Virus record (IMG/VR): IMGVR_UViG_3300033073_001153
Span: 64,001 to 128,000 of that record
Strand: one strand, 5' to 3'
Length of the DNA: 64,000 nt
Origin: a virus
Taxonomy: Duplodnaviria; Caudoviricetes
In this document: piece by piece, positions 1 to 64,000 of the stretch
Layout of the letters: the number at the start of each line of letters is the position of its first letter
Position numbering within the stretch: position 1 is the stretch's first letter
The notes under the pieces: generated by a model
Told to the model about the DNA's origin: nothing
Databases searched by the model: none
Seen by the model: the letters and a program-made list of their open reading frames with translations, nothing else
Program-made: the position numbers and the translations under genes

Positions 1-465
1 ACACCTCGCGTGTGCGCTATCTTTGAAATGCTCCCAGAATTCCAGTGGGTAACTGTACAGGGCAACGTTTCTACCCAGCAAACTGGCGTAGCTAAAGTTG
101 GTTCTCTCGGTGGCCGTTTCCAAGTTTATCGTGATACACGCACCGAAGTACAAAATAGTGGAATCTATGGTGACGTAGGATATTGCGCTGGCACAGATCC
201 AGAAGGAACTGGTGCAGGCATCGAGTATGCACTCCTAGGATATAAAGGTACTGAATTCTATGATTCAGGTATCATCTACTGCCCATACATTCCTGTTATG
301 GTACAACGCACAATTGGACCGAATGACTTCGCTCCTCGCGTTGGACTCTTGACAAGATATGGAGTAGTGGATAATATTTTCGGAGCATCGCTCTATTACC
401 ACACCATTATTCTCAAGAATCTTGGTCAGGCATTTACTCCCGGAAATTCCTCAATATATTTTTAA
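1..465 (+). CDS. Major capsid protein, T4 gp23-like, C-terminal part (truncated by the window start)
   Basis: Frame open from base 1; gp23-family C-terminal motifs GYKG..YDSG..YCPYIP and F.PRVGLLTRYG. Confidence 0.92.
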   Translation, partial: TPRVCAIFEMLPEFQWVTVQGNVSTQQTGVAKVGSLGGRFQVYRDTRTEVQNSGIYGDVGYCAGTDPEGTGAGIEYALLGYKGTEFYDSGIIYCPYIPVMVQRTIGPNDFAPRVGLLTRYGVVDNIFGASLYYHTIILKNLGQAFTPGNSSIYF

Positions 466-497
466 GTCACATAAGTACTTAAAAATAAGTAAATTAC

Positions 498-532
498 AAA
501 GAACCACAGAGAAATCTGTGGTTCTTTTTTTT
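498..532 (+). terminator. Intrinsic terminator after the capsid gene
   Basis: AAAGAACCACAGA-GAAA-TCTGTGGTTCTTT hairpin followed by a T-run. Confidence 0.85.
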
Positions 533-582
533 ATAGACATATTCACTTGATATTAAATAATTTGATGATATATTTAGTACAT

Positions 583-2148
583 ATGGAAGACGACAAAACT
601 AAAATTATAAATTTTCTGAAAGAAAACTATAAAGGATCTTATAGATTCGTAAAAGAAAAGATGTTCATTAAAAATTTTGGAAGTGATTTATTTAATAAAA
701 TTATAGAGGCAACTAAATTTCTGGATAATTCTGGATACGCATTTTCTGTTAGGGTACGCTCTTTCGTAGAGAATGTAAAACAACAACCAACTTGTATTGT
801 TTGTAATAAAGATACCATTTTCAATTCAAATAATGGATGGCAAGCTACATGTAGTCGGACTTGTCATATGAAATCGCCAGAAAGAATAGAAAAATTAAAA
901 CAAACAAATTTAGAAAAATATGGAGTAACTAACTATTTTGCCTCAGAAGAAGGAAAGAAGAAGATACTAGAAACTAATTTAAAAAAATATGGGGAAACGA
1001 GTTATACTAAAACTCAAGAATATAAGGATAGGATTAAAAGTGGAAACATAATTAATAACGGAAATCCCGAATTAGTTTCTAAAATTAATAGACTAAACTA
1101 CTATAATAGTTTAGTTAATGGAGATGTAGTAATGCCTTTGTTTCCTTTTGAAGAATATGAAGGATTTTCTAATGCATACAAATCTTATAAATGGAAATGC
1201 AAAAAATGCGGAGACGAATTCGAATCTATTTTAAAATATCACAAATATTTAGAATGTCGCAAATGCAAGCCTACTGGATCTAAGATGGAAATTTTTATTA
1301 AAAATATTTTAGATCAATATGATGTAGCATTTATATACAGAGAAAGAACGATTTTAAAAGGATATGAAATAGATATATACGTTCCTAGTATGAAACTAGG
1401 AATCGAAATGCATGGTCTTTATTGGCACACAGAAACACAAAAAGGAAAAACATTGCATAAGTTAAAAGCAGATCTTGCAGAAGAGGCAGGAATTAAATTA
1501 ATTCAAATATTTGAAGATGAATACAAACAAAAAAGAAATATAGTAGTTTCTAGATTAATGAATTATTTAAATTTAAACAAACATAAAATATATGCTAGAA
1601 ATTGCACAATAAAGGAAATTGATGGTAAGTTGAAATCTGAATTTTTAGATATGAATCACATCCAAGGTAATAATAATACTTCAATTAATTTGGGATTATT
1701 CAATAATAACAATTTAGTTTCTGTTATGACTTTTAGTAAAGAACGATTAGCGTTGGGAAATCCTTCTTCAAAAGAAGGAGTATATGAATTGAATAGATTC
1801 TGTTCTATTTCCAATACAACCGTAATTGGTGCTGCTAGTAAATTATTAAAGTATTTTATAAAAAAATATAAACCAAATGAAATCATTAGTTATGCGGATA
1901 GAAGATGGTCTTCAGGAGATTTATATGAAAAAATAGGGTTCCGTTTATCCTCAGTAACTGAACCTAATTATTGGTATACCAAAGATTTCTTAAATAGAGA
2001 ACATAGATTTAAATATAGAAAAAATGTATTAAGCGAGAAATTAGAAAAATACGACCCAAATCTATCAGAATATGAAAATATGTGTAACAATGGATATGCT
2101 AGAATATGGGATTGCGGCAGCAAAAAATATACTATGAAATTATCATAA
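583..2148 (+). CDS. Hef-like free-standing homing endonuclease
   Basis: Zn-finger CxxC pairs, TNLEKYG repeats, EIDIYVP..LGIEMHGLYWH nuclease motif, C-terminal ELNRFC..SYADRRWS..WDCG domain; ATG at 583 preferred. Confidence 0.7.
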   Translation: MEDDKTKIINFLKENYKGSYRFVKEKMFIKNFGSDLFNKIIEATKFLDNSGYAFSVRVRSFVENVKQQPTCIVCNKDTIFNSNNGWQATCSRTCHMKSPERIEKLKQTNLEKYGVTNYFASEEGKKKILETNLKKYGETSYTKTQEYKDRIKSGNIINNGNPELVSKINRLNYYNSLVNGDVVMPLFPFEEYEGFSNAYKSYKWKCKKCGDEFESILKYHKYLECRKCKPTGSKMEIFIKNILDQYDVAFIYRERTILKGYEIDIYVPSMKLGIEMHGLYWHTETQKGKTLHKLKADLAEEAGIKLIQIFEDEYKQKRNIVVSRLMNYLNLNKHKIYARNCTIKEIDGKLKSEFLDMNHIQGNNNTSINLGLFNNNNLVSVMTFSKERLALGNPSSKEGVYELNRFCSISNTTVIGAASKLLKYFIKKYKPNEIISYADRRWSSGDLYEKIGFRLSSVTEPNYWYTKDFLNREHRFKYRKNVLSEKLEKYDPNLSEYENMCNNGYARIWDCGSKKYTMKLS

Positions 2149-2156
2149 ATATTTAA

Positions 2157-2525
2157 ATGACTAGATTTATTGTTGCTATTAAGGAGAAAATACAAGGAAA
2201 GCCATTTTCTCTACGTTCTTCTAAATGGCAGACGGTTCGCAATAATTTTTTAGAATCGCATAAAACCTGTGCGGCATGTGGAGCTGATATTAACTTACAG
2301 GTGCATCACAAAAAGCCTTTTCACATTCATCCCGAATTAGAATTAGATGAGAAGAATCTAATTACATTATGCGAAGAAAAAGGAGAAAATGGATGTCATT
2401 TAAAAATAGGACATTTGGGTGACTGGAAATCTTTTAATCCGAATGTAGAAAAAGACGCACGTAAAAAATTAAGAGAACTTAAAAATAATAAATTTGGAAC
2501 TACTAGTAGTCCTAGGAGGAAGTGA
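2157..2525 (+). CDS. HNH endonuclease
   Basis: CAACG..LQVHHKKP..NLITLC..CH; TAAATA-N5-ATG upstream. Confidence 0.8.
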   Translation: MTRFIVAIKEKIQGKPFSLRSSKWQTVRNNFLESHKTCAACGADINLQVHHKKPFHIHPELELDEKNLITLCEEKGENGCHLKIGHLGDWKSFNPNVEKDARKKLRELKNNKFGTTSSPRRK

Positions 2526-2555
2526 TTTATTTGTAAATATTTGAAAATTAATTAC

Positions 2556-2837
2556 TTACGCCCAATCGGCGCAAGCAGCGGCAGAAGGGCTGCCTTTCTT
2601 AGCCTTGCTACAACGATGCCGTGCTTTGAAACTTTTCTTTCTTTTTGTATTACCAGATTTTCCAGTTACACGCACCCCTGCTTGTCCCCAGTGAATTCGT
2701 TTGATACTACCATCTGGTTGTCTAGCACATTTAGACCATTTCTTTCCTTTTCTAGTTGAATGTGCTTTCTTTGTAACCTTAGTACATTTACCTTCTTCTA
2801 ATAGTTCCATTCTTTCTAATAGTAGTTCGAAATTCAT
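2556..2837 (-). CDS. Small basic protein, DUF5754-like, with Glu-rich leader
   Basis: KKW..DGSIKRIHWGQAG..RKKSFKARH; leader MNFELLLERMELLEE; late box upstream. Confidence 0.55.
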   Translation of the reverse strand: MNFELLLERMELLEEGKCTKVTKKAHSTRKGKKWSKCARQPDGSIKRIHWGQAGVRVTGKSGNTKRKKSFKARHRCSKAKKGSPSAAACADWA

Positions 2838-2890
2838 ACTAATATTTAGTTATTATTTGAAAAAATAGTCATATAAAGATAAATAAAAAT

Positions 2891-3532
2891 ATGGCAACAT
2901 TCACGAATTTTGTATTTAATTCAGCAGCGGAAAATCCTCCTCAAGTTGGAGTTAGTCTTTCAGCATCTAATAATTCTGTAGTTTTTCTTCCTACTGTAAC
3001 GGTTTTTAATACTTTAACTGCTGTTCCAAACACAGTATTTACAACACCTCCACTTAGTGCTACACAAAATACTGCTATTACTGGAAGTAATGTTCTTTCT
3101 GGTTTTTATGCTGGTTGGGTTGCGAGCGGTATTCCATTAAATACTAAGTATACAGATACACAATTTGGAGCACTCACTGCAATTTATGCATCAACTCCAT
3201 TACTTAGCACACAAGTTGATGTTTTAACTTCTCGTATTACTTCTACTTCTATTTTCTCTTCTGGTAAATATAATGGGGTTTCAGTAAATGGAATTCTTTT
3301 TAATGAAATATCTGGTGCATCTACTGCTAGTGTTACTCTTTCTGTGACTGATCGTATTCAGTTCAAGGTTGCTCCTGAATATAATGGTGCTACTTTCGCA
3401 TTATATTTCCCAGATCGTTCTACTACTACATTCACTGTGGCTACTGCTACTGCGACACAAGTTGTAACTGGAGCTATTGGATTTGATAATCGTGGTCCAA
3501 ACGAACGTCGTCGTTTTGCTATAGAAATTTAA
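2891..3532 (+). CDS. Putative virion structural protein (Thr/Ser/Ala-rich)
   Basis: 213-aa ORF between a late box and a terminator. Confidence 0.55.
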   Translation: MATFTNFVFNSAAENPPQVGVSLSASNNSVVFLPTVTVFNTLTAVPNTVFTTPPLSATQNTAITGSNVLSGFYAGWVASGIPLNTKYTDTQFGALTAIYASTPLLSTQVDVLTSRITSTSIFSSGKYNGVSVNGILFNEISGASTASVTLSVTDRIQFKVAPEYNGATFALYFPDRSTTTFTVATATATQVVTGAIGFDNRGPNERRRFAIEI

Positions 3533-3561
3533 TTGTTGTTGGTTAATTCTTCATAGGCATT

Positions 3562-3591
3562 AAAACCCCACTAGAAATAGTGGGGTTTTTT
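3562..3591 (+). terminator. Intrinsic terminator
   Basis: AAAACCCCACTA-GAAA-TAGTGGGGTTTTTT. Confidence 0.85.
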
Positions 3592-3614
3592 GTATTTTGT
3601 TGTTAAATATTTTT

Positions 3615-4196
3615 ATGGGATTATTATTCGAACGTAGTAAAACTGGATTTTTAAATCCAGTTAATAGTACTGTTGATAAATTAATTTCAGCATCAAATGG
3701 ATTGATGTGTTTGAAATCCGCTATAATGGGAGGAATACCAAATCCAGCATCTATATTACAAGGTTTAGCAAGTGTTGCAGCAGGAATGATAGGAGCGATT
3801 ATTGGAGCAGTGACAACTGTTATAACGGAAAGAGTTGATCAAATAGTCAATTCTGTATTATCTCCTATTAGGAAAATAGAAGGAATAATAAAAGATTTAA
3901 CAGATACATTAGTAGGAGTACAGAACATATTAGACAAAGCTACTAATATGGATAACTATTTCAAGAACAAACAAGATTGTTCTGGATTTGCTGCACAGCT
4001 TATGAATTGTTTGGCACAAAATGCTATTAATAAAATAACAAACAAAGTAGCAATGAACGTAGATAAACACATAGGAAAGATAGCAAATAATGTGACTAAA
4101 GAATCTTTAAAAGTTAACGGAGTTATTGATAGTTACGTAAATCGTCATACAAAGTTTCTAGAAAAAGCTAATTTACAAACTAAATTATTAACATAG
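3615..4196 (+). CDS. Hypothetical helical late protein next to the baseplate hub genes
   Basis: ATG at 3615 lies 5 nt after TAAATA; ends 1 nt before the gp5-like gene. Confidence 0.6.
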   Translation: MGLLFERSKTGFLNPVNSTVDKLISASNGLMCLKSAIMGGIPNPASILQGLASVAAGMIGAIIGAVTTVITERVDQIVNSVLSPIRKIEGIIKDLTDTLVGVQNILDKATNMDNYFKNKQDCSGFAAQLMNCLAQNAINKITNKVAMNVDKHIGKIANNVTKESLKVNGVIDSYVNRHTKFLEKANLQTKLLT

Positions 4197-4197
4197 T

Positions 4198-5424
4198 ATG
4201 CCAAATCCTTTTGAAGAAAAACATTATGGATTCTTTCGGGGAACCGTAGTACAAAATAACGATCCAGACAGAAGAGGACGAGTTAAAGTAGCAATACCAG
4301 AATTTACTGCACAATTAGCAAGAGATTTAGGATTGCCTCCTGATATTTACAATTCAAGATTTGTTGGAGATAATATAACTACTATTTATAATAGAGAAGT
4401 TTTGCAACAGTTTTGTGATGTATTGAAATGGGCTGAACAAGCTTCTCCGTTAATTGGAGGAGGAACAGCAGGAGTATTCAATGCTAAAAATGGAGATGCT
4501 ACTGTAGGTGAAGGATACAGAGGAGAATTAAGAGAACCATTAGGAGAAGAAAGTATAACTCCATCTGGAGAGAGTGTATCACCAAAAGCAGCAGCTTCGG
4601 TTAATGCAATTCCCGGTGGATTCGATGTAGGATATAAAACTGGTATATGTGATGTTTATAATCAAACATTAGCACCTAGTCCTATTAACAACGCAACAAA
4701 AGGAATGTTTTCTGTTCCTCGTGTTGGATCACAAGTTTGGGTATTTTTTGAAAATGGTAGTTTAGATTATCCAGTATACATGGGATATGTATTTGATAAA
4801 CAAGACTGGAATAGTGTAATGAATACACAAGGAAGTAATCCAGATTTGCATTATCCAGCAGGAAGCGAAAACATGCAAGATGGAGAACCTTTTTTCTTCA
4901 CTGGAAAAACAGTGTTCAATTCAAAAGCAGGATCATTAGAATTTATTGAAACAGATGATTTTGAAAAAATAAAAATATCACATTATAGTGGGTCTTTTTA
5001 TGAAATTTCAAATCACGTTACTGCTGAAGTTGCAGTAGAAAATAAAATCACTGTGGTTAATCAACAAGAAACTCATACGGTAAAAGGTGATCGAGGGATT
5101 CGTGTAATGGGAGATAATCACGAAAGATACGAAGGAGACCATTATTTAACATATGGTGATCCCGACAATAAAACTTATTATGATGAATGGGTAGAAACAG
5201 CAGCTCCTGCTTTTTCACATTCTGCACAATTTTCACAAAAAGAAAGAGTAGTAAAAGATCCAACTAAATCTGGAGCTTCAAAAGGAGGTCCAAACAACAC
5301 ATATGTACATCCGCCAAATGAATTAACTCTTGTTACAAATTGGACAAATTTATTAAGAGGAATCAATCCCGGACAATACATGAAAAAGATTCAACATGTT
5401 GAATTAGGAGTAAAACCAGCTTAA
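4198..5424 (+). CDS. Baseplate hub protein, gp5/VgrG OB-fold N-terminal part
   Basis: RGTVVQNNDPDRRGRVKV and SVPRVGSQVWVFFENG..PVYMG motifs, then beta-helix-like repeats. Confidence 0.85.
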   Translation: MPNPFEEKHYGFFRGTVVQNNDPDRRGRVKVAIPEFTAQLARDLGLPPDIYNSRFVGDNITTIYNREVLQQFCDVLKWAEQASPLIGGGTAGVFNAKNGDATVGEGYRGELREPLGEESITPSGESVSPKAAASVNAIPGGFDVGYKTGICDVYNQTLAPSPINNATKGMFSVPRVGSQVWVFFENGSLDYPVYMGYVFDKQDWNSVMNTQGSNPDLHYPAGSENMQDGEPFFFTGKTVFNSKAGSLEFIETDDFEKIKISHYSGSFYEISNHVTAEVAVENKITVVNQQETHTVKGDRGIRVMGDNHERYEGDHYLTYGDPDNKTYYDEWVETAAPAFSHSAQFSQKERVVKDPTKSGASKGGPNNTYVHPPNELTLVTNWTNLLRGINPGQYMKKIQHVELGVKPA

Positions 5425-5438
5425 ATATAATAAAAAAT

Positions 5439-6491
5439 ATGGCAGATGTAACTAATACACAAAAATTTGATAAATCAAATCAATCTGAAGTTTTAGCAAA
5501 AGTTTGTGAAAATTTGATTCCCATTGAAAGTAATATTAAAGCAGGTGGTAATCAAATTATATCTTATGAAAAAGATAAACAAGAACACATCGGTGCAGCC
5601 ACTAATACTTTTCCACATATAAGAAAAGATGTCAAAGGAGAATTTCGTCCAAAGTCGGTAGATATTGAAGGAAAAGGTTCTTTTGTAAAAAACGAAACAG
5701 TTCCATATACTGAAGAAGTAGAAAATACTAAATTTCCTTGTGGAACTTATTCATTAAGTGTGGGAAATAAATATGATGTTTCTGTAGGAGCGGGAGGTGC
5801 TAGTATTGCAACTGCGGGAAACATGAGATTAGGTTCAGGTGGTAGAAGCATTATTTCTGCTTCAGAAGAAATGAATGTATCTTCCGAAGGAAATGTTAAT
5901 TTAAGATCTGGTAATAATATATCATTAAAATCAGATTCGATGAATCTTGAATGTCCTAATCAAGTAGTAGTAAATTCTAATTTAGGAGTATCAAAAAATG
6001 CAGTTATTAATGGATGTGCTTTTATTGACGGAGAAGTTTATGTAAATCATATTACTTGTCCAGCAGAAGTTCAATATACTGGAGGAGGTATTGGAAGCTT
6101 TGGTCAATTAATGACAGGTACAGGAATTAATGGAGATCAAAAAGGAGGCGGAGGAACAGCAGTTATTGCTTATGCAGACGTAAGCTATATAAAAGATTTA
6201 TATAATAGCATAGGTGCTTCAAAAACTCCTTGGACTGGACCAGATAAAGTACCAGTGTTGATATTATCAGATGGAGGAACAGCAGTAGCATCTAGTGCTG
6301 GAAATGGAGGAAGTCCTAAAAATCCAGAATTTTCGGTATTTGTATATCCACATCAGCACCCTTTCAACAATATACCGATCTCATTTACCACAGGAAATGA
6401 ACCCATGAGAAATAGAGCATCTGTACTGAATTCTGGCAATATAGGAATCGCATCCCCAATTCAACACGGATACAAGACTCCTACTGCGTAA
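5439..6491 (+). CDS. Baseplate central spike, gp5 C-terminal-like
   Basis: Gly/Ser-rich beta-helix repeats and an HQH (HxH) tip motif; follows the gp5 N-terminal gene. Confidence 0.6.
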   Translation: MADVTNTQKFDKSNQSEVLAKVCENLIPIESNIKAGGNQIISYEKDKQEHIGAATNTFPHIRKDVKGEFRPKSVDIEGKGSFVKNETVPYTEEVENTKFPCGTYSLSVGNKYDVSVGAGGASIATAGNMRLGSGGRSIISASEEMNVSSEGNVNLRSGNNISLKSDSMNLECPNQVVVNSNLGVSKNAVINGCAFIDGEVYVNHITCPAEVQYTGGGIGSFGQLMTGTGINGDQKGGGGTAVIAYADVSYIKDLYNSIGASKTPWTGPDKVPVLILSDGGTAVASSAGNGGSPKNPEFSVFVYPHQHPFNNIPISFTTGNEPMRNRASVLNSGNIGIASPIQHGYKTPTA

Positions 6492-6705
6492 AGCCGTATT
6501 TTATAACTGCGAGCATCCAAAGCTTCTCGTCAACGATTTCAAACTCAGCGTAATCGTCATGACCCATTTCATGGACATTTATAATTTTTAATCCTAATTC
6601 TTCATTGAAAGTTTTTTCCAATTCCATAGAATTGTTATTGAATCTTTGGATTAAAGCTGGTTCATATTGTTTATAAAATGAAAGTACTACTTTATTTTTT
6701 CCCAT
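6481..6705 (-). CDS. KIKYGI-family small protein
   Basis: C-terminus IVDEKLWMLAVIKYGF shared with paralogues in this window. Confidence 0.7.
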   Translation of the reverse strand: MGKNKVVLSFYKQYEPALIQRFNNNSMELEKTFNEELGLKIINVHEMGHDDYAEFEIVDEKLWMLAVIKYGFTQ

Positions 6706-8789
6706 GCTTCTTCGCTCCAGTTTTGTTTAGATAGAATATTTCGATAAGAACGCCATCCGTCGAAATTATCATGGATTCCAAAATCACAAACAGCAGAATG
6801 TTCGAATGGACTCCAGTGTCCTTCTTTTACTAACATATCATGTAAATTATAATCTTTATCATAATTTACAACTCCATCAAAATTTTTATAAGAAACTCTA
6901 GCTGCTCTTGCTGTAGCGATTTTTAACTTTTGTCGAGTATTTAAACCATCGAGATATTTATCTCCAAAAGGGATATGCCATTCTCCAATTGTTTTTTCTA
7001 CTGGTTTGTTAGATTGATACAATTCTAACATCTTATATGCCAATTCTCTAATTTCTGGTTGAGCTGCTTTATGTGCTCTAAGTTTAAAGAAGTTTTGAAA
7101 TTCTGTAGCAGTTAATAATGTAGTAATATGGAAAAATGGTTCCATAATACGATTAACTACTTGTTTATGTAAACCAAGTTCATTTAATTGTTTTGCATGT
7201 GCAACTGCCGCATCTCTAGCGGAGTTCCAGATCAGCATAGCTTTCATTTTAGTTTCTTCATCTACTTCGTTATCAGCTTGCATTCCTTTTTGATTAGATC
7301 CCCAATGAACAGGAAGTGCCGGATCTGTTAATACATCTTCGATGAATTTAGTTACTGGTATAGCTCTACTATTATGTACTACAACCCCATTCGCAACGAA
7401 ATTATGATAAGGAGCAGCAACTTCTATATCATACGTAGGTTCTTTGCCTACAAATTTAATTGTCTTTATTTTAAAGAATCTAGCTACAAGACTGTTTACT
7501 TTTCCTCTTGGTTTGTTTATATCACTGCATTTTAATTTTAAATTCGAATGTTCTTCTACGAATTTTTCTAAAGGTTTTCCCGCATTATACCAATCTAAAA
7601 ATAATAAATCTAAATTATTAGAATGAATAAATTTATGAATTTCTTTATTAAGAGGTACGATATTATCAATATCGTATTGTTTTTCTTTATTATGCCAACG
7701 TGGATTTATATGATGTAATTCTAAGTTTTGTCCATATCCACTTATTACGCATTTATAATTAAATTTTTCCATAATATTCGAACGAATTTGATTCATCCAT
7801 CTAGTCATTCTGCTATTACCTTCTTTATATTTCAAATGAGAATTTGGTTTAATTCTTCTTTTAGCTGCTTCTCTTACTTTTACTAAAGATGAATCAGGTA
7901 ATGTGTATCGTTTTCCTTTGTTCCAAGTAACAATATTAGCCCATGACCATTTATTACCTTTTAATCCAAATTTAGCGGCAGCTCCTTTTATTCTATCTGT
8001 TGTAGAATTACATAATTCTGCAATCTGCGTAAAGAAAAGCCCTTCTTTTATTTTAGATTCAAGCCAATCTTTATTTTTATAAATAAGATTTTCGTTCTCG
8101 ATCTGAAGTTTTTTGAAGAAAATTCTATTTTTTTCGCAAAAATAGCACAAGCTTTTGTACGATATGTTGTGTTCTTCTGCTATCTGTTTGAGAGTTTTTT
8201 TATGATTATCTCTTTGATCAATAAGATAATCCACATCTAAATTCATACCATTAGTACAAATTTTAAAATTATGATCATCAAAAATTGTGAGACCGTTATT
8301 ATGAGTTACATTAATATCATTTAATGTTTTCCATCCTTCATTAGTAAAAATTCTATGTTCTTTTGTACATTTTAATTTATATCCATTCTCTAATTCTATT
8401 TCGTAGATATCTTTTTCACCACTAAACATACAATCTACTAATTTTGTAGAAATGAATTCTCCGGTGTCTTCATTTAAGCATCTGAGATTCATTTCTTTTA
8501 ATCTATGACGCATAGAACGACCCCATGAGTCTCCGTCTGTCCATTTCTTATAAAGATCTTTTATTTTGATCTTCATGTGCAATGACCTCTTTTTATTTTT
8601 GATCATGCTTGGTTTTTCGATGAAAATTTCAGAATCGCCAGCTAAACAACTAGCTGCATTCCTAGAAAGTGATCTATGTGTAAGTAGTTCAGAATGAATA
8701 AATCTCGGATATGTCAAGACATACGAAGTAATACGCTTTGAAGTATTTTCAGAACAAACCGAATCGGCAATGATTTTAGCTGTGATCAT
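6687..8789 (-). CDS. thyX: FAD-dependent thymidylate synthase ThyX containing an intein
   Basis: ELLTHRSLSRNAAS|SRAIP ThyX motif split by an insert; C-terminal NFFKLR..AQPEI, ARVSY, GHWSPFEH. Confidence 0.93.
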   Translation of the reverse strand: MITAKIIADSVCSENTSKRITSYVLTYPRFIHSELLTHRSLSRNAASCLAGDSEIFIEKPSMIKNKKRSLHMKIKIKDLYKKWTDGDSWGRSMRHRLKEMNLRCLNEDTGEFISTKLVDCMFSGEKDIYEIELENGYKLKCTKEHRIFTNEGWKTLNDINVTHNNGLTIFDDHNFKICTNGMNLDVDYLIDQRDNHKKTLKQIAEEHNISYKSLCYFCEKNRIFFKKLQIENENLIYKNKDWLESKIKEGLFFTQIAELCNSTTDRIKGAAAKFGLKGNKWSWANIVTWNKGKRYTLPDSSLVKVREAAKRRIKPNSHLKYKEGNSRMTRWMNQIRSNIMEKFNYKCVISGYGQNLELHHINPRWHNKEKQYDIDNIVPLNKEIHKFIHSNNLDLLFLDWYNAGKPLEKFVEEHSNLKLKCSDINKPRGKVNSLVARFFKIKTIKFVGKEPTYDIEVAAPYHNFVANGVVVHNSRAIPVTKFIEDVLTDPALPVHWGSNQKGMQADNEVDEETKMKAMLIWNSARDAAVAHAKQLNELGLHKQVVNRIMEPFFHITTLLTATEFQNFFKLRAHKAAQPEIRELAYKMLELYQSNKPVEKTIGEWHIPFGDKYLDGLNTRQKLKIATARAARVSYKNFDGVVNYDKDYNLHDMLVKEGHWSPFEHSAVCDFGIHDNFDGWRSYRNILSKQNWSEEAWEKIK
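7371..8648 (-). mobile_element. Intein (426 aa) with HNH homing endonuclease
   Basis: Begins CLAGDSE, block B LKCTKEHRIF, ends TYDIEV..HNFVANGVVVHN before Ser; internal LELHH..N..H motif. Confidence 0.92.
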
Positions 8790-8795
8790 TATATG

Positions 8796-8823
8796 ATGAT
8801 ATCACTTATATAAAAATTGTCAA
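8796..8823 (-). promoter_or_regulatory. Sigma70-type promoter of thyX
   Basis: TTGACA-N16-TATCAT, ATG 6 nt downstream. Confidence 0.65.
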
Positions 8824-8824
8824 T

Positions 8825-9505
8825 TTAAAAAATAGTGTAGAGAATATACCTAGAATCAGTGAGAGTATCTTCTAAACTATTTTTAAAATTATCACTTAAT
8901 ATTTTTTTAGCAATTCTATTATACAAAGCTATACGATTTTTTTCATTTATATCTACGTAAAATTTTATTATATTTACTATATCTTTGTAATTTAGAACGT
9001 GCATAAAATGGTTTAAACTATTTTCCAACGACCTGAAAACTACAAACGATTCGTTGGATTGTTTGTTTTTATTAGATAATTTATAATTATTTTCTGAATC
9101 ATAAAAAGAAATATATAATTGATATTTTTCCGGATTTGTTTTTAATTTATCTAATAATTTTTTATAATCTTCATGTTTATCAGTTCCGTTAGATCTAGAA
9201 ACCAATAATGAAGTATCCATTATTTTATTACTATTTGGATATAAATTTAATTTGACATGAAATAAAGAATTGTCGGGAGTGGTTATTGTATATAGAAATT
9301 CTTTCTGTGAATTTCCTAAATCTCTTTCTCCGTCATATTCAAATTTTTCATTTAAATGTAATTTGGCATATGCATACCTCTCTTCAAACAAATCCCAATT
9401 ATAATTAATTACATTTTCTGTGTTCAAATAATCCATTCCTTTTGAAAAAAGAATGTAATTGGAATTTTCGTATATTTTAAATATATTAGAATCGTCTTTG
9501 TCCAT
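8825..9505 (-). CDS. Hypothetical protein, paralogue of 11192..11863
   Basis: Shared NW..F.ERY block and C-terminal E..RI.LYN..DT.T..Y pattern. Confidence 0.7.
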   Translation of the reverse strand: MDKDDSNIFKIYENSNYILFSKGMDYLNTENVINYNWDLFEERYAYAKLHLNEKFEYDGERDLGNSQKEFLYTITTPDNSLFHVKLNLYPNSNKIMDTSLLVSRSNGTDKHEDYKKLLDKLKTNPEKYQLYISFYDSENNYKLSNKNKQSNESFVVFRSLENSLNHFMHVLNYKDIVNIIKFYVDINEKNRIALYNRIAKKILSDNFKNSLEDTLTDSRYILYTIF

Positions 9506-9506
9506 G

Positions 9507-10139
9507 TTAGATCACTTCATCTACTAATCCGTACTTTAAGCAAGTACTAGAATCAAACCAAATATCACGTTTTAATATATTATCTAGTTCTTTCATAGGA
9601 ATCTTTGTATATTCTTTGTACAAAGATTTAATCGTATTCATCATTCTACGATTATTTTCGTGTTCGTCTTCTAATCTTTCAAAAGTTCCAGCGCATACTG
9701 AACTTAATTGATGAATAAGCATAAAGCTATTTTTTCCTATATGACGCTTCTTACCAGCTATACTAATAATAGTAGCTGCACTAGCGGCAGCACCTTCTAC
9801 GTATGTATATACTTTGGTTTTGAGACTTCTGATGGTATCTACTGATGCTAATCCCGCTAGTACATCACCACCATAGCTATGCATTCTTAAATGTATTACT
9901 GGATCAAATGAACTATCGTTCATAGTGATCTTAGCATGTTGCATTCTGGTATCTAGTTCACGTAATAAACGATTTAATTCGCTGCATGTAGAACCAGAGA
10001 TTTCTGCATAGAATTGTATACTATTATCTAGTACTTTGATAGATCCAGCCGGAAGTAGTAAATCAGAAGTTGGTAAAGATGGTGGTAATTCTTTTGAAAA
10101 GTCTTCCTCAGTTTCTTCCGACCCCCAGTATTTTCTCAT
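9507..10139 (-). CDS. clpP: ClpP-like protease subunit
   Basis: HSYGGDV, EGAAASAAT (catalytic Ser), MLIHQ (His), RDIWF..KYGLVDEV. Confidence 0.88.
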   Translation of the reverse strand: MRKYWGSEETEEDFSKELPPSLPTSDLLLPAGSIKVLDNSIQFYAEISGSTCSELNRLLRELDTRMQHAKITMNDSSFDPVIHLRMHSYGGDVLAGLASVDTIRSLKTKVYTYVEGAAASAATIISIAGKKRHIGKNSFMLIHQLSSVCAGTFERLEDEHENNRRMMNTIKSLYKEYTKIPMKELDNILKRDIWFDSSTCLKYGLVDEVI

Positions 10140-10148
10140 ATTAATTAT

Positions 10149-10712
10149 TTAGATCAAAACACGAGAAAGTCCAAGGATGTAGATTCTGTTATTATTTTCG
10201 TCAGTTACGTCAGTAGCTTTACATTTTACATTTGTAATAACACCTGTAACTCTGTGATGATAGCGAAATATTTCTTCAAATGGTGTATTATGTTCAATCA
10301 TATTATGCCATTTTCTCTGTACTTCTTGTCGATCATCTATGTGTACAGATAATAGCCAGTTATGTCCGTGTGCTTCTTCTTCTGATAATCCAGTTAATGA
10401 TATCCATTTACTGTTTACTTTTATACACTTTCCTTCTTGATCACATACAAATTGAGCTAATTCTAATGTGTCTAGTATGGTATTAACTACTTTACCTTGT
10501 AATTTAATTTCGTTGTAAATTTTCTTTTGTCCTTCTTTGATTTCTAAAATCATTTCTGGAGTTTCATTTAATAATCTTATTAGATTATAAAAATCTGTTT
10601 TTTTAACAGTTTTTGCAACATATCTATAAAATCCATAGATTATACCAAGTGCTGCCAAGGTATAATAAATAGTGTTTATATTTTGATTTAAAAAATCAAG
10701 ATTTATGTTCAT
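10149..10712 (-). CDS. Membrane-anchored PAS-domain protein
   Basis: N-terminal TM helix; D.EGKCIKVN..W..LTG.SEEEA.G..W...VH.DD PAS signature. Confidence 0.8.
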   Translation of the reverse strand: MNINLDFLNQNINTIYYTLAALGIIYGFYRYVAKTVKKTDFYNLIRLLNETPEMILEIKEGQKKIYNEIKLQGKVVNTILDTLELAQFVCDQEGKCIKVNSKWISLTGLSEEEAHGHNWLLSVHIDDRQEVQRKWHNMIEHNTPFEEIFRYHHRVTGVITNVKCKATDVTDENNNRIYILGLSRVLI

Positions 10713-10717
10713 ACCAG

Positions 10718-10954
10718 CTATCCTTGAATAACTTCAGATTCTTGTGGTTTATCGGTATTAACAGTAGTATCTAAAAAAGCTTTTAGAGAAACGAAGCTAG
10801 GTAATAATGATTTCAAACCTAATTTAAGCCATTCTAAACTGGTTAAATCTGAAAAATTACGATATTCAATACTATCTAATAAAGTACCAAATGTAATTAA
10901 GGCACTTACTAGAAAATATGCGCCCATTCTAATATGTACTTTATATTTGTTCAT
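10718..10954 (-). CDS. Small membrane protein (holin-like)
   Basis: Two hydrophobic segments; late box upstream. Confidence 0.45.
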   Translation of the reverse strand: MNKYKVHIRMGAYFLVSALITFGTLLDSIEYRNFSDLTSLEWLKLGLKSLLPSFVSLKAFLDTTVNTDKPQESEVIQG

Positions 10955-11031
10955 ATTATTATTTATCCTAAATCGTCACAAAAAAAGAGTCTACGAACTC
11001 CATAAACTCTTCTCTCTTATAAGGTTCTATT

Positions 11032-11190
11032 TCACCAGTGCCGTATTACACCAGCAATAATAAAGAAACAAGTAATAATATGCATAAACCACCAAAAAGT
11101 ACGTATTACAGCAGCGATATCAGCTTGTCTTTTGTCTTCTGATATCTTGTCTCCCATTGTTTTGCACCAAATTTCCCAAATATTTTTCAT
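11032..11190 (-). CDS. 52-aa membrane protein (not in the ORF track)
   Basis: Translated by hand: MKNIWEIWCKTMGDKISEDKRQADIAAVIRTFWW..IIAGVIRHW; resembles a T4-like phage hypothetical. Confidence 0.7.
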   Translation of the reverse strand: MKNIWEIWCKTMGDKISEDKRQADIAAVIRTFWWFMHIITCFFIIAGVIRHW

Positions 11191-11191
11191 A

Positions 11192-11863
11192 TTATTTCGT
11201 AAAATAAAGTTTATCGTATGATCTTGAAGTTACTGTGTCTATAATTTTATTAGGAAACGTATTTATATAACCACTTCTTATCATAAATTGGTTGTATAGT
11301 TTTATTCTTTTTGATTCATTTTTGTCTACTTGAAATGAAATAATTTGTGTTTTATTAACTAAACCAGTAGATGCAAGAAAATCCATTGTACATCTTTCTA
11401 CGTTTCGCAAAAGACTTAAACTATAATTACCAACAGATCCAGTTAATTTTATATTAGAATCGGAATCTTCGAAGTATATGTTAAGCATGTACGAATCTGG
11501 ATATGTTTTTATTATGTTTAATATATACAATGCAGGCTTAGAGTTCGAAGAATCTTTATCAATTCCTAATAAATTAGAAGAATATGAATTTTCTAAATCT
11601 GATAAAACATGCATAGATAAATGAACATAAAACTTTTTATCATTTATATCTATTTCATATTTTCTTTTAAAACTTCCGTTTTTTGTTATATCTACATCAC
11701 CCAAATTTTTAAAAGATTCGTGAATATTACATTTATCAAATTCGTATCTTTCAAAAAAACTTTCCCAGTTAAAATTTTCATCATCTTCTACTAAAAGATA
11801 ATCTAAATTTTTATAGAAAATAGATTCATACAAAACATAAATTTGTTTCGTGTCTAAATTCAT
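11192..11863 (-). CDS. Hypothetical protein, paralogue of 8825..9505
   Basis: Internal similarity to 8825..9505. Confidence 0.7.
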   Translation of the reverse strand: MNLDTKQIYVLYESIFYKNLDYLLVEDDENFNWESFFERYEFDKCNIHESFKNLGDVDITKNGSFKRKYEIDINDKKFYVHLSMHVLSDLENSYSSNLLGIDKDSSNSKPALYILNIIKTYPDSYMLNIYFEDSDSNIKLTGSVGNYSLSLLRNVERCTMDFLASTGLVNKTQIISFQVDKNESKRIKLYNQFMIRSGYINTFPNKIIDTVTSRSYDKLYFTK

Positions 11864-12096
11864 GGATTCGTAATTTTATCAGCAATTTGTTGTAATTGAT
11901 TACGTTTATCTCCTTCTACTTTACCTGCATATTCATTTAACATACGAAATGCATATTCTATTCTTATCCAAGATAAACTAGTTCTGTCTATCTTGGGATT
12001 TTCTACGTTTCCGTCATTTATACAATATAATAGAATATCTTTTTCTTCTTCAGTTAATCGGTTTAATTTATGTGTATGAATCATTTTATAACTCAA
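11860..12096 (-). CDS. Hypothetical protein
   Basis: Overlaps the nrdB stop and the next start. Confidence 0.6.
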   Translation of the reverse strand: MSYKMIHTHKLNRLTEEEKDILLYCINDGNVENPKIDRTSLSWIRIEYAFRMLNEYAGKVEGDKRNQLQQIADKITNP

Positions 12097-13147
12097 TATT
12101 GCTAAATTCGTTATAATCTACTTGAGTATTACGTGCTCCGATCTTATAACTAATAATAGAAACTTCTTGAGGAGCTTGTTGAACCTTTCCAGAATCCATG
12201 AATGCATCATACCATGATCCTAGTGGATTCTTCTTAATATCATACATTTTCTTATAACCTAATGAACTTAGTCTGTTATTAGCTAACCATTCTACATATC
12301 CTTTTAATGTATCAGTATTAATACCTAATAGAGATCCTCTACTAAATAGGTAATCAGCCCACTTCTTTTCTTGTTCTACTGCAATATGATAAGCATCATA
12401 TACACGTTCTTCATTCTTTTTTACTATTTCTTGAAATCCTTCTTCTGGATTTTCTTTGAAATATTTCAAAATATTTTGTGTGATTGCTACGTGTAAATTC
12501 TCATCTCTGGCAATCAACTTAATGATCTTGGCATTTCCTTCCATCTTTCCTTTTGCACCGAAAAAGAAAGAACAAACAAAAGATGTATAAAATGCCAATC
12601 CTTCTGTAATTTGAGTAGATAATATACAATCAAATATATTTTGTTTAATATCATCACTATCTAAAAACATTTTATCGTATTCTTTTTTTGCTGCTTCTGC
12701 TCGTTCAATGATCTCTTTATCTTCTAAAATAGAATCCCAAAACTTACTTTCGTCTGGATATACGTTTTTTAAGATGTGTGAATATGAGCGAGAATGAATA
12801 TTAGATTCAAAAAATGCCCATACATTCATACATGCTTCTAATTCTGGGTTGGAAACATACTCAGCAAATTTAAAAATGCTTCGGGATAGCATACTATCAG
12901 TCATAGTTTGCCATTTTAAATTCGTATCAAATACGAATCTTTCTGTATCAGAAAGCAATTGATAATCTGCACGATCTTTTGTTAGATCAATTTCTTGTGC
13001 TCTCCAGAAAAATTCTTCTTGTCTTTCTGCAAGTTCAAAGAATTTTGGATACTTTAGCCTATCATATCTCTGTAATGATAGATTCTTTCCCAAAAACATA
13101 GGCTCTTTTCTGGTATCTACGTTGTCGATGTTGAGAACAGTTTTCAT
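12086..13147 (-). CDS. nrdB: Ribonucleotide reductase class Ia beta subunit
   Basis: FFW...EIDL, ESNIHSRSY, EGLAFY.SF, IARDENLH, APQE. Confidence 0.95.
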   Translation of the reverse strand: MKTVLNIDNVDTRKEPMFLGKNLSLQRYDRLKYPKFFELAERQEEFFWRAQEIDLTKDRADYQLLSDTERFVFDTNLKWQTMTDSMLSRSIFKFAEYVSNPELEACMNVWAFFESNIHSRSYSHILKNVYPDESKFWDSILEDKEIIERAEAAKKEYDKMFLDSDDIKQNIFDCILSTQITEGLAFYTSFVCSFFFGAKGKMEGNAKIIKLIARDENLHVAITQNILKYFKENPEEGFQEIVKKNEERVYDAYHIAVEQEKKWADYLFSRGSLLGINTDTLKGYVEWLANNRLSSLGYKKMYDIKKNPLGSWYDAFMDSGKVQQAPQEVSIISYKIGARNTQVDYNEFSNIEL

Positions 13148-13155
13148 ATTATTAT

Positions 13156-15417
13156 TTATATTGAACAAGCTCCACTAGCGCAACCACTTCCATTATCTGA
13201 AGCCGACTGAACATCACCGTCATTTGTATTAGAATAATATAAACTTTTTAGTCCCATACTATATGCATACAGAATTTCTTTAATTACTTGAGAATCTGGA
13301 AGGATTCCATTAGGGTAATGTGCGTAATTATAGTATAGATTAGTAGACAGTCCCATGTCAAACCATTTTTGAATCGCGGCATTTACATTAATTAATCCTA
13401 TATTATCCGTGAGTTCAAATGCTAATGTATATTTGTTCTTACAAGAAGAATAATTTGGAACTAATACAGGAATAGTACCAGCCTTTGAACTTTTATAAGT
13501 CATTAAAGAACGAACTGGTTCTGCTCCATTTGTTGTATTTTGAATAACCGAACTAGATTCCACGGGCATTTGGGCAGTTAATGAACTGTGTCTTAATCCA
13601 TATTTAACTATTTCTTGTCTAAGAGATTCCCAATCTAATGAAGGAGTTCTAGTAACTACTGTATCAACTTTTTTCTTATATGTATCAATAGGAAGAATAC
13701 CTTTAGAGTAATTAGTTAAATTAAACTTTTCACATGGCCCTTTTTCTTTTGATAATTCCATAGATGATTCTAATAGATAATATTGAACTTTTTCAATGAT
13801 TTCATCTACGAAGTTAGGAGTTTCTTTATCTGTGTATTTGAAATTATTCTTCGCAAGATATGCCGCTAAATTAGTAATTCCAATACCAAGACTTCTACGT
13901 TTCTTTGTAAAGTTTTCGGCAGCAACACAGAAGTATTCCTGATAATCAATAATTTCTTCTAACATTCTTACGATAATATTACAAGTATTCTTTAAATCTT
14001 TATCATCTTTAATTTCTAAAAGATTAATAGCTGAAAGAATACAAATACCAATTTCTCCTTCTGGATCGTCAATATGCTGAATTGGTTTAGTTGGATGTAG
14101 AATTTCCAAACATAAATTTTCCATGACTACTCTTTCTGAGAAAGGATTGTGCTCATTCGCATGATCAATATTCATCAAATAAATACGACCAGTTTCAGTT
14201 CTTTCTTTTACGAACAATGACATCAAACTAGAAGCCTTAATAGTTCTCTTGTACTTTATGTTAGGATCATTTTCGTATTTTACATATAATTCATCAAATT
14301 TCGGATAACCAAAAACTTCATACATGTCTTTAACTTCATGAGGAGAAAACAAAGTAATATTTTCATTCTTCATGAAACGCTCATAAAACAATTTAGAGAA
14401 TTGAATTGTATAATCTAACTTACGTGCTCTATTTTCCTCGGTTCCTCCATTGTTTTTTAATACTACTAAATCCTCAATGTCATAGTGCCAAAAAGGAAAG
14501 TTTACCGTAGCAGAACCACCTCTGGTTTGTTGTGAACTAGCTTTTACAGTGGCTTCGAATATTTTTAAGAACGGAATAGGTCCATCATGAATGACTCTTC
14601 CATTATTGATAGTGGTTCCAGTCCCACGAATTCTTCCCATATTCAAACCAATACCATAACTTTGTGTAGTAGCAAAACCAGTAGCGGCGGCACTACTAAA
14701 AATAGAATTCTTGGTGTCATCTACATCAATTAAACAACAAGAAGCAAATTGCTTCAGATTACCACGAATTCCAGCCATTTGTGGAGTAGGAAGATTAATT
14801 TTAAACTTCCTAAATGCATCATATGCTATTTTAACATATTCTAATCTCTTATTTTTAGGATACTGACTGAACACAGTCATAGCAATTAACATATATGCTA
14901 ATTGAGGTGTTTCAAAAATTTCTTTTGTTTCTTTGTTCTTGAAAAGATATTTGTCACATAATTGCTTAATTCCAGCATAAGTGAAATCATAATCACTGTC
15001 ATGCTTTAACTTTTCGTCTAGTTTATTGATTTCAATCTCAGAATATAGATCTAAAATTTCTTTATTATAAATTCCACGTTCTACATTTTTACGAATAAAA
15101 TCAATTAATTTGGGAGGATTCTTACCACCCCAAACATCTTTTCGTAATTGATAATTAAGAAGCCTTGAAGCCACCCATTGATAATTTGGATTCTCTTCAG
15201 AGAAAAGATTTACAGCAGAATCAATTAATACTTTGTGGATTTCTGTGGAAGAAATACCATCTACTATATTCAATTTGGAATTTATTTCAATGTCCGAAAC
15301 CGAAACATCACTCAATCCTTCAGTAGCCCACTGAATTACTTTATTTATCTTCTCAACTTCAAAAGGAACTAATTCGCCATTCCTTTTCTTGACATTGATA
15401 ATTTTATCACTTTTCAT
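13156..15417 (-). CDS. nrdA: Ribonucleotide reductase class Ia alpha subunit with ATP cone
   Basis: VKKRNG ATP cone, LPTP, QFASCC, NLCLEI, KSLYY, C-terminal CASGAC; ATG at 15417. Confidence 0.95.
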   Translation of the reverse strand: MKSDKIINVKKRNGELVPFEVEKINKVIQWATEGLSDVSVSDIEINSKLNIVDGISSTEIHKVLIDSAVNLFSEENPNYQWVASRLLNYQLRKDVWGGKNPPKLIDFIRKNVERGIYNKEILDLYSEIEINKLDEKLKHDSDYDFTYAGIKQLCDKYLFKNKETKEIFETPQLAYMLIAMTVFSQYPKNKRLEYVKIAYDAFRKFKINLPTPQMAGIRGNLKQFASCCLIDVDDTKNSIFSSAAATGFATTQSYGIGLNMGRIRGTGTTINNGRVIHDGPIPFLKIFEATVKASSQQTRGGSATVNFPFWHYDIEDLVVLKNNGGTEENRARKLDYTIQFSKLFYERFMKNENITLFSPHEVKDMYEVFGYPKFDELYVKYENDPNIKYKRTIKASSLMSLFVKERTETGRIYLMNIDHANEHNPFSERVVMENLCLEILHPTKPIQHIDDPEGEIGICILSAINLLEIKDDKDLKNTCNIIVRMLEEIIDYQEYFCVAAENFTKKRRSLGIGITNLAAYLAKNNFKYTDKETPNFVDEIIEKVQYYLLESSMELSKEKGPCEKFNLTNYSKGILPIDTYKKKVDTVVTRTPSLDWESLRQEIVKYGLRHSSLTAQMPVESSSVIQNTTNGAEPVRSLMTYKSSKAGTIPVLVPNYSSCKNKYTLAFELTDNIGLINVNAAIQKWFDMGLSTNLYYNYAHYPNGILPDSQVIKEILYAYSMGLKSLYYSNTNDGDVQSASDNGSGCASGACSI

Positions 15418-15506
15418 AATTAGGTACACAATATTTATAGAACTTTTATCCTCTAATAATCGCACAAAAAATGCATATCGGCAAGATAAATAATTAAAGT
15501 TTTTTC

Positions 15507-15965
15507 TTAGTTATATAGTTCTTTTATAACTGAAGGAATTATTGGCTTGTATTTTTTTCTAAAAGTATCTTTATCTTTAAGATATTCTAAAAATAAATCA
15601 TCTTCTTTTATAGGTTCCCAATAATCTATAATTCCATTTTTATTATAGATTACATAAATTTTTATCAAACGATCTATTCCATAGACATCATATGTAATAT
15701 TGTCTTTTACTTTTTTGAAAAGATTCAAATCTTCCGAATTTATATTTACTTGTTTAATATATTCAAAAGTGTTCACCACATTTAAATATGATAACATATT
15801 ATAATGATAATCCTCATAATCTACATCTAATAAAGGATCGTCTAAATTTAGATCTAAATTATAATACATTATAGAATTTTTTAAATCTTCTAAATATGAA
15901 GATCTTATTATATCTCTAAAAGATATATTTTTAGATAGATTTTCTATAAATTCTAAATCTTTCAT
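15507..15965 (-). CDS. Hypothetical protein
   Basis: ORF in the minus-strand gene run; start uncertain. Confidence 0.55.
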   Translation of the reverse strand: MKDLEFIENLSKNISFRDIIRSSYLEDLKNSIMYYNLDLNLDDPLLDVDYEDYHYNMLSYLNVVNTFEYIKQVNINSEDLNLFKKVKDNITYDVYGIDRLIKIYVIYNKNGIIDYWEPIKEDDLFLEYLKDKDTFRKKYKPIIPSVIKELYN

Positions 15966-16503
15966 TTTTTGAATTATTTTTGATAACATTTTCAAAAATT
16001 TCATTTAAATTTTTGGATGAAATTTCTATTTCATTATTAGAAACTTCATCTAATAATGTTACTTCATTTCCAATAGAAAAAGCCTCTAATATTAATTTTT
16101 TCCACATTAGATAACCATATTCTGTCAATATTTTATCAGATTGAATAAAATTAAATTTAGGAAGATAAAAATTAAAAAATAAATATCTATACAATCCTTT
16201 TGTTTTAGAAGATGTCCAAATTAAATTTACTGTTATATAATTAGAAATTAATGTATAATCAAAATACATACATACTTCATTATCAAATAATAAAATTTCT
16301 ATTACATTATTTGGTTTTTGTATAACATATCTATCATAGATATTATTATTTAATCCTGTTATTTTTTCTACAGGAGAATAATTATTCTTAATAAAAATTG
16401 CATAGTTTTTATTAACATAATCCGAATTAAATCTTGTTAAATTTGTATTTTGAAAATTTACAAATTCTGGAGATTCAATATAAAATTGTTTAAAACTTTT
16501 CAT
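15931..16503 (-). CDS. Hypothetical protein with capsid-targeting-like leader
   Basis: Starts MKSFKQFYIES, similar to T4 internal protein leaders. Confidence 0.6.
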   Translation of the reverse strand: MKSFKQFYIESPEFVNFQNTNLTRFNSDYVNKNYAIFIKNNYSPVEKITGLNNNIYDRYVIQKPNNVIEILLFDNEVCMYFDYTLISNYITVNLIWTSSKTKGLYRYLFFNFYLPKFNFIQSDKILTEYGYLMWKKLILEAFSIGNEVTLLDEVSNNEIEISSKNLNEIFENVIKNNSKNERFRIYRKSI

Positions 16504-16831
16504 TTCTTAAATTTTGTATATATTCGGTCACTTCTGGATCTGATTTTTTAACACTAGTAGATTCTGAAAAATTAACTTCGTCATCGTTAATTTTTAAGAT
16601 TTCCTTCACTGTTTTATCAGTGATTTCGGGTAGATCTTCTCTGTCAACTTTTAGAAGATCCTTAATTTCTTTCACTTTATATCCACGTTTAAGTAAACTT
16701 TTTACTTGACGAGACACATAAAGTGAATTGAATTTCTCTTCCGATCCGAACTGTGACACTTTTTTATCGTAGTATTCGTTTCCTACGGTTATTTGTTTAC
16801 CAGTAACGACACAAGTGAGTTTATGAGACAT
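16490..16831 (-). CDS. Hypothetical protein, possible HTH
   Basis: LKRGYKVKEIKDLL; TTGTGT-N16-TATCAT upstream. Confidence 0.65.
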   Translation of the reverse strand: MSHKLTCVVTGKQITVGNEYYDKKVSQFGSEEKFNSLYVSRQVKSLLKRGYKVKEIKDLLKVDREDLPEITDKTVKEILKINDDEVNFSESTSVKKSDPEVTEYIQNLRNEKF

Positions 16832-16881
16832 TCATCTATGATAACACATTTTTTACTTCACACAAGGATAAAAATTTTAAA

Positions 16882-17517
16882 TTAACGAACCGTAATTGTA
16901 TCGTATAGCGGGTGTTGTTTTTTTGAAGATTTAAAAATAATCTTTCCAACTACGTTTCCTAAATTTAAATTACCTGAAGTCATTGGTCTGAGTGATGGTT
17001 CTTTATATGTTATACCACCAGATGGATTCTTTGATTTTTGTATATGCCTTGCTAATTTAACTGGATTTTGCATCTCTAATTTTAGACAATATAAATGTAA
17101 TGAACCACTTTCAATTGTAATTAAAAATGAATCATCTCTAAGAGATTCTGGTTTTTGTATCCAACTATAAAGTGAAGGACGTACTAAATTTGTCCTATAA
17201 TTTCTAGATCCTTTAATTTTGGTTTGTATATTATCTGGATATATTGTTTTATTATCAGAAGTTATAAATGATGCTCTTCCAGTGGAACAATCAATAATTC
17301 CATTTTCGTATATGGTATCTGTTAGTATCTCAGAAGTTTTTTTATCATAATATTCACCATGTGGGCGATATCCATGTTTTTCTGTATGTCTCTTAAACAT
17401 CGGACGAGGATCATATTTTTTAATTCTATCGGGAGTACTTTCATCACCATGAAATCTCCCCGGAACCACATCAATAATTGGTGTTTCTTTTAAAAAATAT
17501 TCCTCAAATTTTATCAT
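16882..17517 (-). CDS. Hypothetical late protein with leader MIKFEEYFLKE
   Basis: TAAATA-N5-ATG; leader motif. Confidence 0.65.
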   Translation of the reverse strand: MIKFEEYFLKETPIIDVVPGRFHGDESTPDRIKKYDPRPMFKRHTEKHGYRPHGEYYDKKTSEILTDTIYENGIIDCSTGRASFITSDNKTIYPDNIQTKIKGSRNYRTNLVRPSLYSWIQKPESLRDDSFLITIESGSLHLYCLKLEMQNPVKLARHIQKSKNPSGGITYKEPSLRPMTSGNLNLGNVVGKIIFKSSKKQHPLYDTITVR

Positions 17518-17525
17518 TAAATTAT

Positions 17526-18890
17526 TTATGTTATAATTTCTTTAATCACATTACCGAAGTTATCAGTCAGACGAAATTCACGGCCATTGTAGTTGTAGGT
17601 TAATTTGGTGTGATCAAACCCCATCAGATGAAGAATAGTAGCATGTAGATCATGAATATGTACTATATCTTTTACTGACTTACCACCAGTTTCGTCAGTT
17701 TCGCCGTATCGTTGTCCTCCTTTTACGTTACCACCTGCCATCCATACTGAGAAAGCTTTACCATTATGGTCACGTCCCGGCGCACCTGCTCCACCACCTG
17801 CTGTGACTGTACGTCCAAATTCACCACCCCAAATTACTAGTGTAGAATCCAACAATCCTCTTTGTTTAAGATCTGTTAATAATCCACTAAAGGCTGTATC
17901 ATAACGCATTGCGGTATTAGTCATTGCGGTTTTGATATCATTATGATGATCATATCCACCCACACTAACTTGTACGAAACGTACACCACGTTCAACTAAA
18001 CGACGAGCCACAATCATTTTATTACCTTCTTCGTTACGTCCATACAAATCTTTAATATTTTCTGGTTCTTTAGTAATATCAAAAGCATCTGTTGCTTCGG
18101 TTTGCATCTTGTATGCTGTTTCAAATGCTTCAATTCTAGCTTCTAGTTGCACATCTTTTTGCAACTTAGCCATATGATCATTGTTTAAAAACTTAGAAAA
18201 ATCCAATTGTCTTCTTTGTCGATCTAAAGTAGAAAATTCACTTCGGATATTAGAAAGAATCTCTTCTGCTCGCATACCAGTTCTGTATTGTACATTACAT
18301 CCCTGATACATCCCCGGTAAAAATGCACACTGTCTCCATTCTGGCGCACCATTTAAACTGATAAACGATGGCATATTTTGGTTTAACGAACCCAAACCAT
18401 AGGTTAACCAACTACCTAGACTTGGTTTCGGAAGTTGAGTAGATCCGGTATTAAACATCTTAGCGGCAATTCCATGATCTGGAATGTCAGTTTGCATGGA
18501 ATTAATAATTGCCATACTATCGGCATGTTGACCTAACTTACTCCAGACTTCGGATATATGTAATCCCGACTTACCAAACTGTGGAAAATTAAATGGAGAA
18601 GCAAGTAAATTACCATACTCTCCTTTTTGTCCATCACGTTTCTGTAATTCTGGTTTATAATCAAACGTATCTACGTGTGAAGGCGCACCAGAAGCAAATA
18701 ATTGAATCACTGCTTTTGCTTTTACAGGAAAATGTGAAGGTTTAGCAGCAAGAGGAGAAACCGCTTCAGCAGTAATTGGATCTATTCCAAGTAAAGATGC
18801 TAAAGATAATCCACCCATTCCCCAACCAAAATTATTCAGAAAATCTCTTCTGGTTGTATATTCGTTATTGTGATTCCCGCAGTCTTTCAT
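17526..18890 (-). CDS. DUF1501-family protein (PVC-type) with twin-arginine-like N-terminus
   Basis: TRRDFL, KAKAVIQLF..GAPSHVDTFDYKP, ARRLVERGVRFVQV, TLVIWGGEFGRT, GRDHN, HIHDLHATILHLMG. Confidence 0.92.
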   Translation of the reverse strand: MKDCGNHNNEYTTRRDFLNNFGWGMGGLSLASLLGIDPITAEAVSPLAAKPSHFPVKAKAVIQLFASGAPSHVDTFDYKPELQKRDGQKGEYGNLLASPFNFPQFGKSGLHISEVWSKLGQHADSMAIINSMQTDIPDHGIAAKMFNTGSTQLPKPSLGSWLTYGLGSLNQNMPSFISLNGAPEWRQCAFLPGMYQGCNVQYRTGMRAEEILSNIRSEFSTLDRQRRQLDFSKFLNNDHMAKLQKDVQLEARIEAFETAYKMQTEATDAFDITKEPENIKDLYGRNEEGNKMIVARRLVERGVRFVQVSVGGYDHHNDIKTAMTNTAMRYDTAFSGLLTDLKQRGLLDSTLVIWGGEFGRTVTAGGGAGAPGRDHNGKAFSVWMAGGNVKGGQRYGETDETGGKSVKDIVHIHDLHATILHLMGFDHTKLTYNYNGREFRLTDNFGNVIKEIIT

Positions 18891-18894
18891 ATTT

Positions 18895-19122
18895 TTATTT
18901 TCTACGTTTTTTAGTTTTTTTATTTTTAATATAATCTTTCTTTTGTGGGAAAAATCCGCGACCCAATGGCTGATTAGCTCCTCCCATTCCCTGAAATGGC
19001 ATGGCTACATTTAATGGAGTGTTTGGTCCTCCTGCATATGCGGTTCCTGTTCCGTACTTACCAGAAGTAAAATCATAGTTATAATCTTCTAGTAATCTTT
19101 TTATTAGATCATCAAACTTCAT
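18895..19122 (-). CDS. Small late protein with MKFDDL..LLE leader
   Basis: TAAATA-N5-ATG; basic C-terminus. Confidence 0.7.
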   Translation of the reverse strand: MKFDDLIKRLLEDYNYDFTSGKYGTGTAYAGGPNTPLNVAMPFQGMGGANQPLGRGFFPQKKDYIKNKKTKKRRK

Positions 19123-19146
19123 ACAGATATTTAGTTAAATACTCTT

Positions 19147-19512
19147 ATGAATATTAGTAATTATCATTTAGGAGATGTTTATCAGCAAAAAGTATTGTTG
19201 CGTGAATTTAATAGTCCTGTGAATGATACTAGAAATTCATATGAAGTTACCGCTTCTATGAATGGTCCCGGTAAAGGACCAACTACAGGAGCTACAGATA
19301 CCAGTCCAAATAATTTTGATAGTAAAGTAATGTTTCCAAAAGATCAAGAAATTTCCAACGAAATGAAGAAAAATATGTTGATTAAATTTCTACAAGACGA
19401 AATAGACAACGGCAATTTCAATCAAGAAACAAAAAACAAATTCGAAGACTTACTCAGTCATTTGCTCAGTACAAACTCCGCAGAAGAAATTAAGAAAAAG
19501 AAGAAAAAATAA
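19147..19512 (+). CDS. Hypothetical late protein
   Basis: Divergent late box; poly-Lys tail. Confidence 0.65.
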   Translation: MNISNYHLGDVYQQKVLLREFNSPVNDTRNSYEVTASMNGPGKGPTTGATDTSPNNFDSKVMFPKDQEISNEMKKNMLIKFLQDEIDNGNFNQETKNKFEDLLSHLLSTNSAEEIKKKKKK

Positions 19513-19821
19513 TTATTCTTTGTCTATTTCTTTATCTATTAAGATAGTTAAGGAATGAATTAAACTTAACATGCTGTCAGCTATCCAACATAGTGCTGAA
19601 GAAGAAAAGGGATACCATACGAGTTCAATACCGAATCCTTCGATACTATAAAGAAATGGTATCATACTGAGTCCAACCCAGAATCCCATACATAAACAAC
19701 ACTTGTATAGTTTTTTTAGAATCGGAAAAACTTCTGAAGTTTTTTGTCGGAAACTTTCTAAAATAGATCCGTGTTTTAAAATTAAACACAATCCTATACT
19801 ACTGATCCAATAAAATATCAT
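19513..19821 (-). CDS. Membrane protein, DUF1360-like
   Basis: KLYKCCLCMGFWVG motif and TM segments. Confidence 0.6.
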   Translation of the reverse strand: MIFYWISSIGLCLILKHGSILESFRQKTSEVFPILKKLYKCCLCMGFWVGLSMIPFLYSIEGFGIELVWYPFSSSALCWIADSMLSLIHSLTILIDKEIDKE

Positions 19822-19822
19822 A

Positions 19823-20419
19823 TTATAAATTTACTTTTTTGTATACTACATCTTCTGAATTTGTATACTTTCCATAAGGAAGAGAAACCAAAATGTTTTC
19901 GTTATCTAGTGAAAATATAGGATCTCCATCTACTGTAACATGAGTTAAACTCACATTTTTTCCATTTGAAAATCCTAAAACCAAATCTGAAATAATATCA
20001 TCCATTAATTTTCTATTAACTGATAGACTTTTTAATTGTTCACTTTCATTTTTGTTTTCATCTATTTCAGAACGCAAAATGCTCATTCTAGAAATAATTT
20101 CATGTCTTTCTTCTTTTGACAATTCTTTTATATTTCTTTTTTCTGGTACGTCAATTTCCACCGAACTTTCTTCTTCACCGTAGGTTTCTGTATACTCTGG
20201 TTCTGAAAAATCATTAGGTTCTCTTTCAGATGATGGAATATATTCTTTTCTACTTTGCGGAATTGGAGACTTTTTGAAATGCCTACCTTTGTATCTACCA
20301 AATTTACTTCCTTCGAGATCACCAAAATCATTTTCAGGATTTATATTGATTTCTAATAATACCTTTTTTAGGTATATATTAGATAAATTTGATAAATCTT
20401 TCTTATTCATTTTTATCAA
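19823..20419 (-). CDS. Hypothetical protein
   Basis: 198-aa ORF in an operon-like run. Confidence 0.6.
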   Translation of the reverse strand: MIKMNKKDLSNLSNIYLKKVLLEININPENDFGDLEGSKFGRYKGRHFKKSPIPQSRKEYIPSSEREPNDFSEPEYTETYGEEESSVEIDVPEKRNIKELSKEERHEIISRMSILRSEIDENKNESEQLKSLSVNRKLMDDIISDLVLGFSNGKNVSLTHVTVDGDPIFSLDNENILVSLPYGKYTNSEDVVYKKVNL

Positions 20420-20611
20420 TTATTCATCTAAATTATCTTTAAGAAAGTTTTTTAATAATACTAATTCTTCTTTTGTTAAAATTACTTTACCATTATAATC
20501 ATCTGTAATTGTAAAATTGTTGTCATCTGTTTCCATTAATACAGGACAACAGGTTCTGTTACTGCACATGGTATACTTAATTTTTTCTTGACTCTTTTTA
20601 GAAGTACTCAT
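20420..20611 (-). CDS. Small Cys-containing protein
   Basis: CSNRTCCP..TITDDY; TAAATA upstream. Confidence 0.6.
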   Translation of the reverse strand: MSTSKKSQEKIKYTMCSNRTCCPVLMETDDNNFTITDDYNGKVILTKEELVLLKNFLKDNLDE

Positions 20612-20689
20612 ATAATGATATTTATCAAATTTGTAATAAATTAATAAAAAAATTTTTATTAAAAATATATAGTTTTAATAAATATTATT

Positions 20690-20983
20690 ATGCCTTTTTA
20701 TAATAGAAACATTTGCAAAACCTTTAAATTGACTTGTAATGGTTCTATGCAAAATTTATCAGCAGTTTTAGGATCACAAGAATGTACCGAAGTAGTTGTT
20801 AGGTCTAGAACTACTGTTGAAATATATGATCCAATGAATCCAACCGTAGGATTTCAAGTAGTTAATGGAGAAGAAATGACGTTTCGCGGTTTAACAAATA
20901 TTTCTGAATTAAGTGCAAATGGTACTAATGGCGGAATAGTTTATTTAAGAACACAGTATTACGGTACTACTCCGGGAGTATAA
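20690..20983 (+). CDS. Hypothetical late beta-rich protein
   Basis: TAAATA-N5-ATG. Confidence 0.65.
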   Translation: MPFYNRNICKTFKLTCNGSMQNLSAVLGSQECTEVVVRSRTTVEIYDPMNPTVGFQVVNGEEMTFRGLTNISELSANGTNGGIVYLRTQYYGTTPGV

Positions 20984-20986
20984 TAA

Positions 20987-21478
20987 TTATAAAAAAGATT
21001 TTAATTGAGAATATTTCATATTCCAACAATCTGCTCTAACTACAAATCCATTAGATCCATCGATATCTCCTTTTTTTAGGAATCTTGCATCTTTGAAATA
21101 TTTTTCTTTTTCGTAAAATCCCATTACATATACACATTCTGGACGAATACTTTCTTTCTTCCACAAGACACGAGTAAACACATAATAATCACATTTTTGA
21201 CGTGTATTATAATCTGCTACACTACATTCGTAATCAAGTGAAGGAATGACCGTAGTTTGTTTAGATTTAATATCATATGTTTTACTATTATGAATTAAAT
21301 CGTAATCATATGTATTAGATATAACTGAACCTTCTAATATAGATTGTACTGTATACTCTCCTATAAATCCTACTAAATTACCTTTTCCATTACGGATAGA
21401 ATTTTTCAATTCTCCCATACTTTTTGACTTTAATATAGAATTGTATATAATATTATTATCTATATCTATTTTAATCAC
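20987..21478 (-). CDS. Putative PD-(D/E)xK nuclease-fold protein
   Basis: G.IGE..YDYDL..YDIKSK; TTGACA-N17-TACACT upstream. Confidence 0.55.
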   Translation of the reverse strand: MIKIDIDNNIIYNSILKSKSMGELKNSIRNGKGNLVGFIGEYTVQSILEGSVISNTYDYDLIHNSKTYDIKSKQTTVIPSLDYECSVADYNTRQKCDYYVFTRVLWKKESIRPECVYVMGFYEKEKYFKDARFLKKGDIDGSNGFVVRADCWNMKYSQLKSFL

Positions 21479-21519
21479 TTATAAAGTGTAATAGATATTT
21501 TTTGAACTGTCAATAAAAA

Positions 21520-22404
21520 TTAATATCTTTCTCGGTTTCTATAGAACGCATCCTTAGCTATATCTTCTAAAGATTTTTTAGTTTTTCTTTGATATTCTGA
21601 TAACTTATGAAGTGCTCTTTGAGTCTTAGGACGCATACGCCTCATTTCATTATGTATATCTGTGTTTATTGTACTAAACAATTCTTGCCAATTCCAATTA
21701 CGTTCTAAACGATTTTTAGTTTTTTCTTCAATTTCTGCATTTGGATCAAGTAACCAGTTTATTGTTTCTACGAATCTATCTTCTTGATCTAGTGTGTATT
21801 CTCGTTCTCTCATACTTCTTAATTCGTATTGATGGGTATCTTCTAGCTTGTGCGCTTTTTCTCTACGAAGAACTTGGAAATCATTTATATTATTATAAAC
21901 ATAATATTCAACTCCAGATTGAGCAATCATATTAATATGATCAATCTTCATCTCGTGTCGTTTTTTATCTTCTTCATCTAAAGGCGGAACATATATATGA
22001 ATAGCTATTATATATTTTTTGGCATTTGTTATCTTATGATCTCTTGATAATATTCTCTCTTCGGTTTCGTCCATTGATGTAGTTCCCCAATAATTAACTG
22101 GAACTATTTTATAATTATCAGATACCTTAGATGCATCTAATTCTATTACACAGTGAAAAGTTTTTGAGTAATATTTTCCTTCAGAACCAGTGCCATAACG
22201 TCCACGAGCAATTGATGAAGTACTAAGAAAGAAGTTACGTTTATAATTTGGATTAGCACGAGCATCGGCTCCTTTACCATAAGTTAATTCAAATTTATTT
22301 TCAGATACTATTTTAGCAGCTTTAAATACATCAGTATAATGATACAATCTCCGAAGGGGAGAAGTGCCTTCTAGTAATTTCTGAACCAATTCGTCGAACT
22401 TCAT
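21520..22404 (-). CDS. Putative ADP-ribosyltransferase-fold protein with MKFDEL leader
   Basis: LYHYT..FLSTS..ETEERI pattern. Confidence 0.5.
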   Translation of the reverse strand: MKFDELVQKLLEGTSPLRRLYHYTDVFKAAKIVSENKFELTYGKGADARANPNYKRNFFLSTSSIARGRYGTGSEGKYYSKTFHCVIELDASKVSDNYKIVPVNYWGTTSMDETEERILSRDHKITNAKKYIIAIHIYVPPLDEEDKKRHEMKIDHINMIAQSGVEYYVYNNINDFQVLRREKAHKLEDTHQYELRSMREREYTLDQEDRFVETINWLLDPNAEIEEKTKNRLERNWNWQELFSTINTDIHNEMRRMRPKTQRALHKLSEYQRKTKKSLEDIAKDAFYRNRERY

Positions 22405-22412
22405 TATAGTAT

Positions 22413-22664
22413 TTACTTTTTCTTCTTAGACCAAGTTATACGTTTGGAACTTTTCTTTTTTCTCTTGGATTCTGAACATTGTGATTTAGTCGGACGACAA
22501 GCTGGATACCCTCTGCGCTTTTCTCCTTTTTGTCTTCCACAAGGTTTTCCAGTTTTACAATCTATCCATCCGCCTTTTTTTCTCATAAACCATCCGTGCA
22601 AACCGTATTTTTTTTCTAGATCGAATTTTTCTAGTAATGTTTGTACTAAATCATCGAAGTTCAT
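22413..22664 (-). CDS. Small basic Cys-rich protein with leader (DUF5872-like)
   Basis: GL.GWF..WIDCKTGKPCGR..YPACRP; leader MNFDDLVQTLLE. Confidence 0.55.
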   Translation of the reverse strand: MNFDDLVQTLLEKFDLEKKYGLHGWFMRKKGGWIDCKTGKPCGRQKGEKRRGYPACRPTKSQCSESKRKKKSSKRITWSKKKK

Positions 22665-22843
22665 TATTTCTTACCTTTCTTCTTTGATTTGTTACCCCAA
22701 TTCTTGGCACCTTTTTTTCGGCAAGTTACGAGGGCACCGCTTGAATATGCTGATGGAAAAACACGATACCTTGCCTTCACTTTGTGATAACAAGCATCTT
22801 TTTTCTCTTCTAAAATTTTATTTACCAATTCGTCGAACTTCAT
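22664..22843 (-). CDS. Small basic protein with leader (DUF5872-like)
   Basis: Start at 22843 (MKFDELVNKILEE), DACYHKVK..PSAYSSGALV.CRK; late box upstream. Confidence 0.65.
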   Translation of the reverse strand: MKFDELVNKILEEKKDACYHKVKARYRVFPSAYSSGALVTCRKKGAKNWGNKSKKKGKK

Positions 22844-22877
22844 AAGAGTATTTATTATAAAAATATTAAATACTAAA

Positions 22878-23876
22878 ATGAATGACAGAGAACTGATCTG
22901 GGAAAGATATAAGCTGATATCTGAAATACCAGCTAGTTTGGAATTCATGGGCGACGATCCAGAAATAACTAGTAAGCTAGAACCAAATTTTAAACCCGTA
23001 CAGAAAACTAAAAAACCAAGATTTAGCAATAATAGTCTTAATTCTAGAAATGTAGACGTAAATGCATGGACTAGTGAAAAAGCTAGAGAACTAATGAAAT
23101 CCACCGTACAAACTGGTACGGCCAAAGGTTTAGACAAAAGACGACAAGCACAAGGAAAAGCACCTTTAATCTGGAAATTGGTAGATGCTAATCTAGAACA
23201 AGAAATAGAAACTTCTAGATATATTATAAGTAAATCAGATCTTACGGATTTAGTTAATAGTAATCCATCAATAAAACAAAAATTGTCCACTCCAAACGGA
23301 ATTACAGTAATTATGACTCCTTCTGGACAAGCAGAACGATCTGGTATTATGGCATTTTCTAGCTGGATAAGATCACATAAATGCGGTCATGCTATTCTAG
23401 AATATAGAAAAAACGCAGATATAGATAATAATATCAAAAAAGTTTTAAATGATTATTATAAACTTTTTAAAGAATCTTTGTCGCTAATAGGAAATTATAA
23501 ACTTTCTAATCGTTTAAATGATTATCCAATTTTAAAAATTATGGCAGAGAAAGGAACAGCCGAATACGGATATCCAGATCCGCAAAAATATTACAGAGAT
23601 CCGGAAATTTTCTATATGGACTTTTTTACCTTTGGGTCGGCAAGAAATAGAGAATTAATAATAACCGACATAAAAGAAGAATTGGTGGCACAGTTAATGC
23701 AAACCGGTAAAATAACTGTGAATAAAATGATAGATAACATAATCTTAAAAAAGATGAATGATTGGTTTGGTAATATAGATATAGAAAACCTTTTAAATAT
23801 CGAAGAATATATAGCAAATCAAATAGACCAAGCAATAGAAAATTGTATAGGCGAAATACTATATGATGTGGTTTAA
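22878..23876 (+). CDS. MNDRELIWE-leader protein of unknown function
   Basis: Leader motif and late box. Confidence 0.75.
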   Translation: MNDRELIWERYKLISEIPASLEFMGDDPEITSKLEPNFKPVQKTKKPRFSNNSLNSRNVDVNAWTSEKARELMKSTVQTGTAKGLDKRRQAQGKAPLIWKLVDANLEQEIETSRYIISKSDLTDLVNSNPSIKQKLSTPNGITVIMTPSGQAERSGIMAFSSWIRSHKCGHAILEYRKNADIDNNIKKVLNDYYKLFKESLSLIGNYKLSNRLNDYPILKIMAEKGTAEYGYPDPQKYYRDPEIFYMDFFTFGSARNRELIITDIKEELVAQLMQTGKITVNKMIDNIILKKMNDWFGNIDIENLLNIEEYIANQIDQAIENCIGEILYDVV

Positions 23877-23888
23877 TTAAATAATCCT

Positions 23889-25034
23889 ATGAATGACAGA
23901 GAACTGATCTGGGAAGCGTATACTTCTAAGCAACAACTTGATGATATTATTTATCCTGAAGAAGGTCCAACGGGTACTGTGGAATTGACCAAAGAAGAAC
24001 TTATAAATATTCTTAAACAAGAAGGAGGTTTTAGTTATTCGGCGTTTAATAGTTCAGAGCCTATTGAAAACTTAATAAAATTTTGGGAGTCGGAAAAATC
24101 GATTATCCAACAAGGACAACCCGTTCCAAAAGACAGATCTCATATTATTAGGACTAATAAAGGAACTTATATAATTGATTATAAAGCATATTCTACTTTT
24201 TTAGACAATAGTTACATAAAACTTAGTCTTCAAATATATAGAAATAAATTAAAAGAATCAAATAGACTAAGAGAAGAAATGGAAAAATTTAATGAGAGAG
24301 AAAGAAAATTTCCTCAATTATTTCGTCATTTGGATGCTGATGAATTAGCACCTAATCAAGAACCATCTCCACAAATACTTTATCATGCAGGAACTAAAAT
24401 TTTAAAAGTAAAAGATATAGAATTTGACAGAGGAGCACTCGGGTTTCATTTAGGAACCAAAGAACAAATGGAATATATTTCGAAAGGAACTTATAAGAGA
24501 GATTCGGGATTATCTCACAGGCAAATGCAACAGGGAGGAAGATTAAAAATAAGCAAATTTTTGGTATCACCAGTTTGTACAGGAGGTAAATATATTTTAA
24601 GAATAGATACTGATATGCCTTGGGAAGACCCAGTACAATTGTCAGTATATTTGAATTATGTTGGATTATTGAACAGAGAGGATGTGGAACATGCTCTCGA
24701 TGTTTTTGGTTATGTTGATAATAGGGATATGGAAGAAGACATAGGCGATGATTATGATCTAGGAAATATATTATATACCGTATTAGATAAAATACAAAGA
24801 TTTGGATTTGATAGTGATGAATATCATCCTGCTGATGATCTCCCAATTATAACTGAACATTCTGAGTTTTATAAAGATAAACAAGCACTAGGATTTATTA
24901 GAAATTTATTGGTAGAACAGGGATATGCAGGCATAATATATGAAAATGTAGGAGAAGGAACTCATGTTACTTCTGAAGAATCGCAATACTCCCTTTGTAT
25001 ACTAGACAAATGTATATTAAAAGACGTTAAATAA
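23889..25034 (+). CDS. MNDRELIWE-leader protein with ADP-ribosyltransferase-like domain
   Basis: LYHAGT..GFHLGT..GYAGIIYEN.GEG. Confidence 0.55.
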   Translation: MNDRELIWEAYTSKQQLDDIIYPEEGPTGTVELTKEELINILKQEGGFSYSAFNSSEPIENLIKFWESEKSIIQQGQPVPKDRSHIIRTNKGTYIIDYKAYSTFLDNSYIKLSLQIYRNKLKESNRLREEMEKFNERERKFPQLFRHLDADELAPNQEPSPQILYHAGTKILKVKDIEFDRGALGFHLGTKEQMEYISKGTYKRDSGLSHRQMQQGGRLKISKFLVSPVCTGGKYILRIDTDMPWEDPVQLSVYLNYVGLLNREDVEHALDVFGYVDNRDMEEDIGDDYDLGNILYTVLDKIQRFGFDSDEYHPADDLPIITEHSEFYKDKQALGFIRNLLVEQGYAGIIYENVGEGTHVTSEESQYSLCILDKCILKDVK

Positions 25035-25038
25035 AACT

Positions 25039-25647
25039 ATGAACGACAGAGAAATGATCTGGGAAAGATATATAAACGAAGCATATAATAGAGATTGTAT
25101 AATTTGTATTGATATTCAACCAGCATATGAATCTTATGCCAAAAAGATAATGAATAACTTTGTAAATTTTTTAAATTCATACAAAGGTGAAATATATTAT
25201 TTTTATAATGGATCTGATGTTGGTATAGACGATAACTCATATTCAATATCTGAATGGCTAATGGAATATGGAGTAGAAGAAGAAGTTTTAAATAAAATAG
25301 TTTTTAAAGAAAAGTACTATGCATTTTTTAGAAATTTCATGGATCAAGGAATGGATAGACACGAAATAATTAAAATTATTCGTTATATGGTAATGAACCG
25401 AATAAACGATAGTAGAGATATCGAAGAAGAACAATGGAAAAATATTCTAGGTGAAGAATATAATAATTATGAATATATCATAAATTCTGACAATATACAC
25501 ATACCAGATATTTCTATAGGACATTTAAAAACATTAAATGGATGTTATTTGGCTGGCGGAGGAAGAGACGAATGTTTATCAGAATTCAGATTTTTATTAG
25601 AAGCATTTAATATAAAATACAAACTGATAAAATCATTAATATATTAA
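25039..25647 (+). CDS. MNDREMIWE-leader cysteine hydrolase (isochorismatase/nicotinamidase fold)
   Basis: IICIDIQ (Asp), KEKYY (Lys), LAGGGRDECL (Cys) triad. Confidence 0.6.
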   Translation: MNDREMIWERYINEAYNRDCIICIDIQPAYESYAKKIMNNFVNFLNSYKGEIYYFYNGSDVGIDDNSYSISEWLMEYGVEEEVLNKIVFKEKYYAFFRNFMDQGMDRHEIIKIIRYMVMNRINDSRDIEEEQWKNILGEEYNNYEYIINSDNIHIPDISIGHLKTLNGCYLAGGGRDECLSEFRFLLEAFNIKYKLIKSLIY

Positions 25648-25853
25648 TAGAGGATTGTATATTAAAAAATCGCTCTTAGTAAAAATCCCCGGAAATTGCA
25701 AAAAAAATTTTGGCAATGCCCCCCTCCCCCCTCCGTCTTGCATCTTACGCATGATGCAAACTAAAATGCTCGGTGTGCATGGCACGGAACTTGTTTTCCA
25801 GAAACTTTAGCAGAAAATAAAAAAAGTTTTTTTGCTAGATGGCATGGTTCCTG

Positions 25854-25889
25854 ATACGGCACCCCCTCCCGTGAAAGGGGGTGCCGTAT
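25854..25889. terminator. Strong hairpin closing the minus-strand early unit
   Basis: ATACGGCACCCCCT / AGGGGGTGCCGTAT 14-bp inverted repeat. Confidence 0.65.
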
Positions 25890-25910
25890 TAGCGGAAGTG
25901 TCTGTAGCTA

Positions 25911-26240
25911 TTAGGGTTCGCCTAGTTCGGTAAGGATGACTCGCTTCCAAAAATCCAAAGGCAAAGTGGGTTCTGTTTTGGAAAGTATTGTTGCAAGTCT
26001 TTCGCGGATATGCAGTTCGATTCCAGTAGCGTTGTACCATACCCCGAAGCACCAAGCCATTATGCGTGGTGCTTCGGTTGTCACGGTGAGAGGAATGTTC
26101 CGTTTGTCCTCAGAGAATTTACTCAGAACTTCTCTGAGGAAGTTACGCAAGTGCCTCTCTGCTATAGTGTTTCGGTATGTCTTATTGTTTGCTGTTTGAA
26201 AGTTTGCGTACAGTAGCTGAGATAATTGTTTGATATTCAT
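25911..26240 (-). CDS. Hypothetical early protein
   Basis: 109-aa ORF; GCCGATAA element upstream. Confidence 0.65.
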   Translation of the reverse strand: MNIKQLSQLLYANFQTANNKTYRNTIAERHLRNFLREVLSKFSEDKRNIPLTVTTEAPRIMAWCFGVWYNATGIELHIRERLATILSKTEPTLPLDFWKRVILTELGEP

Positions 26241-26428
26241 AAGGTTGTGTTGGGTAAGTGTGAATCTATTATCGGCGCGAGTTTATATTCTGACTGGAAT
26301 GTTTCCCGTAAGCATGATTGCCTAATGGCGGGACGCTAAGGGGGTTTGTGATGCCCTATGTGGGTAGGGGTGCGGTGGTGATATTGCCGGAGGGGTCGGA
26401 GCCTTTTAAGGGGCCTTTACGCGCAAAG

Positions 26429-26458
26429 GCGGGGAGGGGGATCGAACTCCCTCCCCGC
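26429..26458 (-). terminator. Hairpin after the helicase gene
   Basis: GCGGGGAGGG stem with a GTTCGATC loop. Confidence 0.6.
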
Positions 26459-26472
26459 ACTACTTTCCGGTT

Positions 26473-28041
26473 TTACTTGCTTTGACCTTTCAAATACGCC
26501 GCAACGTCCTGCACCTCAACCAAATCCCGCTTGGCGCGGGTTATGGCGACGTAGATCAGATTGTTTTCCTGCACTTTCATCCATTCCTTTTTAGCCCACT
26601 TGCTAGGCATAAAGTCCTCACGTCCAAGCAGGAAGACTCTCTCCCACTCTAAGCCTTTGGACTTGTGAACAGAGCAGAGTGTCAGGAGGTCTTTACGGGT
26701 CGTTTTGTCGTCGGCATTGCTGAACATGCTGTCGATAAGGGACTTGAGGTCATCCACCCTATTCTTTCCCTCAACGTAGCACTTTTCCATGCATGCCCTA
26801 ATGCAATCGACTTTATCCTGAATTACCCCAACAAGTGCGTCGTTCCCTTTGGTTTGTGCTTTCTGAGTCTCACGGTCAAGATAGTCGCTCAGTCGGTTCT
26901 CCAACGCATCCAAGGTTTTAACCTTCCATTTGCCTATCACGTTTAGCAAACCCTGAGCAATGTCCCGTCCCTCAATCCGGCAAGGGATGCCCCTCTTGAT
27001 GAGGGAGAAAGCCGTCCGCATTAGGGGAGCATTAGTCCGACAAAGGATTGCGTCCCGATAGGAAAGATTCAGGGACTCAGGCTTTTCCGCCAAGTCACTG
27101 TAGGGAAGTTGAGTAACGCTTCCGGTCTCGGCATTCGGCGCAGCCTCAATAGTGGGATACCACGTTTGAGCGTGTTTAATCACGCTGGAACTGCACCTAT
27201 AACAAACGGAGAGAGGGAGTTCCACGGCGTTGTGAGCGGCAATGAGATTATCCAAAGCCATTGCATCCGCCCCCGTGAAACCGTAAACGGCTTGCCCCCT
27301 ATCACCCACTTTTAAATGGCGGGTATATTCGTGAGCCAGTGCCTTGCAAACCGCTTGTCTGAGAGGACTTAGGTCTTGGCATTCATCCACAATTACCCAG
27401 TCAAATTTCGGCAACTTATAGTTACGCAAAACTGTCAGGTAAACCATGTCAGAAAAGTCGATTGTCTGACTGTCCTCATTGTTCACTTTCAACGCTTTCT
27501 GAGCAATCTCAATGCACCTATCCATTGAGGCTTCCTCTTCCAACTCAACCTCATGGTGATCCATAAGTCTCTGCCATTGTGAGGACTCGGCAATGGGCCA
27601 GAAAATTCCAGCACCGTCATCTTTGGCTAGTGAAACCAGCTTACTTACTGCACCGGAGTACATTGCGAAGTCCTCTTCTGAGAGGTTATTCTCCAAAATC
27701 ATGCGAACCTTGCGGTTCTCTAACACAATCCGTTTGCCTTTGTTTGCGTTCCGATACGCCCCAAAACAAAGGGCGTGTACGGTGCTACACTCAACGGTGG
27801 TGAGTCCCTCCCGTTTCAGTTTGGAATCCATTTCCAACTGTATTTTCTTATTGAATGCCAACACGATAGCGTTCAACACAACGGACTTACCCTCTTTCGC
27901 AAGGTACTCGACCAGTGCTTTTAAGGTTTGGATAATAACGGTGCTCTTACCGCTACCCGCAACGGCGGACACAACGGCGTTGCCCTTTCCAGTGATTGCC
28001 CAGCTGAACACGGCGGACTGATATTTTGATGGAACGAACAT
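26473..28041 (-). CDS. UvrD/Rep-family SF1 helicase
   Basis: AVAGSGKS, LAFNK, VDECQDLS, VGDRGQAVYGFTGA, ILCRTN, SVHKSKGLEW, YVAITRAK. Confidence 0.93.
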   Translation of the reverse strand: MFVPSKYQSAVFSWAITGKGNAVVSAVAGSGKSTVIIQTLKALVEYLAKEGKSVVLNAIVLAFNKKIQLEMDSKLKREGLTTVECSTVHALCFGAYRNANKGKRIVLENRKVRMILENNLSEEDFAMYSGAVSKLVSLAKDDGAGIFWPIAESSQWQRLMDHHEVELEEEASMDRCIEIAQKALKVNNEDSQTIDFSDMVYLTVLRNYKLPKFDWVIVDECQDLSPLRQAVCKALAHEYTRHLKVGDRGQAVYGFTGADAMALDNLIAAHNAVELPLSVCYRCSSSVIKHAQTWYPTIEAAPNAETGSVTQLPYSDLAEKPESLNLSYRDAILCRTNAPLMRTAFSLIKRGIPCRIEGRDIAQGLLNVIGKWKVKTLDALENRLSDYLDRETQKAQTKGNDALVGVIQDKVDCIRACMEKCYVEGKNRVDDLKSLIDSMFSNADDKTTRKDLLTLCSVHKSKGLEWERVFLLGREDFMPSKWAKKEWMKVQENNLIYVAITRAKRDLVEVQDVAAYLKGQSK

Positions 28042-28182
28042 ATGTTTTTTTTTCTGTTAATGTACTGAACTTCAACCCTTTACGAACTCAGTTCCCTACC
28101 TCGGGACTGCATAAAAGGCTGAAAGCAAAACACTAAAAACCACGCCCCCTACACCGTATTGTGTAGGGGGAGTTTATGTGAT

Positions 28183-28434
28183 TTATTCAAGTGGGGAAGG
28201 ATAACCCGCTTCAACCATAAGCGGATTCCATTTATTGTACACCCTTGCTTCTAAGGGCGTACAATTGACCGTAATATCAGTATTCATCCCACTCGCTTGT
28301 TGGCGAGTGGTAATTTGTATCTCCCCCTCTGCGCGTTCCTGAGGGGTACAATCTCCCCAAACTGCCGGAATCCACATTTTGATTTTATTTTGGAATGCGT
28401 ATTCAACAGCATTTAGATTTAGATGATTCGACAT
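28183..28434 (-). CDS. Hypothetical early protein
   Basis: ORF bounded by hairpins, A-rich leader. Confidence 0.65.
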   Translation of the reverse strand: MSNHLNLNAVEYAFQNKIKMWIPAVWGDCTPQERAEGEIQITTRQQASGMNTDITVNCTPLEARVYNKWNPLMVEAGYPSPLE

Positions 28435-28550
28435 AATTTTTGTTTTCTTTTTAGAATCTGATTGCCAACGCTTTAACCATTAAAACGCTGGCGACAAATA
28501 CTAAAAACCACGCCCCCTACACCGGATTGTGTAGGGGGTTGAATTGGAGA

Positions 28551-28898
28551 TTAGCAGACCATCTCGTCTTGTCTCCGGACTTCTCTAAGTCCCCGTTCCA
28601 TGAGGTTCTCAGCGAGGAACTTCCGGAACTGAGCATCAGTGATTTCCTGAGTGTTCGTCCAGAGACCGATTCTGCGTTTAATGTCTGCCAGCGAGACCAT
28701 TCCGGAGTCCGGAGTCCCGCGCAAACGGTGAACTGCGAAGTACCTCTGAGCGTACTGTTTCCAGTTTTTTTCAGTGATTGAACGCAACTGAACATCAATG
28801 GAATTCCAGATAAGGTGCTCAGTCTTAGACCACTCTGCATTATCGGAGTGGAGTTCCTTCCAGTTTGCGACTTTGCCGAATTCGAAGTTGAGTGACAT
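28551..28898 (-). CDS. Hypothetical early protein
   Basis: SITEKNW..RRIGLWTN pattern; bounded by hairpins. Confidence 0.7.
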   Translation of the reverse strand: MSLNFEFGKVANWKELHSDNAEWSKTEHLIWNSIDVQLRSITEKNWKQYAQRYFAVHRLRGTPDSGMVSLADIKRRIGLWTNTQEITDAQFRKFLAENLMERGLREVRRQDEMVC

Positions 28899-29003
28899 AT
28901 CTTTTTTATTTTGTAGGATTTGGGTTTCAACGCTCCGGTCTCGGCATCCCTACTTCGGGGCCGCGAAACGCTGAGGACAAACCCTAGTGCTAGGAAACTT
29001 AAC

Positions 29004-29189
29004 CTAGCGGATTGTCTTTAAGCTACTTACGAAAATGTAAGTGGAGACCGGAAACGCAAGTGCCGTTAGCACCGGAACCGTCCCGAGTTCTTGACCATAC
29101 AAGGCAATCCCTTCCGCAATGGATACTTTGATCCGAATTGGAAAGGCAACGCTGACTAACTCCTTAAAAGTCAGCATTCTATGGCACAT
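29004..29189 (-). CDS. Small hydrophobic protein
   Basis: 61 aa, GAGGA upstream. Confidence 0.4.
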   Translation of the reverse strand: MCHRMLTFKELVSVAFPIRIKVSIAEGIALYGQELGTVPVLTALAFPVSTYIFVSSLKTIR

Positions 29190-29708
29190 ATCATTCCTCT
29201 GTTAAAGGTGTAGGCAAATGTGCAGCCCCCAGTTTTCCGTTACGGTCGTCTGGTGACCGGAGCCGCTAGCCCTGACTCAGGGGTCCGGTTGCCACCGGAA
29301 AACGCTTGTCGCACGTCCTACGCTGGGGAGACCTCCCAGAACCCAGACCAGCGGAACTCGCTGGCCTACCCTGTATTCGGCATCCTACAGAATCCCTTAA
29401 ATGATTTTTTTATCATTTTTGTAAGTGCCTTTCTTTCGAAAGTTTACAAAGCAAAAAGATTTTCAAAGCCCTCTTCCGGTAGGGTCTTAAATAGTACCGG
29501 AGAGACTCACCGGAAACGCCCCGTAATTGAGCGGAAACGGCAATCCTAGGCCCGTTCGCTCGCCGGTAAGGTGAGTATAGCGGACAACCTAGAAACCCCC
29601 CTAGAATCGCCTTTAAACGCAAAAGTCTTGTAAGTGTCTATATTCTCGATACTTACGAAAGATAAAAAAAGTTTCGGATAGGCTTGACAAGGTAGGGTAG
29701 TGCCAGAC

Positions 29709-29814
29709 TAACCTATCGGCGGGGGGAGGGTCTGTCTGGGTACTTTTTCTATGTAAAAACAGGGGTTGACAAAGTAAACAATTCTTTATTAACCTATCGG
29801 CGGGGGGAGGGTCT
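29709..29814 (+). repeat. 25-bp direct repeat TAACCTATCGGCGGGGGGAGGGTCT
   Basis: Identical copies at 29709 and 29790; variants at 33173 and 33261. Confidence 0.85.
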
Positions 29815-29970
29815 AAGGTTTCCCTAGCATCGCAAAAAGGGGGCTTGACAAGTGTGGTAGACTAAGAGGGAGGGGGGAGGGAGAAGGGTTTTTATTTATA
29901 TTCTATAAGTTATGCTTATAGAGCATAATGAATATAAGGTATGCTTATAGAGTATAATGAATGTTCTGTA

Positions 29971-29986
29971 TGTTCCATGTGGAACA
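29971..29986. promoter_or_regulatory. parS-like palindrome
   Basis: TGTTCCATGTGGAACA versus parS consensus TGTTNCACGTGNAACA. Confidence 0.6.
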
Positions 29987-30041
29987 AAAGAGAACCCCCT
30001 ACACTCCGTAGAATGTAGGGGGTTGGGGGAACCGGACTCTG

Positions 30042-30338
30042 TTACTTGTCCAGAGCCACAAAGATGTTCCGGTCTTGTAGGGTTCGGATTTTTTCGAAAA
30101 GGCTTTCGATTTCTGGTGCTGCCATGTTCCAACTTTCTTCTTGGAGAATGTTCCGTATAGCCTTTTTGAATTCATCTGGATGAAAGTATGTTCCTTTCAT
30201 AACGCCTCCAAATGTGTATTCGCAATACTCATTGAATACGTCATCAAGACGAACTCCATCAGCACATTTGATAGTGCAGGGAATGAGAGAAGAAAAAGGA
30301 TAGAAGGTCATAGACTGGACGAGGTTTTCTTGGATCAT
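30042..30338 (-). CDS. Hypothetical early protein
   Basis: Directly downstream of the promoter at 30376. Confidence 0.7.
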   Translation of the reverse strand: MIQENLVQSMTFYPFSSLIPCTIKCADGVRLDDVFNEYCEYTFGGVMKGTYFHPDEFKKAIRNILQEESWNMAAPEIESLFEKIRTLQDRNIFVALDK

Positions 30339-30375
30339 AATGTTAGGAGTTGAGGTTTACGCTGACACTATCTTT

Positions 30376-30402
30376 ATCGGCAGAGTGTAGGGAATACTTT
30401 AG
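30376..30402 (-). promoter_or_regulatory. Example sigma-28-type promoter
   Basis: CTAAAG-tattccctacactct-GCCGATAA. Confidence 0.8.
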
Positions 30403-30556
30403 AACTTTTTTGTGTTTTTGTGCGCTGAGTTTGTGGGTAGGAGTCCTACGTTTTTGGGAGCGAGCGGGACTTTTTTGTTTGACTCGTGACTTTGTGATAA
30501 AAAAACGAATATGTTATAAATTCATTTTTAATAGAGGAATGAAAAAAGTATTGAAG

Positions 30557-30781
30557 TTATGAGCATGATGTGAATTCCACCTTTGCCTCGAAGCATTCTA
30601 TGTCTCTCCAGTCTTCCTCTTTTATGTCTAGAGGATCGCCTACTAATTCAGCCAGAGACTCTCCGGTTGTGTAGGTCTTTACGAGTCTCCAGACGGTGTT
30701 TGTGGAGGGGTGAAAAGAGAATCCTCTTTTCGTAAAATACGAAGAGGGCTTGACAATTTGTGTGATGTACTTCTCTTTCAT
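30557..30781 (-). CDS. Hypothetical early protein
   Basis: 74-aa ORF. Confidence 0.55.
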   Translation of the reverse strand: MKEKYITQIVKPSSYFTKRGFSFHPSTNTVWRLVKTYTTGESLAELVGDPLDIKEEDWRDIECFEAKVEFTSCS

Positions 30782-30841
30782 AAAAAAAGGAACACAAGGT
30801 ACGGTCGGGGGTTGCCGTACCTTGTGTTTGTGGGGGAGAGG

Positions 30842-31270
30842 TTAGACCGTTTCCAGATCCATGTTGAGGATCAGATTCGAAGCGGTGAAGGCGGCGGTGT
30901 CCCGCTCCTCTTCGGATTCGGCGGAAGTGAACTTTTCCAGAACTTCCTTGAGGAAATTGTAGTCCTCATTTTCAGAAGTCGGCGCATTTTCGTTCACCTC
31001 GAATTCGGTAAACTCCACTTCGTTCAGGATGTCTTCCGATACCACTTCTGATGCCACTTCTCCTTCGAGAGGGGCAAATGTGCTCTCCAGCTCCGCGACT
31101 AACTTAGACAGGTTGTTGCGGAGCGTCAGGTGATTCCCGACGTGCTTCACCGGAACGCATCCGGCCTTGAGGAGGTTGAACGTGTGCTTCTTTGACTCCT
31201 TTTCATAGGAGGAAACGATTTGAATGTCGCCAATGGAGAGAGTGCCGTTTTCGTTTTTGGTGATGCTCAT
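30842..31270 (-). CDS. Acidic early protein
   Basis: Glu-rich C-terminal half; promoter and hairpin cassette upstream. Confidence 0.7.
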   Translation of the reverse strand: MSITKNENGTLSIGDIQIVSSYEKESKKHTFNLLKAGCVPVKHVGNHLTLRNNLSKLVAELESTFAPLEGEVASEVVSEDILNEVEFTEFEVNENAPTSENEDYNFLKEVLEKFTSAESEEERDTAAFTASNLILNMDLETV

Positions 31271-31371
31271 ATGATTTTTTGTTTTTGGGTTTCTGAGTTG
31301 TGAACCGGAAGGGATCGAACCTTCCGGTATTATTGTAGTCGGCAGAGTGTAGAGGATTCTTTAGAATTTTT

Positions 31372-31668
31372 TTAGACTAGTTCTGCTTCTTCCTCTGATT
31401 CTTCGTAGTAGTGTTTGGCAATTTCTTCGAAGTCAACCTCATTCAAGTACTCGTCAACAATTTCACGAACGAAGCCACTTGCCTTGAGGTTGTCAAGCTC
31501 AAGCTCAAAAACAACGTTCTCGAATGCTTCTGCCATGTGTTTGACGCTGTTAAACACTATTCCGTGTTTTTTCTCTTCGGCCATGCTGTGGAAAATTTCT
31601 TCGAATCGGGAATAGATTACCCACGTTTGTTTGTTCGACCATCCGTTGTATGTAGTAGGAGCGTTCAT
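31372..31668 (-). CDS. Acidic early protein with YNGWxN motif
   Basis: TYNGWSNKQTW..VDFEEIA, a common phage hypothetical pattern. Confidence 0.7.
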   Translation of the reverse strand: MNAPTTYNGWSNKQTWVIYSRFEEIFHSMAEEKKHGIVFNSVKHMAEAFENVVFELELDNLKASGFVREIVDEYLNEVDFEEIAKHYYEESEEEAELV

Positions 31669-31752
31669 GTTATTTTTGGTTTGGGGTTCCGGTGAACCGG
31701 AAGGGATCGAACCTTCCGGTATTATTGTAGTCGGTTGTTTCTCGGCGGGACT

Positions 31753-31911
31753 TTAGAACTTTTTTGTAGAACCTGACATTTCCAGAAGAACTAGTGCCAA
31801 TCGCTCGGCAATTTGTTTCTTGACTTCATCAGTGATTCCTTCCTCAAGCGATACGCCTAATGCCCGTGCCATATCGACAACTTGCTCTTCAGTGAATTTT
31901 TCGGTTTCCAT
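31753..31911 (-). CDS. 52-aa early protein (not in the ORF track)
   Basis: METEKFTEEQVVDMARALGV.. between two promoter cassettes. Confidence 0.65.
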   Translation of the reverse strand: METEKFTEEQVVDMARALGVSLEEGITDEVKKQIAERLALVLLEMSGSTKKF

Positions 31912-31975
31912 AATGTTCTAAGGTTTCTGAGTGTGAACCGGAAGGGATCGAACCTTCCGGTATTATACTAATCGG

Positions 31976-32170
31976 TCAGGAATACTTTTTCTTTAGCGGT
32001 TTTCTGATGACCAGCTCAAATTTAGTTCCGTCTTGCATTACGACCAGATTGCAGTCTCGAAGAGTATCAACAAATGCGACATCTTGGTACACCTCGTCCA
32101 AAGTGTTTTTCCGGATACGAGCTTCCATGAGCATGTCGCCAATGAGTTCGAGCAGTTCTTGTTTTTTCAT
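31976..32170 (-). CDS. Hypothetical early protein
   Basis: Cassette upstream. Confidence 0.65.
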   Translation of the reverse strand: MKKQELLELIGDMLMEARIRKNTLDEVYQDVAFVDTLRDCNLVVMQDGTKFELVIRKPLKKKYS

Positions 32171-32268
32171 AATGTTATGTGTTTTTTTCTGAGTGTGAAC
32201 CGGAAGGACTGGAACCTTCCGGTATATTGTAGTCGGTTTTCTGTAAGGAAACTTTAGGAATTTTTTGG

Positions 32269-32451
32269 TTATCTTTCGACTTCAATTTCCACGGATTCAA
32301 TCACGTTCGGAAATGCGGTTTCCAAGTCGCGAATGGTCTGGAGATGTGCTTCCCAATCATGCACGGTGGATTCGTACTGATTGTAACTTTGGAGTGCGCC
32401 TACCAGATCGGCATAAGCACATTTAATGGCAATGAGTTGTTCGGAGTTCAT
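32269..32451 (-). CDS. Hypothetical early protein
   Basis: Promoter at 32492 upstream. Confidence 0.65.
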   Translation of the reverse strand: MNSEQLIAIKCAYADLVGALQSYNQYESTVHDWEAHLQTIRDLETAFPNVIESVEIEVER

Positions 32452-32514
32452 ATTAGAGAATAGTGTGTCTTACCCTTTTGGTACTATAGTATTCGGAACT
32501 TTACGGGAATCCCT

Positions 32515-32706
32515 TTAATCTTTTTTTAAGGTTTCGATAGTTTTTTCCAAGTACGCCCGAATTTCTGGAACATATGACAAATCTTTCAAGATACCACGAA
32601 GGTATCCAATCACATAAGACTCCCAAAATTCCGGCGACTTCTCAATACTCTTTTCTTTCAGAGTGTCAAGCATTTCGTAACAAATATCCAAAGATTTTTT
32701 CGGCAT
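32515..32706 (-). CDS. Hypothetical early protein, leaderless
   Basis: ATG 6 nt after GCCGACTA. Confidence 0.65.
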   Translation of the reverse strand: MPKKSLDICYEMLDTLKEKSIEKSPEFWESYVIGYLRGILKDLSYVPEIRAYLEKTIETLKKD

Positions 32707-32748
32707 ACCCAGTAGTCGGCATTTGTATTAAATATCTTTAGGAAAAAA

Positions 32749-33024
32749 TTAGGAAATATACTTCTTGACAATTCCCATTGTTAGCTTTCCTTGCATTATT
32801 CCAAATTCGCTGGAATAAATTTTTCTGAGCCATTGTCTAGCTTCTGGACAAGGCAAGCCCCTTTCTTTATTGACATTTTCGTTATATGACGGAGCGTTTT
32901 TAACTCCGCCCCCCTGAGACAAGTTAAATGCATTAAGATTCTTTTGCGTAATTGTAAAAGTCACAATAGCAGGTGTGCCACTAATCTGAGCTTCAAGGTT
33001 GGATTTGACAAGAGTAACTTTCAT
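32749..33024 (-). CDS. Hypothetical early protein
   Basis: Start moved to ATG 33024, downstream of the promoter at 33072. Confidence 0.6.
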   Translation of the reverse strand: MKVTLVKSNLEAQISGTPAIVTFTITQKNLNAFNLSQGGGVKNAPSYNENVNKERGLPCPEARQWLRKIYSSEFGIMQGKLTMGIVKKYIS

Positions 33025-33436
33025 GATTTTTAGAGGTTCGAGAGAAGCACTGTGCTCCGCCGTGTCTACTAATAGGCATTCCCCTTCTCCCACTTTAGGA
33101 AAAACTGAAAATCTTTTTTCTTTAGCTCTTTTTTTATTTTTCTTTTTTCTTGTACTAATAGAGGATTGTCATTAACCTAGAGGTAGGGGGGAGGGTCTAT
33201 CCCAAAATCAAAAAAGAAAAAAAGTACAAAAAAGTGCTTGTACTAATAGAGAATCCTATATAACCTATCGGTGGAGGGAGGGTCTGTCTCGAAACAAGAG
33301 AAACCCCACATGCACAAAACGCATAATACACTATACGCATAAAAACATATGCTATTCGTGTATATACAAAATACACATAAAGCAAAATACAGTATACACA
33401 AAAAACATAAAGACTAGAAGATCCTCTACTCTCCCG

Positions 33437-33452
33437 TGTTCCATGTGGAACA
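33437..33452. promoter_or_regulatory. parS-like palindrome, second copy, inside a hairpin loop
   Basis: TGTTCCATGTGGAACA flanked by GATCCTCTACTCT / AGAGTAGAGGATC. Confidence 0.6.
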
Positions 33453-33509
33453 TAACCCAGAAGAGTAGAGGATCACCAAAAAACGGGGAGTCACTCCGTC
33501 AAATTCCGT

Positions 33510-33776
33510 TTACTCCCCAGTCCATACAGTAGTTCCCACTCGAATAGAATTTATTTGTTCCCGTACAAACGTCTTATAACCCTTATTAGTCGCAGTAACA
33601 CTATAAACCGTAACACTGTCCGGCACAAAATACTTCTCACCCCCACGCAAATGCTTCTTCACCCCCAACCTACATGTATAATTCTTCGTCTCACCCTTCT
33701 TGTTAGTATACGAAATCGCAAAAAACTTTCCCTTCGTCGCCTTAATAATATTCAATGGATCAATCGTGTTATTCAT
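33510..33776 (-). CDS. Small SH3-fold-like phage protein
   Basis: KFFAISYTNKKGETK..CRLGVKKHLRGG..YKTF pattern. Confidence 0.55.
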   Translation of the reverse strand: MNNTIDPLNIIKATKGKFFAISYTNKKGETKNYTCRLGVKKHLRGGEKYFVPDSVTVYSVTATNKGYKTFVREQINSIRVGTTVWTGE

Positions 33777-34008
33777 AATATCTATTTGTTAATTACTGAC
33801 ACTAACTATATCGGCAGATTCTACTAAAACTTTAGCAATTTTTTACAGATAAATCTCTGGAGCGGATGCCTAGCACTTGTGGACGTAAGCGAGACTTGTA
33901 GAGGAGAACGAAACTTTTTTCACAAAGTCACGACTTTATTATATTTAAAAGTTTATAGTATACATTCGAATATACAAATGAATATAACATGTATTCATCT
34001 TTTTAGTC

Positions 34009-34170
34009 CTAGAGAGGGCATTTCAAATTATTGTAAAACTCTTCCTCAATCTTCCGCAACTCATTCATCTTAGCCACATACTCCTCGTCCGTAATAAGCT
34101 CACTCATGTAACTCCGGTCAATACGGTCAATCTGATTTTCAATGTAAATCTCAAACATCATTTCATTCAT
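34009..34170 (-). CDS. 53-aa acidic early protein (not in the ORF track)
   Basis: MNEMMFEIYIENQIDRID..; ATG 6 nt after ACCGATTA. Confidence 0.6.
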   Translation of the reverse strand: MNEMMFEIYIENQIDRIDRSYMSELITDEEYVAKMNELRKIEEEFYNNLKCPL

Positions 34171-34878
34171 ATCTTCTAATCGGTATTTTTTAGAGGTTCC
34201 TTTAATTTTTTGTTCGGAAAATTTAACGCTACTCTGAAAATCATCTTTTTTTTCCTAGACGGAGCATTTTTTGTAATACAGAATTTTAGGATTGACAATA
34301 GAAGAAAAATATTTTTTGGAGGGGTCGGGCTTTATAAAAGTCCAATATAATATTTAGTTTAAAATCTTCAGTATTGCAAGCCTTTTGTGAAAAAAGTTTG
34401 TGTCGGATTTTCAGAGTAAAATAGTGTCTATAAAAATTCAATAAAAAAAGACAATCATTAGTAAAGTTTTTTTGTATTGAACACATGTTCTGAGACTTTA
34501 TGTCGCACTATATGATAATAAAAAATGTCACAAAGTGGGGCAAAATGGGTTAAAGTGGGGCGGTTTTTTGTAGTAAGTGTATGGATTTATACAATAACCA
34601 GACTTATTATTAATACTAATAGAGGATTGTATATTAGTTGATAATGTTTACTATTAATAGGCTTTAGTAATTACTGGATCTTTGGCATGTCGTCTGATCT
34701 TTCGTGTGTCTGGTTGTTATTACTAGATAATCTTTTATGCAAAATTCTCAGGAGATACATCACTTTTTAATACATGAGTTCTTTGCCATTCTTTCACTCG
34801 TTTATGATATTCATCGTCTATTCGATACAATTCAGTTTTATACATATCGTATAAACTATTCTGTTTTCCGGCATGATG

Positions 34879-35376
34879 CTAAAATTGTGAGAGTACTCTA
34901 TTAACAAATTTTTCTTTTTGTTTTAAATCATTCCATTCTGGATAAGGCTCGCTGAGTCTGGGATGTTCGTCCATGAAATATTCTTCTAAATCTGGATGAT
35001 AAACATCACTTGGCTGTAATCTTGCTAATACTCGTATAGTGTCTTTTTGCAAGAGAGGTTCGCCGTCTGTGCCGTAACCTATTTCTTTGCCTTTTAATAG
35101 ATAAATGGGTCTTTCTGCCACGTCGATTAAAGTAACAACTTGATCATGATCCGCATCTTCTACGAACCATCTTTGATAATCCGGCCACCACTTTGCCCAG
35201 AAACACGAAATTCCCTTTTCGTACAAAGGCTCGTTTCCTTTTCCCACAATAGAATGACCGATTTTAGAAAACTTTCCCTCTGGGACATTGCCGAATCTTA
35301 TGTAGAACTGATCTTGTTCTGTGTTTTCTTTTAAAGTTTTTGTATAACTCTCCCAGATCATTTGTTCATCGTTCAT
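34879..35376 (-). CDS. MNDEQMIWE-leader protein
   Basis: YIRFG..EKGISC..GTDGEPLL; late box upstream. Confidence 0.7.
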   Translation of the reverse strand: MNDEQMIWESYTKTLKENTEQDQFYIRFGNVPEGKFSKIGHSIVGKGNEPLYEKGISCFWAKWWPDYQRWFVEDADHDQVVTLIDVAERPIYLLKGKEIGYGTDGEPLLQKDTIRVLARLQPSDVYHPDLEEYFMDEHPRLSEPYPEWNDLKQKEKFVNRVLSQF

Positions 35377-35506
35377 TTTAGTATTTAACAGTACGCTCGG
35401 ATCTTTAATATATCCAAGGGTTTTTAATGATTAGTAGTTACTAATAGAGGATTGTATATTAATTAGTAATCTTTATTACTTTTAGTTCCTTGACATCTTT
35501 TTCTCC

Positions 35507-35728
35507 CTACACGGAGCATTTATTCGTAGTATCGCTTTCTCGCTCGCTTGCTTGGTATCCTGTATTAAACCCTTCTGTATATGAATTCAAATGTCTTGTT
35601 TTATCCCAAAGATTAAACTCTCTTAATGACCAATGACCTGTTTTGACCCATTGGTACGCTTGATTAACCGAAATGTTTAGTATTTCTTCTTTTGTATTAT
35701 AAGAATCAATATTCATATTACTTAACAT
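35507..35728 (-). CDS. Hypothetical protein
   Basis: QAYQWVKTGHWSLREF. Confidence 0.6.
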   Translation of the reverse strand: MLSNMNIDSYNTKEEILNISVNQAYQWVKTGHWSLREFNLWDKTRHLNSYTEGFNTGYQASERESDTTNKCSV

Positions 35729-35999
35729 AATAATCTTTTGACATTAATTCACAGATGAACCAATTCTCAGTCTTAATGATTCGCTTAATTATCCTGAGAT
35801 TAATAGGACATCCCCATCGACCTTCTTTGGCAATCTCTCTAGCTTTCATTTTAGCACTAGCTTCGTCCTTAAAATGATAAGGTTCTCCGCTAAGAGTCTC
35901 ATGCAATTCATCCCATTTGTAGGTCATTTCTTCTGTCTTGTGATCGACATAACCTGCATGAAATTCGATTGTGTAATATTGTTCTTCTTTATGTATCAT
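35718..35999 (-). CDS. Hypothetical protein
   Basis: Operon-like run. Confidence 0.6.
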   Translation of the reverse strand: MIHKEEQYYTIEFHAGYVDHKTEEMTYKWDELHETLSGEPYHFKDEASAKMKAREIAKEGRWGCPINLRIIKRIIKTENWFICELMSKDYYVK

Positions 36000-36013
36000 A
36001 AAACATCGAGCAT

Positions 36014-36223
36014 TTATGTCATTACAGTATGAGTAGTCACTACATCTTCTTTTACTACTATATAGTTATGTGGTGGTCTGGATTTCCATTCCATCATACC
36101 AACACGATCTCTCAGCCTTACCATGTCAGTCTGTGCCTCTTCCAGAGTATTGTGTGGTAATGAAGTCCAATTACCAATCAAATTTTTAACTTTATAAATT
36201 GTTTTTGTGGTAGTCGTGTTCAT
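36014..36223 (-). CDS. Hypothetical protein
   Basis: Operon-like run. Confidence 0.6.
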   Translation of the reverse strand: MNTTTTKTIYKVKNLIGNWTSLPHNTLEEAQTDMVRLRDRVGMMEWKSRPPHNYIVVKEDVVTTHTVMT

Positions 36224-36271
36224 GTCATTACTATCTCACATTAGTTTCTTTTTGTCTACATCTTTCGCTCC

Positions 36272-36961
36272 CTACATCTTATAATATTTTGTCTGCAATT
36301 CAATCAATGTTCGTAGTTCTTTCATAGTTCTATAATGAACTAGATCTTTCTTTTGTTCATCAAGTGGCAGATCTTGATAGGGCACATGAAGATGCTGATT
36401 GTAATCAGCTTTTGGATTACGCTGCATCCACTTTGTGTGGATATAATCTGCGCCTTTTTCTTCGTCATCAGGGAAAATGATTATAGCCTCAAAAGCAGCA
36501 AGAGCAGCACATTCGTTTTCTTTTCTCCACATGGTATCTAATTCTGAAAAAGGAACATTGATATCCACATCTTGATCTTCTTTGTTCTTTTTGATCCTTG
36601 GAACACTTTGGCCGTTGTTGGATTTGATCCAACTATTCCTCCATTCTTCATGGATATCCGAAGCAAATTTTTCCAAAATAGTATTTGTTTTTCCATCATG
36701 GAGCATATCAGTTTGTTCTACGACATTGTATTCCATGCCAGTATTACTTAGCATTTCTTGATCATACACAAAAAACAAAGGCTTACCATAAACTTTGGAA
36801 ATCCCCATCATAATAATTCCAACTCTTTTCTTGAGATTATTAACCATAATATCATATTGTTTAAGTGATTCTTCGGGATTAGTAGAAGACGTAATTCCTT
36901 CTCCATTGAAGTTATTAATAAGGAAATCTTTGATAAGTTTGGGATGGATTGTAATAAACAT
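36272..36961 (-). CDS. Protein with tandem RyR-like repeats
   Basis: IHEEW..VPFSELD..KEN and IHTKW..VPYQDLPLDEQKKD. Confidence 0.6.
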   Translation of the reverse strand: MFITIHPKLIKDFLINNFNGEGITSSTNPEESLKQYDIMVNNLKKRVGIIMMGISKVYGKPLFFVYDQEMLSNTGMEYNVVEQTDMLHDGKTNTILEKFASDIHEEWRNSWIKSNNGQSVPRIKKNKEDQDVDINVPFSELDTMWRKENECAALAAFEAIIIFPDDEEKGADYIHTKWMQRNPKADYNQHLHVPYQDLPLDEQKKDLVHYRTMKELRTLIELQTKYYKM

Positions 36962-37072
36962 ATAATGATGTTATTGGATATTTTTGATAGTTTGTGTGTT
37001 GGTGTCTACACATTCTCACACTGGTTTCGGTCTGTCTACATCTTTTTCTCCCTACACGGAGCAGTTTTTTAT

Positions 37073-37465
37073 TTAATCTAAATGCAAATACATCTTCACC
37101 AATTCATCAGCAGTACAATAACTGTGGTGAGTGCGAACTTTAAGCGTTTTAATATTCCAATTTGGGATATCCCAAAAAGATACTTCAGGGCCGATTAATA
37201 ATTTTCTTGTATAGATTACCGCTATTGTTTCGTCAGCAAATTTCAAATTCCATTTACAAACAGGCTTTATTTTGGTTTGTTTATCTGTTTTGAAACAAGG
37301 CTCCCCAAAAGCTTTAACCATGTGTTCGTATCTATGGCTAAATGAAGCGCACCATATTATATCTTTATTAGATTCTGATACATTAATGTCTGGAACCCTA
37401 AGAGGCTTTACAAAATTACCAGTTTCTTTATCAATGAATTTTTTAAAATCTTCGTCACTTATCAT
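37073..37465 (-). CDS. Hypothetical protein, paralogue of 43292..43582
   Basis: Shared Y..(M/L)V..FG.P..W.LKF..IY..W.I pattern. Confidence 0.65.
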   Translation of the reverse strand: MISDEDFKKFIDKETGNFVKPLRVPDINVSESNKDIIWCASFSHRYEHMVKAFGEPCFKTDKQTKIKPVCKWNLKFADETIAVIYTRKLLIGPEVSFWDIPNWNIKTLKVRTHHSYCTADELVKMYLHLD

Positions 37466-37508
37466 ATGTTTATTGGCTTAAATCATGTTTTCTCTTTACA
37501 CGGAGCAT

Positions 37509-37643
37509 TTAGTTAATCTGCCAAACGTACCAAATGTTACCAACTTGTTGAGCGACTCCACCGTTGATTAGAGTCTTGATGAATTCGTTTGCGTTTTCTT
37601 CACAAACAAATGAGCCGCGATAGGTGAGTTTAGGATTATTCAT
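37509..37643 (-). CDS. 44-aa early protein (not in the ORF track)
   Basis: MNNPKLTYRGSFVCEENA..; ATG 6 nt after GCCGACTA. Confidence 0.55.
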   Translation of the reverse strand: MNNPKLTYRGSFVCEENANEFIKTLINGGVAQQVGNIWYVWQIN

Positions 37644-37758
37644 ATCTAGTAGTCGGCAGGTTCGGTCGTCGGGTTTAGGAAAATTTTTAAAAATTTTGTT
37701 AGACTGTACGTCGAACTTTTTTAATGATTAGTTGTTATTAATAGAGGATTGTATATTA

Positions 37759-38196
37759 TTAAAGTTCGTAGTTTATTCTTCTGCTTGTGGGAGTCCAGCC
37801 TTTTCGATCTGTGAGTGTTAATTCAACAGGTTCTATTTTTTTTACGTTTAGTAACGGATAGCCGTACTTTACTTTGTCTTTCTTTATGTAGAATTTACTG
37901 TTTTTATCAACTAAATGTTTATCGTAATCTTTATCGAATTCTTCTTCGTTGTGGTAGATTACGGGTTCGCCAATGATTGCGGAACCCACTAGATATGATT
38001 TAGCTGGCTTACTTTTAGATGTACCAGTTTTAATGATACCCACACGTTTACCGATATATTGGTTTAGAGTGGGTTTGAATTTGGTTTCTATTGTTTTCTC
38101 GCCGCGAATGATCTGTCCGGTGAAGTCTTGGAGTTTATCATTAATATGTATACCCATATTTTGATAACTCTCCCAGATCAGTTCATTGTCATTCAT
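37759..38196 (-). CDS. MNDNELIWE-leader ASCH/PUA-domain protein
   Basis: IIRGEKTIETK..GKRVGII..LVGSAIIG..YGYPL.NV. Confidence 0.7.
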   Translation of the reverse strand: MNDNELIWESYQNMGIHINDKLQDFTGQIIRGEKTIETKFKPTLNQYIGKRVGIIKTGTSKSKPAKSYLVGSAIIGEPVIYHNEEEFDKDYDKHLVDKNSKFYIKKDKVKYGYPLLNVKKIEPVELTLTDRKGWTPTSRRINYEL

Positions 38197-38236
38197 GATT
38201 ATTATTTAACTATCTTTTTCTCACTACATGGAGCAG

Positions 38237-38710
38237 TTAGATATCCGCATTCATTATATTTTCTACACCATTTTTTGTGTGTTCATCACTAGTATCCTTC
38301 CCAAGACAATACTTATCAATTAAGGATGTTGCATGATCTTCAGTTAAACCTAGCTTTTGTAATCTATCTAATAAATCATAATAAAGATTGTTGGTTAGGT
38401 TTTCATGCGTCTCCCAAACTCTGTCTTCAAAATTATCCACTGTTATGTCTTCTGTGTCTCTTGATCTTTGTAGATATTCATCTCGAAAGATACGAGCATC
38501 ATTCTCTTCTTGTGGTGTAATTGGTTGTCCTTTTTCCGAGTAATCTCTTCTATCAACATTAAATGTTTTTTCATAAAATGAAAAGTAATTCCAAACCATT
38601 CTTTTATAACCTCTAAAACCTTCCAATGTATCAATCAGTTCTTGTTTAATGGGACTGATTTGAACTTTTTGTTTTTTGTATGCCTCCCAGATCAGTTGTT
38701 CATCATTCAT
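38237..38710 (-). CDS. MNDEQLIWE-leader protein of unknown function
   Basis: Leader motif and TAAATA-N6-ATG. Confidence 0.7.
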   Translation of the reverse strand: MNDEQLIWEAYKKQKVQISPIKQELIDTLEGFRGYKRMVWNYFSFYEKTFNVDRRDYSEKGQPITPQEENDARIFRDEYLQRSRDTEDITVDNFEDRVWETHENLTNNLYYDLLDRLQKLGLTEDHATSLIDKYCLGKDTSDEHTKNGVENIMNADI

Positions 38711-38727
38711 AATTACTATTTAATCAC

Positions 38728-38949
38728 TTATTCAATATTATAAGAAGGAATACCTTTCCATTGAGACAATACTTCTGCTTCTATTTCGGCTTTTGCTAGA
38801 TTTTCTGGATGATGAATATCTTCGTAATTGTTGACCGCTTTCATCAGATCATTCAGTTCCCATGCCAGATCAATATTTATGGGCTGAATTTCGGGGTTCA
38901 GAAGTTCTTTGATACGGTTCTTGGCTGTGTTGTATTGGTCGGTGGTCAT
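38728..38949 (-). CDS. Hypothetical protein
   Basis: Operon with 38953..39141. Confidence 0.6.
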   Translation of the reverse strand: MTTDQYNTAKNRIKELLNPEIQPINIDLAWELNDLMKAVNNYEDIHHPENLAKAEIEAEVLSQWKGIPSYNIE

Positions 38950-38952
38950 ATT

Positions 38953-39141
38953 TTAGAAGCGTTCGTTTTGATCGGCACAGGCGTTGCAGATTACATAATT
39001 CCGGCGCAAGAATACACGTTCTTCGCACTGTTTACAAGTTTTCCATTCAGAGTCTTTCTGAACTTGATGATAGAAATCGACCATTTCGGGATCGTCCATG
39101 CCTTCCCATGTGCCAAAGTTGTCGTCGTAATATCCGCTCAT
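38953..39141 (-). CDS. Small Zn-finger protein
   Basis: YYDDNFG..CKQC..CNACAD. Confidence 0.65.
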   Translation of the reverse strand: MSGYYDDNFGTWEGMDDPEMVDFYHQVQKDSEWKTCKQCEERVFLRRNYVICNACADQNERF

Positions 39142-39216
39142 AGTGTTCGAGGTTTTTTGTTGTTCCTTAACGTGTATCTAGTAATCGGAAGAATTTCTGG
39201 AAACTTTAGGAAAAAA

Positions 39217-39477
39217 TTAATCTTCCATTTTTTGGATAGTGAGCTGATTCACCACTCGCTGGTCAATCAAAAAACGCACCGCTTTGGGGTTTCCGAAATA
39301 TTGTGCGTCTGCGAGAATGTTCATGCAGATGCGTGAACCAAGTTCCCATGCGCGATCCATGTTGGGTTCTTCGCTAGTGTGGTAAACCGTCCAGTTTTTG
39401 TAGGGTTCGGAGTTGTTGAGGGGCAGATAGTCAGGCGACTCGATTTCGACTTGTAGGAGGTGTGTATTTTTGGTCAT
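39217..39477 (-). CDS. Hypothetical early protein, leaderless
   Basis: ATG 6 nt after GCCGATAT. Confidence 0.65.
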   Translation of the reverse strand: MTKNTHLLQVEIESPDYLPLNNSEPYKNWTVYHTSEEPNMDRAWELGSRICMNILADAQYFGNPKAVRFLIDQRVVNQLTIQKMED

Positions 39478-39557
39478 GACTATATATCGGCAGGTTCGGT
39501 CGTCGGGTTTAGGAATTTTTTAAAAAAATTTTCTTTCGACTCTAGATCGGGGAGCAT

Positions 39558-39821
39558 TTAAATTCCATATTTGATCTTTGCCAGAAACCATTTCTTTTTG
39601 TTTTTGATCTTTATTCTTGACATAGAAACGTGTTCTAGTCCACAAGATTTAAGAAATCTATCCCAATTTTTGGGCGTTGAATCATAATTATGATCTTTAC
39701 AGTGTTTATCATAATGGGGAATTAGCTGATATATAACAGGAGGAGAGGTCACCGGATCAAAATGACGGCCATCGTAATGTTGTTGCAGCATTTGGTGCTG
39801 TTTGTAATACTCAGATTCCAT
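39558..39821 (-). CDS. KIKYGI-family protein
   Basis: Ends IKNKKKWFLAKIKYGI. Confidence 0.7.
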   Translation of the reverse strand: MESEYYKQHQMLQQHYDGRHFDPVTSPPVIYQLIPHYDKHCKDHNYDSTPKNWDRFLKSCGLEHVSMSRIKIKNKKKWFLAKIKYGI

Positions 39822-40014
39822 ATTTGATCTTAGCTAACATCCACTTATTTCTATCACGAATCACTAATTCTGTATACCAAATACCGTCGGTTTTTCGTTC
39901 TTTTGTGCGTTTGGCTCCGTGATGCCACAAAAACCTTTTCACTGTCACTCCTTTGATATTCGAAGAATATGCGGCTTCTGATAACTCAAAGGTTTTAACT
40001 ACATCAGATTCCAT
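39811..40014 (-). CDS. KIKYGI-family protein
   Basis: Ends IRDRNKWMLAKIKYGI. Confidence 0.7.
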   Translation of the reverse strand: MESDVVKTFELSEAAYSSNIKGVTVKRFLWHHGAKRTKERKTDGIWYTELVIRDRNKWMLAKIKYGI

Positions 40015-40036
40015 TATAAATGGATTTTATAATATT

Positions 40037-40231
40037 TTAGCATTTACAAACCGGATGAATATCGTATCGGTTTTCTAGAAAACGCATTCTTTTGGAATAT
40101 TCCTCTCGTTCAATTCCCCGTACACCCTCGATAGCTTCGAATACCGTTTCTTCGAATCTCGTTTCTTTGAGTTCGGGAAACTTTTCGGTGATTCTCAAAA
40201 ATACTCGGCAAGCGAATTCATTGTCGCACAT
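40037..40231 (-). CDS. Hypothetical protein
   Basis: Operon-like run. Confidence 0.55.
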   Translation of the reverse strand: MCDNEFACRVFLRITEKFPELKETRFEETVFEAIEGVRGIEREEYSKRMRFLENRYDIHPVCKC

Positions 40232-40237
40232 AAAATA

Positions 40238-40474
40238 TTACCTGACTGTTCCGCAAGTACAATCGTTACTGCCGCAGAGTTTATTTTTGATTCTATTCAT
40301 CAAACCTTTGGCAGACTTGTTATCTCCATACAGGTCATTTGAATCAGATGCACGGAATTGAATGTACCACCAAGTCAAATCTTGGTTCTCCGGAACCATG
40401 TAGCTTTTGTATCTGACACGAATTTTCGTGTTGTGGAAGCTGTTTCTGAGTTCGACTGTTTTAGGTGTTTTCAT
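40238..40474 (-). CDS. Hypothetical protein
   Basis: RNSFHNT..LCG..DCTCG. Confidence 0.65.
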   Translation of the reverse strand: MKTPKTVELRNSFHNTKIRVRYKSYMVPENQDLTWWYIQFRASDSNDLYGDNKSAKGLMNRIKNKLCGSNDCTCGTVR

Positions 40475-40492
40475 AAAACTTTTAGTTAAATA

Positions 40493-40837
40493 CTACCAGT
40501 TCAAATAAGCCTTGCCATAGACTCCAACAGGTTGACCGTCATGCCGAAAAACTGCAATCTGAAAATTTTCGTTTCGGTCGTTCCAAGTTTCTAGGTTTTT
40601 GCTATCTTCGTCCGAAACAAACATCATGGTGTTTCCAGAACTAAACTGTTCACGGAAGGCTGTAAAAGCCACACTAGGAACCGTGGACAGCAAATTCTTC
40701 ACATCTGCTCCAAGATCAGCGAGCGATTCGGCAGTGTCCAAAACCGTGTTGAACTTCAAATCGCTTTTAATCATTTCAAGCATAGAGGTGAGATAAGTGT
40801 TGGCGGCGTCGTCAGAGTTGAGGATGATCGTGTGCAT
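40493..40837 (-). CDS. Hypothetical early protein
   Basis: Promoter at 40883, C/A-rich leader. Confidence 0.7.
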   Translation of the reverse strand: MHTIILNSDDAANTYLTSMLEMIKSDLKFNTVLDTAESLADLGADVKNLLSTVPSVAFTAFREQFSSGNTMMFVSDEDSKNLETWNDRNENFQIAVFRHDGQPVGVYGKAYLNW

Positions 40838-40913
40838 TTTTGGATTTTTGGTTGGTTGTTGGTTTAACTAGCGTATCTATATATCGGCAGATCTCGGAGA
40901 AACTTTAAGTTTT

Positions 40914-41207
40914 TTAGGAAATTTTTCCATTACGAAAATAATCGTAACTCCTACCTAACAAATCATACGATTCTGTGAAAGAACATTCGGGAAACACAAT
41001 TCCGTCAATGTTCCAAATGAATCGAAATTCATTCTTTGCCTGTGGATCATATGAATCTAAAATGTTTCGGATGTTGGTGAAACTGTCCATCGTTGAAGTA
41101 TACCCATAGGTTGTTTCCCAATAGTAAACTCCTCCGTTTTTGTGCGCCTCCTCAAACGAGGAGTACTGAGAGGTGCGATAGTAAGAGGATCGGTAGATTT
41201 CGCTCAT
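40914..41207 (-). CDS. Hypothetical early protein
   Basis: Promoter at 41242. Confidence 0.65.
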   Translation of the reverse strand: MSEIYRSSYYRTSQYSSFEEAHKNGGVYYWETTYGYTSTMDSFTNIRNILDSYDPQAKNEFRFIWNIDGIVFPECSFTESYDLLGRSYDYFRNGKIS

Positions 41208-41274
41208 ATTTGGATTTTAATGTTTCGCTGACAACATATATATCGGAAGTTCTGGGGGGAACTTTAGGAATTTT

Positions 41275-41595
41275 TTAACTATAGGAAAGTTTCCGTCCGT
41301 CTGCGAAGTGAACGTGAGCGTAAGGATTTCCTTGACTCTTCCAAGAAGAATGCATCGCAATTAGCCCATCATCTGGAGCATCTTGTGCATCATCCGCGTA
41401 TGCTCTTCTCCAACGGTCTCCGCAGCAATCGCAGTCCGCACCACTACTTACTCCGTCAAAATAGATTCCAATTTCTTGTGCAATAATATTGGCGGCATCG
41501 GCATTAAGTGCTTCGATGACCACGATTTGTGCTACATTTTCGTCCGCATCGTAACTTCCTCCGGAATTGTTCTGATCAAAGTGAAAGAATGGCAT
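41275..41595 (-). CDS. Conserved phage protein with QNNSGG and DCxCCGDRW motifs
   Basis: FDQNNSGGS..GIYFDGV..DCDCCGDRW. Confidence 0.75.
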   Translation of the reverse strand: MPFFHFDQNNSGGSYDADENVAQIVVIEALNADAANIIAQEIGIYFDGVSSGADCDCCGDRWRRAYADDAQDAPDDGLIAMHSSWKSQGNPYAHVHFADGRKLSYS

Positions 41596-41669
41596 ATTGT
41601 GTTTTTGGTTAGGGATTTTCTACTGTACCTATATATCGGCAGTTTTGAAGAAGACCTTTAAAACTTTTT

Positions 41670-41918
41670 TTAGTTTTTTGTGGTAGCTGCGCTTTTGTAG
41701 TGCTCTTTTAACGAGTCTTGTAGGTATGTCACAAAATCGGTCGGGAGCGTGTCGGTAATGTCGTCGCATTCCCAGTCCTGAACCCAGAATTTACACGGAA
41801 CTCCACGTTTGTCCAAATTTTCAAAAACATACAACAATTTACGTTCACCGTAGAGGTCTACTTCGAGTTCGGTTACCCGTTCAACAACTGCTCTGAGTAT
41901 CGAGTCAATGATTTTCAT
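41670..41918 (-). CDS. Hypothetical early protein
   Basis: Start moved to ATG 41918, downstream of the promoter at 41950. Confidence 0.65.
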   Translation of the reverse strand: MKIIDSILRAVVERVTELEVDLYGERKLLYVFENLDKRGVPCKFWVQDWECDDITDTLPTDFVTYLQDSLKEHYKSAATTKN

Positions 41919-41982
41919 TTTTGTTGGTTGGTTTTTGGTGTACTTGTATATCGGTAGTTCTGGGAGGAACTTTAGGAATTTT

Positions 41983-42156
41983 TTAGTCAAGCGGAAGAAA
42001 TTCTGAACCCATATCAGCGTCGAACCATTCGTCAACAAGTTCTTTCACCAATTTTTGTGGATCTTTTGTGTAGGAAGAAAATTTCATCTCTGAACACTTG
42101 ACCCAGAAAGTTCCGTTTTCTTCCACAATTTTGAAGGATAAAGAGTGCGTTGGCAT
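41983..42156 (-). CDS. 57-aa early protein (not in the ORF track)
   Basis: MPTHSLSFKIVEENGTFWV..; ATG 6 nt after GCCGACTA. Confidence 0.6.
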   Translation of the reverse strand: MPTHSLSFKIVEENGTFWVKCSEMKFSSYTKDPQKLVKELVDEWFDADMGSEFLPLD

Positions 42157-42248
42157 GTCTATTAGTCGGCAGATTTTGGAGAAACTTTAGGAATTTTTTT
42201 AATCTTCAGTATTATATCATATTTTTATTCAATCTGTAAATATGTCAT

Positions 42249-42890
42249 ATGGCATATTATAGTCCGTATTTTCATAAAACAAAAAATAGATGGGTAATAT
42301 CTTTTCCTGCTGGAATTTTGAATATTAAAAGGACTACAAGATCTTTCAAAACAGAAGAAGAAGCAAAAAAATTCGTATTAGAAATTATACCAGATGCTTA
42401 TGATGTAAAACTAGAAATTGAAAGAGAATGTTTAGATTGTAAACAAATATTACCTGTTGAATATTTTAAAAAAGGTTATAAAAAAATATGCAGATCTTGT
42501 CTTAATAAAAAAAGAAGAATTGATTTAAATGAACGTAGGAAAAATAATATTTGCTCATGTTGTAAAAATATTAGACTGCGTAAATCCGAATTTTGTTACG
42601 AGCACTGGTTTAAGAAAACATCCCAAAGATATTTTGGAAATGGTAATTATACAATTGATTTAATAAATTTATATGAAAAACAAAATCGTAAATGTATTTA
42701 CACTGGAGTAAATCTAATCCCAAATGAAAACATGAGTTTAGATCATATAATTTCAGTACACGATAATAAAGAATTGTATAATAATATAAAAAATGTTCAA
42801 TGGGTACACAAAGACATTAATTTAATGAAGAGCAAATTTTCACATGACAACTTTATCAAGCTATGCAAACATATAGCCAATAGATTCTAA
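42249..42890 (+). CDS. HNH homing endonuclease
   Basis: CxxC pairs, QNRKCIYTG, SLDHI..NVQWVHKDINLMK; opposite strand to its neighbours. Confidence 0.8.
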   Translation: MAYYSPYFHKTKNRWVISFPAGILNIKRTTRSFKTEEEAKKFVLEIIPDAYDVKLEIERECLDCKQILPVEYFKKGYKKICRSCLNKKRRIDLNERRKNNICSCCKNIRLRKSEFCYEHWFKKTSQRYFGNGNYTIDLINLYEKQNRKCIYTGVNLIPNENMSLDHIISVHDNKELYNNIKNVQWVHKDINLMKSKFSHDNFIKLCKHIANRF

Positions 42891-42907
42891 AAATCTACAC
42901 TAAACCT

Positions 42908-42936
42908 GCACACTACACTCAAGCGGTGTAGTGTGC
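42908..42936. terminator. Hairpin between convergent genes
   Basis: GCACACTACAC / GTGTAGTGTGC. Confidence 0.6.
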
Positions 42937-42960
42937 GATATCGGTGTAGTGTCAATTCAT

Positions 42961-43146
42961 TTATAGTTCGATTTGTTCTTCCGATGTTACTCTTCTAAAG
43001 ATGGTAATGATCAACTTTGAATCACTCTTCTCTAATTCTTTAGCATATTCTTTGATATATTCTAAAGAATCGCTTTCTTTAGTCAAAGAAAAAAGACCAG
43101 TATGATTTTTTGCAGTAAGAAGATATTTAACTGATATTTCTTTCAT
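42961..43146 (-). CDS. Hypothetical protein
   Basis: Operon-like run. Confidence 0.55.
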   Translation of the reverse strand: MKEISVKYLLTAKNHTGLFSLTKESDSLEYIKEYAKELEKSDSKLIITIFRRVTSEEQIEL

Positions 43147-43291
43147 TTTAGTGAATAAGTTTATGGTATAAGAAATTTCCTAAAACAACTCCAGTGGTGA
43201 CGATTCCAATCAAATAAAGATGTGATCCGAAAAACAACCAAAACAAAAACAAAAGTGTTAGAGAGAAAAGAATGTTGAGCATATTAATTGA

Positions 43292-43582
43292 CTATTTGAA
43301 AATTTCGTTCTTTACAAGAGCAACTGCCTCTGAAGTAAAACCACCAATGTGCCAGTTGTAATTTTCATCTGGTGCTGGATCATTTCCGTAGTTTTTCCAG
43401 TTGTAAATTGTCGCGACAGTGTTGCAAGGAAATTTCAAACACCATTCAGTGGTAACTTTTTCGTACTCGGATGGCGGGTCGTTCAGACAAGGTTGTCCGA
43501 AAACTTCAACCAATTTGTTGTAGGTTGTAGTAACATAACCTTTCAAAGAGGTTCCGTTGATGTTGGAGGTGCGTTTGATCAT
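43292..43582 (-). CDS. Conserved phage hypothetical protein
   Basis: GTSLKGY..YNKLVEVFG.P..KVTTEW..ATIYNWK..WHIGG. Confidence 0.7.
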   Translation of the reverse strand: MIKRTSNINGTSLKGYVTTTYNKLVEVFGQPCLNDPPSEYEKVTTEWCLKFPCNTVATIYNWKNYGNDPAPDENYNWHIGGFTSEAVALVKNEIFK

Positions 43583-43619
43583 AGTACTGTATCGGTCAAT
43601 TGTTCGTGGTTCTTTAGAA

Positions 43620-43832
43620 TTATTTCGCAATAAGAGCAAAATATTCTTCGTCTGTCATAAGCATGTCGGAATCTACGTCCAAGTAGGCATGTTTATGTTG
43701 TTTCGGATTGTAACAATAGAGAATCCTTTTGTTTCTGACAACAAAAATCTCTTCGGTTCCGCCGCACGCTGGAACCCATGCGTCCAGCTTCATTGAAGCC
43801 GCCCTGTTGTACTCTGCCTGTGATTTGGTCAT
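43620..43832 (-). CDS. Hypothetical early protein, leaderless
   Basis: WVPACGGTE..HAYLD; ATG 6 nt after GCCGATTA. Confidence 0.7.
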   Translation of the reverse strand: MTKSQAEYNRAASMKLDAWVPACGGTEEIFVVRNKRILYCYNPKQHKHAYLDVDSDMLMTDEEYFALIAK

Positions 43833-43873
43833 GCCTAGTAATCGGCAGAATCTAAAAATTCTTTAGAAATTTT

Positions 43874-44422
43874 TTAAAATTCTTCTCCGCCACGGAAGGC
43901 AAAGCGGTTCCGGCTGCGAAAAATTCCAGCGGCATCACCTTTTCGGAAAATTCCGATATCGGAAAGTGCTGGTCGCATGAGTGCTTTTTCAAAGGCTAAA
44001 AGCATAGCATCTAAAGTTTCTGGTTTAATTAAATTATCATCAGAAGAAATATTAGAAATGCGTATTCTAGACATATTTCTAGCATCTAAATTAGCAGACG
44101 GAGAAACACCATCGTAATAACCACAAATGCAATCATGTACTATATCTCCGTCTACATCTAAACCAATTCTGAACCCAGCCGCTGCATGATATAACAAATC
44201 TCTATTAAAGAAATAAACATTTTTAGTAGGAATATGAACAATGAATCCAACATCATTATCTTCGCCTACCATTGTGCTACGTTCTTTTGGGCCAGCATTT
44301 CTAATAATACTACCAGAACCTCTATTATTATTAAAATCAATGACTCGATCAGGAGAAACAGATTCTATCAAATATTCGGCATATGAATCATAAGATAAAT
44401 CTGATATATTAATTTCTATCAT
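43874..44422 (-). CDS. Hypothetical protein
   Basis: 182-aa ORF, TAAATA upstream. Confidence 0.6.
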   Translation of the reverse strand: MIEINISDLSYDSYAEYLIESVSPDRVIDFNNNRGSGSIIRNAGPKERSTMVGEDNDVGFIVHIPTKNVYFFNRDLLYHAAAGFRIGLDVDGDIVHDCICGYYDGVSPSANLDARNMSRIRISNISSDDNLIKPETLDAMLLAFEKALMRPALSDIGIFRKGDAAGIFRSRNRFAFRGGEEF

Positions 44423-44438
44423 ATAAATTTATTTATGA

Positions 44439-44609
44439 TTAATCTGAATCAATAGGTTCGTCACAATCGTAACATTCAAAAATATCTTTCCTATATTTTG
44501 ATAATTCTTTTTCTTCGCATTTGTGACAAACTTCACAAAGATAAATTCCATACCCATCAAAAATAGGATATGAGAATTCTCCGCTACCGCAATGACATTC
44601 GTTATTCAT
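44439..44609 (-). CDS. Small Zn-binding protein
   Basis: CHCGSG..DGYGIYLC..C..C. Confidence 0.6.
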   Translation of the reverse strand: MNNECHCGSGEFSYPIFDGYGIYLCEVCHKCEEKELSKYRKDIFECYDCDEPIDSD

Positions 44610-44653
44610 AGTGTTAAGTTTCTTATTTTGTTGAAATTCTGATAAATATATGA

Positions 44654-45022
44654 ATGGAACCACAAACACCATTAAATCTTAAACAATATGGAATAGACGT
44701 TGGTTTATTGATTTCCGGTCTTTTTGGTTCGATTTTACTAACAAGTAAATCCGGAGCATTAAATCTTACTAGAACAATTTCATCTTTAATAGGAGGAGCG
44801 GCATCTGCCAATTACATAACTCCAGTTATTATTAGTATAACAAAACTAGAAAACATGAACTTTCAATACAGCATTGCTTTTATTCTGGGTTATCTAGGGC
44901 TCCGATCTGTAGACTATTTGGGCGATAAAGTATTATCAAGCTTTAATATACCACAAGAAGAATTTCAATCAACATCAAAACGTAATCTAGCAAAACGTTC
45001 TCGATTAAATGCTAAAAAATAA
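44654..45022 (+). CDS. Holin-like membrane protein
   Basis: Three hydrophobic segments, GLFGS..GG..ANY..IAFILGYLG, basic tail, late box. Confidence 0.55.
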   Translation: MEPQTPLNLKQYGIDVGLLISGLFGSILLTSKSGALNLTRTISSLIGGAASANYITPVIISITKLENMNFQYSIAFILGYLGLRSVDYLGDKVLSSFNIPQEEFQSTSKRNLAKRSRLNAKK

Positions 45023-45112
45023 ATACTTGAGCTTCATTTGAAATAATTTACATTGCTTAAGATGTTTTTACAATAAAAATGAAGCCCAAGCAATAAATAT
45101 TTATTGCTTAAG

Positions 45113-46105
45113 ATGAATATTACAAGTACAAATAATACGGAAGAACTATTTTTAAAAGAAAAGAAAAAAATTTACAATAAGGCTTACAAAGAAGCCAATA
45201 AAGAAAAATTAAAAGAAAAAAGAAAATTATATAATGAATCTAATAGAGAAAAGAGGAGGGCTTATAAAGAAGCCAACAAAGAAAAAATAAAACAACAAAA
45301 TAAAGCATACAGAGAAGCTAATAAAGAAAAAATAAAAGCATATTTAGAAGCTAATCGAGAAATATTAAAACAGAAACAAAAAACATACAGAGAATCTAAT
45401 AAACAAAAAATAAAAGAATCAAAGAAATCATATTACGAAAATAACAAGCAAAAAAACAAATTTAAATACAAAGCATATTACGAAAATAATAAAGAAAAAA
45501 TAAAAGAACGAGGGAAGAAATATCGAAATAACAATAAAAACGAATTAAAAGTTCGTAAAAAAAAATATTACGAAGCTAACAAAGAAAAGGTATTAAAAAC
45601 AACAATTTCTTACTATAGAAATAATAAAAAAAGAATGTTAGAAAAGCAAAAGTGTTATTATCATATTAATAAAGAGAAAATAAAAGAACGTTGTAAAAAT
45701 TATTACAAAAATAATAAAAAAACGTATTTATATCAAAAAAATTCTAAACACAAAATTAGGATGAAAACTGATCTTCTATATGCTGTTAAATTTAAATTGA
45801 GATCAGCAGTGATTAGATCCTTTAAACGTATTTCTAAGAATAAACCAACAAATACATTAAATTTATTAAAATGCACATGGCAAGAAGCTAAATGTCACAT
45901 AGAATCATTATTTAAAGAAGGAATGACATGGGATAATCATGGAGAGTGGCATATAGATCACATACGTCCGATATCTAGTTTTGAGGAACATGAATTAGAC
46001 AAGATGAATCATATAAATAATTTACAACCCTTATGGGCCGCTGATAATTTATCAAAAGGAAATAAATATATAAAACTAGAAGAAACCGCAAACGTAAATA
46101 ATTAA
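45113..46105 (+). CDS. HNH-type homing endonuclease with Lys-rich helical repeats
   Basis: YxExNKEKI repeats; GMTWDNHGEWHIDHIRP..NLQPLWA.DNLSKG. Confidence 0.82.
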   Translation: MNITSTNNTEELFLKEKKKIYNKAYKEANKEKLKEKRKLYNESNREKRRAYKEANKEKIKQQNKAYREANKEKIKAYLEANREILKQKQKTYRESNKQKIKESKKSYYENNKQKNKFKYKAYYENNKEKIKERGKKYRNNNKNELKVRKKKYYEANKEKVLKTTISYYRNNKKRMLEKQKCYYHINKEKIKERCKNYYKNNKKTYLYQKNSKHKIRMKTDLLYAVKFKLRSAVIRSFKRISKNKPTNTLNLLKCTWQEAKCHIESLFKEGMTWDNHGEWHIDHIRPISSFEEHELDKMNHINNLQPLWAADNLSKGNKYIKLEETANVNN

Positions 46106-46108
46106 ACA

Positions 46109-46468
46109 ATGCAAGAAATCAACATTTTTACTATTATCAATGCAATCTCAAATTGTACTATTGCAATGTCCGCTATGGGATTATTAATTCATATTTTCGG
46201 AGATCCCGATAATTTTATATGGAACAATAAATTACAGGCATGGTTAGCTAAGTTTGGTTTAACTGTAATAATTTGCGGAGCCATAAGCAATGTTCTCACA
46301 CTGAATACCCCTGCAAAAACAGAAATTGTTTTAAACTGTGGAATGTCAATTACGTTTTTCTGGCTATCTCTCTGGCAATATGAACAGTTCAGAGAAAAGG
46401 TAAATCAATCTAAAAAATATACTTCCAGAAGAAAGAAAAAGCCTGTTACTCGTGCTTCGAAAAGCTAA
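46109..46468 (+). CDS. Membrane protein with basic tail
   Basis: Three TM segments. Confidence 0.6.
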   Translation: MQEINIFTIINAISNCTIAMSAMGLLIHIFGDPDNFIWNNKLQAWLAKFGLTVIICGAISNVLTLNTPAKTEIVLNCGMSITFFWLSLWQYEQFREKVNQSKKYTSRRKKKPVTRASKS

Positions 46469-46625
46469 TCTCCTCGATTCTTTAATCTGATCATAACATC
46501 TTTAGCATCTTCTAAAACTTCTGCAAGAATTTGTTTGCAGTATTCCATCCATTCTTCTTCGGTAATTAAACCATTCTGAAGTTTAGATAAAGTTTCTTTA
46601 TATTCAATAATTCTAGCTTGTTCCA

Positions 46626-47027
46626 TTATTTCAGTTTTCTTGCTAAGAATGATCTTAGTTTGTTTTTATTTGTTACTTTGAAAGTGTAACAATAATAATC
46701 GCTCATTACCATCAATCTTTGGTTTTCTTCAGAAGAACCAATCACCGGATTGAAACCCCATGTTTTAAGATATTCTTTCTGTCGGTTCGTAGTAATATCA
46801 ATCTTGCGATTATATCGGTGAATAGGATCGTGTTTATTTAAGACGTGTGCGGAAACATCATTCCAAACTAATTTAATAAAGAAATCAACTCCAATAAACA
46901 ATTTAGTTTTATCTTCTGCCAAGAAAAGATTAGGAACTAATTCAGTTAGATTTTTATGTTGATTCTTGATTCGCTGAATCGGAATCATTTTATAATCATT
47001 AATATCGAAGTTATATTTGTAGTCCAT
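46626..47027 (-). CDS. Hypothetical protein (divergent KIKYGI-like end)
   Basis: LKTWGF..FKVTNKNKLRSFL. Confidence 0.55.
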   Translation of the reverse strand: MDYKYNFDINDYKMIPIQRIKNQHKNLTELVPNLFLAEDKTKLFIGVDFFIKLVWNDVSAHVLNKHDPIHRYNRKIDITTNRQKEYLKTWGFNPVIGSSEENQRLMVMSDYYCYTFKVTNKNKLRSFLARKLK

Positions 47028-47045
47028 ATTTAAGTAAATAGTTTT

Positions 47046-47300
47046 ATGGAAAAATCATTCGAAGAATTTATGCGGGAGTTTGAGGAAAAAGGAAAAGAAT
47101 ATAGAAGAGAGATGGAGATTAAAAGGAAAAAAGAACTTGCTCGAAAGAAATTAGAACAGGGAACTCCAGAATTACCAGAGAGAGAAGGAAGAATTTACGA
47201 TTCTAGAAATGACGAAGACCGACAAGAAGCATTAAACAAACTTAAAAAAGTTAAAAACACTATAAGTGATATTCGTCAATTAAAACAGTACGAAAGGTAA
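47046..47300 (+). CDS. Charged late protein with MEKSFEEFMRE leader
   Basis: TAAATA-N5-ATG. Confidence 0.6.
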   Translation: MEKSFEEFMREFEEKGKEYRREMEIKRKKELARKKLEQGTPELPEREGRIYDSRNDEDRQEALNKLKKVKNTISDIRQLKQYER

Positions 47301-47333
47301 ACCAGTGGCGGATTATAATTTCCGCCACTGGTT
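47300..47333. terminator. Bidirectional terminator hairpin
   Basis: AACCAGTGGCGGA / TCCGCCACTGGTT between convergent genes. Confidence 0.75.
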
Positions 47334-47343
47334 ATAGAATCTA

Positions 47344-47649
47344 TTAAATTTGTTCGTTATTCTTGGACTTCCGGCTTGATCCACCGATCTTGTTTTTCTT
47401 GATGAAATTAACAACATTTGGATAAGAAACTTTTACTCCATTCTGATTAAAGAATTCGGTAATGTTCCTGACCGTCAAACGACGAGCATTACGGAGATAC
47501 CGCACAGTATCGAGATGAGGTTGGAGAACCGAAACACGTCCACGGCGAATTGTCGGCTTCCACGTTTTTGCAGCATCCATGATAGTAACATGAGAGGCAG
47601 CATTGATCTTTTCCTGCTTAACGGACTTGATGGTTTTGATGGTGTTCAT
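47344..47649 (-). CDS. Putative HTH DNA-binding protein
   Basis: SVLQPHLDTVRYLR..TVRNITEFF..GVKVSYPNV..F. Confidence 0.5.
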   Translation of the reverse strand: MNTIKTIKSVKQEKINAASHVTIMDAAKTWKPTIRRGRVSVLQPHLDTVRYLRNARRLTVRNITEFFNQNGVKVSYPNVVNFIKKNKIGGSSRKSKNNEQI

Positions 47650-47723
47650 TTTATTTTTTGGTTTTTGGCTTGGTTGTTTGGGTTTCACTGACATCTATAT
47701 AATCGGTAGGTTCCGAAAAAAGT

Positions 47724-48062
47724 TTAGTTAATTTTTTCCAAAGTTACACGGGAAATTCCACTCTTGACAATTCCTAGTCTCCGTGCAGCGACTAGGTTAA
47801 GATCTACAATACGGTTTTTAGTATATGGGCCACGATCCTCCACAACAGCCACAACCGTCTTTTTTGTGCGGTGACTGGTGATTTTGACCCTAGTGCCCAT
47901 AGGCAGGGTTTTATGAGCAACAGCAGGCAGGTGACGAACGAGTGGTTTTCCAGTAGCGGAACGAGTGTTTTCCGACCCGTACCAAGAAGCGACACCTTCT
48001 TGTTTATAGTTTGCTTCAGATACCGTAGGAATCAACATTAGGAAAAATAGGATTTTCTTCAT
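47724..48062 (-). CDS. rlpA: RlpA-like lytic transglycosylase (DPBB fold) with signal peptide
   Basis: GVASWYG, AVAHKTLPMGT, VEDRGPY..RIVDL..AARRLG. Confidence 0.88.
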   Translation of the reverse strand: MKKILFFLMLIPTVSEANYKQEGVASWYGSENTRSATGKPLVRHLPAVAHKTLPMGTRVKITSHRTKKTVVAVVEDRGPYTKNRIVDLNLVAARRLGIVKSGISRVTLEKIN

Positions 48063-48099
48063 AACAAGATATCGGCGGAATTTTAGAAAACTTTAGAAA

Positions 48100-48483
48100 T
48101 TAATTCACTGGCTTCAGAACTTGGACGGCTTCGAACGATTCAGTAAAATCTGCATTTGTCAACGGAAAAACTTCTTCGAGTTTTTCGGTGACTTTTTTGC
48201 GTTTAAACTTACTTTGTGCTTTAGGAAACGGATTGACGATTGGATCGGGATTTTTAGTTAACCAATCGTCCAATACATTTACAAAGCTAATACATTCTTC
48301 TACGACCCATCGTCTAAACTGTTTTGGATTTCGAATCAATCCTTTTTTGTGCGCTTTTGCCATTAGCTTAGACATTCCCAAGATTCCGTGTTTCTTTTGA
48401 ATAATAGAATAAACGGTTTCTTGTGCTAATGTTTTCAACGGAGTAGCACACGGACTTTTAGGACGATGATATTTTTTACTCAT
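48100..48483 (-). CDS. Hypothetical basic protein
   Basis: 127-aa ORF. Confidence 0.6.
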   Translation of the reverse strand: MSKKYHRPKSPCATPLKTLAQETVYSIIQKKHGILGMSKLMAKAHKKGLIRNPKQFRRWVVEECISFVNVLDDWLTKNPDPIVNPFPKAQSKFKRKKVTEKLEEVFPLTNADFTESFEAVQVLKPVN

Positions 48484-48502
48484 AGATTAATAGTTACTAT
48501 AA

Positions 48503-48955
48503 TCAAATGTTTTCTTCGTTGTCAACGTTTTCCCAACGCGATCTCATACGTTCCAACGCATCATCTGGAACACCATGAACATTCTTATAATTTCCGGTTG
48601 CTTTCTTAATGATAATCTCCGCTCCATAATTTTTACCCAACTGAATATAAGGATCAATCTCCCACTTTTGGGTAAACGTATTCGAAACAATTACCGATTT
48701 TCCAAACATCAAATCAATCTCAGTTTGCTTTTTGCACCATTCATGTGCATCTTTGAGTTTCTTTGGATCAAAATGATATTCACCATTATTATTATAAAAA
48801 TACATATCTGCCTCATAATGAGAAAGAGATGGATCTTCTTTCATCAACTGTTTAGCATAAGTTGTTTTCCCAGATCCAGAAATTCCACGAATGAGAATCA
48901 ATTTTTGTGAATGATTTTCTTCTAACAATTCGCCAACCAAATCATCAAATTTCAT
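48503..48955 (-). CDS. P-loop kinase (AAA_33/polynucleotide-kinase-like) with MKFDDL leader
   Basis: RGISGSGKTT, EADMYF, VIVSNTF, NVHGVP. Confidence 0.8.
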   Translation of the reverse strand: MKFDDLVGELLEENHSQKLILIRGISGSGKTTYAKQLMKEDPSLSHYEADMYFYNNNGEYHFDPKKLKDAHEWCKKQTEIDLMFGKSVIVSNTFTQKWEIDPYIQLGKNYGAEIIIKKATGNYKNVHGVPDDALERMRSRWENVDNEENI

Positions 48956-49400
48956 AAGTTTTATATTCTAATTTAAATTTCGAATCATACAAACCATTTG
49001 AATATTTCTCGCAACAAAAAGAGCAAGAAAGTTTATTGTTGTAAGGTAATTCGTTGCGTGTGTGATGATAACCACAAGATCCACAGATTGCCAGATATTT
49101 TTCAGAAATATTTGCTCCGTGAATTTCACCGGAACAACCGATTTCTCTTGCAACTCTTTTCCATTTTGTTCCGTGTTTAGATTCGTAACCACAAATGGCA
49201 TGAGCCACTTCGTGTAGTATTGTATCTAAAATATATTCATGGCTACATCTTGAAAGATAATGCGAAAGTTCTATGGTTTTATAGGAATGTCTACAAATGC
49301 CAGACCATTCATTATGTCTTGTGTTTATATTACACTTCCAATCATTTAAACCATATTTTGTTAATATATCTTGGCAAAGATTTTTATATTCAATCAACAT
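48945..49400 (-). CDS. SprT-like zinc metalloprotease
   Basis: GIC..IELS..TILHEVAHA..HGTKWK, CxxC pairs. Confidence 0.85.
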   Translation of the reverse strand: MLIEYKNLCQDILTKYGLNDWKCNINTRHNEWSGICRHSYKTIELSHYLSRCSHEYILDTILHEVAHAICGYESKHGTKWKRVAREIGCSGEIHGANISEKYLAICGSCGYHHTRNELPYNNKLSCSFCCEKYSNGLYDSKFKLEYKTYEI

Positions 49401-49732
49401 TAAATTTCGAACGGAACGATGTTGGATTTGGAAATGAATCTAGGCTGATCATATTCGACAAAATCCTGTTCAAGTTCACAAGAATAACCCAATTCACTGA
49501 GTGCTTCGAAACAAGCACGATGGTACATATATTCCATGAATTGATATACTGATTTACCGGATTCTTTTTCAATCAATACATATTCATGTACATTACCATC
49601 ATCAGTGTTGTGATTCAAACGATAACCAATTTCATTTAGTGCTCTTTCGAAAGGATTATCCAATTCTTCTTGAGAAGAGAACTTATATCTTTCGCGTGGA
49701 TCTAGATCGTTTGTGATAATATAGGTATTCAT
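49400..49732 (-). CDS. Hypothetical protein with internal duplication
   Basis: ERALNEIGY / EALSELGY. Confidence 0.6.
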   Translation of the reverse strand: MNTYIITNDLDPRERYKFSSQEELDNPFERALNEIGYRLNHNTDDGNVHEYVLIEKESGKSVYQFMEYMYHRACFEALSELGYSCELEQDFVEYDQPRFISKSNIVPFEI

Positions 49733-49738
49733 AGTTAT

Positions 49739-50110
49739 TTATTTTCCAAAAACAAGTCTGTTGTATTCTCTGTTTGCTGCTCTTTCGTCTAATTTTTCCA
49801 AGTGATCAAATGCTGCTGATTCTTTAGAGGCTTCGTCAAGAAGAAAGTTATAAACGTCTTCGTATTTGTCTGCCACTTCGTTGTAATCGTCGGACTCCTC
49901 ATCGACTCCTTCCATCCATCCATCTGGAAGTCTGACACAAAGAGTTCCGTCCATTTTTGCTTCAGCAAGACCAAAGTCTTTCATATAAGACAGTAACTCT
50001 TTATGTGAAATATGTTGGTAGTATATTTCTTCCATCTGATATTCCCAATCATGGGATTGGATTTTAGATTCGATTTTATTCAACAATTCCAAACACTTTT
50101 GTTTATTCAT
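49739..50110 (-). CDS. Acidic hypothetical protein
   Basis: Asp/Glu-rich ORF. Confidence 0.6.
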   Translation of the reverse strand: MNKQKCLELLNKIESKIQSHDWEYQMEEIYYQHISHKELLSYMKDFGLAEAKMDGTLCVRLPDGWMEGVDEESDDYNEVADKYEDVYNFLLDEASKESAAFDHLEKLDERAANREYNRLVFGK

Positions 50111-50123
50111 AATTGTGTTTTAA

Positions 50124-50363
50124 TTAAGCAACTGGGCAAAAGATTCGTCCAACATAAATGTTATCTTCATACACCGGAAAAGATCCGTCTGGATTTGGAT
50201 CTTGGTTATCATAATAATAACCGTCTTTAAGAAAGACATCTTCCAACTCTTTTCCAAAAATAGGAGGATCGTTATATACTCCTTCTTCGTTACATGTTCT
50301 AAAAAAGGCAAACACGTTTTCGGAAAACATAACGTCACGGTAGAGAATGATGTTCTTGGTCAT
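50124..50363 (-). CDS. Hypothetical early protein, leaderless
   Basis: ATG 6 nt after ACCGATTA. Confidence 0.65.
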   Translation of the reverse strand: MTKNIILYRDVMFSENVFAFFRTCNEEGVYNDPPIFGKELEDVFLKDGYYYDNQDPNPDGSFPVYEDNIYVGRIFCPVA

Positions 50364-50404
50364 ACTAAGTAATCGGTAGTTTCTGGACTTTCTTTAGCAG
50401 TTTT

Positions 50405-51157
50405 TTAAATTAAATGCGTATCGATGATGTTCCGCTTTCCGTTCTCGTCGATCTCTAACAATTCCGACATATACACCCTCGCACCGCTTGTGTCAACATT
50501 TGTGATGGACGATTTTGTATTGTCATCCTCGATGGTAGTGATCCGGTAAATTGGAGTGTGTCCGACAACTTGACGCATACCACTAATCAATTCTAAATCA
50601 TGCCAATCTTCCCAAAGAATTGAACCTACTGGACTTATACCACCTCTTTTGTGCGAAGCTGCCCAAATAGCATTATCAGTTGAATCACGAATTTTTAATT
50701 TTTCAATAGAATGATCAATAATTCTTTGAACATTTTCAATCGTTATACCTTCTTTTAATGGATGCTGAAACCAATACTTTGTAATACCAGCATGTGAAAA
50801 CCAATAGCCATTTTCAAAATGAAAGTATTTAAGTTTATTCCAATCTTCTATTGTCAATACTTCATTAATACTAGTTTTTTTTGCCGTAGAAAATCCACTA
50901 CACATTGCAGTAAAATGTGGATGGTAGTGCAGCGTATGATTTCCGTATAGATATACCCAATCTGGAAATTCATTCATTGTCTTTTTCATAAAAGCGGCCA
51001 TCGCAGCATTTATTTCAGGAGTGTCTCCAAATTGATCATACTCGTCACCTATAAAAATAAATTTATGAGTTTTATAAAACTTATCAATAATTCTTTGAAC
51101 TTTTTCAAAGTGTGTATGTTGATCTGGTATTATTAATAATTTTTGTTCGTACTTCAT
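50405..51157 (-). CDS. Calcineurin-like metallophosphoesterase
   Basis: PDQH, GDEYD, GNH, SHAG, VVGHT. Confidence 0.85.
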   Translation of the reverse strand: MKYEQKLLIIPDQHTHFEKVQRIIDKFYKTHKFIFIGDEYDQFGDTPEINAAMAAFMKKTMNEFPDWVYLYGNHTLHYHPHFTAMCSGFSTAKKTSINEVLTIEDWNKLKYFHFENGYWFSHAGITKYWFQHPLKEGITIENVQRIIDHSIEKLKIRDSTDNAIWAASHKRGGISPVGSILWEDWHDLELISGMRQVVGHTPIYRITTIEDDNTKSSITNVDTSGARVYMSELLEIDENGKRNIIDTHLI

Positions 51158-51186
51158 AAATTTAGAAATAAATGATAAATATTTGT

Positions 51187-51433
51187 ATGAAAAAATTTAA
51201 AGGAATTATTCATACTGACTATCACAGTAGTATAGTAGAAAGATATTGTAAAGGAGAATCTTCCGTAAAAAATTGCTAAAGATTTTAATGTTTGTTATCA
51301 AACAATTTTAAAAATAATAAGATTTTACAAAAAACCTGTTAAAACCGGAGGTTTTTATAGCAAACGATTTAATTTTGATGATAATTTTTTTGAAAATATC
51401 GATACCGAAGAAAAAGCTTATCAACAAAAATAA
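51187..51433 (+). pseudogene. Frameshifted, truncated homing-endonuclease remnant
   Basis: Removing one A near 51270 gives YCKGESSVKIAKDFNV..FFENIDTEEKAY, then a stop. Confidence 0.6.
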
Positions 51434-51447
51434 TTATATAGTTATTA

Positions 51448-51924
51448 CTAATTGACCTTGTAAATGAAACTATATTCGCTATTATATTTTCCGTTGTTAA
51501 ATTTACGACAGCACCTTGAACATGCTGTATTTGCTCTACGATTAGTTTGAAATGTGTACTCGCAATTACGACAAATTGCCGTGTATTTGTACGGAGCATT
51601 CATAACACCGCACCGTTCGCCATTACAACCAATTTCGATTGCTTTAGAACGCCACACATTGTTGTGTTGGTGCCGACATCCTACGATAGCATGAGCGATT
51701 TCGTGTAGTAAAGTGTTTTTAACAGCTTCAAACGGACTGTTATTCACATGCCAGATACTCAATTCAATAGATTTGTTATATTCTTTACAAACGCCCAGTC
51801 TTGAGCGGTTGTCGTTGAAATAAAACTGCCATCCTTTTTCCAGCAGATTGTATTCATGCATCAGTTCGTAAGCCATCTTACGAATGACCAGTTGAGTGAC
51901 AGTAGAGGTGGCTTGTGTTCTCAT
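51448..51924 (-). CDS. SprT-like zinc metalloprotease
   Basis: RLGVC..IELS..TLLHEIAHA..HNNVW. Confidence 0.85.
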   Translation of the reverse strand: MRTQATSTVTQLVIRKMAYELMHEYNLLEKGWQFYFNDNRSRLGVCKEYNKSIELSIWHVNNSPFEAVKNTLLHEIAHAIVGCRHQHNNVWRSKAIEIGCNGERCGVMNAPYKYTAICRNCEYTFQTNRRANTACSRCCRKFNNGKYNSEYSFIYKVN

Positions 51925-52008
51925 GGTAGTTCAATGTCCTACCTATCTATCGGCAAAACCGGAGAATCTCTTTAGCAAATTTTTGAGATTCTCCGGTTTT
52001 TTAGTTTC

Positions 52009-52320
52009 TTATTTTTCTTTCAATTTGCACCAAGTACACCGTCTTCCTTCTTCACCCTCGTGATAGGAAAAAACTCCAATACTACAACTTTGACAATGTC
52101 GAGCCATTTCGGGAGTTTGTCCTTCAATCGTTGAAGCATAATTAGCTTCGTAACTTTTCGGAACATTCCTTGGACATTCAGTAATAATATTAGAATCATC
52201 CTTTGAATTAAGAATAACTGTTGGATATTCCTGTTTATTCTTCACTACACTTTTTTCTTGTACTCCAAACAATGCAGCACTAACTCCAATCAAACAACTT
52301 ATTAGAACTAACTTTTTCAT
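52009..52320 (-). CDS. Exported Zn-ribbon protein
   Basis: Signal peptide; CQSC..CTWC. Confidence 0.55.
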   Translation of the reverse strand: MKKLVLISCLIGVSAALFGVQEKSVVKNKQEYPTVILNSKDDSNIITECPRNVPKSYEANYASTIEGQTPEMARHCQSCSIGVFSYHEGEEGRRCTWCKLKEK

Positions 52321-52475
52321 TATTATTTTGCGTTTTTGTTTTTCAAAAATTCAGCCCATTTAATAATAGTTTCTCGATCAAACTTGCGAGCACTTTCCCA
52401 CTCATTAAGTTTTTTCAAAAAATTAGTAGCTTCTTCGAGCGTCATTTGTTCCGGTTTTTCTTTTTCTTTTTTCAT

Positions 52476-52667
52476 TTAACCTTGTTCAATTTCAAGTGCT
52501 TTGACTCGATTAGATACTTTGTTCAAGGTTCCAGTAATAGCAATTCCCAATTCAGTCTTATCTTGTTCACGCGTGAGAACTTCTACGATATAACGTACCT
52601 GTTCCATTGCGGAATGATAACCAATCCTGTATTGTTCGGTTTGTTCGACTTCGATGTTATTGTTCAT
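52476..52667 (-). CDS. Hypothetical protein
   Basis: 63-aa ORF. Confidence 0.5.
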   Translation of the reverse strand: MNNNIEVEQTEQYRIGYHSAMEQVRYIVEVLTREQDKTELGIAITGTLNKVSNRVKALEIEQG

Positions 52668-52706
52668 AATGGTTAATTTAATGAATTAGTTTTGTTTTTT
52701 GGTTAA

Positions 52707-52742
52707 AAAGGGAAGGGAACTTTTTATCATTCCCTTCCCTTT
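52707..52742 (-). terminator. Terminator after the DUF932 gene
   Basis: AAAGGGAAGGGAA / TTCCCTTCCCTTT followed by a T-run on the minus strand. Confidence 0.7.
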
Positions 52743-52752
52743 AAGGGGGAAT

Positions 52753-53766
52753 TTAGTTGAGAAGCAAATCCATTGCCTGTTGCTTCATTCGAGCACCTGC
52801 CCCAAGAATTGATCGTTCGAAACGTGCTTCAGCTTCGATAGAAATTCCTTCGTCAGAACGATTCTTACGAGCCTCCGTAAGGCGACCACCTTGATGATGA
52901 TCTACATATTCGGTAACCGCATTGAATAGATCCCATTTAGTACGACCATTGTTTCCCTTACCAGAAGTAAACAATGTGGCGATGTCATTACGACGATTGC
53001 TTGTACGAGTGGAGATTCTTCCTGTTTCTGGATTCAATTCGGCAGGAATTAGCGTATTTACAAATCCTTCAACATAAGACTTTGTAACTTCTTCTTCAGC
53101 AAGCTTATTCATTACAATTTGAAGATCATCGTAGAATGCGTTTGCAAATCCAAGAACTTTCGCAGCTTCATTCTTCTTTTCTGCAAAGTTTTTACGATGA
53201 TAAATCTTGAAACAATTTGTGTGGTTTCTAAGAGCTGCATTAAAAGTATTTTGGCATACGCACCTTACAGGCGTAATACAACCTGTCAATGCCTTTGATC
53301 CATCGTGACTTGTAAAGAACAAAACTTTCTTAACAGTCGTGTCATCTGGATTAGAATTTAGAAACAACTTTCCTTCCAACTCAGCCTGCATGAATACCAT
53401 ACGACCACCCTTCAACGATCCAGCAGTATCCCAAACTGCCTTACCAGAACCGATAATTTCATCGAAGAAACTAAATGCTTCGAGATTTTGGATCGGAGTG
53501 TAGCGAGCACTCATAATGGACAACGGATTGTAATTGTCTTTGCGACGAACAAGGAACTGATCCGGAACTTCCATCAGTTCATTGTCCAAAGGATTCTGGT
53601 GATACACCGGAACCTGCTCGACTTCCCAATCGAGAAGTGCTTCCTTGATTGCCTCCTCTGCCGTCAACTGACGATCAGAGAGTTGACCGAGTTGATGCCA
53701 TCCGCGAGTAACTGCTGAAAAGAATTCAGTACGTCCGTCTTCGCGTTGTGTGAGTTCGTGTGCCAT
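52753..53766 (-). CDS. DUF932-family protein
   Basis: WHQLG, YTPIQN.EAF, TAGSL.GG, TSHDGS, TPVRCVCQNT, WDLFNAVTEYVDH; start MAHEL at 53766. Confidence 0.88.
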   Translation of the reverse strand: MAHELTQREDGRTEFFSAVTRGWHQLGQLSDRQLTAEEAIKEALLDWEVEQVPVYHQNPLDNELMEVPDQFLVRRKDNYNPLSIMSARYTPIQNLEAFSFFDEIIGSGKAVWDTAGSLKGGRMVFMQAELEGKLFLNSNPDDTTVKKVLFFTSHDGSKALTGCITPVRCVCQNTFNAALRNHTNCFKIYHRKNFAEKKNEAAKVLGFANAFYDDLQIVMNKLAEEEVTKSYVEGFVNTLIPAELNPETGRISTRTSNRRNDIATLFTSGKGNNGRTKWDLFNAVTEYVDHHQGGRLTEARKNRSDEGISIEAEARFERSILGAGARMKQQAMDLLLN

Positions 53767-53930
53767 AACTTGCTTTCTGTTTTTGTTTGTTTTTGGTTTT
53801 TGTTTTCTGCGAACCAGATTCACTGGCGTATCTAGTAATCGGCATTTTCTTGACCGACTTTAGTTTTTTTTTCCTTTTTCTTTCTCCGTCTGGTTTTTCA
53901 GAGGAGAATTTCGAAGGTGTTAGGACTGTA

Positions 53931-54131
53931 CTACAGCTTTTTGCGTTTGTCTACAACTTTTTTTGGATTCTGTTTCTTTTTTGTTTCGAAGAAACTCCAG
54001 TCCACCGGAGTTGGTGGTTCTTGTGCAAGAAAATTGATAAGTTGTATACAGTTCTTATCTGTTTTTTCTTTTTCGTTTGTAGTTAAAATTTCTTTTTCTA
54101 CTTTTTCGATTGTAGAAATAGAATTTACCAT
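53931..54131 (-). CDS. Hypothetical protein
   Basis: 66-aa ORF. Confidence 0.45.
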   Translation of the reverse strand: MVNSISTIEKVEKEILTTNEKEKTDKNCIQLINFLAQEPPTPVDWSFFETKKKQNPKKVVDKRKKL

Positions 54132-54142
54132 CTTGTATTTAG

Positions 54143-54424
54143 TTAAATATCTTTAAATTTCGGGTTCCAACATAAATACCATTCATCATCAAGTGGTAAT
54201 ATTCCAATAATATCACCATTATTAGTATCATGTAAAAAACTAAACTTATTCATAGACATTTTGCTTACATTATAAATGCCTAATTTATCATAGAATGATA
54301 ATTTTAAAGTACTATCTTTAATAATAAGATCTACCTTTATATGTTTTTGCAAAACAATACCAAACTTTACAATTAATCCATCTTTTGTTAGATTAATATT
54401 ATTATAATTTGATATATTATACAT
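54143..54424 (-). CDS. Hypothetical protein
   Basis: TTGACA-N16-TATAAT at 54439-54466. Confidence 0.55.
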   Translation of the reverse strand: MYNISNYNNINLTKDGLIVKFGIVLQKHIKVDLIIKDSTLKLSFYDKLGIYNVSKMSMNKFSFLHDTNNGDIIGILPLDDEWYLCWNPKFKDI

Positions 54425-54501
54425 TATTAATAATTAATATTATAACATTAATTTTCTACTTGTCAATAGAAAAATTTTAACAAACTTAAAATTTTCTGAT
54501 G

Positions 54502-54571
54502 AACATGCGAGTTTATGGTAAACATGCGAGTTTATTATATAAACGCGAATTTAATATGAACACGAAAATTT
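54502..54571. repeat. Tandem repeat with about 19-bp period
   Basis: AACATGCGAGTTTAT twice plus two degenerate copies. Confidence 0.6.
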
Positions 54572-54576
54572 CGCCG

Positions 54577-54798
54577 TTAAAGTTTGTATTTCACTTTGCC
54601 AACTTTATATTTTTCTTTGTCTACGATTCTATATTGAACGTAGCGGTCTCGATTTTCGAAATTGGCTATGTGGACTATGCCGAGGTGTCTTTCGAAGTTT
54701 TTAAGCGTTACATCTTTGGTAGAACGGTGGATTGATATGTCCTTTAAAAAGTTCTCGTAGCTTTTATCGAAGGCTTCCATCATGAATGTTATTTTCAT
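54577..54798 (-). CDS. KIKYGI-family protein
   Basis: FERHLGI..IVDKEKYKVGKVKYKL. Confidence 0.65.
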   Translation of the reverse strand: MKITFMMEAFDKSYENFLKDISIHRSTKDVTLKNFERHLGIVHIANFENRDRYVQYRIVDKEKYKVGKVKYKL

Positions 54799-55112
54799 AC
54801 GTAAAATGTCCAGTGTTTGTTTTCGTATCCGACGTTAATTTGTCCCCAAAATTCAGAATTCTTTACTATTTTGTTTTTGTGGTTTCTTTTAAAATATAAG
54901 AGATCCGATTCAAATAGTTTATAATCCAGATTATTTGGTATTAAAATAGCCGATAAATCTTGTTGAAATTCGGCATTAATGATCCGGATTCCGTAATTAT
55001 TCCTCCATTCTTTACTTGAAATATAATCAGCAAAAAAAGAACTAGATTGACGAGAAATAAAAATCGCATAGTAATTAACAAATTTTTCAGATTCTAATAA
55101 TATGTTGTACAT
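54795..55112 (-). CDS. Hypothetical protein
   Basis: Coupled to the next gene. Confidence 0.55.
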   Translation of the reverse strand: MYNILLESEKFVNYYAIFISRQSSSFFADYISSKEWRNNYGIRIINAEFQQDLSAILIPNNLDYKLFESDLLYFKRNHKNKIVKNSEFWGQINVGYENKHWTFYV

Positions 55113-55114
55113 AA

Positions 55115-55447
55115 TTAATCTTGCCCATACAATTCTTCGTCTTTTAGGTTTAGTTCTTCTTTGTTGAGAAAATAGTAATGATCTTCTCTTTCTTCTGTGA
55201 AGCCTTCGGCATAGTAATAATCTAGTCGCTTTTCTAGTACATTACAAAGAATGTCATTGAAAATATCAACATCAACCACACAGCTTTTTCCCAGAGTGGA
55301 TTCGATCACTTCTAGATCTTTTTGTGTGATGTTCTGAATGTATGGAAGGTTTTTGGGAACCTTTCCTTTGTTCATGATGATGCTTCCAGTGATAATAGTT
55401 TCTGCCATGATCTTGGCAACATTAATGATAGGTTTGTCGTTTTTCAT
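55115..55447 (-). CDS. Hypothetical early protein
   Basis: Promoter at 55463. Confidence 0.6.
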   Translation of the reverse strand: MKNDKPIINVAKIMAETIITGSIIMNKGKVPKNLPYIQNITQKDLEVIESTLGKSCVVDVDIFNDILCNVLEKRLDYYYAEGFTEEREDHYYFLNKEELNLKDEELYGQD

Positions 55448-55531
55448 GTCTACATCATCTATATCGGCAGAATTTAGAGAAACTTTAGGACTTTTTTCAG
55501 TTCCGTAAGCCGTTTTAGGATAAATACTTAT

Positions 55532-56113
55532 GTGAGAAAGTTTATTTGTTTCTTACTGGCTTGTTCATTCTTAGTAATTAACAAGATAAATGCAGAAGAA
55601 GATATGTCTTTTTTAATTAAACGAGCATTTCTTGATACTATAGAAAAAATACCAACACGTGAAGAAATAGAATGGTATCTTGTTTATAATAAAAATGGTT
55701 ATTCAATGGCTATTGATTGGCTATTAAATAACAAACAATATAAATGGAACATTTCAAAAGAATATGCTAAAATTCTTCTTTTATCCAAAGAATATCAGCA
55801 TCTTCCAAAGATGAAATTAAATCAATTACAACTTCGTAAAAACTTGCTTTATGTTGTTGGTATGAATGAAGAACCAACAATAGAAAATGTAGAAATTGCC
55901 AAGTTAAGTTTAATTAAAATGGCTATTGAATCTGGTGGAACTGAAAGTGAAATAATAGACTACATGGCTAATTCACTGATGTGTAGAAATACTAACTTAA
56001 CAGAGAGTAATATTTTAGGAAAGATTATTAGAGAATCTTCTAAAGATGAAAACGGCACATGGTTAGATGTGCTTAATACTATATTAGAATTTGAGGACGT
56101 GAAAACGAAATAA
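55532..56113 (+). CDS. Exported protein resembling a minimal DUF1549/DUF1553 fusion
   Basis: Signal peptide; FLIKRAFLDTIEKIPTREEI; IIDYM..LMCR..E..WLDVLNTIL. Confidence 0.5.
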   Translation: MRKFICFLLACSFLVINKINAEEDMSFLIKRAFLDTIEKIPTREEIEWYLVYNKNGYSMAIDWLLNNKQYKWNISKEYAKILLLSKEYQHLPKMKLNQLQLRKNLLYVVGMNEEPTIENVEIAKLSLIKMAIESGGTESEIIDYMANSLMCRNTNLTESNILGKIIRESSKDENGTWLDVLNTILEFEDVKTK

Positions 56114-56440
56114 CTAGAATCCGTATTCTATTCTAGATAAGAAGAATTTCTTTTTATCAATTACTTCGAAGTAATTATCCCACCATTCGAATGTAATTTT
56201 ATTGTTTATTTTGTCAAATGTTTCAAAACGAAGATCTATTATTTCCAGCCAATAATTTTCAGACTTCTCAACGTATTTTAAAGATCGTTTAAGTGCTTTA
56301 CATTTGACAGATTTCAATCCTTTTTTTCTGAGATTAACAGCAGGATAAATAGAAGATCCTTTATTAAGTTTTTTATCTAATTCCCAGCCTACTCTTATAT
56401 ATGTTTTTAGCGGAGGAGGAGTTGATTCTGTTGTTATCAC
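56114..56440 (-). CDS. KIKYGI-family protein
   Basis: Ends VIDKKKFFLSRIEYGF. Confidence 0.65.
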   Translation of the reverse strand: MITTESTPPPLKTYIRVGWELDKKLNKGSSIYPAVNLRKKGLKSVKCKALKRSLKYVEKSENYWLEIIDLRFETFDKINNKITFEWWDNYFEVIDKKKFFLSRIEYGF

Positions 56441-56620
56441 AAGTTTATTAAATTTACGAGTTCTTTATATCTTCGTGACTTTTTGAATAATCCAGAAACA
56501 TTTCAAGAATTTTTTCAAATGCTTCGTTGAAAGTGATATCTCTTTCGTGAGCAAACAAAATAATTTGGATTAAATGTTCTTTATCGAAATCATTTAAATC
56601 TATATCAATCGTGCCAGTTT

Positions 56621-56896
56621 TCATAAATCGTATTTTAATCGGAAAAGCATTAGTTTTTTGTAATTGGTTACATAAACAGCTCCATATCTATATGGAGTCT
56701 TTATATTCCGACCATAAACAAATCCTAAATGTTTTTTAAAATATCTATTTGAATTTTTCTTTGTGAAATAATAATAAGGATAATTAGGAAATCCATCAGG
56801 AAGTTTTAAATTAAATCTTTCTATAATTTCTTCCATTCCTAATGTTACCCATTTTTGGAAAATATGATATTCTAAATGAATTATATCAGATTCCAT
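56621..56896 (-). CDS. KIKYGI-family protein
   Basis: FKKHLGF..VTNYKKLMLFRLKYDL. Confidence 0.65.
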   Translation of the reverse strand: MESDIIHLEYHIFQKWVTLGMEEIIERFNLKLPDGFPNYPYYYFTKKNSNRYFKKHLGFVYGRNIKTPYRYGAVYVTNYKKLMLFRLKYDL

Positions 56897-57164
56897 TTTT
56901 AATTTTAGATAACATATAATTGCGTTTATTCACAATATAGTATCTGTAATTTTCTGTAATTTCTTTTCCGTTTCTAATAGAAAAGTGATTCATTTTATTT
57001 TCTCCAATTCCAGCAAATGCTGATGGTTTAATATCTTTCTTGTAAGGACACAAGCCATGGTGAACACGCATGTGTCTTATATAATCATCTATATTATCAA
57101 TTTTAGTTTTTGATAAGATTTCTTTTATCTTATCGAAATGGAGAATTACTTGCCGTGTGCTCAT
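56886..57164 (-). CDS. KIKYGI-family protein
   Basis: Ends IVNKRNYMLSKIKNGI; start ATG 57164. Confidence 0.65.
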   Translation of the reverse strand: MSTRQVILHFDKIKEILSKTKIDNIDDYIRHMRVHHGLCPYKKDIKPSAFAGIGENKMNHFSIRNGKEITENYRYYIVNKRNYMLSKIKNGI

Positions 57165-57165
57165 T

Positions 57166-57771
57166 TCACCACATTGTTTGATAACCAGTTTCGTTATCTT
57201 GGATATACCAAGCAGCATCTTTTCCAGTAGTTGATACTTCTCCAGTACATTCTAGATCTACTTCATTATATCGAACTCCTGTAATAATTTGAATACATTC
57301 GTCAACATCTTCAAATAGAATTGAGAGCTTTGATTGATCGAATTCTTCTCCTTCTTTTAGATTTAAAATATATTCAGCTTGAAATCCTTTGGAATATTCT
57401 TGTCCTACTATGATGTAACGAGAATCGAAATCTTTGAATATAATATCTTGTTCACATTCAGTATTCCATTTATCACCAACTTTATAATCCATTTCTGTTG
57501 AATAAATTTCGTTTTCATTTTCATCAACAATTCGCATGGTGGTGTTTCTGTTGAAATAAGGTCCAAAATTATGATAGAACTTATCGTTTTCGTATTTTGT
57601 TTCTTGTGTTAAACCTTCGTGGATATCTTCGGAGAGTTCATCTTCCATGTTACCACACATGTGATCCGTAACATCAATTCCATTTTCATCAAAATGCTTA
57701 AACATTTTTTCTGTACATTCTCCAACAATAATCTCAGCACCCCAACCGTGGAATTCAATTTTATATTTCAT
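57166..57771 (-). CDS. Acidic hypothetical protein
   Basis: 201-aa ORF. Confidence 0.7.
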   Translation of the reverse strand: MKYKIEFHGWGAEIIVGECTEKMFKHFDENGIDVTDHMCGNMEDELSEDIHEGLTQETKYENDKFYHNFGPYFNRNTTMRIVDENENEIYSTEMDYKVGDKWNTECEQDIIFKDFDSRYIIVGQEYSKGFQAEYILNLKEGEEFDQSKLSILFEDVDECIQIITGVRYNEVDLECTGEVSTTGKDAAWYIQDNETGYQTMW

Positions 57772-57772
57772 T

Positions 57773-58135
57773 TTAATTTTTAATCTTTTCTAACATTTCT
57801 GCTTTCTTTTTCAAGAAAGTTTTTCGGATTGCCTGACAAATACTATCTGTTAAGTAAAAACGATAAGTGTTATTTACATTACCAGAAATAAAATTATCAA
57901 TAATATCTCTTAATTCTATTTCTAGAGTATCTTTGGTTTCTTCCACAGCAGTTTCTAATCCAATAAAATCAGGATCAGGAGAAGCCGCTATCCATCTAAT
58001 ACCTCTACTGTATTTGTTATTGTAAACAAAATAATTACCATATCCAATATGGTCTCTGTCGTAGATTTTACCTATTGGTTTATACTTGCCATCTACTCTC
58101 ATGTAAATGGTTTCGTCTGGATATTTCCTAGGCAT
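57773..58135 (-). CDS. Hypothetical protein
   Basis: Operon-like run. Confidence 0.6.
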   Translation of the reverse strand: MPRKYPDETIYMRVDGKYKPIGKIYDRDHIGYGNYFVYNNKYSRGIRWIAASPDPDFIGLETAVEETKDTLEIELRDIIDNFISGNVNNTYRFYLTDSICQAIRKTFLKKKAEMLEKIKN

Positions 58136-58137
58136 GA

Positions 58138-58452
58138 TTATTTTTTCAAAATCTCAACCAATAATATGTTTTGAATATCCCTACCAAGATTTTCGACATC
58201 ATTTAAAATGAATAGTTTAGAGGATTCTGTATAACTATTGTCTTTACAAATAATTAAATTAAGTACAAACCCCCCATTTTCTGATTTGAATAATTCCATT
58301 TTAAATGTAGGAAATATTTTAGAATTGAATGGAGAAATCGTGCTAGAACCATTTGTGGATATAGTGGTAATAGTTCCACTAGAATTCAAGGAATTTAATG
58401 CACTTTGTAATAGAGGAGATGTGTTTGACGATGCGTTAATATTGAAGGACAT
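58138..58452 (-). CDS. Hypothetical protein
   Basis: SENGGFVL..LGRDIQNI. Confidence 0.6.
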   Translation of the reverse strand: MSFNINASSNTSPLLQSALNSLNSSGTITTISTNGSSTISPFNSKIFPTFKMELFKSENGGFVLNLIICKDNSYTESSKLFILNDVENLGRDIQNILLVEILKK

Positions 58453-58454
58453 AA

Positions 58455-58898
58455 TTACTTGTACTGTATAAATCCACGTTTGTCAACTACATAATTATTC
58501 GGATATTTATTTTTTAGATCCTCATCTAAGATTGCCCACGAAGGAGTATTTTTAGGATCGAAATAAACAAATATATAAGCCCAATGGTTTACTATCTCAT
58601 AACTCTTTAAGTACTTTTTAAAAGTATCCCGCATTTGTTGGGAATGTAATTTATCTACAATAGTTGGAGTTAAGTAAGTAGTTTTAGAAAAACATAATCT
58701 TTTTGTGAAAGAAAGTGTGTCTTCGTTATCAGTCAAAGGTGGATCACACTTTTCTACGGTGCAATATACTCTTCCTTTATTGAATCCGGCTAATAACCAA
58801 AGCCTCGTACCTAAACCTGCACGAAGTGGAACTTTACCAGTTTTAAGAGCATGTAAAAATTGTTTCTTTTTATAAATTTCTTCAAATTCAGATTCCAT
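58455..58898 (-). CDS. Hypothetical protein
   Basis: Start MESEF at 58898 overlaps the upstream KYGI stop. Confidence 0.6.
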   Translation of the reverse strand: MESEFEEIYKKKQFLHALKTGKVPLRAGLGTRLWLLAGFNKGRVYCTVEKCDPPLTDNEDTLSFTKRLCFSKTTYLTPTIVDKLHSQQMRDTFKKYLKSYEIVNHWAYIFVYFDPKNTPSWAILDEDLKNKYPNNYVVDKRGFIQYK

Positions 58899-59085
58899 AT
58901 TTGATCCTAGCCAAAAAGAATTTTTGTTTATCCACGATATCCAAAATCCAGACTTCTCCTTTCCAAGTGTTATTTTCAGAAAAGCGCAAACCAAGTTGAT
59001 ACCAATTTCTAATTCCTTGAGAAAACATATGTCGAACGGTTTCGTCGTCAATTTCAACAATATTACAATCGTTTTGATTCACCAT
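58888..59085 (-). CDS. KIKYGI-family protein
   Basis: Ends IVDKQKFFLARIKYGI. Confidence 0.7.
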   Translation of the reverse strand: MVNQNDCNIVEIDDETVRHMFSQGIRNWYQLGLRFSENNTWKGEVWILDIVDKQKFFLARIKYGI

Positions 59086-59232
59086 ATGAAATAAACGTAA
59101 ATCATTTCACAGATGAAAATGAGTAGCAACGGTTTCATTGTTTTCTGCATTACAAAAATAAGAAATTCCGCGATATACTCAACTAACCACCAAATAAAAT
59201 GCTTTAAAATAACTGTTAAATTTTTAAAAAAT

Positions 59233-59454
59233 CTAGATACCATATTTGATTTTTGCTAACATCATTTTCTTTTCGTCCACAATTTCGTAAAGACTTGCAG
59301 ATCTATAAATATCTTTTAATCCGAAATTGTTTAAAATCGTTTCGTTTCTATTTTCTATTGGAATATCATGAAACGTAATAAGACCTACCGCAGCATATTT
59401 CTTACCGTTTGCTTCTATGATTAGAATTTCTTGTGAAGAAGGATCGCCATTCAT
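59233..59454 (-). CDS. KIKYGI-family protein
   Basis: Ends IVDEKKMMLAKIKYGI; start ATG 59454. Confidence 0.7.
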   Translation of the reverse strand: MNGDPSSQEILIIEANGKKYAAVGLITFHDIPIENRNETILNNFGLKDIYRSASLYEIVDEKKMMLAKIKYGI

Positions 59455-59496
59455 TTCTAAAATGTAGATCCTTCTCAGAAAAAACACAAGAACTTT

Positions 59497-60450
59497 TTAG
59501 CGTAGGAGAACAAAAATTAGTGCAACTATTACGAACCCAATAATGAAGAGTAAATTTTCGTTTTTCCAAAATGGAGGCAACGGTTCTATTGGTTCTAGTG
59601 GTTTGTTTGGTTTCGGTTCCTCTGGTTTTGGTGGTTCTGGTTTTGGTGGTTCGGGAGGACGTTCGTCTTCAGAAGTACGAATAGTCCAGAAATCAAAACA
59701 ATAATTAGGAGTTAACATTGAGTTAAGAGGAATATGTACATATCCTTCACAAGCAAAATATTTACCCCATGAATTTCTAACTAATATAACATAATCATTT
59801 AGTTCTTTTTCAAAATAATAACCAACTGCCAACATACAGTGCCCACCAAGATACTTTTCTTTTGTTACCATTGGGTGCGGATATATTTCATAAAACATTA
59901 CTTGTTTATAATGTTTAATGAAAGAATCATAAATCTTCATCCCAAAAGTGAACGGATATCCGTCAGATAAACATCCTAGTAATTCTTCTTTTGTTTGTTC
60001 TAAACGAAAATAAGAAAGCGATTGATGCTTTTCGGCATCAACCCAAGCTTCTTTAGGAGGTTCGTCTTTAAATTTAGCTATATCATAAGGCCAAATTTCA
60101 TCTTTTGTTACTCCGTATTCAACAGTAGCTTTTAGTGCTTCTCTAGCAGTTGCACCAGAATCTTCGTCAATTGATCCACGTAATTTTCTAGTGGCATAAT
60201 AAGTAAACAATTGCGAAGTAGGCCACGATGTAAGTTTTGTTTTAAACCTTACGTATCTAACCAAATCATTAGTTGCGAATGATGTACAAGCTCCTAATGT
60301 TCCTTGATTATGAACATCTCCAAACCACCATCCTGTTTTTGCATCTTCTCTAAGATCTACCGATTCTTTAAATACAGGTTCTTCTACTGTTTTTAAACGA
60401 TAGTCGCGTTCGTCATGTGTATCTGGTTCACATCCAAATGAATAGTTCAT
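59497..60450 (-). CDS. Papain-like C1 cysteine peptidase with Pro-rich linker and C-terminal TM anchor
   Basis: QGTLGACTSFA, GGHCMLAVGY, RNSWG. Confidence 0.9.
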   Translation of the reverse strand: MNYSFGCEPDTHDERDYRLKTVEEPVFKESVDLREDAKTGWWFGDVHNQGTLGACTSFATNDLVRYVRFKTKLTSWPTSQLFTYYATRKLRGSIDEDSGATAREALKATVEYGVTKDEIWPYDIAKFKDEPPKEAWVDAEKHQSLSYFRLEQTKEELLGCLSDGYPFTFGMKIYDSFIKHYKQVMFYEIYPHPMVTKEKYLGGHCMLAVGYYFEKELNDYVILVRNSWGKYFACEGYVHIPLNSMLTPNYCFDFWTIRTSEDERPPEPPKPEPPKPEEPKPNKPLEPIEPLPPFWKNENLLFIIGFVIVALIFVLLR

Positions 60451-60469
60451 ATTATTATTTAACTTTTTT

Positions 60470-61348
60470 CTAGTAAAAACACATGAGCTTCAACACTGCA
60501 AGATCTTTTTGTTTTGCTTCGATCTCAATATCTACATCTACTGCACAATGTGGAATGTTATTGATATAATCGGCATGAGCACGATCTAAACTGTGTGCTT
60601 TACCTTCACTATGATGAAACAAAGGAACCGTATCTTTCCAAGTACCCACACAAACTTCGTGTGCAGTTTCTTCTAGTTCACCGTCGTTGTTAATCAAACG
60701 ATGATGATAATCTAGTGTAATCGGAATGTTTGGGAAATACTTGTATAGATTCTGATACTTCCAGAATGACTTGTCTTCTGTTTCAAATACCAAACGATTC
60801 ATAACACTACTAGATAGTTTGGGTAGATTACGATCTACTTGTCTGATAGCAATTTCTGGATTGTTACCATTACTAACATGAATATTAATAGGACAAAAGT
60901 GACTACTTGGAATATTTAGCATATCAAACATCTTGGCATGATATTCTAGATTACGAACACCATTAGTATTCACGTCATCTTTGGGAGAAGAAATAATACA
61001 GAACTGATCTGGGTGTGTACTGAGCCGACCACCGTTAGCCAAATACTTTTGAACACTCATTCTTGCTGGAATCCAAAAGACTTCTTTAGAACAAAATAGA
61101 TTCCAGTATTGTTCGAAGTCTGGATGATCTGCCAGAGGAAACATATTCGACGAAATACGATAATGACGAATATTTTTAAGAGTCAAATAACCTAGAACTT
61201 TACAAAGCTCAGAGAGATTATGACGATAAACATCAAAGATTTTGTCTTGTTTGTTAGACAAGTCTTTGGTACGATTTAACTGAAGTGTCTTGAAATCAGA
61301 TTTCTGACCCAACGTGATACAACATACACCCAAACGGTTCTTAAACAT
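60470..61348 (-). CDS. uvsE: UV damage endonuclease UvsE
   Basis: YRISSNMFP, RLSTHPDQF, INIH, ETED, LDYHH, HHSEG..RAHADY, IEAKQKDLA. Confidence 0.9.
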   Translation of the reverse strand: MFKNRLGVCCITLGQKSDFKTLQLNRTKDLSNKQDKIFDVYRHNLSELCKVLGYLTLKNIRHYRISSNMFPLADHPDFEQYWNLFCSKEVFWIPARMSVQKYLANGGRLSTHPDQFCIISSPKDDVNTNGVRNLEYHAKMFDMLNIPSSHFCPINIHVSNGNNPEIAIRQVDRNLPKLSSSVMNRLVFETEDKSFWKYQNLYKYFPNIPITLDYHHRLINNDGELEETAHEVCVGTWKDTVPLFHHSEGKAHSLDRAHADYINNIPHCAVDVDIEIEAKQKDLAVLKLMCFY

Positions 61349-61354
61349 GGGTGT

Positions 61355-61382
61355 AGTCTAGAGAAGAAAAACAAGATGTCAA
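61355..61382 (-). promoter_or_regulatory. Sigma70-type promoter of uvsE
   Basis: TTGACA-N16-TAGACT, ATG 6 nt downstream. Confidence 0.65.
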
Positions 61383-62615
61383 CTATTCTTCTACAAAAAA
61401 ATCGGTAGATTCTCCCAAACGAAACCTATCACTGGGAGCTAAAATTACATTTAGCACGCTTTTTATTTTTTCGTTTACGGCTCGGTTTCCATATGCAACA
61501 TACAATCCTAATGCTTCGCAAAAAGCTTCTTCTGCGTTTTTATTAGCATAACCAGTAATAGGAGTATTTGGTACTACAACTTTTCCTTTTATTTGATTGT
61601 TTTTATATGCGTCTACTAAAGATTGTAAATCATAAATGCCATAATGACTAGTAGCATAATTATGAAATAATGCTTCGGCTTGTAGATATAAAATAGGATT
61701 TTCTGTTTTCATTCGTGTTTCGAAATCACGAGATTTTTCATTTTCTCCCATCATATTCACTATTTCTTCTACATCTATTTCAATTTTATCACTAATAATA
61801 AATTCGTACCAAAAGTTTCTACTTTCTTCTGATAAAGATTTGTATATATGATGACCCATTTCATGAGCCAATACTCTTATAAAAGCTTCTTCTTTATTTT
61901 CTTTTGAAGCCCATGCTGTTAATATAATTTTATTATATTCATATAATCCAGCAGAATTAGAATTATCATAAGTATCAAATTCCATATGAATTTCTACCGG
62001 AAGTCCATATCTTAACATTAAAGGAGCTACTTTTCTTGCTCTTTCTACATAAGAATTGATATAATACTTTAATCTTGGTAATCTAGATTTATTTTTATCA
62101 TTCAAACCTATAAAAATAAAAGGAATTCCGTCTACTTTAAAAGTGTGTTTTTCTAAATTTAATTTTAAATCTAAATTTGGATTATTTTCTAAAAATCTTT
62201 TAAATTCAGTCCAAGTTAAATTAGCTTTTTTATTAGCTAATCTTTTTAGATTAATAAGTTTTTTTAAATTATGTTCGTCTCGTCTTTTACTGTATTCTTC
62301 TAATTCATATTTTATATCTCTTAAATGACTTAGTAATTCCCAAAGTGGTTGTCTTACATATGCAGTATGAATTTTTTTATTTTCTCCCCATTTATACATC
62401 AATGTACTAATATCATCATAATAATTGATTACTTTTAAAAAAGGATCTTTTAATTTAGTAGCATTTTCAGGAGTTAATTTAGTTCCTATATTTTTAATTA
62501 TAATATCGTAATCATTTTTTAACTTATCAATAAATTCAATATTTATATCAGTATCTGATTCTTCTAAAAGAATTTTAGATACGTAAGATTCCCAAATCAA
62601 ATCAACATCATTCAT
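61383..62615 (-). CDS. MNDVDLIWE-leader zinc metallopeptidase
   Basis: AGLY..LAHEMGHHIY..YANKNAEEAFCEA. Confidence 0.7.
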   Translation of the reverse strand: MNDVDLIWESYVSKILLEESDTDINIEFIDKLKNDYDIIIKNIGTKLTPENATKLKDPFLKVINYYDDISTLMYKWGENKKIHTAYVRQPLWELLSHLRDIKYELEEYSKRRDEHNLKKLINLKRLANKKANLTWTEFKRFLENNPNLDLKLNLEKHTFKVDGIPFIFIGLNDKNKSRLPRLKYYINSYVERARKVAPLMLRYGLPVEIHMEFDTYDNSNSAGLYEYNKIILTAWASKENKEEAFIRVLAHEMGHHIYKSLSEESRNFWYEFIISDKIEIDVEEIVNMMGENEKSRDFETRMKTENPILYLQAEALFHNYATSHYGIYDLQSLVDAYKNNQIKGKVVVPNTPITGYANKNAEEAFCEALGLYVAYGNRAVNEKIKSVLNVILAPSDRFRLGESTDFFVEE

Positions 62616-62617
62616 AG

Positions 62618-62803
62618 TTATTTCGCTCCAGATTCTTTTAGATGTTTTTGTACAGCTTTCAATAATGCTTCCACTTTCTTATCATCATCTACTTTCTTCG
62701 TGATGATTCTCTTAAAAGTTTTTTTGAGCTTCTGATCCATTGCTTCGTCACCTTTGTGTTCGGTTAAAACAGATTCAATTAAGTTTAAGAATTTAGAAGC
62801 CAT
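62618..62803 (-). CDS. Small late protein with leader
   Basis: MASKFLNLIESVLTE; TAAATA-N5-ATG. Confidence 0.6.
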   Translation of the reverse strand: MASKFLNLIESVLTEHKGDEAMDQKLKKTFKRIITKKVDDDKKVEALLKAVQKHLKESGAK

Positions 62804-62814
62804 ATAGATATTTA

Positions 62815-63537
62815 TTAACTTTTGATAATTTCCAACATCAATCGTTCTTGCATTTTCTTTTTAACGATTGTGTCTAATCCCATCTTTTCTCTCTGAATTA
62901 ATGGCATGATCTCATTCCTAATGAAATTACGCCTACTTCCTTTCGTAACTTTATTAGTTTCGTCTTCTACTACGAATTTCATCAGATCATTCTTTTCTGC
63001 GTATTCTCTGAAATCCTTTTTCTTTGTGAAGAGAAAAGGATGTACAATCAAATTAGTTCCAACTTCAGTGATAAAAGGAATAGGAAGAAATCCTTCTTTG
63101 CCTCTTAAAACATTTAACATGTAACTTTCAGTCGCATCATCTAAATGATGAGCAGTAATGAAAATCTTACAATCATGATAATTTTTAATCCATTCTAATC
63201 TAGCTCGTCTCAGACCATCTTCGGTATGATTTTTTACTAAATCTTTAAGCCTTCTTGCAGGGTATCCACAAAAACCAATCTCAGGAAGATACATGTATTT
63301 GTCATACATTTCTTCCATTTTATCGTTTTGCTCTCTTAGCCCATGATTAAAGTGTTCCATAGATAATATTAAATTCTTACCAAGTAGTTCCCCTAATGTT
63401 TTAAAATACTTATTATTAAAAAAATGATGAGTAGCAGCGACACTATCTACACCCATTGAACAAAGAATAATAATTTCATTATACTTCGGCATCTTATTAA
63501 ATGCCAACTCCATAATCTCTTCGGAAAATTTAATCAT
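62815..63537 (-). CDS. tilS: tRNA(Ile)-lysidine synthetase (PP-loop domain)
   Basis: CSMGVDS, HFNHGLR, TAHHLDD..ES, HPFL, EDETN..RNFIR. Confidence 0.88.
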   Translation of the reverse strand: MIKFSEEIMELAFNKMPKYNEIIILCSMGVDSVAATHHFFNNKYFKTLGELLGKNLILSMEHFNHGLREQNDKMEEMYDKYMYLPEIGFCGYPARRLKDLVKNHTEDGLRRARLEWIKNYHDCKIFITAHHLDDATESYMLNVLRGKEGFLPIPFITEVGTNLIVHPFLFTKKKDFREYAEKNDLMKFVVEDETNKVTKGSRRNFIRNEIMPLIQREKMGLDTIVKKKMQERLMLEIIKS

Positions 63538-63842
63538 TTTGTGTTCACTAAAATTGCAGAAACTACTGATAGAATTATTCCAAACCACTGAAGATTTGAA
63601 ATATTATCGCCCATACACTTCAATCCCAACTGATATCCTATTGAAGTAGACACAGTAATTAGTACTGACTGCTGTGTCAAGGATAAAGTAGAAAGTTTCA
63701 ACATAAAATATCCACCAGTCATCATCAGCAAACTACCAAATAATGTAAACCATGTAGGCAAATTTCCACGCTGGATGTGAACATTCACAAAAGCTAATCC
63801 AAAACAAACGAAGAAATAATAGAAATAAAAGAATAAATTCAC
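63534..63842 (-). CDS. Small 4-TM membrane protein (SMR/DMT-like)
   Basis: Four hydrophobic helices, QWFGIIL. Confidence 0.5.
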   Translation of the reverse strand: MNLFFYFYYFFVCFGLAFVNVHIQRGNLPTWFTLFGSLLMMTGGYFMLKLSTLSLTQQSVLITVSTSIGYQLGLKCMGDNISNLQWFGIILSVVSAILVNTK

Positions 63843-64000
63843 TAGAAATAAAATCTAAATCGTTTTTCAATTGCACCTGTTAAATCTGTTTGTTTCCAGT
63901 AATCTTCTTTATTTTCTAATTCATAAGGAATCTCCGTTCCTTTTGAAATTACTGTTACTTTTTTCCCATTTTTCAAAAAATCTTTTGCCAAATTTTGATA

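Follow-up and report, generated by a model that had tools for sequence, protein, structure and literature searches.

The window analysed here is a stretch of 64,000 nucleotides, bases 64001-128000 of the 242.6-kb genome (G000) of an uncultured freshwater T4-like phage of the T4 superfamily. A head module ends at its left edge; it comprises a Peptidase_S77 protease of the gp21 type, a scaffold protein and gp23. The protease lies just upstream of the window (G000 60578-61036; 101 bits, above cut-off), and its alignment to T4 gp21 matches both the catalytic His (LNH) and the catalytic Ser (SSR.LG). In the major capsid protein, CLRE-ANVAGG aligns with the cleavage site FLTE-AEIGG of T4 gp23, the LxE-A being kept. 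The scaffold homologue contains 15 (L/I)xE motifs in 295 amino acids; T4 gp22 has 16 in 269.

Seventeen genes of the window begin with a short leader of one of three classes, A, B or C. They are given below with the capsid gene at the left edge; gene starts are those of a simple ORF caller.

10..465, + strand: gp23-type major capsid protein, C-terminal end (Pfam Gp23 match, G000 63161-64384, 291 bits)
2556..2837, - strand: 93-aa basic Cys-rich protein, class B leader MNFELLLERMELLE; mature pI 10.8; TAAATA box; G001 orthologue
15931..16503, - strand: 190-aa protein, class C leader MKSFKQFYIE, T4-CTS-like; weak PHROG match only
16882..17517, - strand: 211-aa protein, class C leader MIKFEEYFLKE; TAAATA box
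18895..19122, - strand: 75-aa basic protein, class B leader MKFDDLIKRLLE; pI 10.1; G001 orthologue
21520..22404, - strand: predicted ART-fold enzyme, class B leader MKFDELVQKLLE; conserved RRLYH, STS and ExE; AF2 and fold search
22413..22664, - strand: 83-aa basic protein, class B leader MNFDDLVQTLLE; pI 10.5; L126 homologue with a different leader
22664..22843, - strand: 59-aa basic protein, class B leader MKFDELVNKILE; pI 10.3; 20 nt from ATG in common with the start at 22404
22878..23876, + strand: 332-aa protein, class A leader; second site ISE at residues 14-16; orthologues in G001, L021 and L065
23889..25034, + strand: 381-aa protein with putative C-terminal ART-like domain, class A leader; YHAG, GFHLGT, E356; AF2 and fold search
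25039..25647, + strand: 202-aa protein, candidate cysteine hydrolase, class A leader; INE at residues 12-14; L108 orthologue
34879..35376, - strand: 165-aa protein, class A leader; own late box within the early-gene region; weak DUF6098 match
37759..38196, - strand: 145-aa protein, class A leader; ASCH as a lead only; own late box within the early region
38237..38710, - strand: 157-aa acidic protein, class A leader; own late box within the early region
47046..47300, + strand: 84-aa basic protein, class C-like leader MEKSFEEFMRE; L048 homologue begins MDKTFAEFMAE
48503..48955, - strand: AAA_33 P-loop kinase, class B leader; Pfam 45.3 bits; domain from residue 19
61383..62615, - strand: 410-aa HExxH protein, class A leader; LLE at residues 16-18; no late box of its own, follows gene 62618-62803
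62618..62803, - strand: 61-aa basic protein, class B/C leader MASKFLNLIE...LTE; late box; orthologues in G001 and L078

Leader sequences, late boxes and candidate cleavage sites

Genome-wide, the three interchangeable N-terminal tags head about 30 mutually unrelated late proteins. Class A reads MNDxx[LMI]IWExY and has 11 copies in the whole genome, every one at residue 1; its seven starts in the window follow MNDxx[LM]IWExY. Class B has six starts in the window, which read M[KN]F[DE]xL..[LI]LE-like, and the remaining four are MKSFKQFYIE, MIKFEEYFLKE, MEKSFEEFMRE and MASKFLNLIE. All 17 starts had been named in a preliminary description of the window and translate as described there.

The leader pattern is far beyond chance. 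In a six-frame translation of the whole genome, [LMIV]I[WF]E.Y occurs 13 times, and 11 of these occurrences lie at residue 6 of a called protein. The class B/C core pattern is found at 13 N-termini of the genome, while its internal frequency predicts 0.57. When all N-termini were clustered without bias, the A, B and C groups were recovered and 145 similar pairs emerged, compared with 38 for residues 21-36.

Some leaders are also alike as DNA. The starts at 22878 and 23889 have 27 identical nt from the ATG in common, those at 22404 and 22843 have 20, and TGATCTGGGA is found six times (3+3), exactly as first reported. Codons at the conserved leader residues are mixed (AAT/AAC 17:5, GAT/GAC 10:12, three Ile codons, three Leu codons), and since synonymous codons vary freely, selection on the class A leader acts on the peptide. 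The leader is conserved as a peptide and not, as first proposed, at the DNA level. A portable cassette of late promoter plus leader had also been suggested. Portability of the leader is borne out by natural swaps at the same Glu (see below), but the promoter-containing DNA cassette is only partly right because the block of 27 identical nt runs from the ATG onwards and leaves the promoter out.

Late promoters were called by the TAAATA motif. Such a box, at a distance of 2-12 nt from the ATG, precedes 10 of the 11 class A genes and 9 of the 13 class B/C genes; among other genes the figure is 73 of 319 (23%). In most late genes it ends 5-6 nt upstream of the ATG. A clear TAAATA box is missing from some class B kinase genes. 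As had been noticed earlier, most leader genes have a box of their own, also within the early region (34879-35376, 37759-38196, 38237-38710), and the leader-bearing genes are predicted to be late.

The leaders of all 17 window genes, and of about 30 genes genome-wide, end in (L/I/F/M)xE within residues 7-18. (L/I)xE is a short motif; in this genome, 16% of 12-residue stretches contain one. A second [LI]xE lies at residues 13-24 in 43 of 90 class A proteins, compared with 6-16% in later stretches, and the lone class A copy that has IWD for IWE retains LTE at residues 16-18. The invariant Tyr of class A sits two residues beyond the proposed cut. Either the element recognised in class A extends past the first Glu, or the true cut is at the second (L/I)xE.

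In T4, the internal proteins IPII and IPIII begin MKTYQEFIAE and IPI begins MKTFKEF; positions 4, 7 and 8-10 of the capsid-targeting sequence (CTS) have been shown to direct targeting and processing (PMC9026906). Class C (MKSFKQFYIE, MVSFKEYFYE, MISFSRYFYE) has aromatic residues in positions 4 and 7, followed by h-x-E in positions 8-10, and as a sequence it closely resembles these tested CTSs. Class B resembles the propeptides of T4 gp24 and Alt (MAKINELLRE, MELITELFDE). Class A shows no sequence likeness to the tested CTSs beyond IxE.

Cargo folds and exchange of leaders

Beyond the leader the cargoes are unrelated, as the preliminary description had stated: BLASTP with leader-stripped proteins returned orthologues and one paralogue pair only, with no matches between different cargoes. 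There is no Phage_Mu_F or portal match in the 17 window proteins and 47 class A representatives, and the cargoes are small and stand alone.

Two ART-like folds had been suspected; AF2 models and fold search bear out the first and make the second a candidate. The cargo of 21520-22404 (pLDDT 77.7) matches Tpt1 with a VIA Z of 9.3 (rmsd 3.0, 112 aligned) and DarT with 8.3-7.8; the best 50 rows of the fold search are all ART-fold proteins. Residues R18, R19, H22, S61, S63, E113 and E115 are kept across 20 homologues. The model confirms this cargo as an ART-fold protein, predicted to be an enzyme. The model of the C-terminal domain of 23889-25034 is modest (pLDDT 69), with a VIA Z of 8.2 to a cyanophage A4 pre-ejectosome chain and of 5-6.4 to ParT, tankyrase and diphtheria toxin; H166, H187 and E356 are invariant. 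The P-loop kinase label of 48503-48955 is upheld by Pfam AAA_33 (45.3 bits, cut-off 27) and by the Walker A motif GISGSGKT. Of the proposed HExxH peptidase, the motif is present (61383-62615) and the Pfam matches are weak.

The leader lies outside the cargo folds. Both AF2-modelled leaders (21520-22404, 23889-25034) have low pLDDT. A class A protein from a metagenome is a genuine Isochorismatase whose domain starts from residue 20, and a weak Tox-ART-HYD1 match also begins at residue 20. The leader was looked for as part of the fold of cellular homologues; these lack it, as do some phage orthologues.

In other phages, orthologous cargoes carry a class A, B or C leader or none, joined at the same Glu. 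Orthologues of the ART cargo (21520-22404) have a B, A or C leader, and those of the kinase cargo (48503-48955) an A leader, a B leader or no leader. The APVGxI cargo is found with any of the three classes, the AQKYTS and YHGGGW cargoes with A or C, and P0028, an orthologue of 23889-25034, has a class C-like leader. Within the window, 43292-43582 is a leaderless early gene with a sigma-28-type promoter; in a homologue of it, both a class A leader and a late box are present. A class C-like motif also occurs internally, at a fusion junction near the C-terminus of PcfJ-LRR proteins.

In metagenomes, 76 unique class A proteins have late boxes. They fall into 38 clusters, so that this leader stands on no fewer than 38 cargo families without relation to one another. 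The largest class A cargo cluster, with 9 members, is that of 37759-38196. A search with the class A DNA pattern across 596 Gb of prokaryote genomes gave 16 occurrences, about as many as expected at random. These data show that the leaders are real, restricted to the N-terminus and selected as peptides, that they can be separated from the fold of the cargo, and that natural exchange between cargoes takes place.

Similar leaders and Peptidase_S77 are found together in G001, in Alishewanella phage Slicko01, which has eight tandem MKIxxLYESxLxE genes, and in Vibrio phage K566. The leaders occur together with Peptidase_S77 in all complete genomes that were checked.

Probable capsid targeting and its alternatives

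We consider it likely that all three classes of leader are T4-like propeptides for capsid targeting. This reading is supported in silico, and from it we infer packaging into the virion, cleavage and injection. The leader would form an N-terminal helix of 9-20 residues. Late transcription would have the cargo made while proheads assemble, and the leader, by binding the scaffolding core, would bring it into the prohead. Cutting behind the Glu of the (L/I/F)xE at the leader's end, a gp21-type protease would free the mature cargo inside the head, from which it would exit with the DNA at the next infection. Points against this reading are the unlikeness of class A to tested CTSs, the position of its Tyr beyond the proposed cut, the shortness of (L/I)xE, the class B kinase genes lacking a clear box, and the number of packaged species, since thirty would far exceed what is known for T4.

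It is unlikely, on the other hand, that the leaders mainly serve to keep toxic enzymes inactive or to time their activation, as propeptides cut by the head protease or as tags for the neck, tail or baseplate, with no head loading for injection. All leaders end in (L/I/F)xE, many with a second site, and the ART-like enzymes, the kinase and the HExxH proteins could harm the producing cell; the class C-like motif at the PcfJ-LRR junction would fit a cleavable linker. However, the T4 gp21 protease is active only inside the prohead (PMC9026906), so that cleavage itself implies encapsidation. Moreover, the same leaders occur on small basic proteins without enzymatic motifs, and class C matches the T4 targeting residues, not the cleavage residues alone. 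Binding to a common non-virion partner in the producing cell (a phage chaperone, a host target, a membrane site or a degradation system) is likewise improbable. It would leave unexplained the constant terminal (L/I/F)xE with its enriched second site, the swaps of A, B and T4-like C at the same Glu, the company of Peptidase_S77 in all complete genomes that were checked and the late timing here of enzymes of a kind that T4 delivers pre-made (Alt). In favour of a docking tag, any tag shared by unrelated cargoes would look like this, an amphipathic helix that is short, conserved and swappable, and class A is unlike any tested CTS.

A signal in the nucleic acid is very improbable. Because TAAATA ends 5-6 nt from the ATG, late mRNAs may be leaderless, starting almost at the ATG, and the conserved 5' coding sequence could then serve them as a translation-initiation or stability element; that some adjacent leaders are identical in DNA agrees with this. 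Against it, residues are invariant while synonymous sites vary freely, three different peptide classes replace one another, and the 73 other genes with the same promoter geometry carry no such leader. Finally, the tandem arrangement of 22878, 23889 and 25039, and of 22404, 22664 and 22843, might suggest diverged paralogues of one family whose N-terminus is the last trace of common ancestry. This has next to no likelihood: single-family ancestry is refuted by the fold and domain data (AAA_33, Isochorismatase, GNAT, ParB_N, PcfJ, ART), the stripped proteins do not cross-match, and orthologues of one cargo carry differing leaders or none.

Known systems and the T4 precedent

Read as capsid targeting, the system has its closest precedent in the T4 internal proteins and their CTS. 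There too, a short N-terminal propeptide ending in (L/I)xE heads otherwise unrelated late proteins, and the cargo includes small basic proteins and an ADP-ribosyltransferase, here a predicted one. The gp21 protease of T4 cuts the propeptide within the prohead; here a corresponding cut would be expected. Class C is nearly identical in pattern to its T4 counterparts, whereas class A (MNDxxLIWExY) has none. T4 has about four such cargoes, the present genome about 30 putative ones, and unlike in T4, three leader classes coexist and are exchanged on the same cargo. The internal-protein loci of T-even phages are described as hypervariable, with >30 variants (Repoila 1994, Comeau 2007, as cited in PMC2839356). 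In that account, as in the reading proposed here, diverse cargo behind a conserved targeting leader is shuffled among related phages, with defence and counter-defence as its presumed functions. The T-even variants occupy two loci and are distributed across many phages, whereas the genes described here are scattered in one genome, early region included, and the leader itself is swapped between classes.

Other phages fill their heads in different ways. Phages phiKZ, 201phi2-1 and SPN3US have many head-internal ejection or inner-body proteins. A protease related to gp21 removes their propeptides after Glu, and these contain redundant cleavage sites, as the leaders here may do, but the motif is S/A-x-E and the propeptides are long, not short shared swappable leaders (PMC9026906, PMC5694885). 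MuF- or portal-fused effectors and polyvalent virion proteins bring head-packaged ARTs and other enzymes in with the DNA (PMC9503650). Their packaging comes from being fused to a structural domain within a single large protein, in contrast to the many small proteins with a 10-20-residue tag each found here. In the Dar system of phage P1, anti-restriction cargo with capsid-targeting regions enters heads during morphogenesis and is injected, loading being hierarchical through DarA and Hdf; unlike here, the head lineage and protease are different, cargoes are few and there is no shared short leader (PMC9024508, PMC12810830).

By analogy, the leaders would define a new and very large variant of the T4 internal-protein/CTS system. 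The small, very basic cargo proteins would be like the T4 internal proteins, and the enzyme cargoes (the two ART-like proteins, the P-loop kinase and the HExxH proteins) would act at the very start of infection. The head of this phage probably carries unusually many enzymes and small basic proteins, to be delivered to the next host.

Leader classes and cargo proteins

All 17 protein starts singled out in the preliminary description translate as described there, and three leader groups are recovered by unbiased clustering of all N-termini. The class A consensus is M-N-D-x-x-(L/M/I)-I-W-E-x-Y, that of class B is M-(K/N/R)-F-(D/E)-x-L-(V/I)-x-x-(L/I)-L-E and that of class C is M-x-(S/K)-F-x-x-(Y/F)-(F/Y)-x-E. 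In the whole virus record (242,607 bp, rated complete), of which bases 64001-128000 form the window, and with genes called by a simple ORF caller, about 30 genes carry a leader: 12 of class A, about 12 of class B and about 6 of class C. Six-frame translation of this genome yields 13 occurrences of the class A motif, 11 of them at residue 6 of a called protein, while the class B/C core pattern matches 13 N-termini against 0.57 expected. A class A variant, MTTDSVEIFESY, forms the start of the gene adjoining the head protease.

When the leaders are stripped, BLASTP matches are limited to orthologues and one paralogue pair. Pfam and PHROGs are almost blank on the 17 window proteins. The cargoes with some assignment are as follows (window positions).

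21520-22404: 294-aa cargo with an ART fold (AF2 pLDDT 77.7)
23889-25034: 381-aa protein with a probable ART-like C-terminal domain (AF2 pLDDT 69)
25039-25647: 202-aa putative cysteine hydrolase, as called in the preliminary description
37759-38196: ASCH, as an Atlas lead only
48503-48955: AAA_33 P-loop kinase, domain from residue 19
61383-62615: HExxH protein with weak peptidase matches
Five small class B cargoes: 47-85 mature residues, pI 10.1-10.8

Of the two ART-like folds proposed earlier, that of the 294-aa cargo is supported by its AF2 model and fold search, and that of the 381-aa protein is a probable one from a modest model; the matches are of moderate strength. For the 294-aa cargo, Tpt1 is the best match (Z 9.3, rmsd 3.0, 112 aligned), DarT scores Z 8.3-7.8, and the top 50 matches are all ART-fold proteins; its conserved residues are RRLYH, S-T-S and E-x-E. 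The C-terminal domain of the 381-aa protein matches the ART-fold proteins ParT, tankyrase and diphtheria toxin at Z 5-6.4, and the best fold match of this protein is a pre-ejectosome chain of cyanophage A4 (Z 8.2, 153 aligned). Both models show the leader as a low-confidence helix standing apart from the core. The P-loop kinase call is likewise upheld by AAA_33, and the proposed peptidase does contain HExxH, although its peptidase matches are weak. PDB sequence searches returned no match for the ASCH-like cluster or for the 202-aa protein.

Other N-terminal modules occur in this genome. Three late genes of the window, at 19147-19512 (+), 19823-20410 (-) and 43874-44422 (-), possibly carry longer leader types (MNISNYHLGDVYQQKVLLRE, MNKKDLSNLSNIYLKKVLLE and ...YAEYLIE/S). 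Beyond the window, large tail-fibre-like proteins (genome positions 171303-175435 and 196722-203012) have two further common N-terminal modules, reading MANTFQIKRR..G.AGAP.SL and MIDQRIGKIKVRRGTD.QR, which are probably structural attachment domains. In the PcfJ-like class A proteins with LRR, an internal class C-like ESFKxFFxE lies near the C-terminus. In one copy a basic peptide comes next, and in G001, the sister genome, this peptide exists as a class B gene of its own, suggesting gene fusion across a cleavable motif. The loci concerned are genome positions 56951-58465 and 134351-136054 and, in G001, 81633-83222 and 2910-3050.

Leader exchange and late promoters

Three different leaders occur among homologues of the 294-aa ART cargo, and the junction is always at the same Glu. 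Most have class B (MKFDxLIQRLxE joined to GTSPLRR); P0013 has class A (MNDESLIWESYKKTILNE joined to STSPLRR), on a contig with three consecutive class A genes, one of them an AAA_33 kinase; P0014 and P0019 have class C (MISFKIFFE joined to GTSS). The kinase cargo is found with an A leader, a B leader or none, the G001 orthologue (80% identical) being devoid of 11 leader residues. The APVGxI cargo (257-263 aa) occurs with A, B or C, two further cargoes with A or C, another with B or C, and the 381-aa ART-like protein with an A or C-like leader. The early gene 43292-43582 is leaderless and has a promoter of the sigma-28 type; its homologue combines a class A leader with a late box. That leaders are grafted onto different genes, as first proposed, is thus borne out by natural swaps at the same Glu. 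These swaps amount to an evolutionary experiment, one that shows the tag to be modular.

The identities noted earlier are all present: 27 nt from the ATG at 22878 and 23889, 20 nt at 22404 and 22843, and six copies of TGATCTGGGA. A general conservation at the DNA level is nevertheless not borne out. Synonymous codons are mixed in 22 class A copies (AAT/AAC 17:5, GAT/GAC 10:12, GAA/GAG 14:7, TAT/TAC 15:7, with three Ile and three Leu codons), and it is the peptide, not the DNA, that is conserved. The 27-nt block of the neighbours 22878 and 23889 runs from the ATG to codon 9 and their promoters differ, so the recently copied piece is the leader rather than a promoter-plus-leader unit. Hence the portable cassette first envisaged holds in part, for the leader as the copied and swapped piece.

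With late promoters assigned from the motif, TAAATA located 2-12 nt (mostly 5-6 nt) before the ATG precedes 10 of the 11 class A genes, 9 of the 13 in class B/C and 73 of the 319 others; the corresponding figures in G001 are 11/12, 7/7 and 76/316. Most leader genes therefore have their own late box, as claimed, even inside the early region, where each of three class A genes (34879-38710) has one amid a block of genes with other, sigma-28-like promoters. Gene 61383-62615 has none and lies directly after the boxed gene 62618-62803.

Across the late genes of the genome there is no Shine-Dalgarno sequence between TAAATA and an ATG mostly 5-6 nt away, so late mRNAs may be nearly leaderless. Many early-type genes in window 26000-56000 are preceded by CTAAAG-N15-(G)CCGATA (minus strand, for instance upstream of 32706, 37643, 42156, 43582, 47694, 48062, 50363 and 55447), which looks like a sigma-28 (FliA)-type promoter; the one upstream of the leaderless gene 43292-43582 is common to both genomes. 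The stretch 26000-33000, with a GC content of 0.44-0.49 versus about 0.30 elsewhere, may be a foreign or differently regulated block; it includes a 522-aa ORF (26473-28041) and a motif, CCGGTTCACACTCAGAAA, repeated upstream of several small genes.

The head module and the capsid-targeting reading

A T4-type head module is located just upstream of the window and reaches into it.

Genome 60512-61183: Peptidase_S77 (gp21)
Just upstream of the window: Lys-rich 213-aa protein
Just upstream of the window: 295-aa scaffold-like protein
Genome 62867-64465: Gp23, C-terminal end at window 10-465

The major capsid protein shares only about 31% identity with its cyanophage and T4 counterparts, and megablast of 25 kb against cultured phages gave no match; judged from its sequence, the phage is a deep branch of the T4 superfamily without a close cultured relative. 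A tRNA scan of the window found none. The 527-aa ORF after gp23 (565-2148, +) is 33-39% identical to jumbo-phage proteins (RaK2, K64-1, Lak phages) annotated as homing endonucleases.

In T4, cleavage follows the Glu of L/I-x-E (PMC9026906). The catalytic His and Ser of T4 gp21 align to the phage protease, the T4 gp23 maturation site FLTE/AEIGG aligns with CLRE/ANVAGG, and the scaffold homologue has 15 (L/I)xE motifs; the T4 rule thus plausibly applies here. In T4 capsid-targeting sequences, residues 4 and 7 serve targeting and residues 8 and 10 processing (PMC9026906); in the T4 record, IPII and IPIII begin MKTYQEFIAE and IPI begins MKTFKEF. Class C is similar: its positions 4 and 7 are aromatic and positions 8-10 read h-x-E. 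Class B is akin to the propeptides of T4 gp24 (MAKINELLRE) and Alt (MELITELFDE), and its five small cargoes are small and basic like T4 internal proteins. Class A is without T4 counterpart except for I-W-E. A second [LI]xE occurs at residues 13-24 in 43 of 90 unique class A proteins, versus 6-16% of later 12-residue stretches, and the single copy with IWD retains LTE at residues 16-18. An invariant Tyr follows the first Glu, which suggests either recognition that extends beyond this Glu or a true cut at the second site.

The leaders are probably T4-type capsid-targeting propeptides, and their cargoes head-packaged proteins. The leader would bind the core and be cleaved, and the cargo would be packaged in the head and ejected. 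That the leaders serve cleavage only, or address another virion site, is unlikely, and a tag for a non-virion partner is equally so. Much less probable still is an mRNA signal in the conserved 5' coding sequence: the synonymous variation contradicts it, as do 73 genes with the same promoter geometry but no leader peptide, and it was rejected on these grounds. Common ancestry of the proteins, which has next to nothing in its favour given their different folds and the leader swaps, was also discarded.

Distribution and significance

In G001 (236 kb), class A leaders occur on 13 genes, with cargo that differs in part. A strict class B DNA pattern found no match there; reading its whole sequence reveals both B and C leaders. 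Leaders were sought by DNA patterns rather than with leader profiles against protein databases because about 12 conserved residues cannot reach significance among billions of sequences. A scan of metagenomes, whose contigs are fragments, added 56 class A ORFs with late boxes; pooled with those of the two genomes, they amount to 76 unique class A proteins in 38 BLASTP-unrelated cargo clusters. Among the Pfam matches of these cargoes are Isochorismatase (from residue 20), GNAT, ParB_N and PcfJ; an FGase match is probably a chance bacterial one. In 596 Gb of prokaryote genomes the class A DNA pattern occurs 16 times, about the random expectation, and 15 of these are internal to other ORFs or without Leu/Met at position 6 and a late box. 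The only genuine-looking gene, MNDETLIWEAYESS with a late box, is on L143, a 4.4-kb contig (GC 0.33) in a Saprospiraceae MAG bin; the contig is probably phage DNA binned in error, and may hint weakly at the host.

Two cultured phages have comparable systems. In Alishewanella phage vB_AspM_Slicko01 (L128; OQ508956, 85.9-91.6 kb) eight tandem genes, all annotated hypothetical, start with MKIxxLYESxLxE, and several of their products are ART-like with (V/I)(F/Y)H(V/S/A)T motifs. In Vibrio phage K566 it is an ART-like protein that bears MKKFNEFANELAE. Peptidase_S77 is encoded by both phages. No description of the MNDxxLIWExY motif or of the Slicko01 array was found in the literature.

Diverse internal proteins sharing only the capsid-targeting sequence are established, with over 30 variants among the T-even phages (PMC3012670, PMC9026906, PMC2839356), and head-packaged ARTs are already known (PMC9503650). 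What is new is class A as an unrelated kind of leader; three coexisting, naturally interchangeable classes; the scale of about 30 genes in one genome; and cargo toggling between an early-expressed and a leader-tagged late form. There is an even chance that a freshwater and marine clade of the T4 superfamily uses an interchangeable A/B/C code of capsid-targeting leaders to pre-load the head with about 30 different proteins per genome, or about 9% of genes, with cargoes toggling between early leaderless and late leader-bearing forms. In that case the leader would resemble a secretion signal, and injected effectors, new anti-defence enzymes among them, could be identified directly in metagenomes.

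Proteins injected with phage DNA act ahead of any phage gene expression. This makes them prime candidates for roles in counter-defence and host take-over (cf. T4 IPI*, Alt); lacking a common fold, they are hard to find. A modular tag would be useful for engineering protein delivery with non-coli phages. If these are true capsid-targeting sequences, they provide a handle that already marks no fewer than 38 unrelated families of cargo in uncultured phages, mostly unannotated, and a T4-type head could hold a payload much larger and richer in enzymes than that of T4.

Follow-up and report, generated by a model that had tools for sequence, protein, structure and literature searches.

Which sigma factor would read a long row of near-identical, promoter-like elements in the genome of a T4-like phage? 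The question is raised by a 64,000-nt window (positions 64,001 to 128,000) of the 242,607-bp record of an uncultured freshwater phage, a distant T4-like jumbo phage, in which 27 such copies span about 26 kb. Apart from small ORFans, the block that they occupy encodes a DUF932 protein, two SprT-like proteins and an AAA_33 kinase-like protein.

A two-box element repeated on one strand

A sequence-only reading of the window had called a two-box, promoter-like element of sigma-28 type that lies before genes, and our analysis bears out that call: the two boxes and the distance between them fit the sigma-28/SigD consensus. All 26 of the sites that it listed were recovered on the minus strand where it had placed them (its -10 coordinate is the first C of CCGA minus 4 nt), including the CCTAT variant that it named at 33072, and one further copy was found (Table 1). 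When both strands of the 242,607-bp genome were scanned with a two-block weight matrix at a score of at least 16 bits, we obtained 27 distinct sites, all on the minus strand between 93.4 and 119.5 kb of the genome (29.4-55.5 kb of the window), and no plus-strand copy; shuffled sequence yields approximately zero sites at 20 bits.

The motif consists of an A-tract, (C/T)TAAA(G/C), N14/15 and (G/A/T)CCGA(T/C)WA, and carries about 33 bits (16.9 + 16.0 bits, with the genome as background). Over the 27 sites the consensus is AAAAAA-tt-(C)-TAAAG-(N14/N15)-(G16/A8/T3)CCGA(T19/C6)-W-A. The -35 box is TAAA at 26 sites and TTAA at one, with G as the next base in 24/27. The -10 box is CCGA at 26 sites and CCTA at one, so that the CC is invariant (27/27), whereas the following G is found in only 26 because of the CCTAT variant. 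The spacer is N14 in 15 sites and N15 in 12 or, when counted up to the G, TAAA-N15 in 15 and TAAA-N16 in 12.

We also analyzed the position of the elements relative to gene starts. All 27 elements point the same way as the genes and precede ORF starts, and an ATG-initiated ORF of at least 44 aa begins 5-65 nt downstream of every site except 29374-29401. The eight sites reported to have an ATG exactly 6 nt past the octamer were confirmed, and the new copy brings them to nine (9/27; binomial P = 2e-9, taking the ATG frequency as 0.020). The same offset occurs at 7 of the 22 sites in a relative, here called G1, whose shared proteins average 76% identity to those of the phage under study (G0). This geometry implies leaderless mRNAs: transcription would start about 7 nt past the -10 octamer, and approximately one-third of the mRNAs would then have their 5' end on the AUG or no more than a base away from it. 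We infer that these elements act as promoters of a class other than sigma-70 and serve an accessory-gene block.

We also considered the possibility that the boxes are not a self-sufficient promoter, but an UP-like element combined with a spacer or operator box for RNA polymerase alpha or a phage DNA-binding protein. In an unrelated lineage (G2, G3 and G5), the same two boxes are found with the same spacing inside sigma-70 promoters; in the composite promoters of G2, they flank TTGACA upstream of TATAAT, and CTAAAG falls at about -47 to -42, where UP elements belong. However, neither TTGACA nor TATAAT is usably placed at the G0 and G1 sites, and the block shows no excess of sigma-70-like sites (89 vs 78.7 +/- 8.8 in shuffles). 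If sigma-70 read the downstream TAnTAG, transcription would begin within the ORFs. The fixed ATG offset agrees with the octamer as a -10 and argues against a non-promoter box. We regard this explanation as very unlikely.

Table 1. Two-box sites (predicted promoters) and sigma-70-like sites, in window coordinates; ATG offsets are counted from the octamer, and leaderless ORFs are predictions
Feature	Boxes	Position	Strand	ATG offset (nt)	Context
Predicted promoter-array block		29374..55502	-		27 co-oriented two-box sites before mostly small ORFan genes
Weakest copy	TTTAAG-N-GCCGAATA	29374..29401	-		GC-rich structured leader next, no nearby ORF; kept in G1 at 46965
Site	CTAAAG-N15-GCCGATAA	30374..30402	-		leader starts GTGTCAGCG
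Site		31336..31364	-		then 5' hairpin leader ~31304-31328
Site		31728..31756	-		then 5' hairpin leader ~31696-31720
Site		31969..31996	-		then 5' hairpin leader ~31937-31961
Site		32230..32257	-		then 5' hairpin leader ~32199-32223
Site	TTAAAG-N15-TCCGAATA	32490..32518	-		
Site		32713..32741	-	6	leaderless 63-aa ORF 32515-32706
CCTAT variant	GCCTATTA	33070..33098	-		G1 has same variant at 42884, 44441
Site		33808..33835	-		leader starts GTGTCAGTA
Site		34177..34205	-	6	leaderless 53-aa ORF
Site		37650..37678	-	6	spacer CCGACGACCGAACCT identical to that of 39484-39512 copy
Site	CTAAAG-N14-TCCGATTA	39182..39209	-		
Site		39484..39512	-	6	leaderless 86-aa ORF; duplicate of 37650 cassette
Site	TTAAAG-N14-GCCGATAT	40881..40908	-		
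Site		41240..41267	-		leader starts TTGTCAGCG
Site	TTAAAG-N15-GCCGATAT	41633..41661	-		
Site	CTAAAG-N14-ACCGATAT	41948..41975	-		
Site		42163..42190	-	6	
Sigma-70-like site	TTTACA-N18-TATAAT	42211-42240			just 5' of site 42163..42190
Further copy, new here	-10 ACCGATAC	43589..43617	-	6	leaderless 96-aa ORF
Site		43839..43866	-	6	top matrix score, 43.9 bits
Site	CTAAAC-N14-ACCGATTA	47700..47727	-	5	
Site		48069..48096	-	6	leaderless 112-aa ORF, match to PHROG lipoprotein-precursor family
Site		50370..50397	-	6	leaderless 79-aa ORF
Site		51947..51975	-		precedes SprT-like gene, 158 aa
Site		53836..53863	-		precedes DUF932 gene 52753-53823
Predicted sigma-70 promoter, perfect consensus	TTGACA-N16-TG-TATAAT	54439..54466	-		within block
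Site, first of block by transcription order		55461..55488	-		

An ECF-type sigma gene outside the window

The window was correctly said to contain no sigma gene; sigma-like genes occur only at 27.7 kb (gp55-like) and 151.8 kb of the genome. The latter encodes a 169-aa protein (genome 151,769-152,278, minus strand, 24 kb past the window), which is the one non-late sigma of the phage. The sequence-only reading had offered, as one option, a sigma-28-like factor encoded by the phage elsewhere. A second phage sigma does exist outside the window, but it is of the ECF type (group 4). It scored 90.5 bits against TIGR02937 (cut-off 42.9) without reaching any specific subfamily cut-off, and only 31.5 bits, in region 4 alone, against the FliA/WhiG model TIGR02479 (cut-off 189.6). 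Like the group 4 sigmas, it is a two-domain protein (sigma-2 and sigma-4; only PF04542 and PF04545/PF08281, that is, Sigma70_r2 and r4), and its best relatives of solved structure are the ECF sigmas SigL and SigW. It has no region 3, and no sigma-28-family gene is encoded by the phage, which differs from sigma-28 systems in having no group-3 sigma.

The phage thus has an ECF sigma, and G1 carries both the array (about 22 copies, arranged as in G0) and a sigma 60% identical to that of G0, so a candidate reader exists. With confidence only a little better than even, we favour a scheme in which host sigma-70 expresses the phage sigma first, and the phage sigma then reads the block. The host sigma-70 holoenzyme would transcribe the host-type promoters of the phage, including a sigma-70-like TTGACA-N17-TAGGAT site (TAGTAT in G1) ahead of a Zn-ribbon ORF and the sigma operon; this site lies within an antisense ORF and is conserved together with an upstream terminator. 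The ECF sigma would then bring the host core enzyme to the CTAAAG-N14/15-GCCGAT promoters, so that the block, whose genes the sequence-only reading had called early-type, would belong to a delayed-early or middle transcript class rather than being immediate-early, and the TAAATA late promoters would be read by the gp55-like sigma. The perfect sigma-70 consensus site within the block indicates that the host main sigma reads canonical promoters and that the block includes a few of host type as well.

Coliphage phiEco32 encodes a two-domain sigma, gp36, that redirects host core polymerase to phage promoters. In the accounts given of SPO1, gp28 is an early-expressed phage sigma that directs the core polymerase of the host to promoters of its own, ahead of a block of phage genes (PMC13401047, PMC9429907). 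The arrangement described here is like these cascades in that a separate promoter class lies ahead of a phage gene block. However, this phage belongs to the T4-like group, with gp55 in place for its late genes, its second sigma is of a PVC-type ECF lineage, the presumed promoters are sigma-28-like, and the system is a prediction from sequence.

The nearest cellular homologues of the phage sigma are Verrucomicrobiota ECF sigmas (30-37% identity, more than 581 matches), which share with it the recognition-helix peptide KT[TS]SGN[IV]GF; the earlier hint at a PVC connection is thus supported only indirectly. In 28 of 80 cellular loci, the 260 nt that precede the sigma gene contain [CT]TAA[GTC][AG]-N15/16-CGTT (core CTAAG-N16-CGTT), 67 times more densely than elsewhere, and some copies are very near the phage motif (e.g., AAAATTTATCTAAAGTTTCTCCCAGCTCATCCGTT in locus L176). 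The homologues appear to be autoregulated from a related motif. The protein downstream of the homologue is a probable anti-sigma; in locus L122, the homologue is followed by a 424-aa protein. The two-box motif, the CGT-type -10 and the probable anti-sigma are all as in ECF group 4.

Several observations count against the phage ECF sigma as the reader. The array motif is nearer to the sigma-28/SigD consensus (TAAAG-N14-GCCGATAA) than to CTAAG-N16-CGTT, and upstream of the cellular relatives neither the full two-box core matrix (p = 0.50) nor the strict phage pattern is enriched. The phage -35/UP matrix is enriched there, but the AT-richness of intergenic DNA accounts for part of this. B. subtilis SigW, an autoregulated ECF sigma, has the promoter TGAAAC-N16-CGTATA; the array differs from group 4 in its CTAAAG -35, where the AAC type is usual, and in its CCGAT -10. 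The phage copy also departs from that group in having no array motif in the 2.5 kb that precede its gene, so that it is not autoregulated, and no recognisable anti-sigma adjoins it. A conserved 59-aa CxxC...CxxC ORF lies upstream, in which no anti-sigma domain was identified.

Since the cellular ECF family is widespread and apparently autoregulated from a related motif, with a probable anti-sigma next to it, we also considered whether a Verrucomicrobiota-type ECF sigma of the host itself might read the promoters, the phage copy supplementing it or escaping the host anti-sigma. However, the -10 of the cellular family is CGTT and not CCGAT, and five Verrucomicrobiota genomes showed no enrichment of the phage pattern. 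ECF sigmas are, in addition, normally kept inactive, and among the explanations considered we give this one the least credence.

In favour of the phage sigma as the reader, more distant relatives (G6, G7 and G8) also carry it with its conserved neighbour genes, and the G7 and G8 proteins are 44% and 39% identical to that of G0. Both G7 and G8 have a different one-strand, multi-copy element, consisting of an A-tract, CAAAnATT, N11 and GCGTAATAG. The G0-type motif is absent in G7 and G8, and neither G0 nor G1 has the G7-type element. Because it overlaps palindromes, however, the G7/G8 element may not be a promoter. Also in favour of the phage ECF sigma, G0 and G1 contain no further multi-copy dyad motif that it might read.

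A sigma-28-like motif and the host FliA

The sigma-28 consensus is TAAAGTTT-N11-GCCGATAA in E. coli and CTAAA-N15-CCGATAT in B. subtilis. The array resembles the class-3 promoters of sigma-28/SigD/FliA in both boxes, in the TAAA-N15/16-GCCGAT spacing and in the implied start about 7 nt past the octamer, and differs from them in its 27 copies, each with an A-tract, and in that a third of the phage promoters stand directly on start codons. A serious rival, although a rather doubtful one, is therefore a reading of the array by the FliA (sigma-28) holoenzyme of the host, whose class-3 flagellar signal the phage would have copied; a host FliA/WhiG-family sigma was the other option offered by the sequence-only reading. 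The array motif is a perfect match to TAAA-N15-GCCGATAA as regards its two boxes, its spacing and its predicted start distance. In a FliA-bearing Chthoniobacteraceae MAG, from a candidate host clade, the sole strict match to CTAAAG-N14/15-NCCGAY is located in the flagellar cluster, between the genes fliD and fliS, and an ATG follows 7 nt past the octamer, which is the same near-leaderless geometry. The unrelated lineage also bears on this point: it has the same two boxes beside sigma-70 boxes, the sigma that it encodes belongs to a different family with a dissimilar recognition helix, and no G0-family sigma was found in the DNA seen from G2, G3 and G5. Thus, a shared host factor would be the simpler explanation.

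However, FliA scored above the cut-off in only one of the five Verrucomicrobiota genomes, and reading by FliA leaves the conserved phage sigma without a visible promoter class; the sigma would then have other targets. The analogous array of G7 and G8 has a motif that is not sigma-28-like, and we found no published case of a large phage gene block run by a host sigma-28. Sigma-28 is also usually scarce and held by FlgM, which counts against it as the reader. If FliA did read the array, the block would be switched on without delay, although this would be confined to motile cells with active FliA.

We also considered that a phage sigma with an ECF fold might have converged on sigma-28 specificity, so that the promoters would be readable by FliA and then by the phage sigma, a combination that we consider unlikely. 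FliA would read them immediately in motile cells, and the phage sigma later in any cell. Host flagellar class-3 genes could then be fired by the phage sigma as well, and the composite sigma-70/two-box promoters of G2 would represent a second form of dual-input design.

With respect to T4 itself, the array does not resemble the sigma-70-type early promoters in its boxes, as it lacks the TTGACA and TATAAT hexamers. It also differs from the T4 middle mode, as the phage has neither AsiA nor MotA (no PF09010 or PF09114 match in the 100%-complete record), an absence that counts in favour of the phage sigma. It is, however, like the early promoters of T4, and like the promoter-early stem-loop (PeSL) cassettes found in T4-type phages, in its many strongly conserved promoters with an upstream A-tract, in its small ORFans and in its location in a plastic region, and the duplicated promoter cassettes at 37650 and 39484 are a further likeness.

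The two-box array and the genes behind it

The sequence-only reading had listed this two-box element at 26 positions and taken it for a sigma-28 (FliA)-type promoter. All 26 positions bear an A-tract, (C/T)TAAA(G/C), a spacer and (G/A/T)CCGA(T/C) on the minus strand, and a regular-expression search covering the full record (IMG/VR IMGVR_UViG_3300033073_001153, 242,607 bp, rated 100% complete; the window is genome 64,001-128,000) added a previously unlisted 27th copy at window 43589-43617. Judged by sequence, the 27 sites are sigma-28-type promoters. Their consensus is AAAAAA-tt-C-TAAAG, a spacer of N14 (15 sites) or N15 (12 sites) and (G16/A8/T3)CCGA(T19/C6)-W-A, with a conserved Y-W-A-G-R further 3' of this -10 box, and the motif contains 16.9 + 16.0 bits of information. 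The loose pattern TAAA-N18-22-CCGA was not enriched; its spacer had been mis-set, and it was replaced by direct extraction and a two-block weight matrix. This matrix identified 27 distinct sites of at least 16 bits in the whole genome, all on the minus strand at genome 93.4-119.5 kb, with no such site on the plus strand or in the rest of the phage genome (G0), and approximately none at 20 bits in shuffled sequence. We rejected chance, coding repeats and terminators as the origin of the sites, and likewise the idea that sigma-70 reads the downstream TAnTAG, which has the wrong spacing to any -35 and whose start would fall within ORFs.

The sites had also been described as lying just upstream of gene starts, and this was borne out: 26 of the 27 are followed, 5-65 nt downstream, by an ATG-initiated ORF of 44-337 aa, the sole exception being the weakest copy (window 29374-29401). 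The ATG lies exactly 6 nt past the -10 octamer at nine sites, namely the eight noted earlier and 43589-43617 (binomial P = 2e-9), and 5 nt past it at one further site. Given that the octamer ends at about -7 in sigma-28 and ECF promoters, transcripts from these nine sites would have the A of AUG as their first nucleotide and would be leaderless mRNAs.

The leaders at the other sites are A/C-rich and have no Shine-Dalgarno sequence. Four of them have a 9-bp hairpin, ACCGGAAGG-UUCGAUC-CCUUCCGGU, beginning at the predicted 5' terminus of the transcript; its loop resembles a tRNA T-loop. About five leaders open with (A/G/T)TGTCAG(C/T)G; in three cases the extended form listed in the table runs into a stop within 5-10 codons and therefore does not open an ORF. 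The hairpin may serve to stabilise the mRNA or act as a tRNA-like handle. Most genes of the block are ORFans, and those that could be named encode a DUF932 protein, two SprT-like proteins and one AAA_33 protein; a UvrD-like helicase gene lies in the GC-rich part directly downstream. Two promoter copies with identical spacers and flanks suggest a recent duplication of a promoter cassette, which we liken to the mobile promoter cassettes of T4-type phages. The GC-rich island at window 25600-33000 has 44-49% GC compared with approximately 30% elsewhere, and the codon-usage gene caller accepted no ORF in it. This island may be structured-RNA-rich or recently acquired; tRNA (ARAGORN) and Rfam scans of the window, island included, gave no match.

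Coordinates of features in the phage (G0) and in other phages (G1, close relative with the array; G7 and G8, distant relatives with the sigma; G2, unrelated lineage); L-numbers are sequence loci
Feature	Location	Strand	Remark
Leader hairpins	window 31304-31328, 31696-31720, 31937-31961, 32199-32223	minus-strand block	
Leader hairpin in G1	L053:3842-3866 and two more		one compensatory pair relative to G0
Conserved sequence at the predicted transcript start, (A/G/T)TGTCAG(C/T)G(A/T)AAC	window 30355-30367, 33790-33800, 41222-41234, 47682-47694		
Promoter copies with identical spacer and flanks	window 37650-37692 and 39484-39526		spacer CCGACGACCGAACCT
GC-rich island contents	UvrD-like helicase, window 26473-28041		also the weakest promoter with a structured GC-rich leader, and four hairpin-leader units
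59-aa CxxC...CxxC zinc-ribbon ORF	L001:2167-2346 = genome 152462-152641	minus	directly upstream of the phage sigma gene, conserved
Intein in gp20-type portal gene	L005, genome 51243-54365		Intein_splicing match, residues 372-779
Element arrays of G7 and G8	L066-L069 (G7) 57.9-71.0 kb; L196-L197 (G8) 51.3-62.7 kb		
About 13 very strong sigma-70-type promoters of G2	L213-L214, 35-29400		upstream TCTAAAG and spacer G(A/C)CGATA

The phage and its sigma factors

G0, a distant T4-like jumbo phage, encodes a gp20-type portal with an intein, a sheath protein and a family-B DNA polymerase whose best matches, at approximately 30% identity, are cyanophage and pelagiphage polymerases; no near-identical DNA was found among cultured phages. 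A gp55-like 150-aa sigma gene adjoins UvsW-like and gp47-like genes, and TAAATA occurs within 25 nt of the start in approximately 99 genes, which are the late class and are also largely leaderless. Good sigma-70-type promoters are present as well: the one at window 54439-54466 matches the consensus at 12/12 positions, and further examples lie at genome 138,255, 158,078 and 171,701, which indicates that the host primary sigma reads canonical promoters. AsiA and MotA are absent from the record rated 100% complete. Most T4-like phages outside the enterobacteria have neither MotA nor AsiA, and pre-late timing in them is poorly understood. The 454-aa product of a minus-strand gene at window 17526-18890 (genome 81526-82890) shows 87-89% identity to its counterparts in G7 and G8, compared with about 45% for the other shared proteins, and the gene was probably exchanged recently.

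It had been proposed that the phage might encode its own sigma-28-like factor elsewhere. A second sigma is indeed encoded outside the window, but it is a member of the ECF superfamily rather than of the sigma-28 family. The gene (genome 151,769-152,278, minus strand) specifies 169 aa with Sigma70_r2 and r4 domains. The protein scored 90.5 bits against TIGR02937 (sigma70-ECF; cut-off 42.9), reached none of the specific subfamily cut-offs, and scored 31.5 bits against the FliA/WhiG model (cut-off 189.6), in region 4 only; its closest solved relatives are the ECF factors SigL and SigW. The zinc-ribbon protein encoded directly upstream may be its partner or regulator. The stretch between the two genes is poorly conserved between G0 and G1. 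Upstream of the sigma gene, we found a strong terminator and a TTGACA-N17-TAGGAT site (TAGTAT in G1), and no copy of the 27-fold motif in front of the gene. Among cultured phages, the sigma gave only weak matches, to Lak phage. A single-protein search of IMG/VR returned no match, and a profile search recovered G1 and G6-G9; homologues with 60-76% identity also occur on many short metagenome contigs.

Candidate readers of the array

The close relative G1 (IMGVR_UViG_3300043464_001630, 236 kb) has 234 proteins in common with G0 at a mean identity of 76% (polymerase 93%), and its sigma is 60% identical. It carries approximately 22 motif copies on a single strand at 22.4-47.0 kb, seven with the ATG at +6, together with the CCTAT variant and hairpin leaders as in G0. 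The sigma is retained among conserved neighbour genes in G6, G7 and G8 (47%, 44% and 39% identity; 15-25 shared proteins). In G7 and G8, we found 15 and 14 one-strand copies, respectively, of another element, consisting of an A-tract, CAAAnATT, N11 and (t)GCGTAATAG, followed by a hairpin GCCAGGGGCACCCCTGGC, a second hairpin CCCACAACCCTTTCGGGCTGTGGGG and Ts, with the palindromes overlapping the boxes. These units may be small-RNA genes or promoter-plus-terminator units. G0-type sites are absent in G7 and G8, and the G7-type array is absent in G0 and G1; this split agrees with co-variation between the promoters and the phage-encoded sigma. Most of the relatives are fragments. The motif search revealed no array in 13 fragments related through the DNA polymerase or in two loci related through DUF932, which is uninformative because none of these sequences extends over the block.

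On balance, we lean towards the phage's own ECF sigma as the reader of the 27 promoters. We favour it because this conserved sigma would otherwise have no targets, because its cellular family has a related motif, because G7 and G8 carry a separate array, and because our literature search found no precedent for a phage gene block run on a host sigma-28. No other multi-copy dyad motif remains for it in G0 or G1: dyad and k-mer enrichment picked up coding repeats and the late-promoter sequence TAAATA but no second orphan promoter class in the phage. The factor would then be an ECF-type middle sigma in a T4-like phage, a timing of block expression that we infer. Such a system would operate as the SPO1 gp28 and phiEco32 gp36 cascades do, although G0, unlike the setting of these two, is a T4-like phage that additionally encodes gp55. 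Phage-encoded sigmas in T4-like jumbo phages have been noted in general (PMC7824862); neither this array nor its pairing with a sigma was described in the literature that we searched. With one small sigma gene, 27 near-identical promoters and a fixed leaderless geometry, G0 offers a clean testable case. If the pairing is true, the T4-like repertoire gains an ECF-type middle sigma, a large and uncharacterised ECF family of the Verrucomicrobiota has its first predicted promoter, and compact orthogonal sigma/promoter parts become available.

Cellular relatives and composite promoters

The nearest cellular relatives of the phage sigma are Verrucomicrobiota ECF sigmas (30-37% identity, more than 581 stretches confirmed) from Rubritalea, Chthoniobacteraceae, Akkermansiaceae and Luteolibacter, with a few from Planctomycetota and Acidobacteriota. 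These relatives have two peptides in common, W[LM][FY][TV]VCRN and the sequence KT[TS]SGN[IV]GF within the recognition helix of region 4. The loci L114-L193 represent a large uncharacterised ECF family with an unusual recognition helix, SGN(V/I)GF, and a conserved upstream CTAAG-N16-CGTT; Chthoniobacteraceae members have the variant CCAAGAAAG...GGTTA. The protein encoded after the Rubritalea sigma gene is a probable anti-sigma. In 28 of 80 cellular loci, the 260 nt upstream of the sigma gene contain [CT]TAA[GTC][AG]-N15/16-CGTT in the sense orientation (1.09 per kb versus 0.016 per kb elsewhere), as expected if the ECF promoter is autoregulated. The phage motif and this putative promoter are alike in having a T/A-tract, a CTAA(A)G box, a C-G-x-T core and spacers of similar length, and individual copies, such as those at L176, L132 and L115, match the phage motif very closely. 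The cellular-type CTAAG-N-CGT pattern showed no clustering in the phage. The phage -35/UP matrix was enriched upstream of the cellular homologues at p = 5e-19, a value inflated because intergenic DNA is AT-rich.

Other results point to a host sigma-28 as the reader, which we consider less likely than the phage sigma but a serious rival. The phage motif is a textbook match to TAAAG-N14-GCCGATAA and is nearer to the sigma-28 consensus than to the cellular ECF motif. Neither the phage two-box core matrix (p = 0.50) nor the strict motif was enriched upstream of the cellular ECF homologues, and the strict motif was not enriched in five Verrucomicrobiota genomes. Only one of these five, a Chthoniobacteraceae MAG, encodes a bona fide FliA, and its sole strict match falls in the fliD-fliS interval and has an ATG 7 nt past the octamer. 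A candidate host clade thus uses the signal in the same near-leaderless arrangement. Were host sigma-28 the reader, a large phage would make a whole accessory programme dependent on host motility, which would also be new. Reading by the phage sigma and reading by host sigma-28 are compatible, not mutually exclusive; a host ECF orthologue as the reader, or boxes that are not promoters, share the remaining probability.

A host factor is also favoured by composite promoters in an unrelated lineage (G2, G3 and G5; GC 40%), where the same boxes occur with the same spacing as in G0 within strong sigma-70 promoters. The composite form TCTAAAG-N5-7-TTGACA-N3-4-G(A/C)CGATA-N8-10-TATAAT was found in eight of the approximately 13 promoters. 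No G0-family sigma was found within the 57% of the genome seen for this lineage, which carries a two-domain sigma whose recognition helix is dissimilar. The composite pattern occurs in many IMG/VR contigs (for example, six copies in L254), single matches being near chance expectation, and the phages that have it carry yet other sigma families. Among these phages, two (L340 in G036 and L347 in G039) encode 149-aa mini sigmas with a group-3-like region 2, and others encode 194-219-aa sigmas with an RpoD-like region 4 (TREAVRQ).
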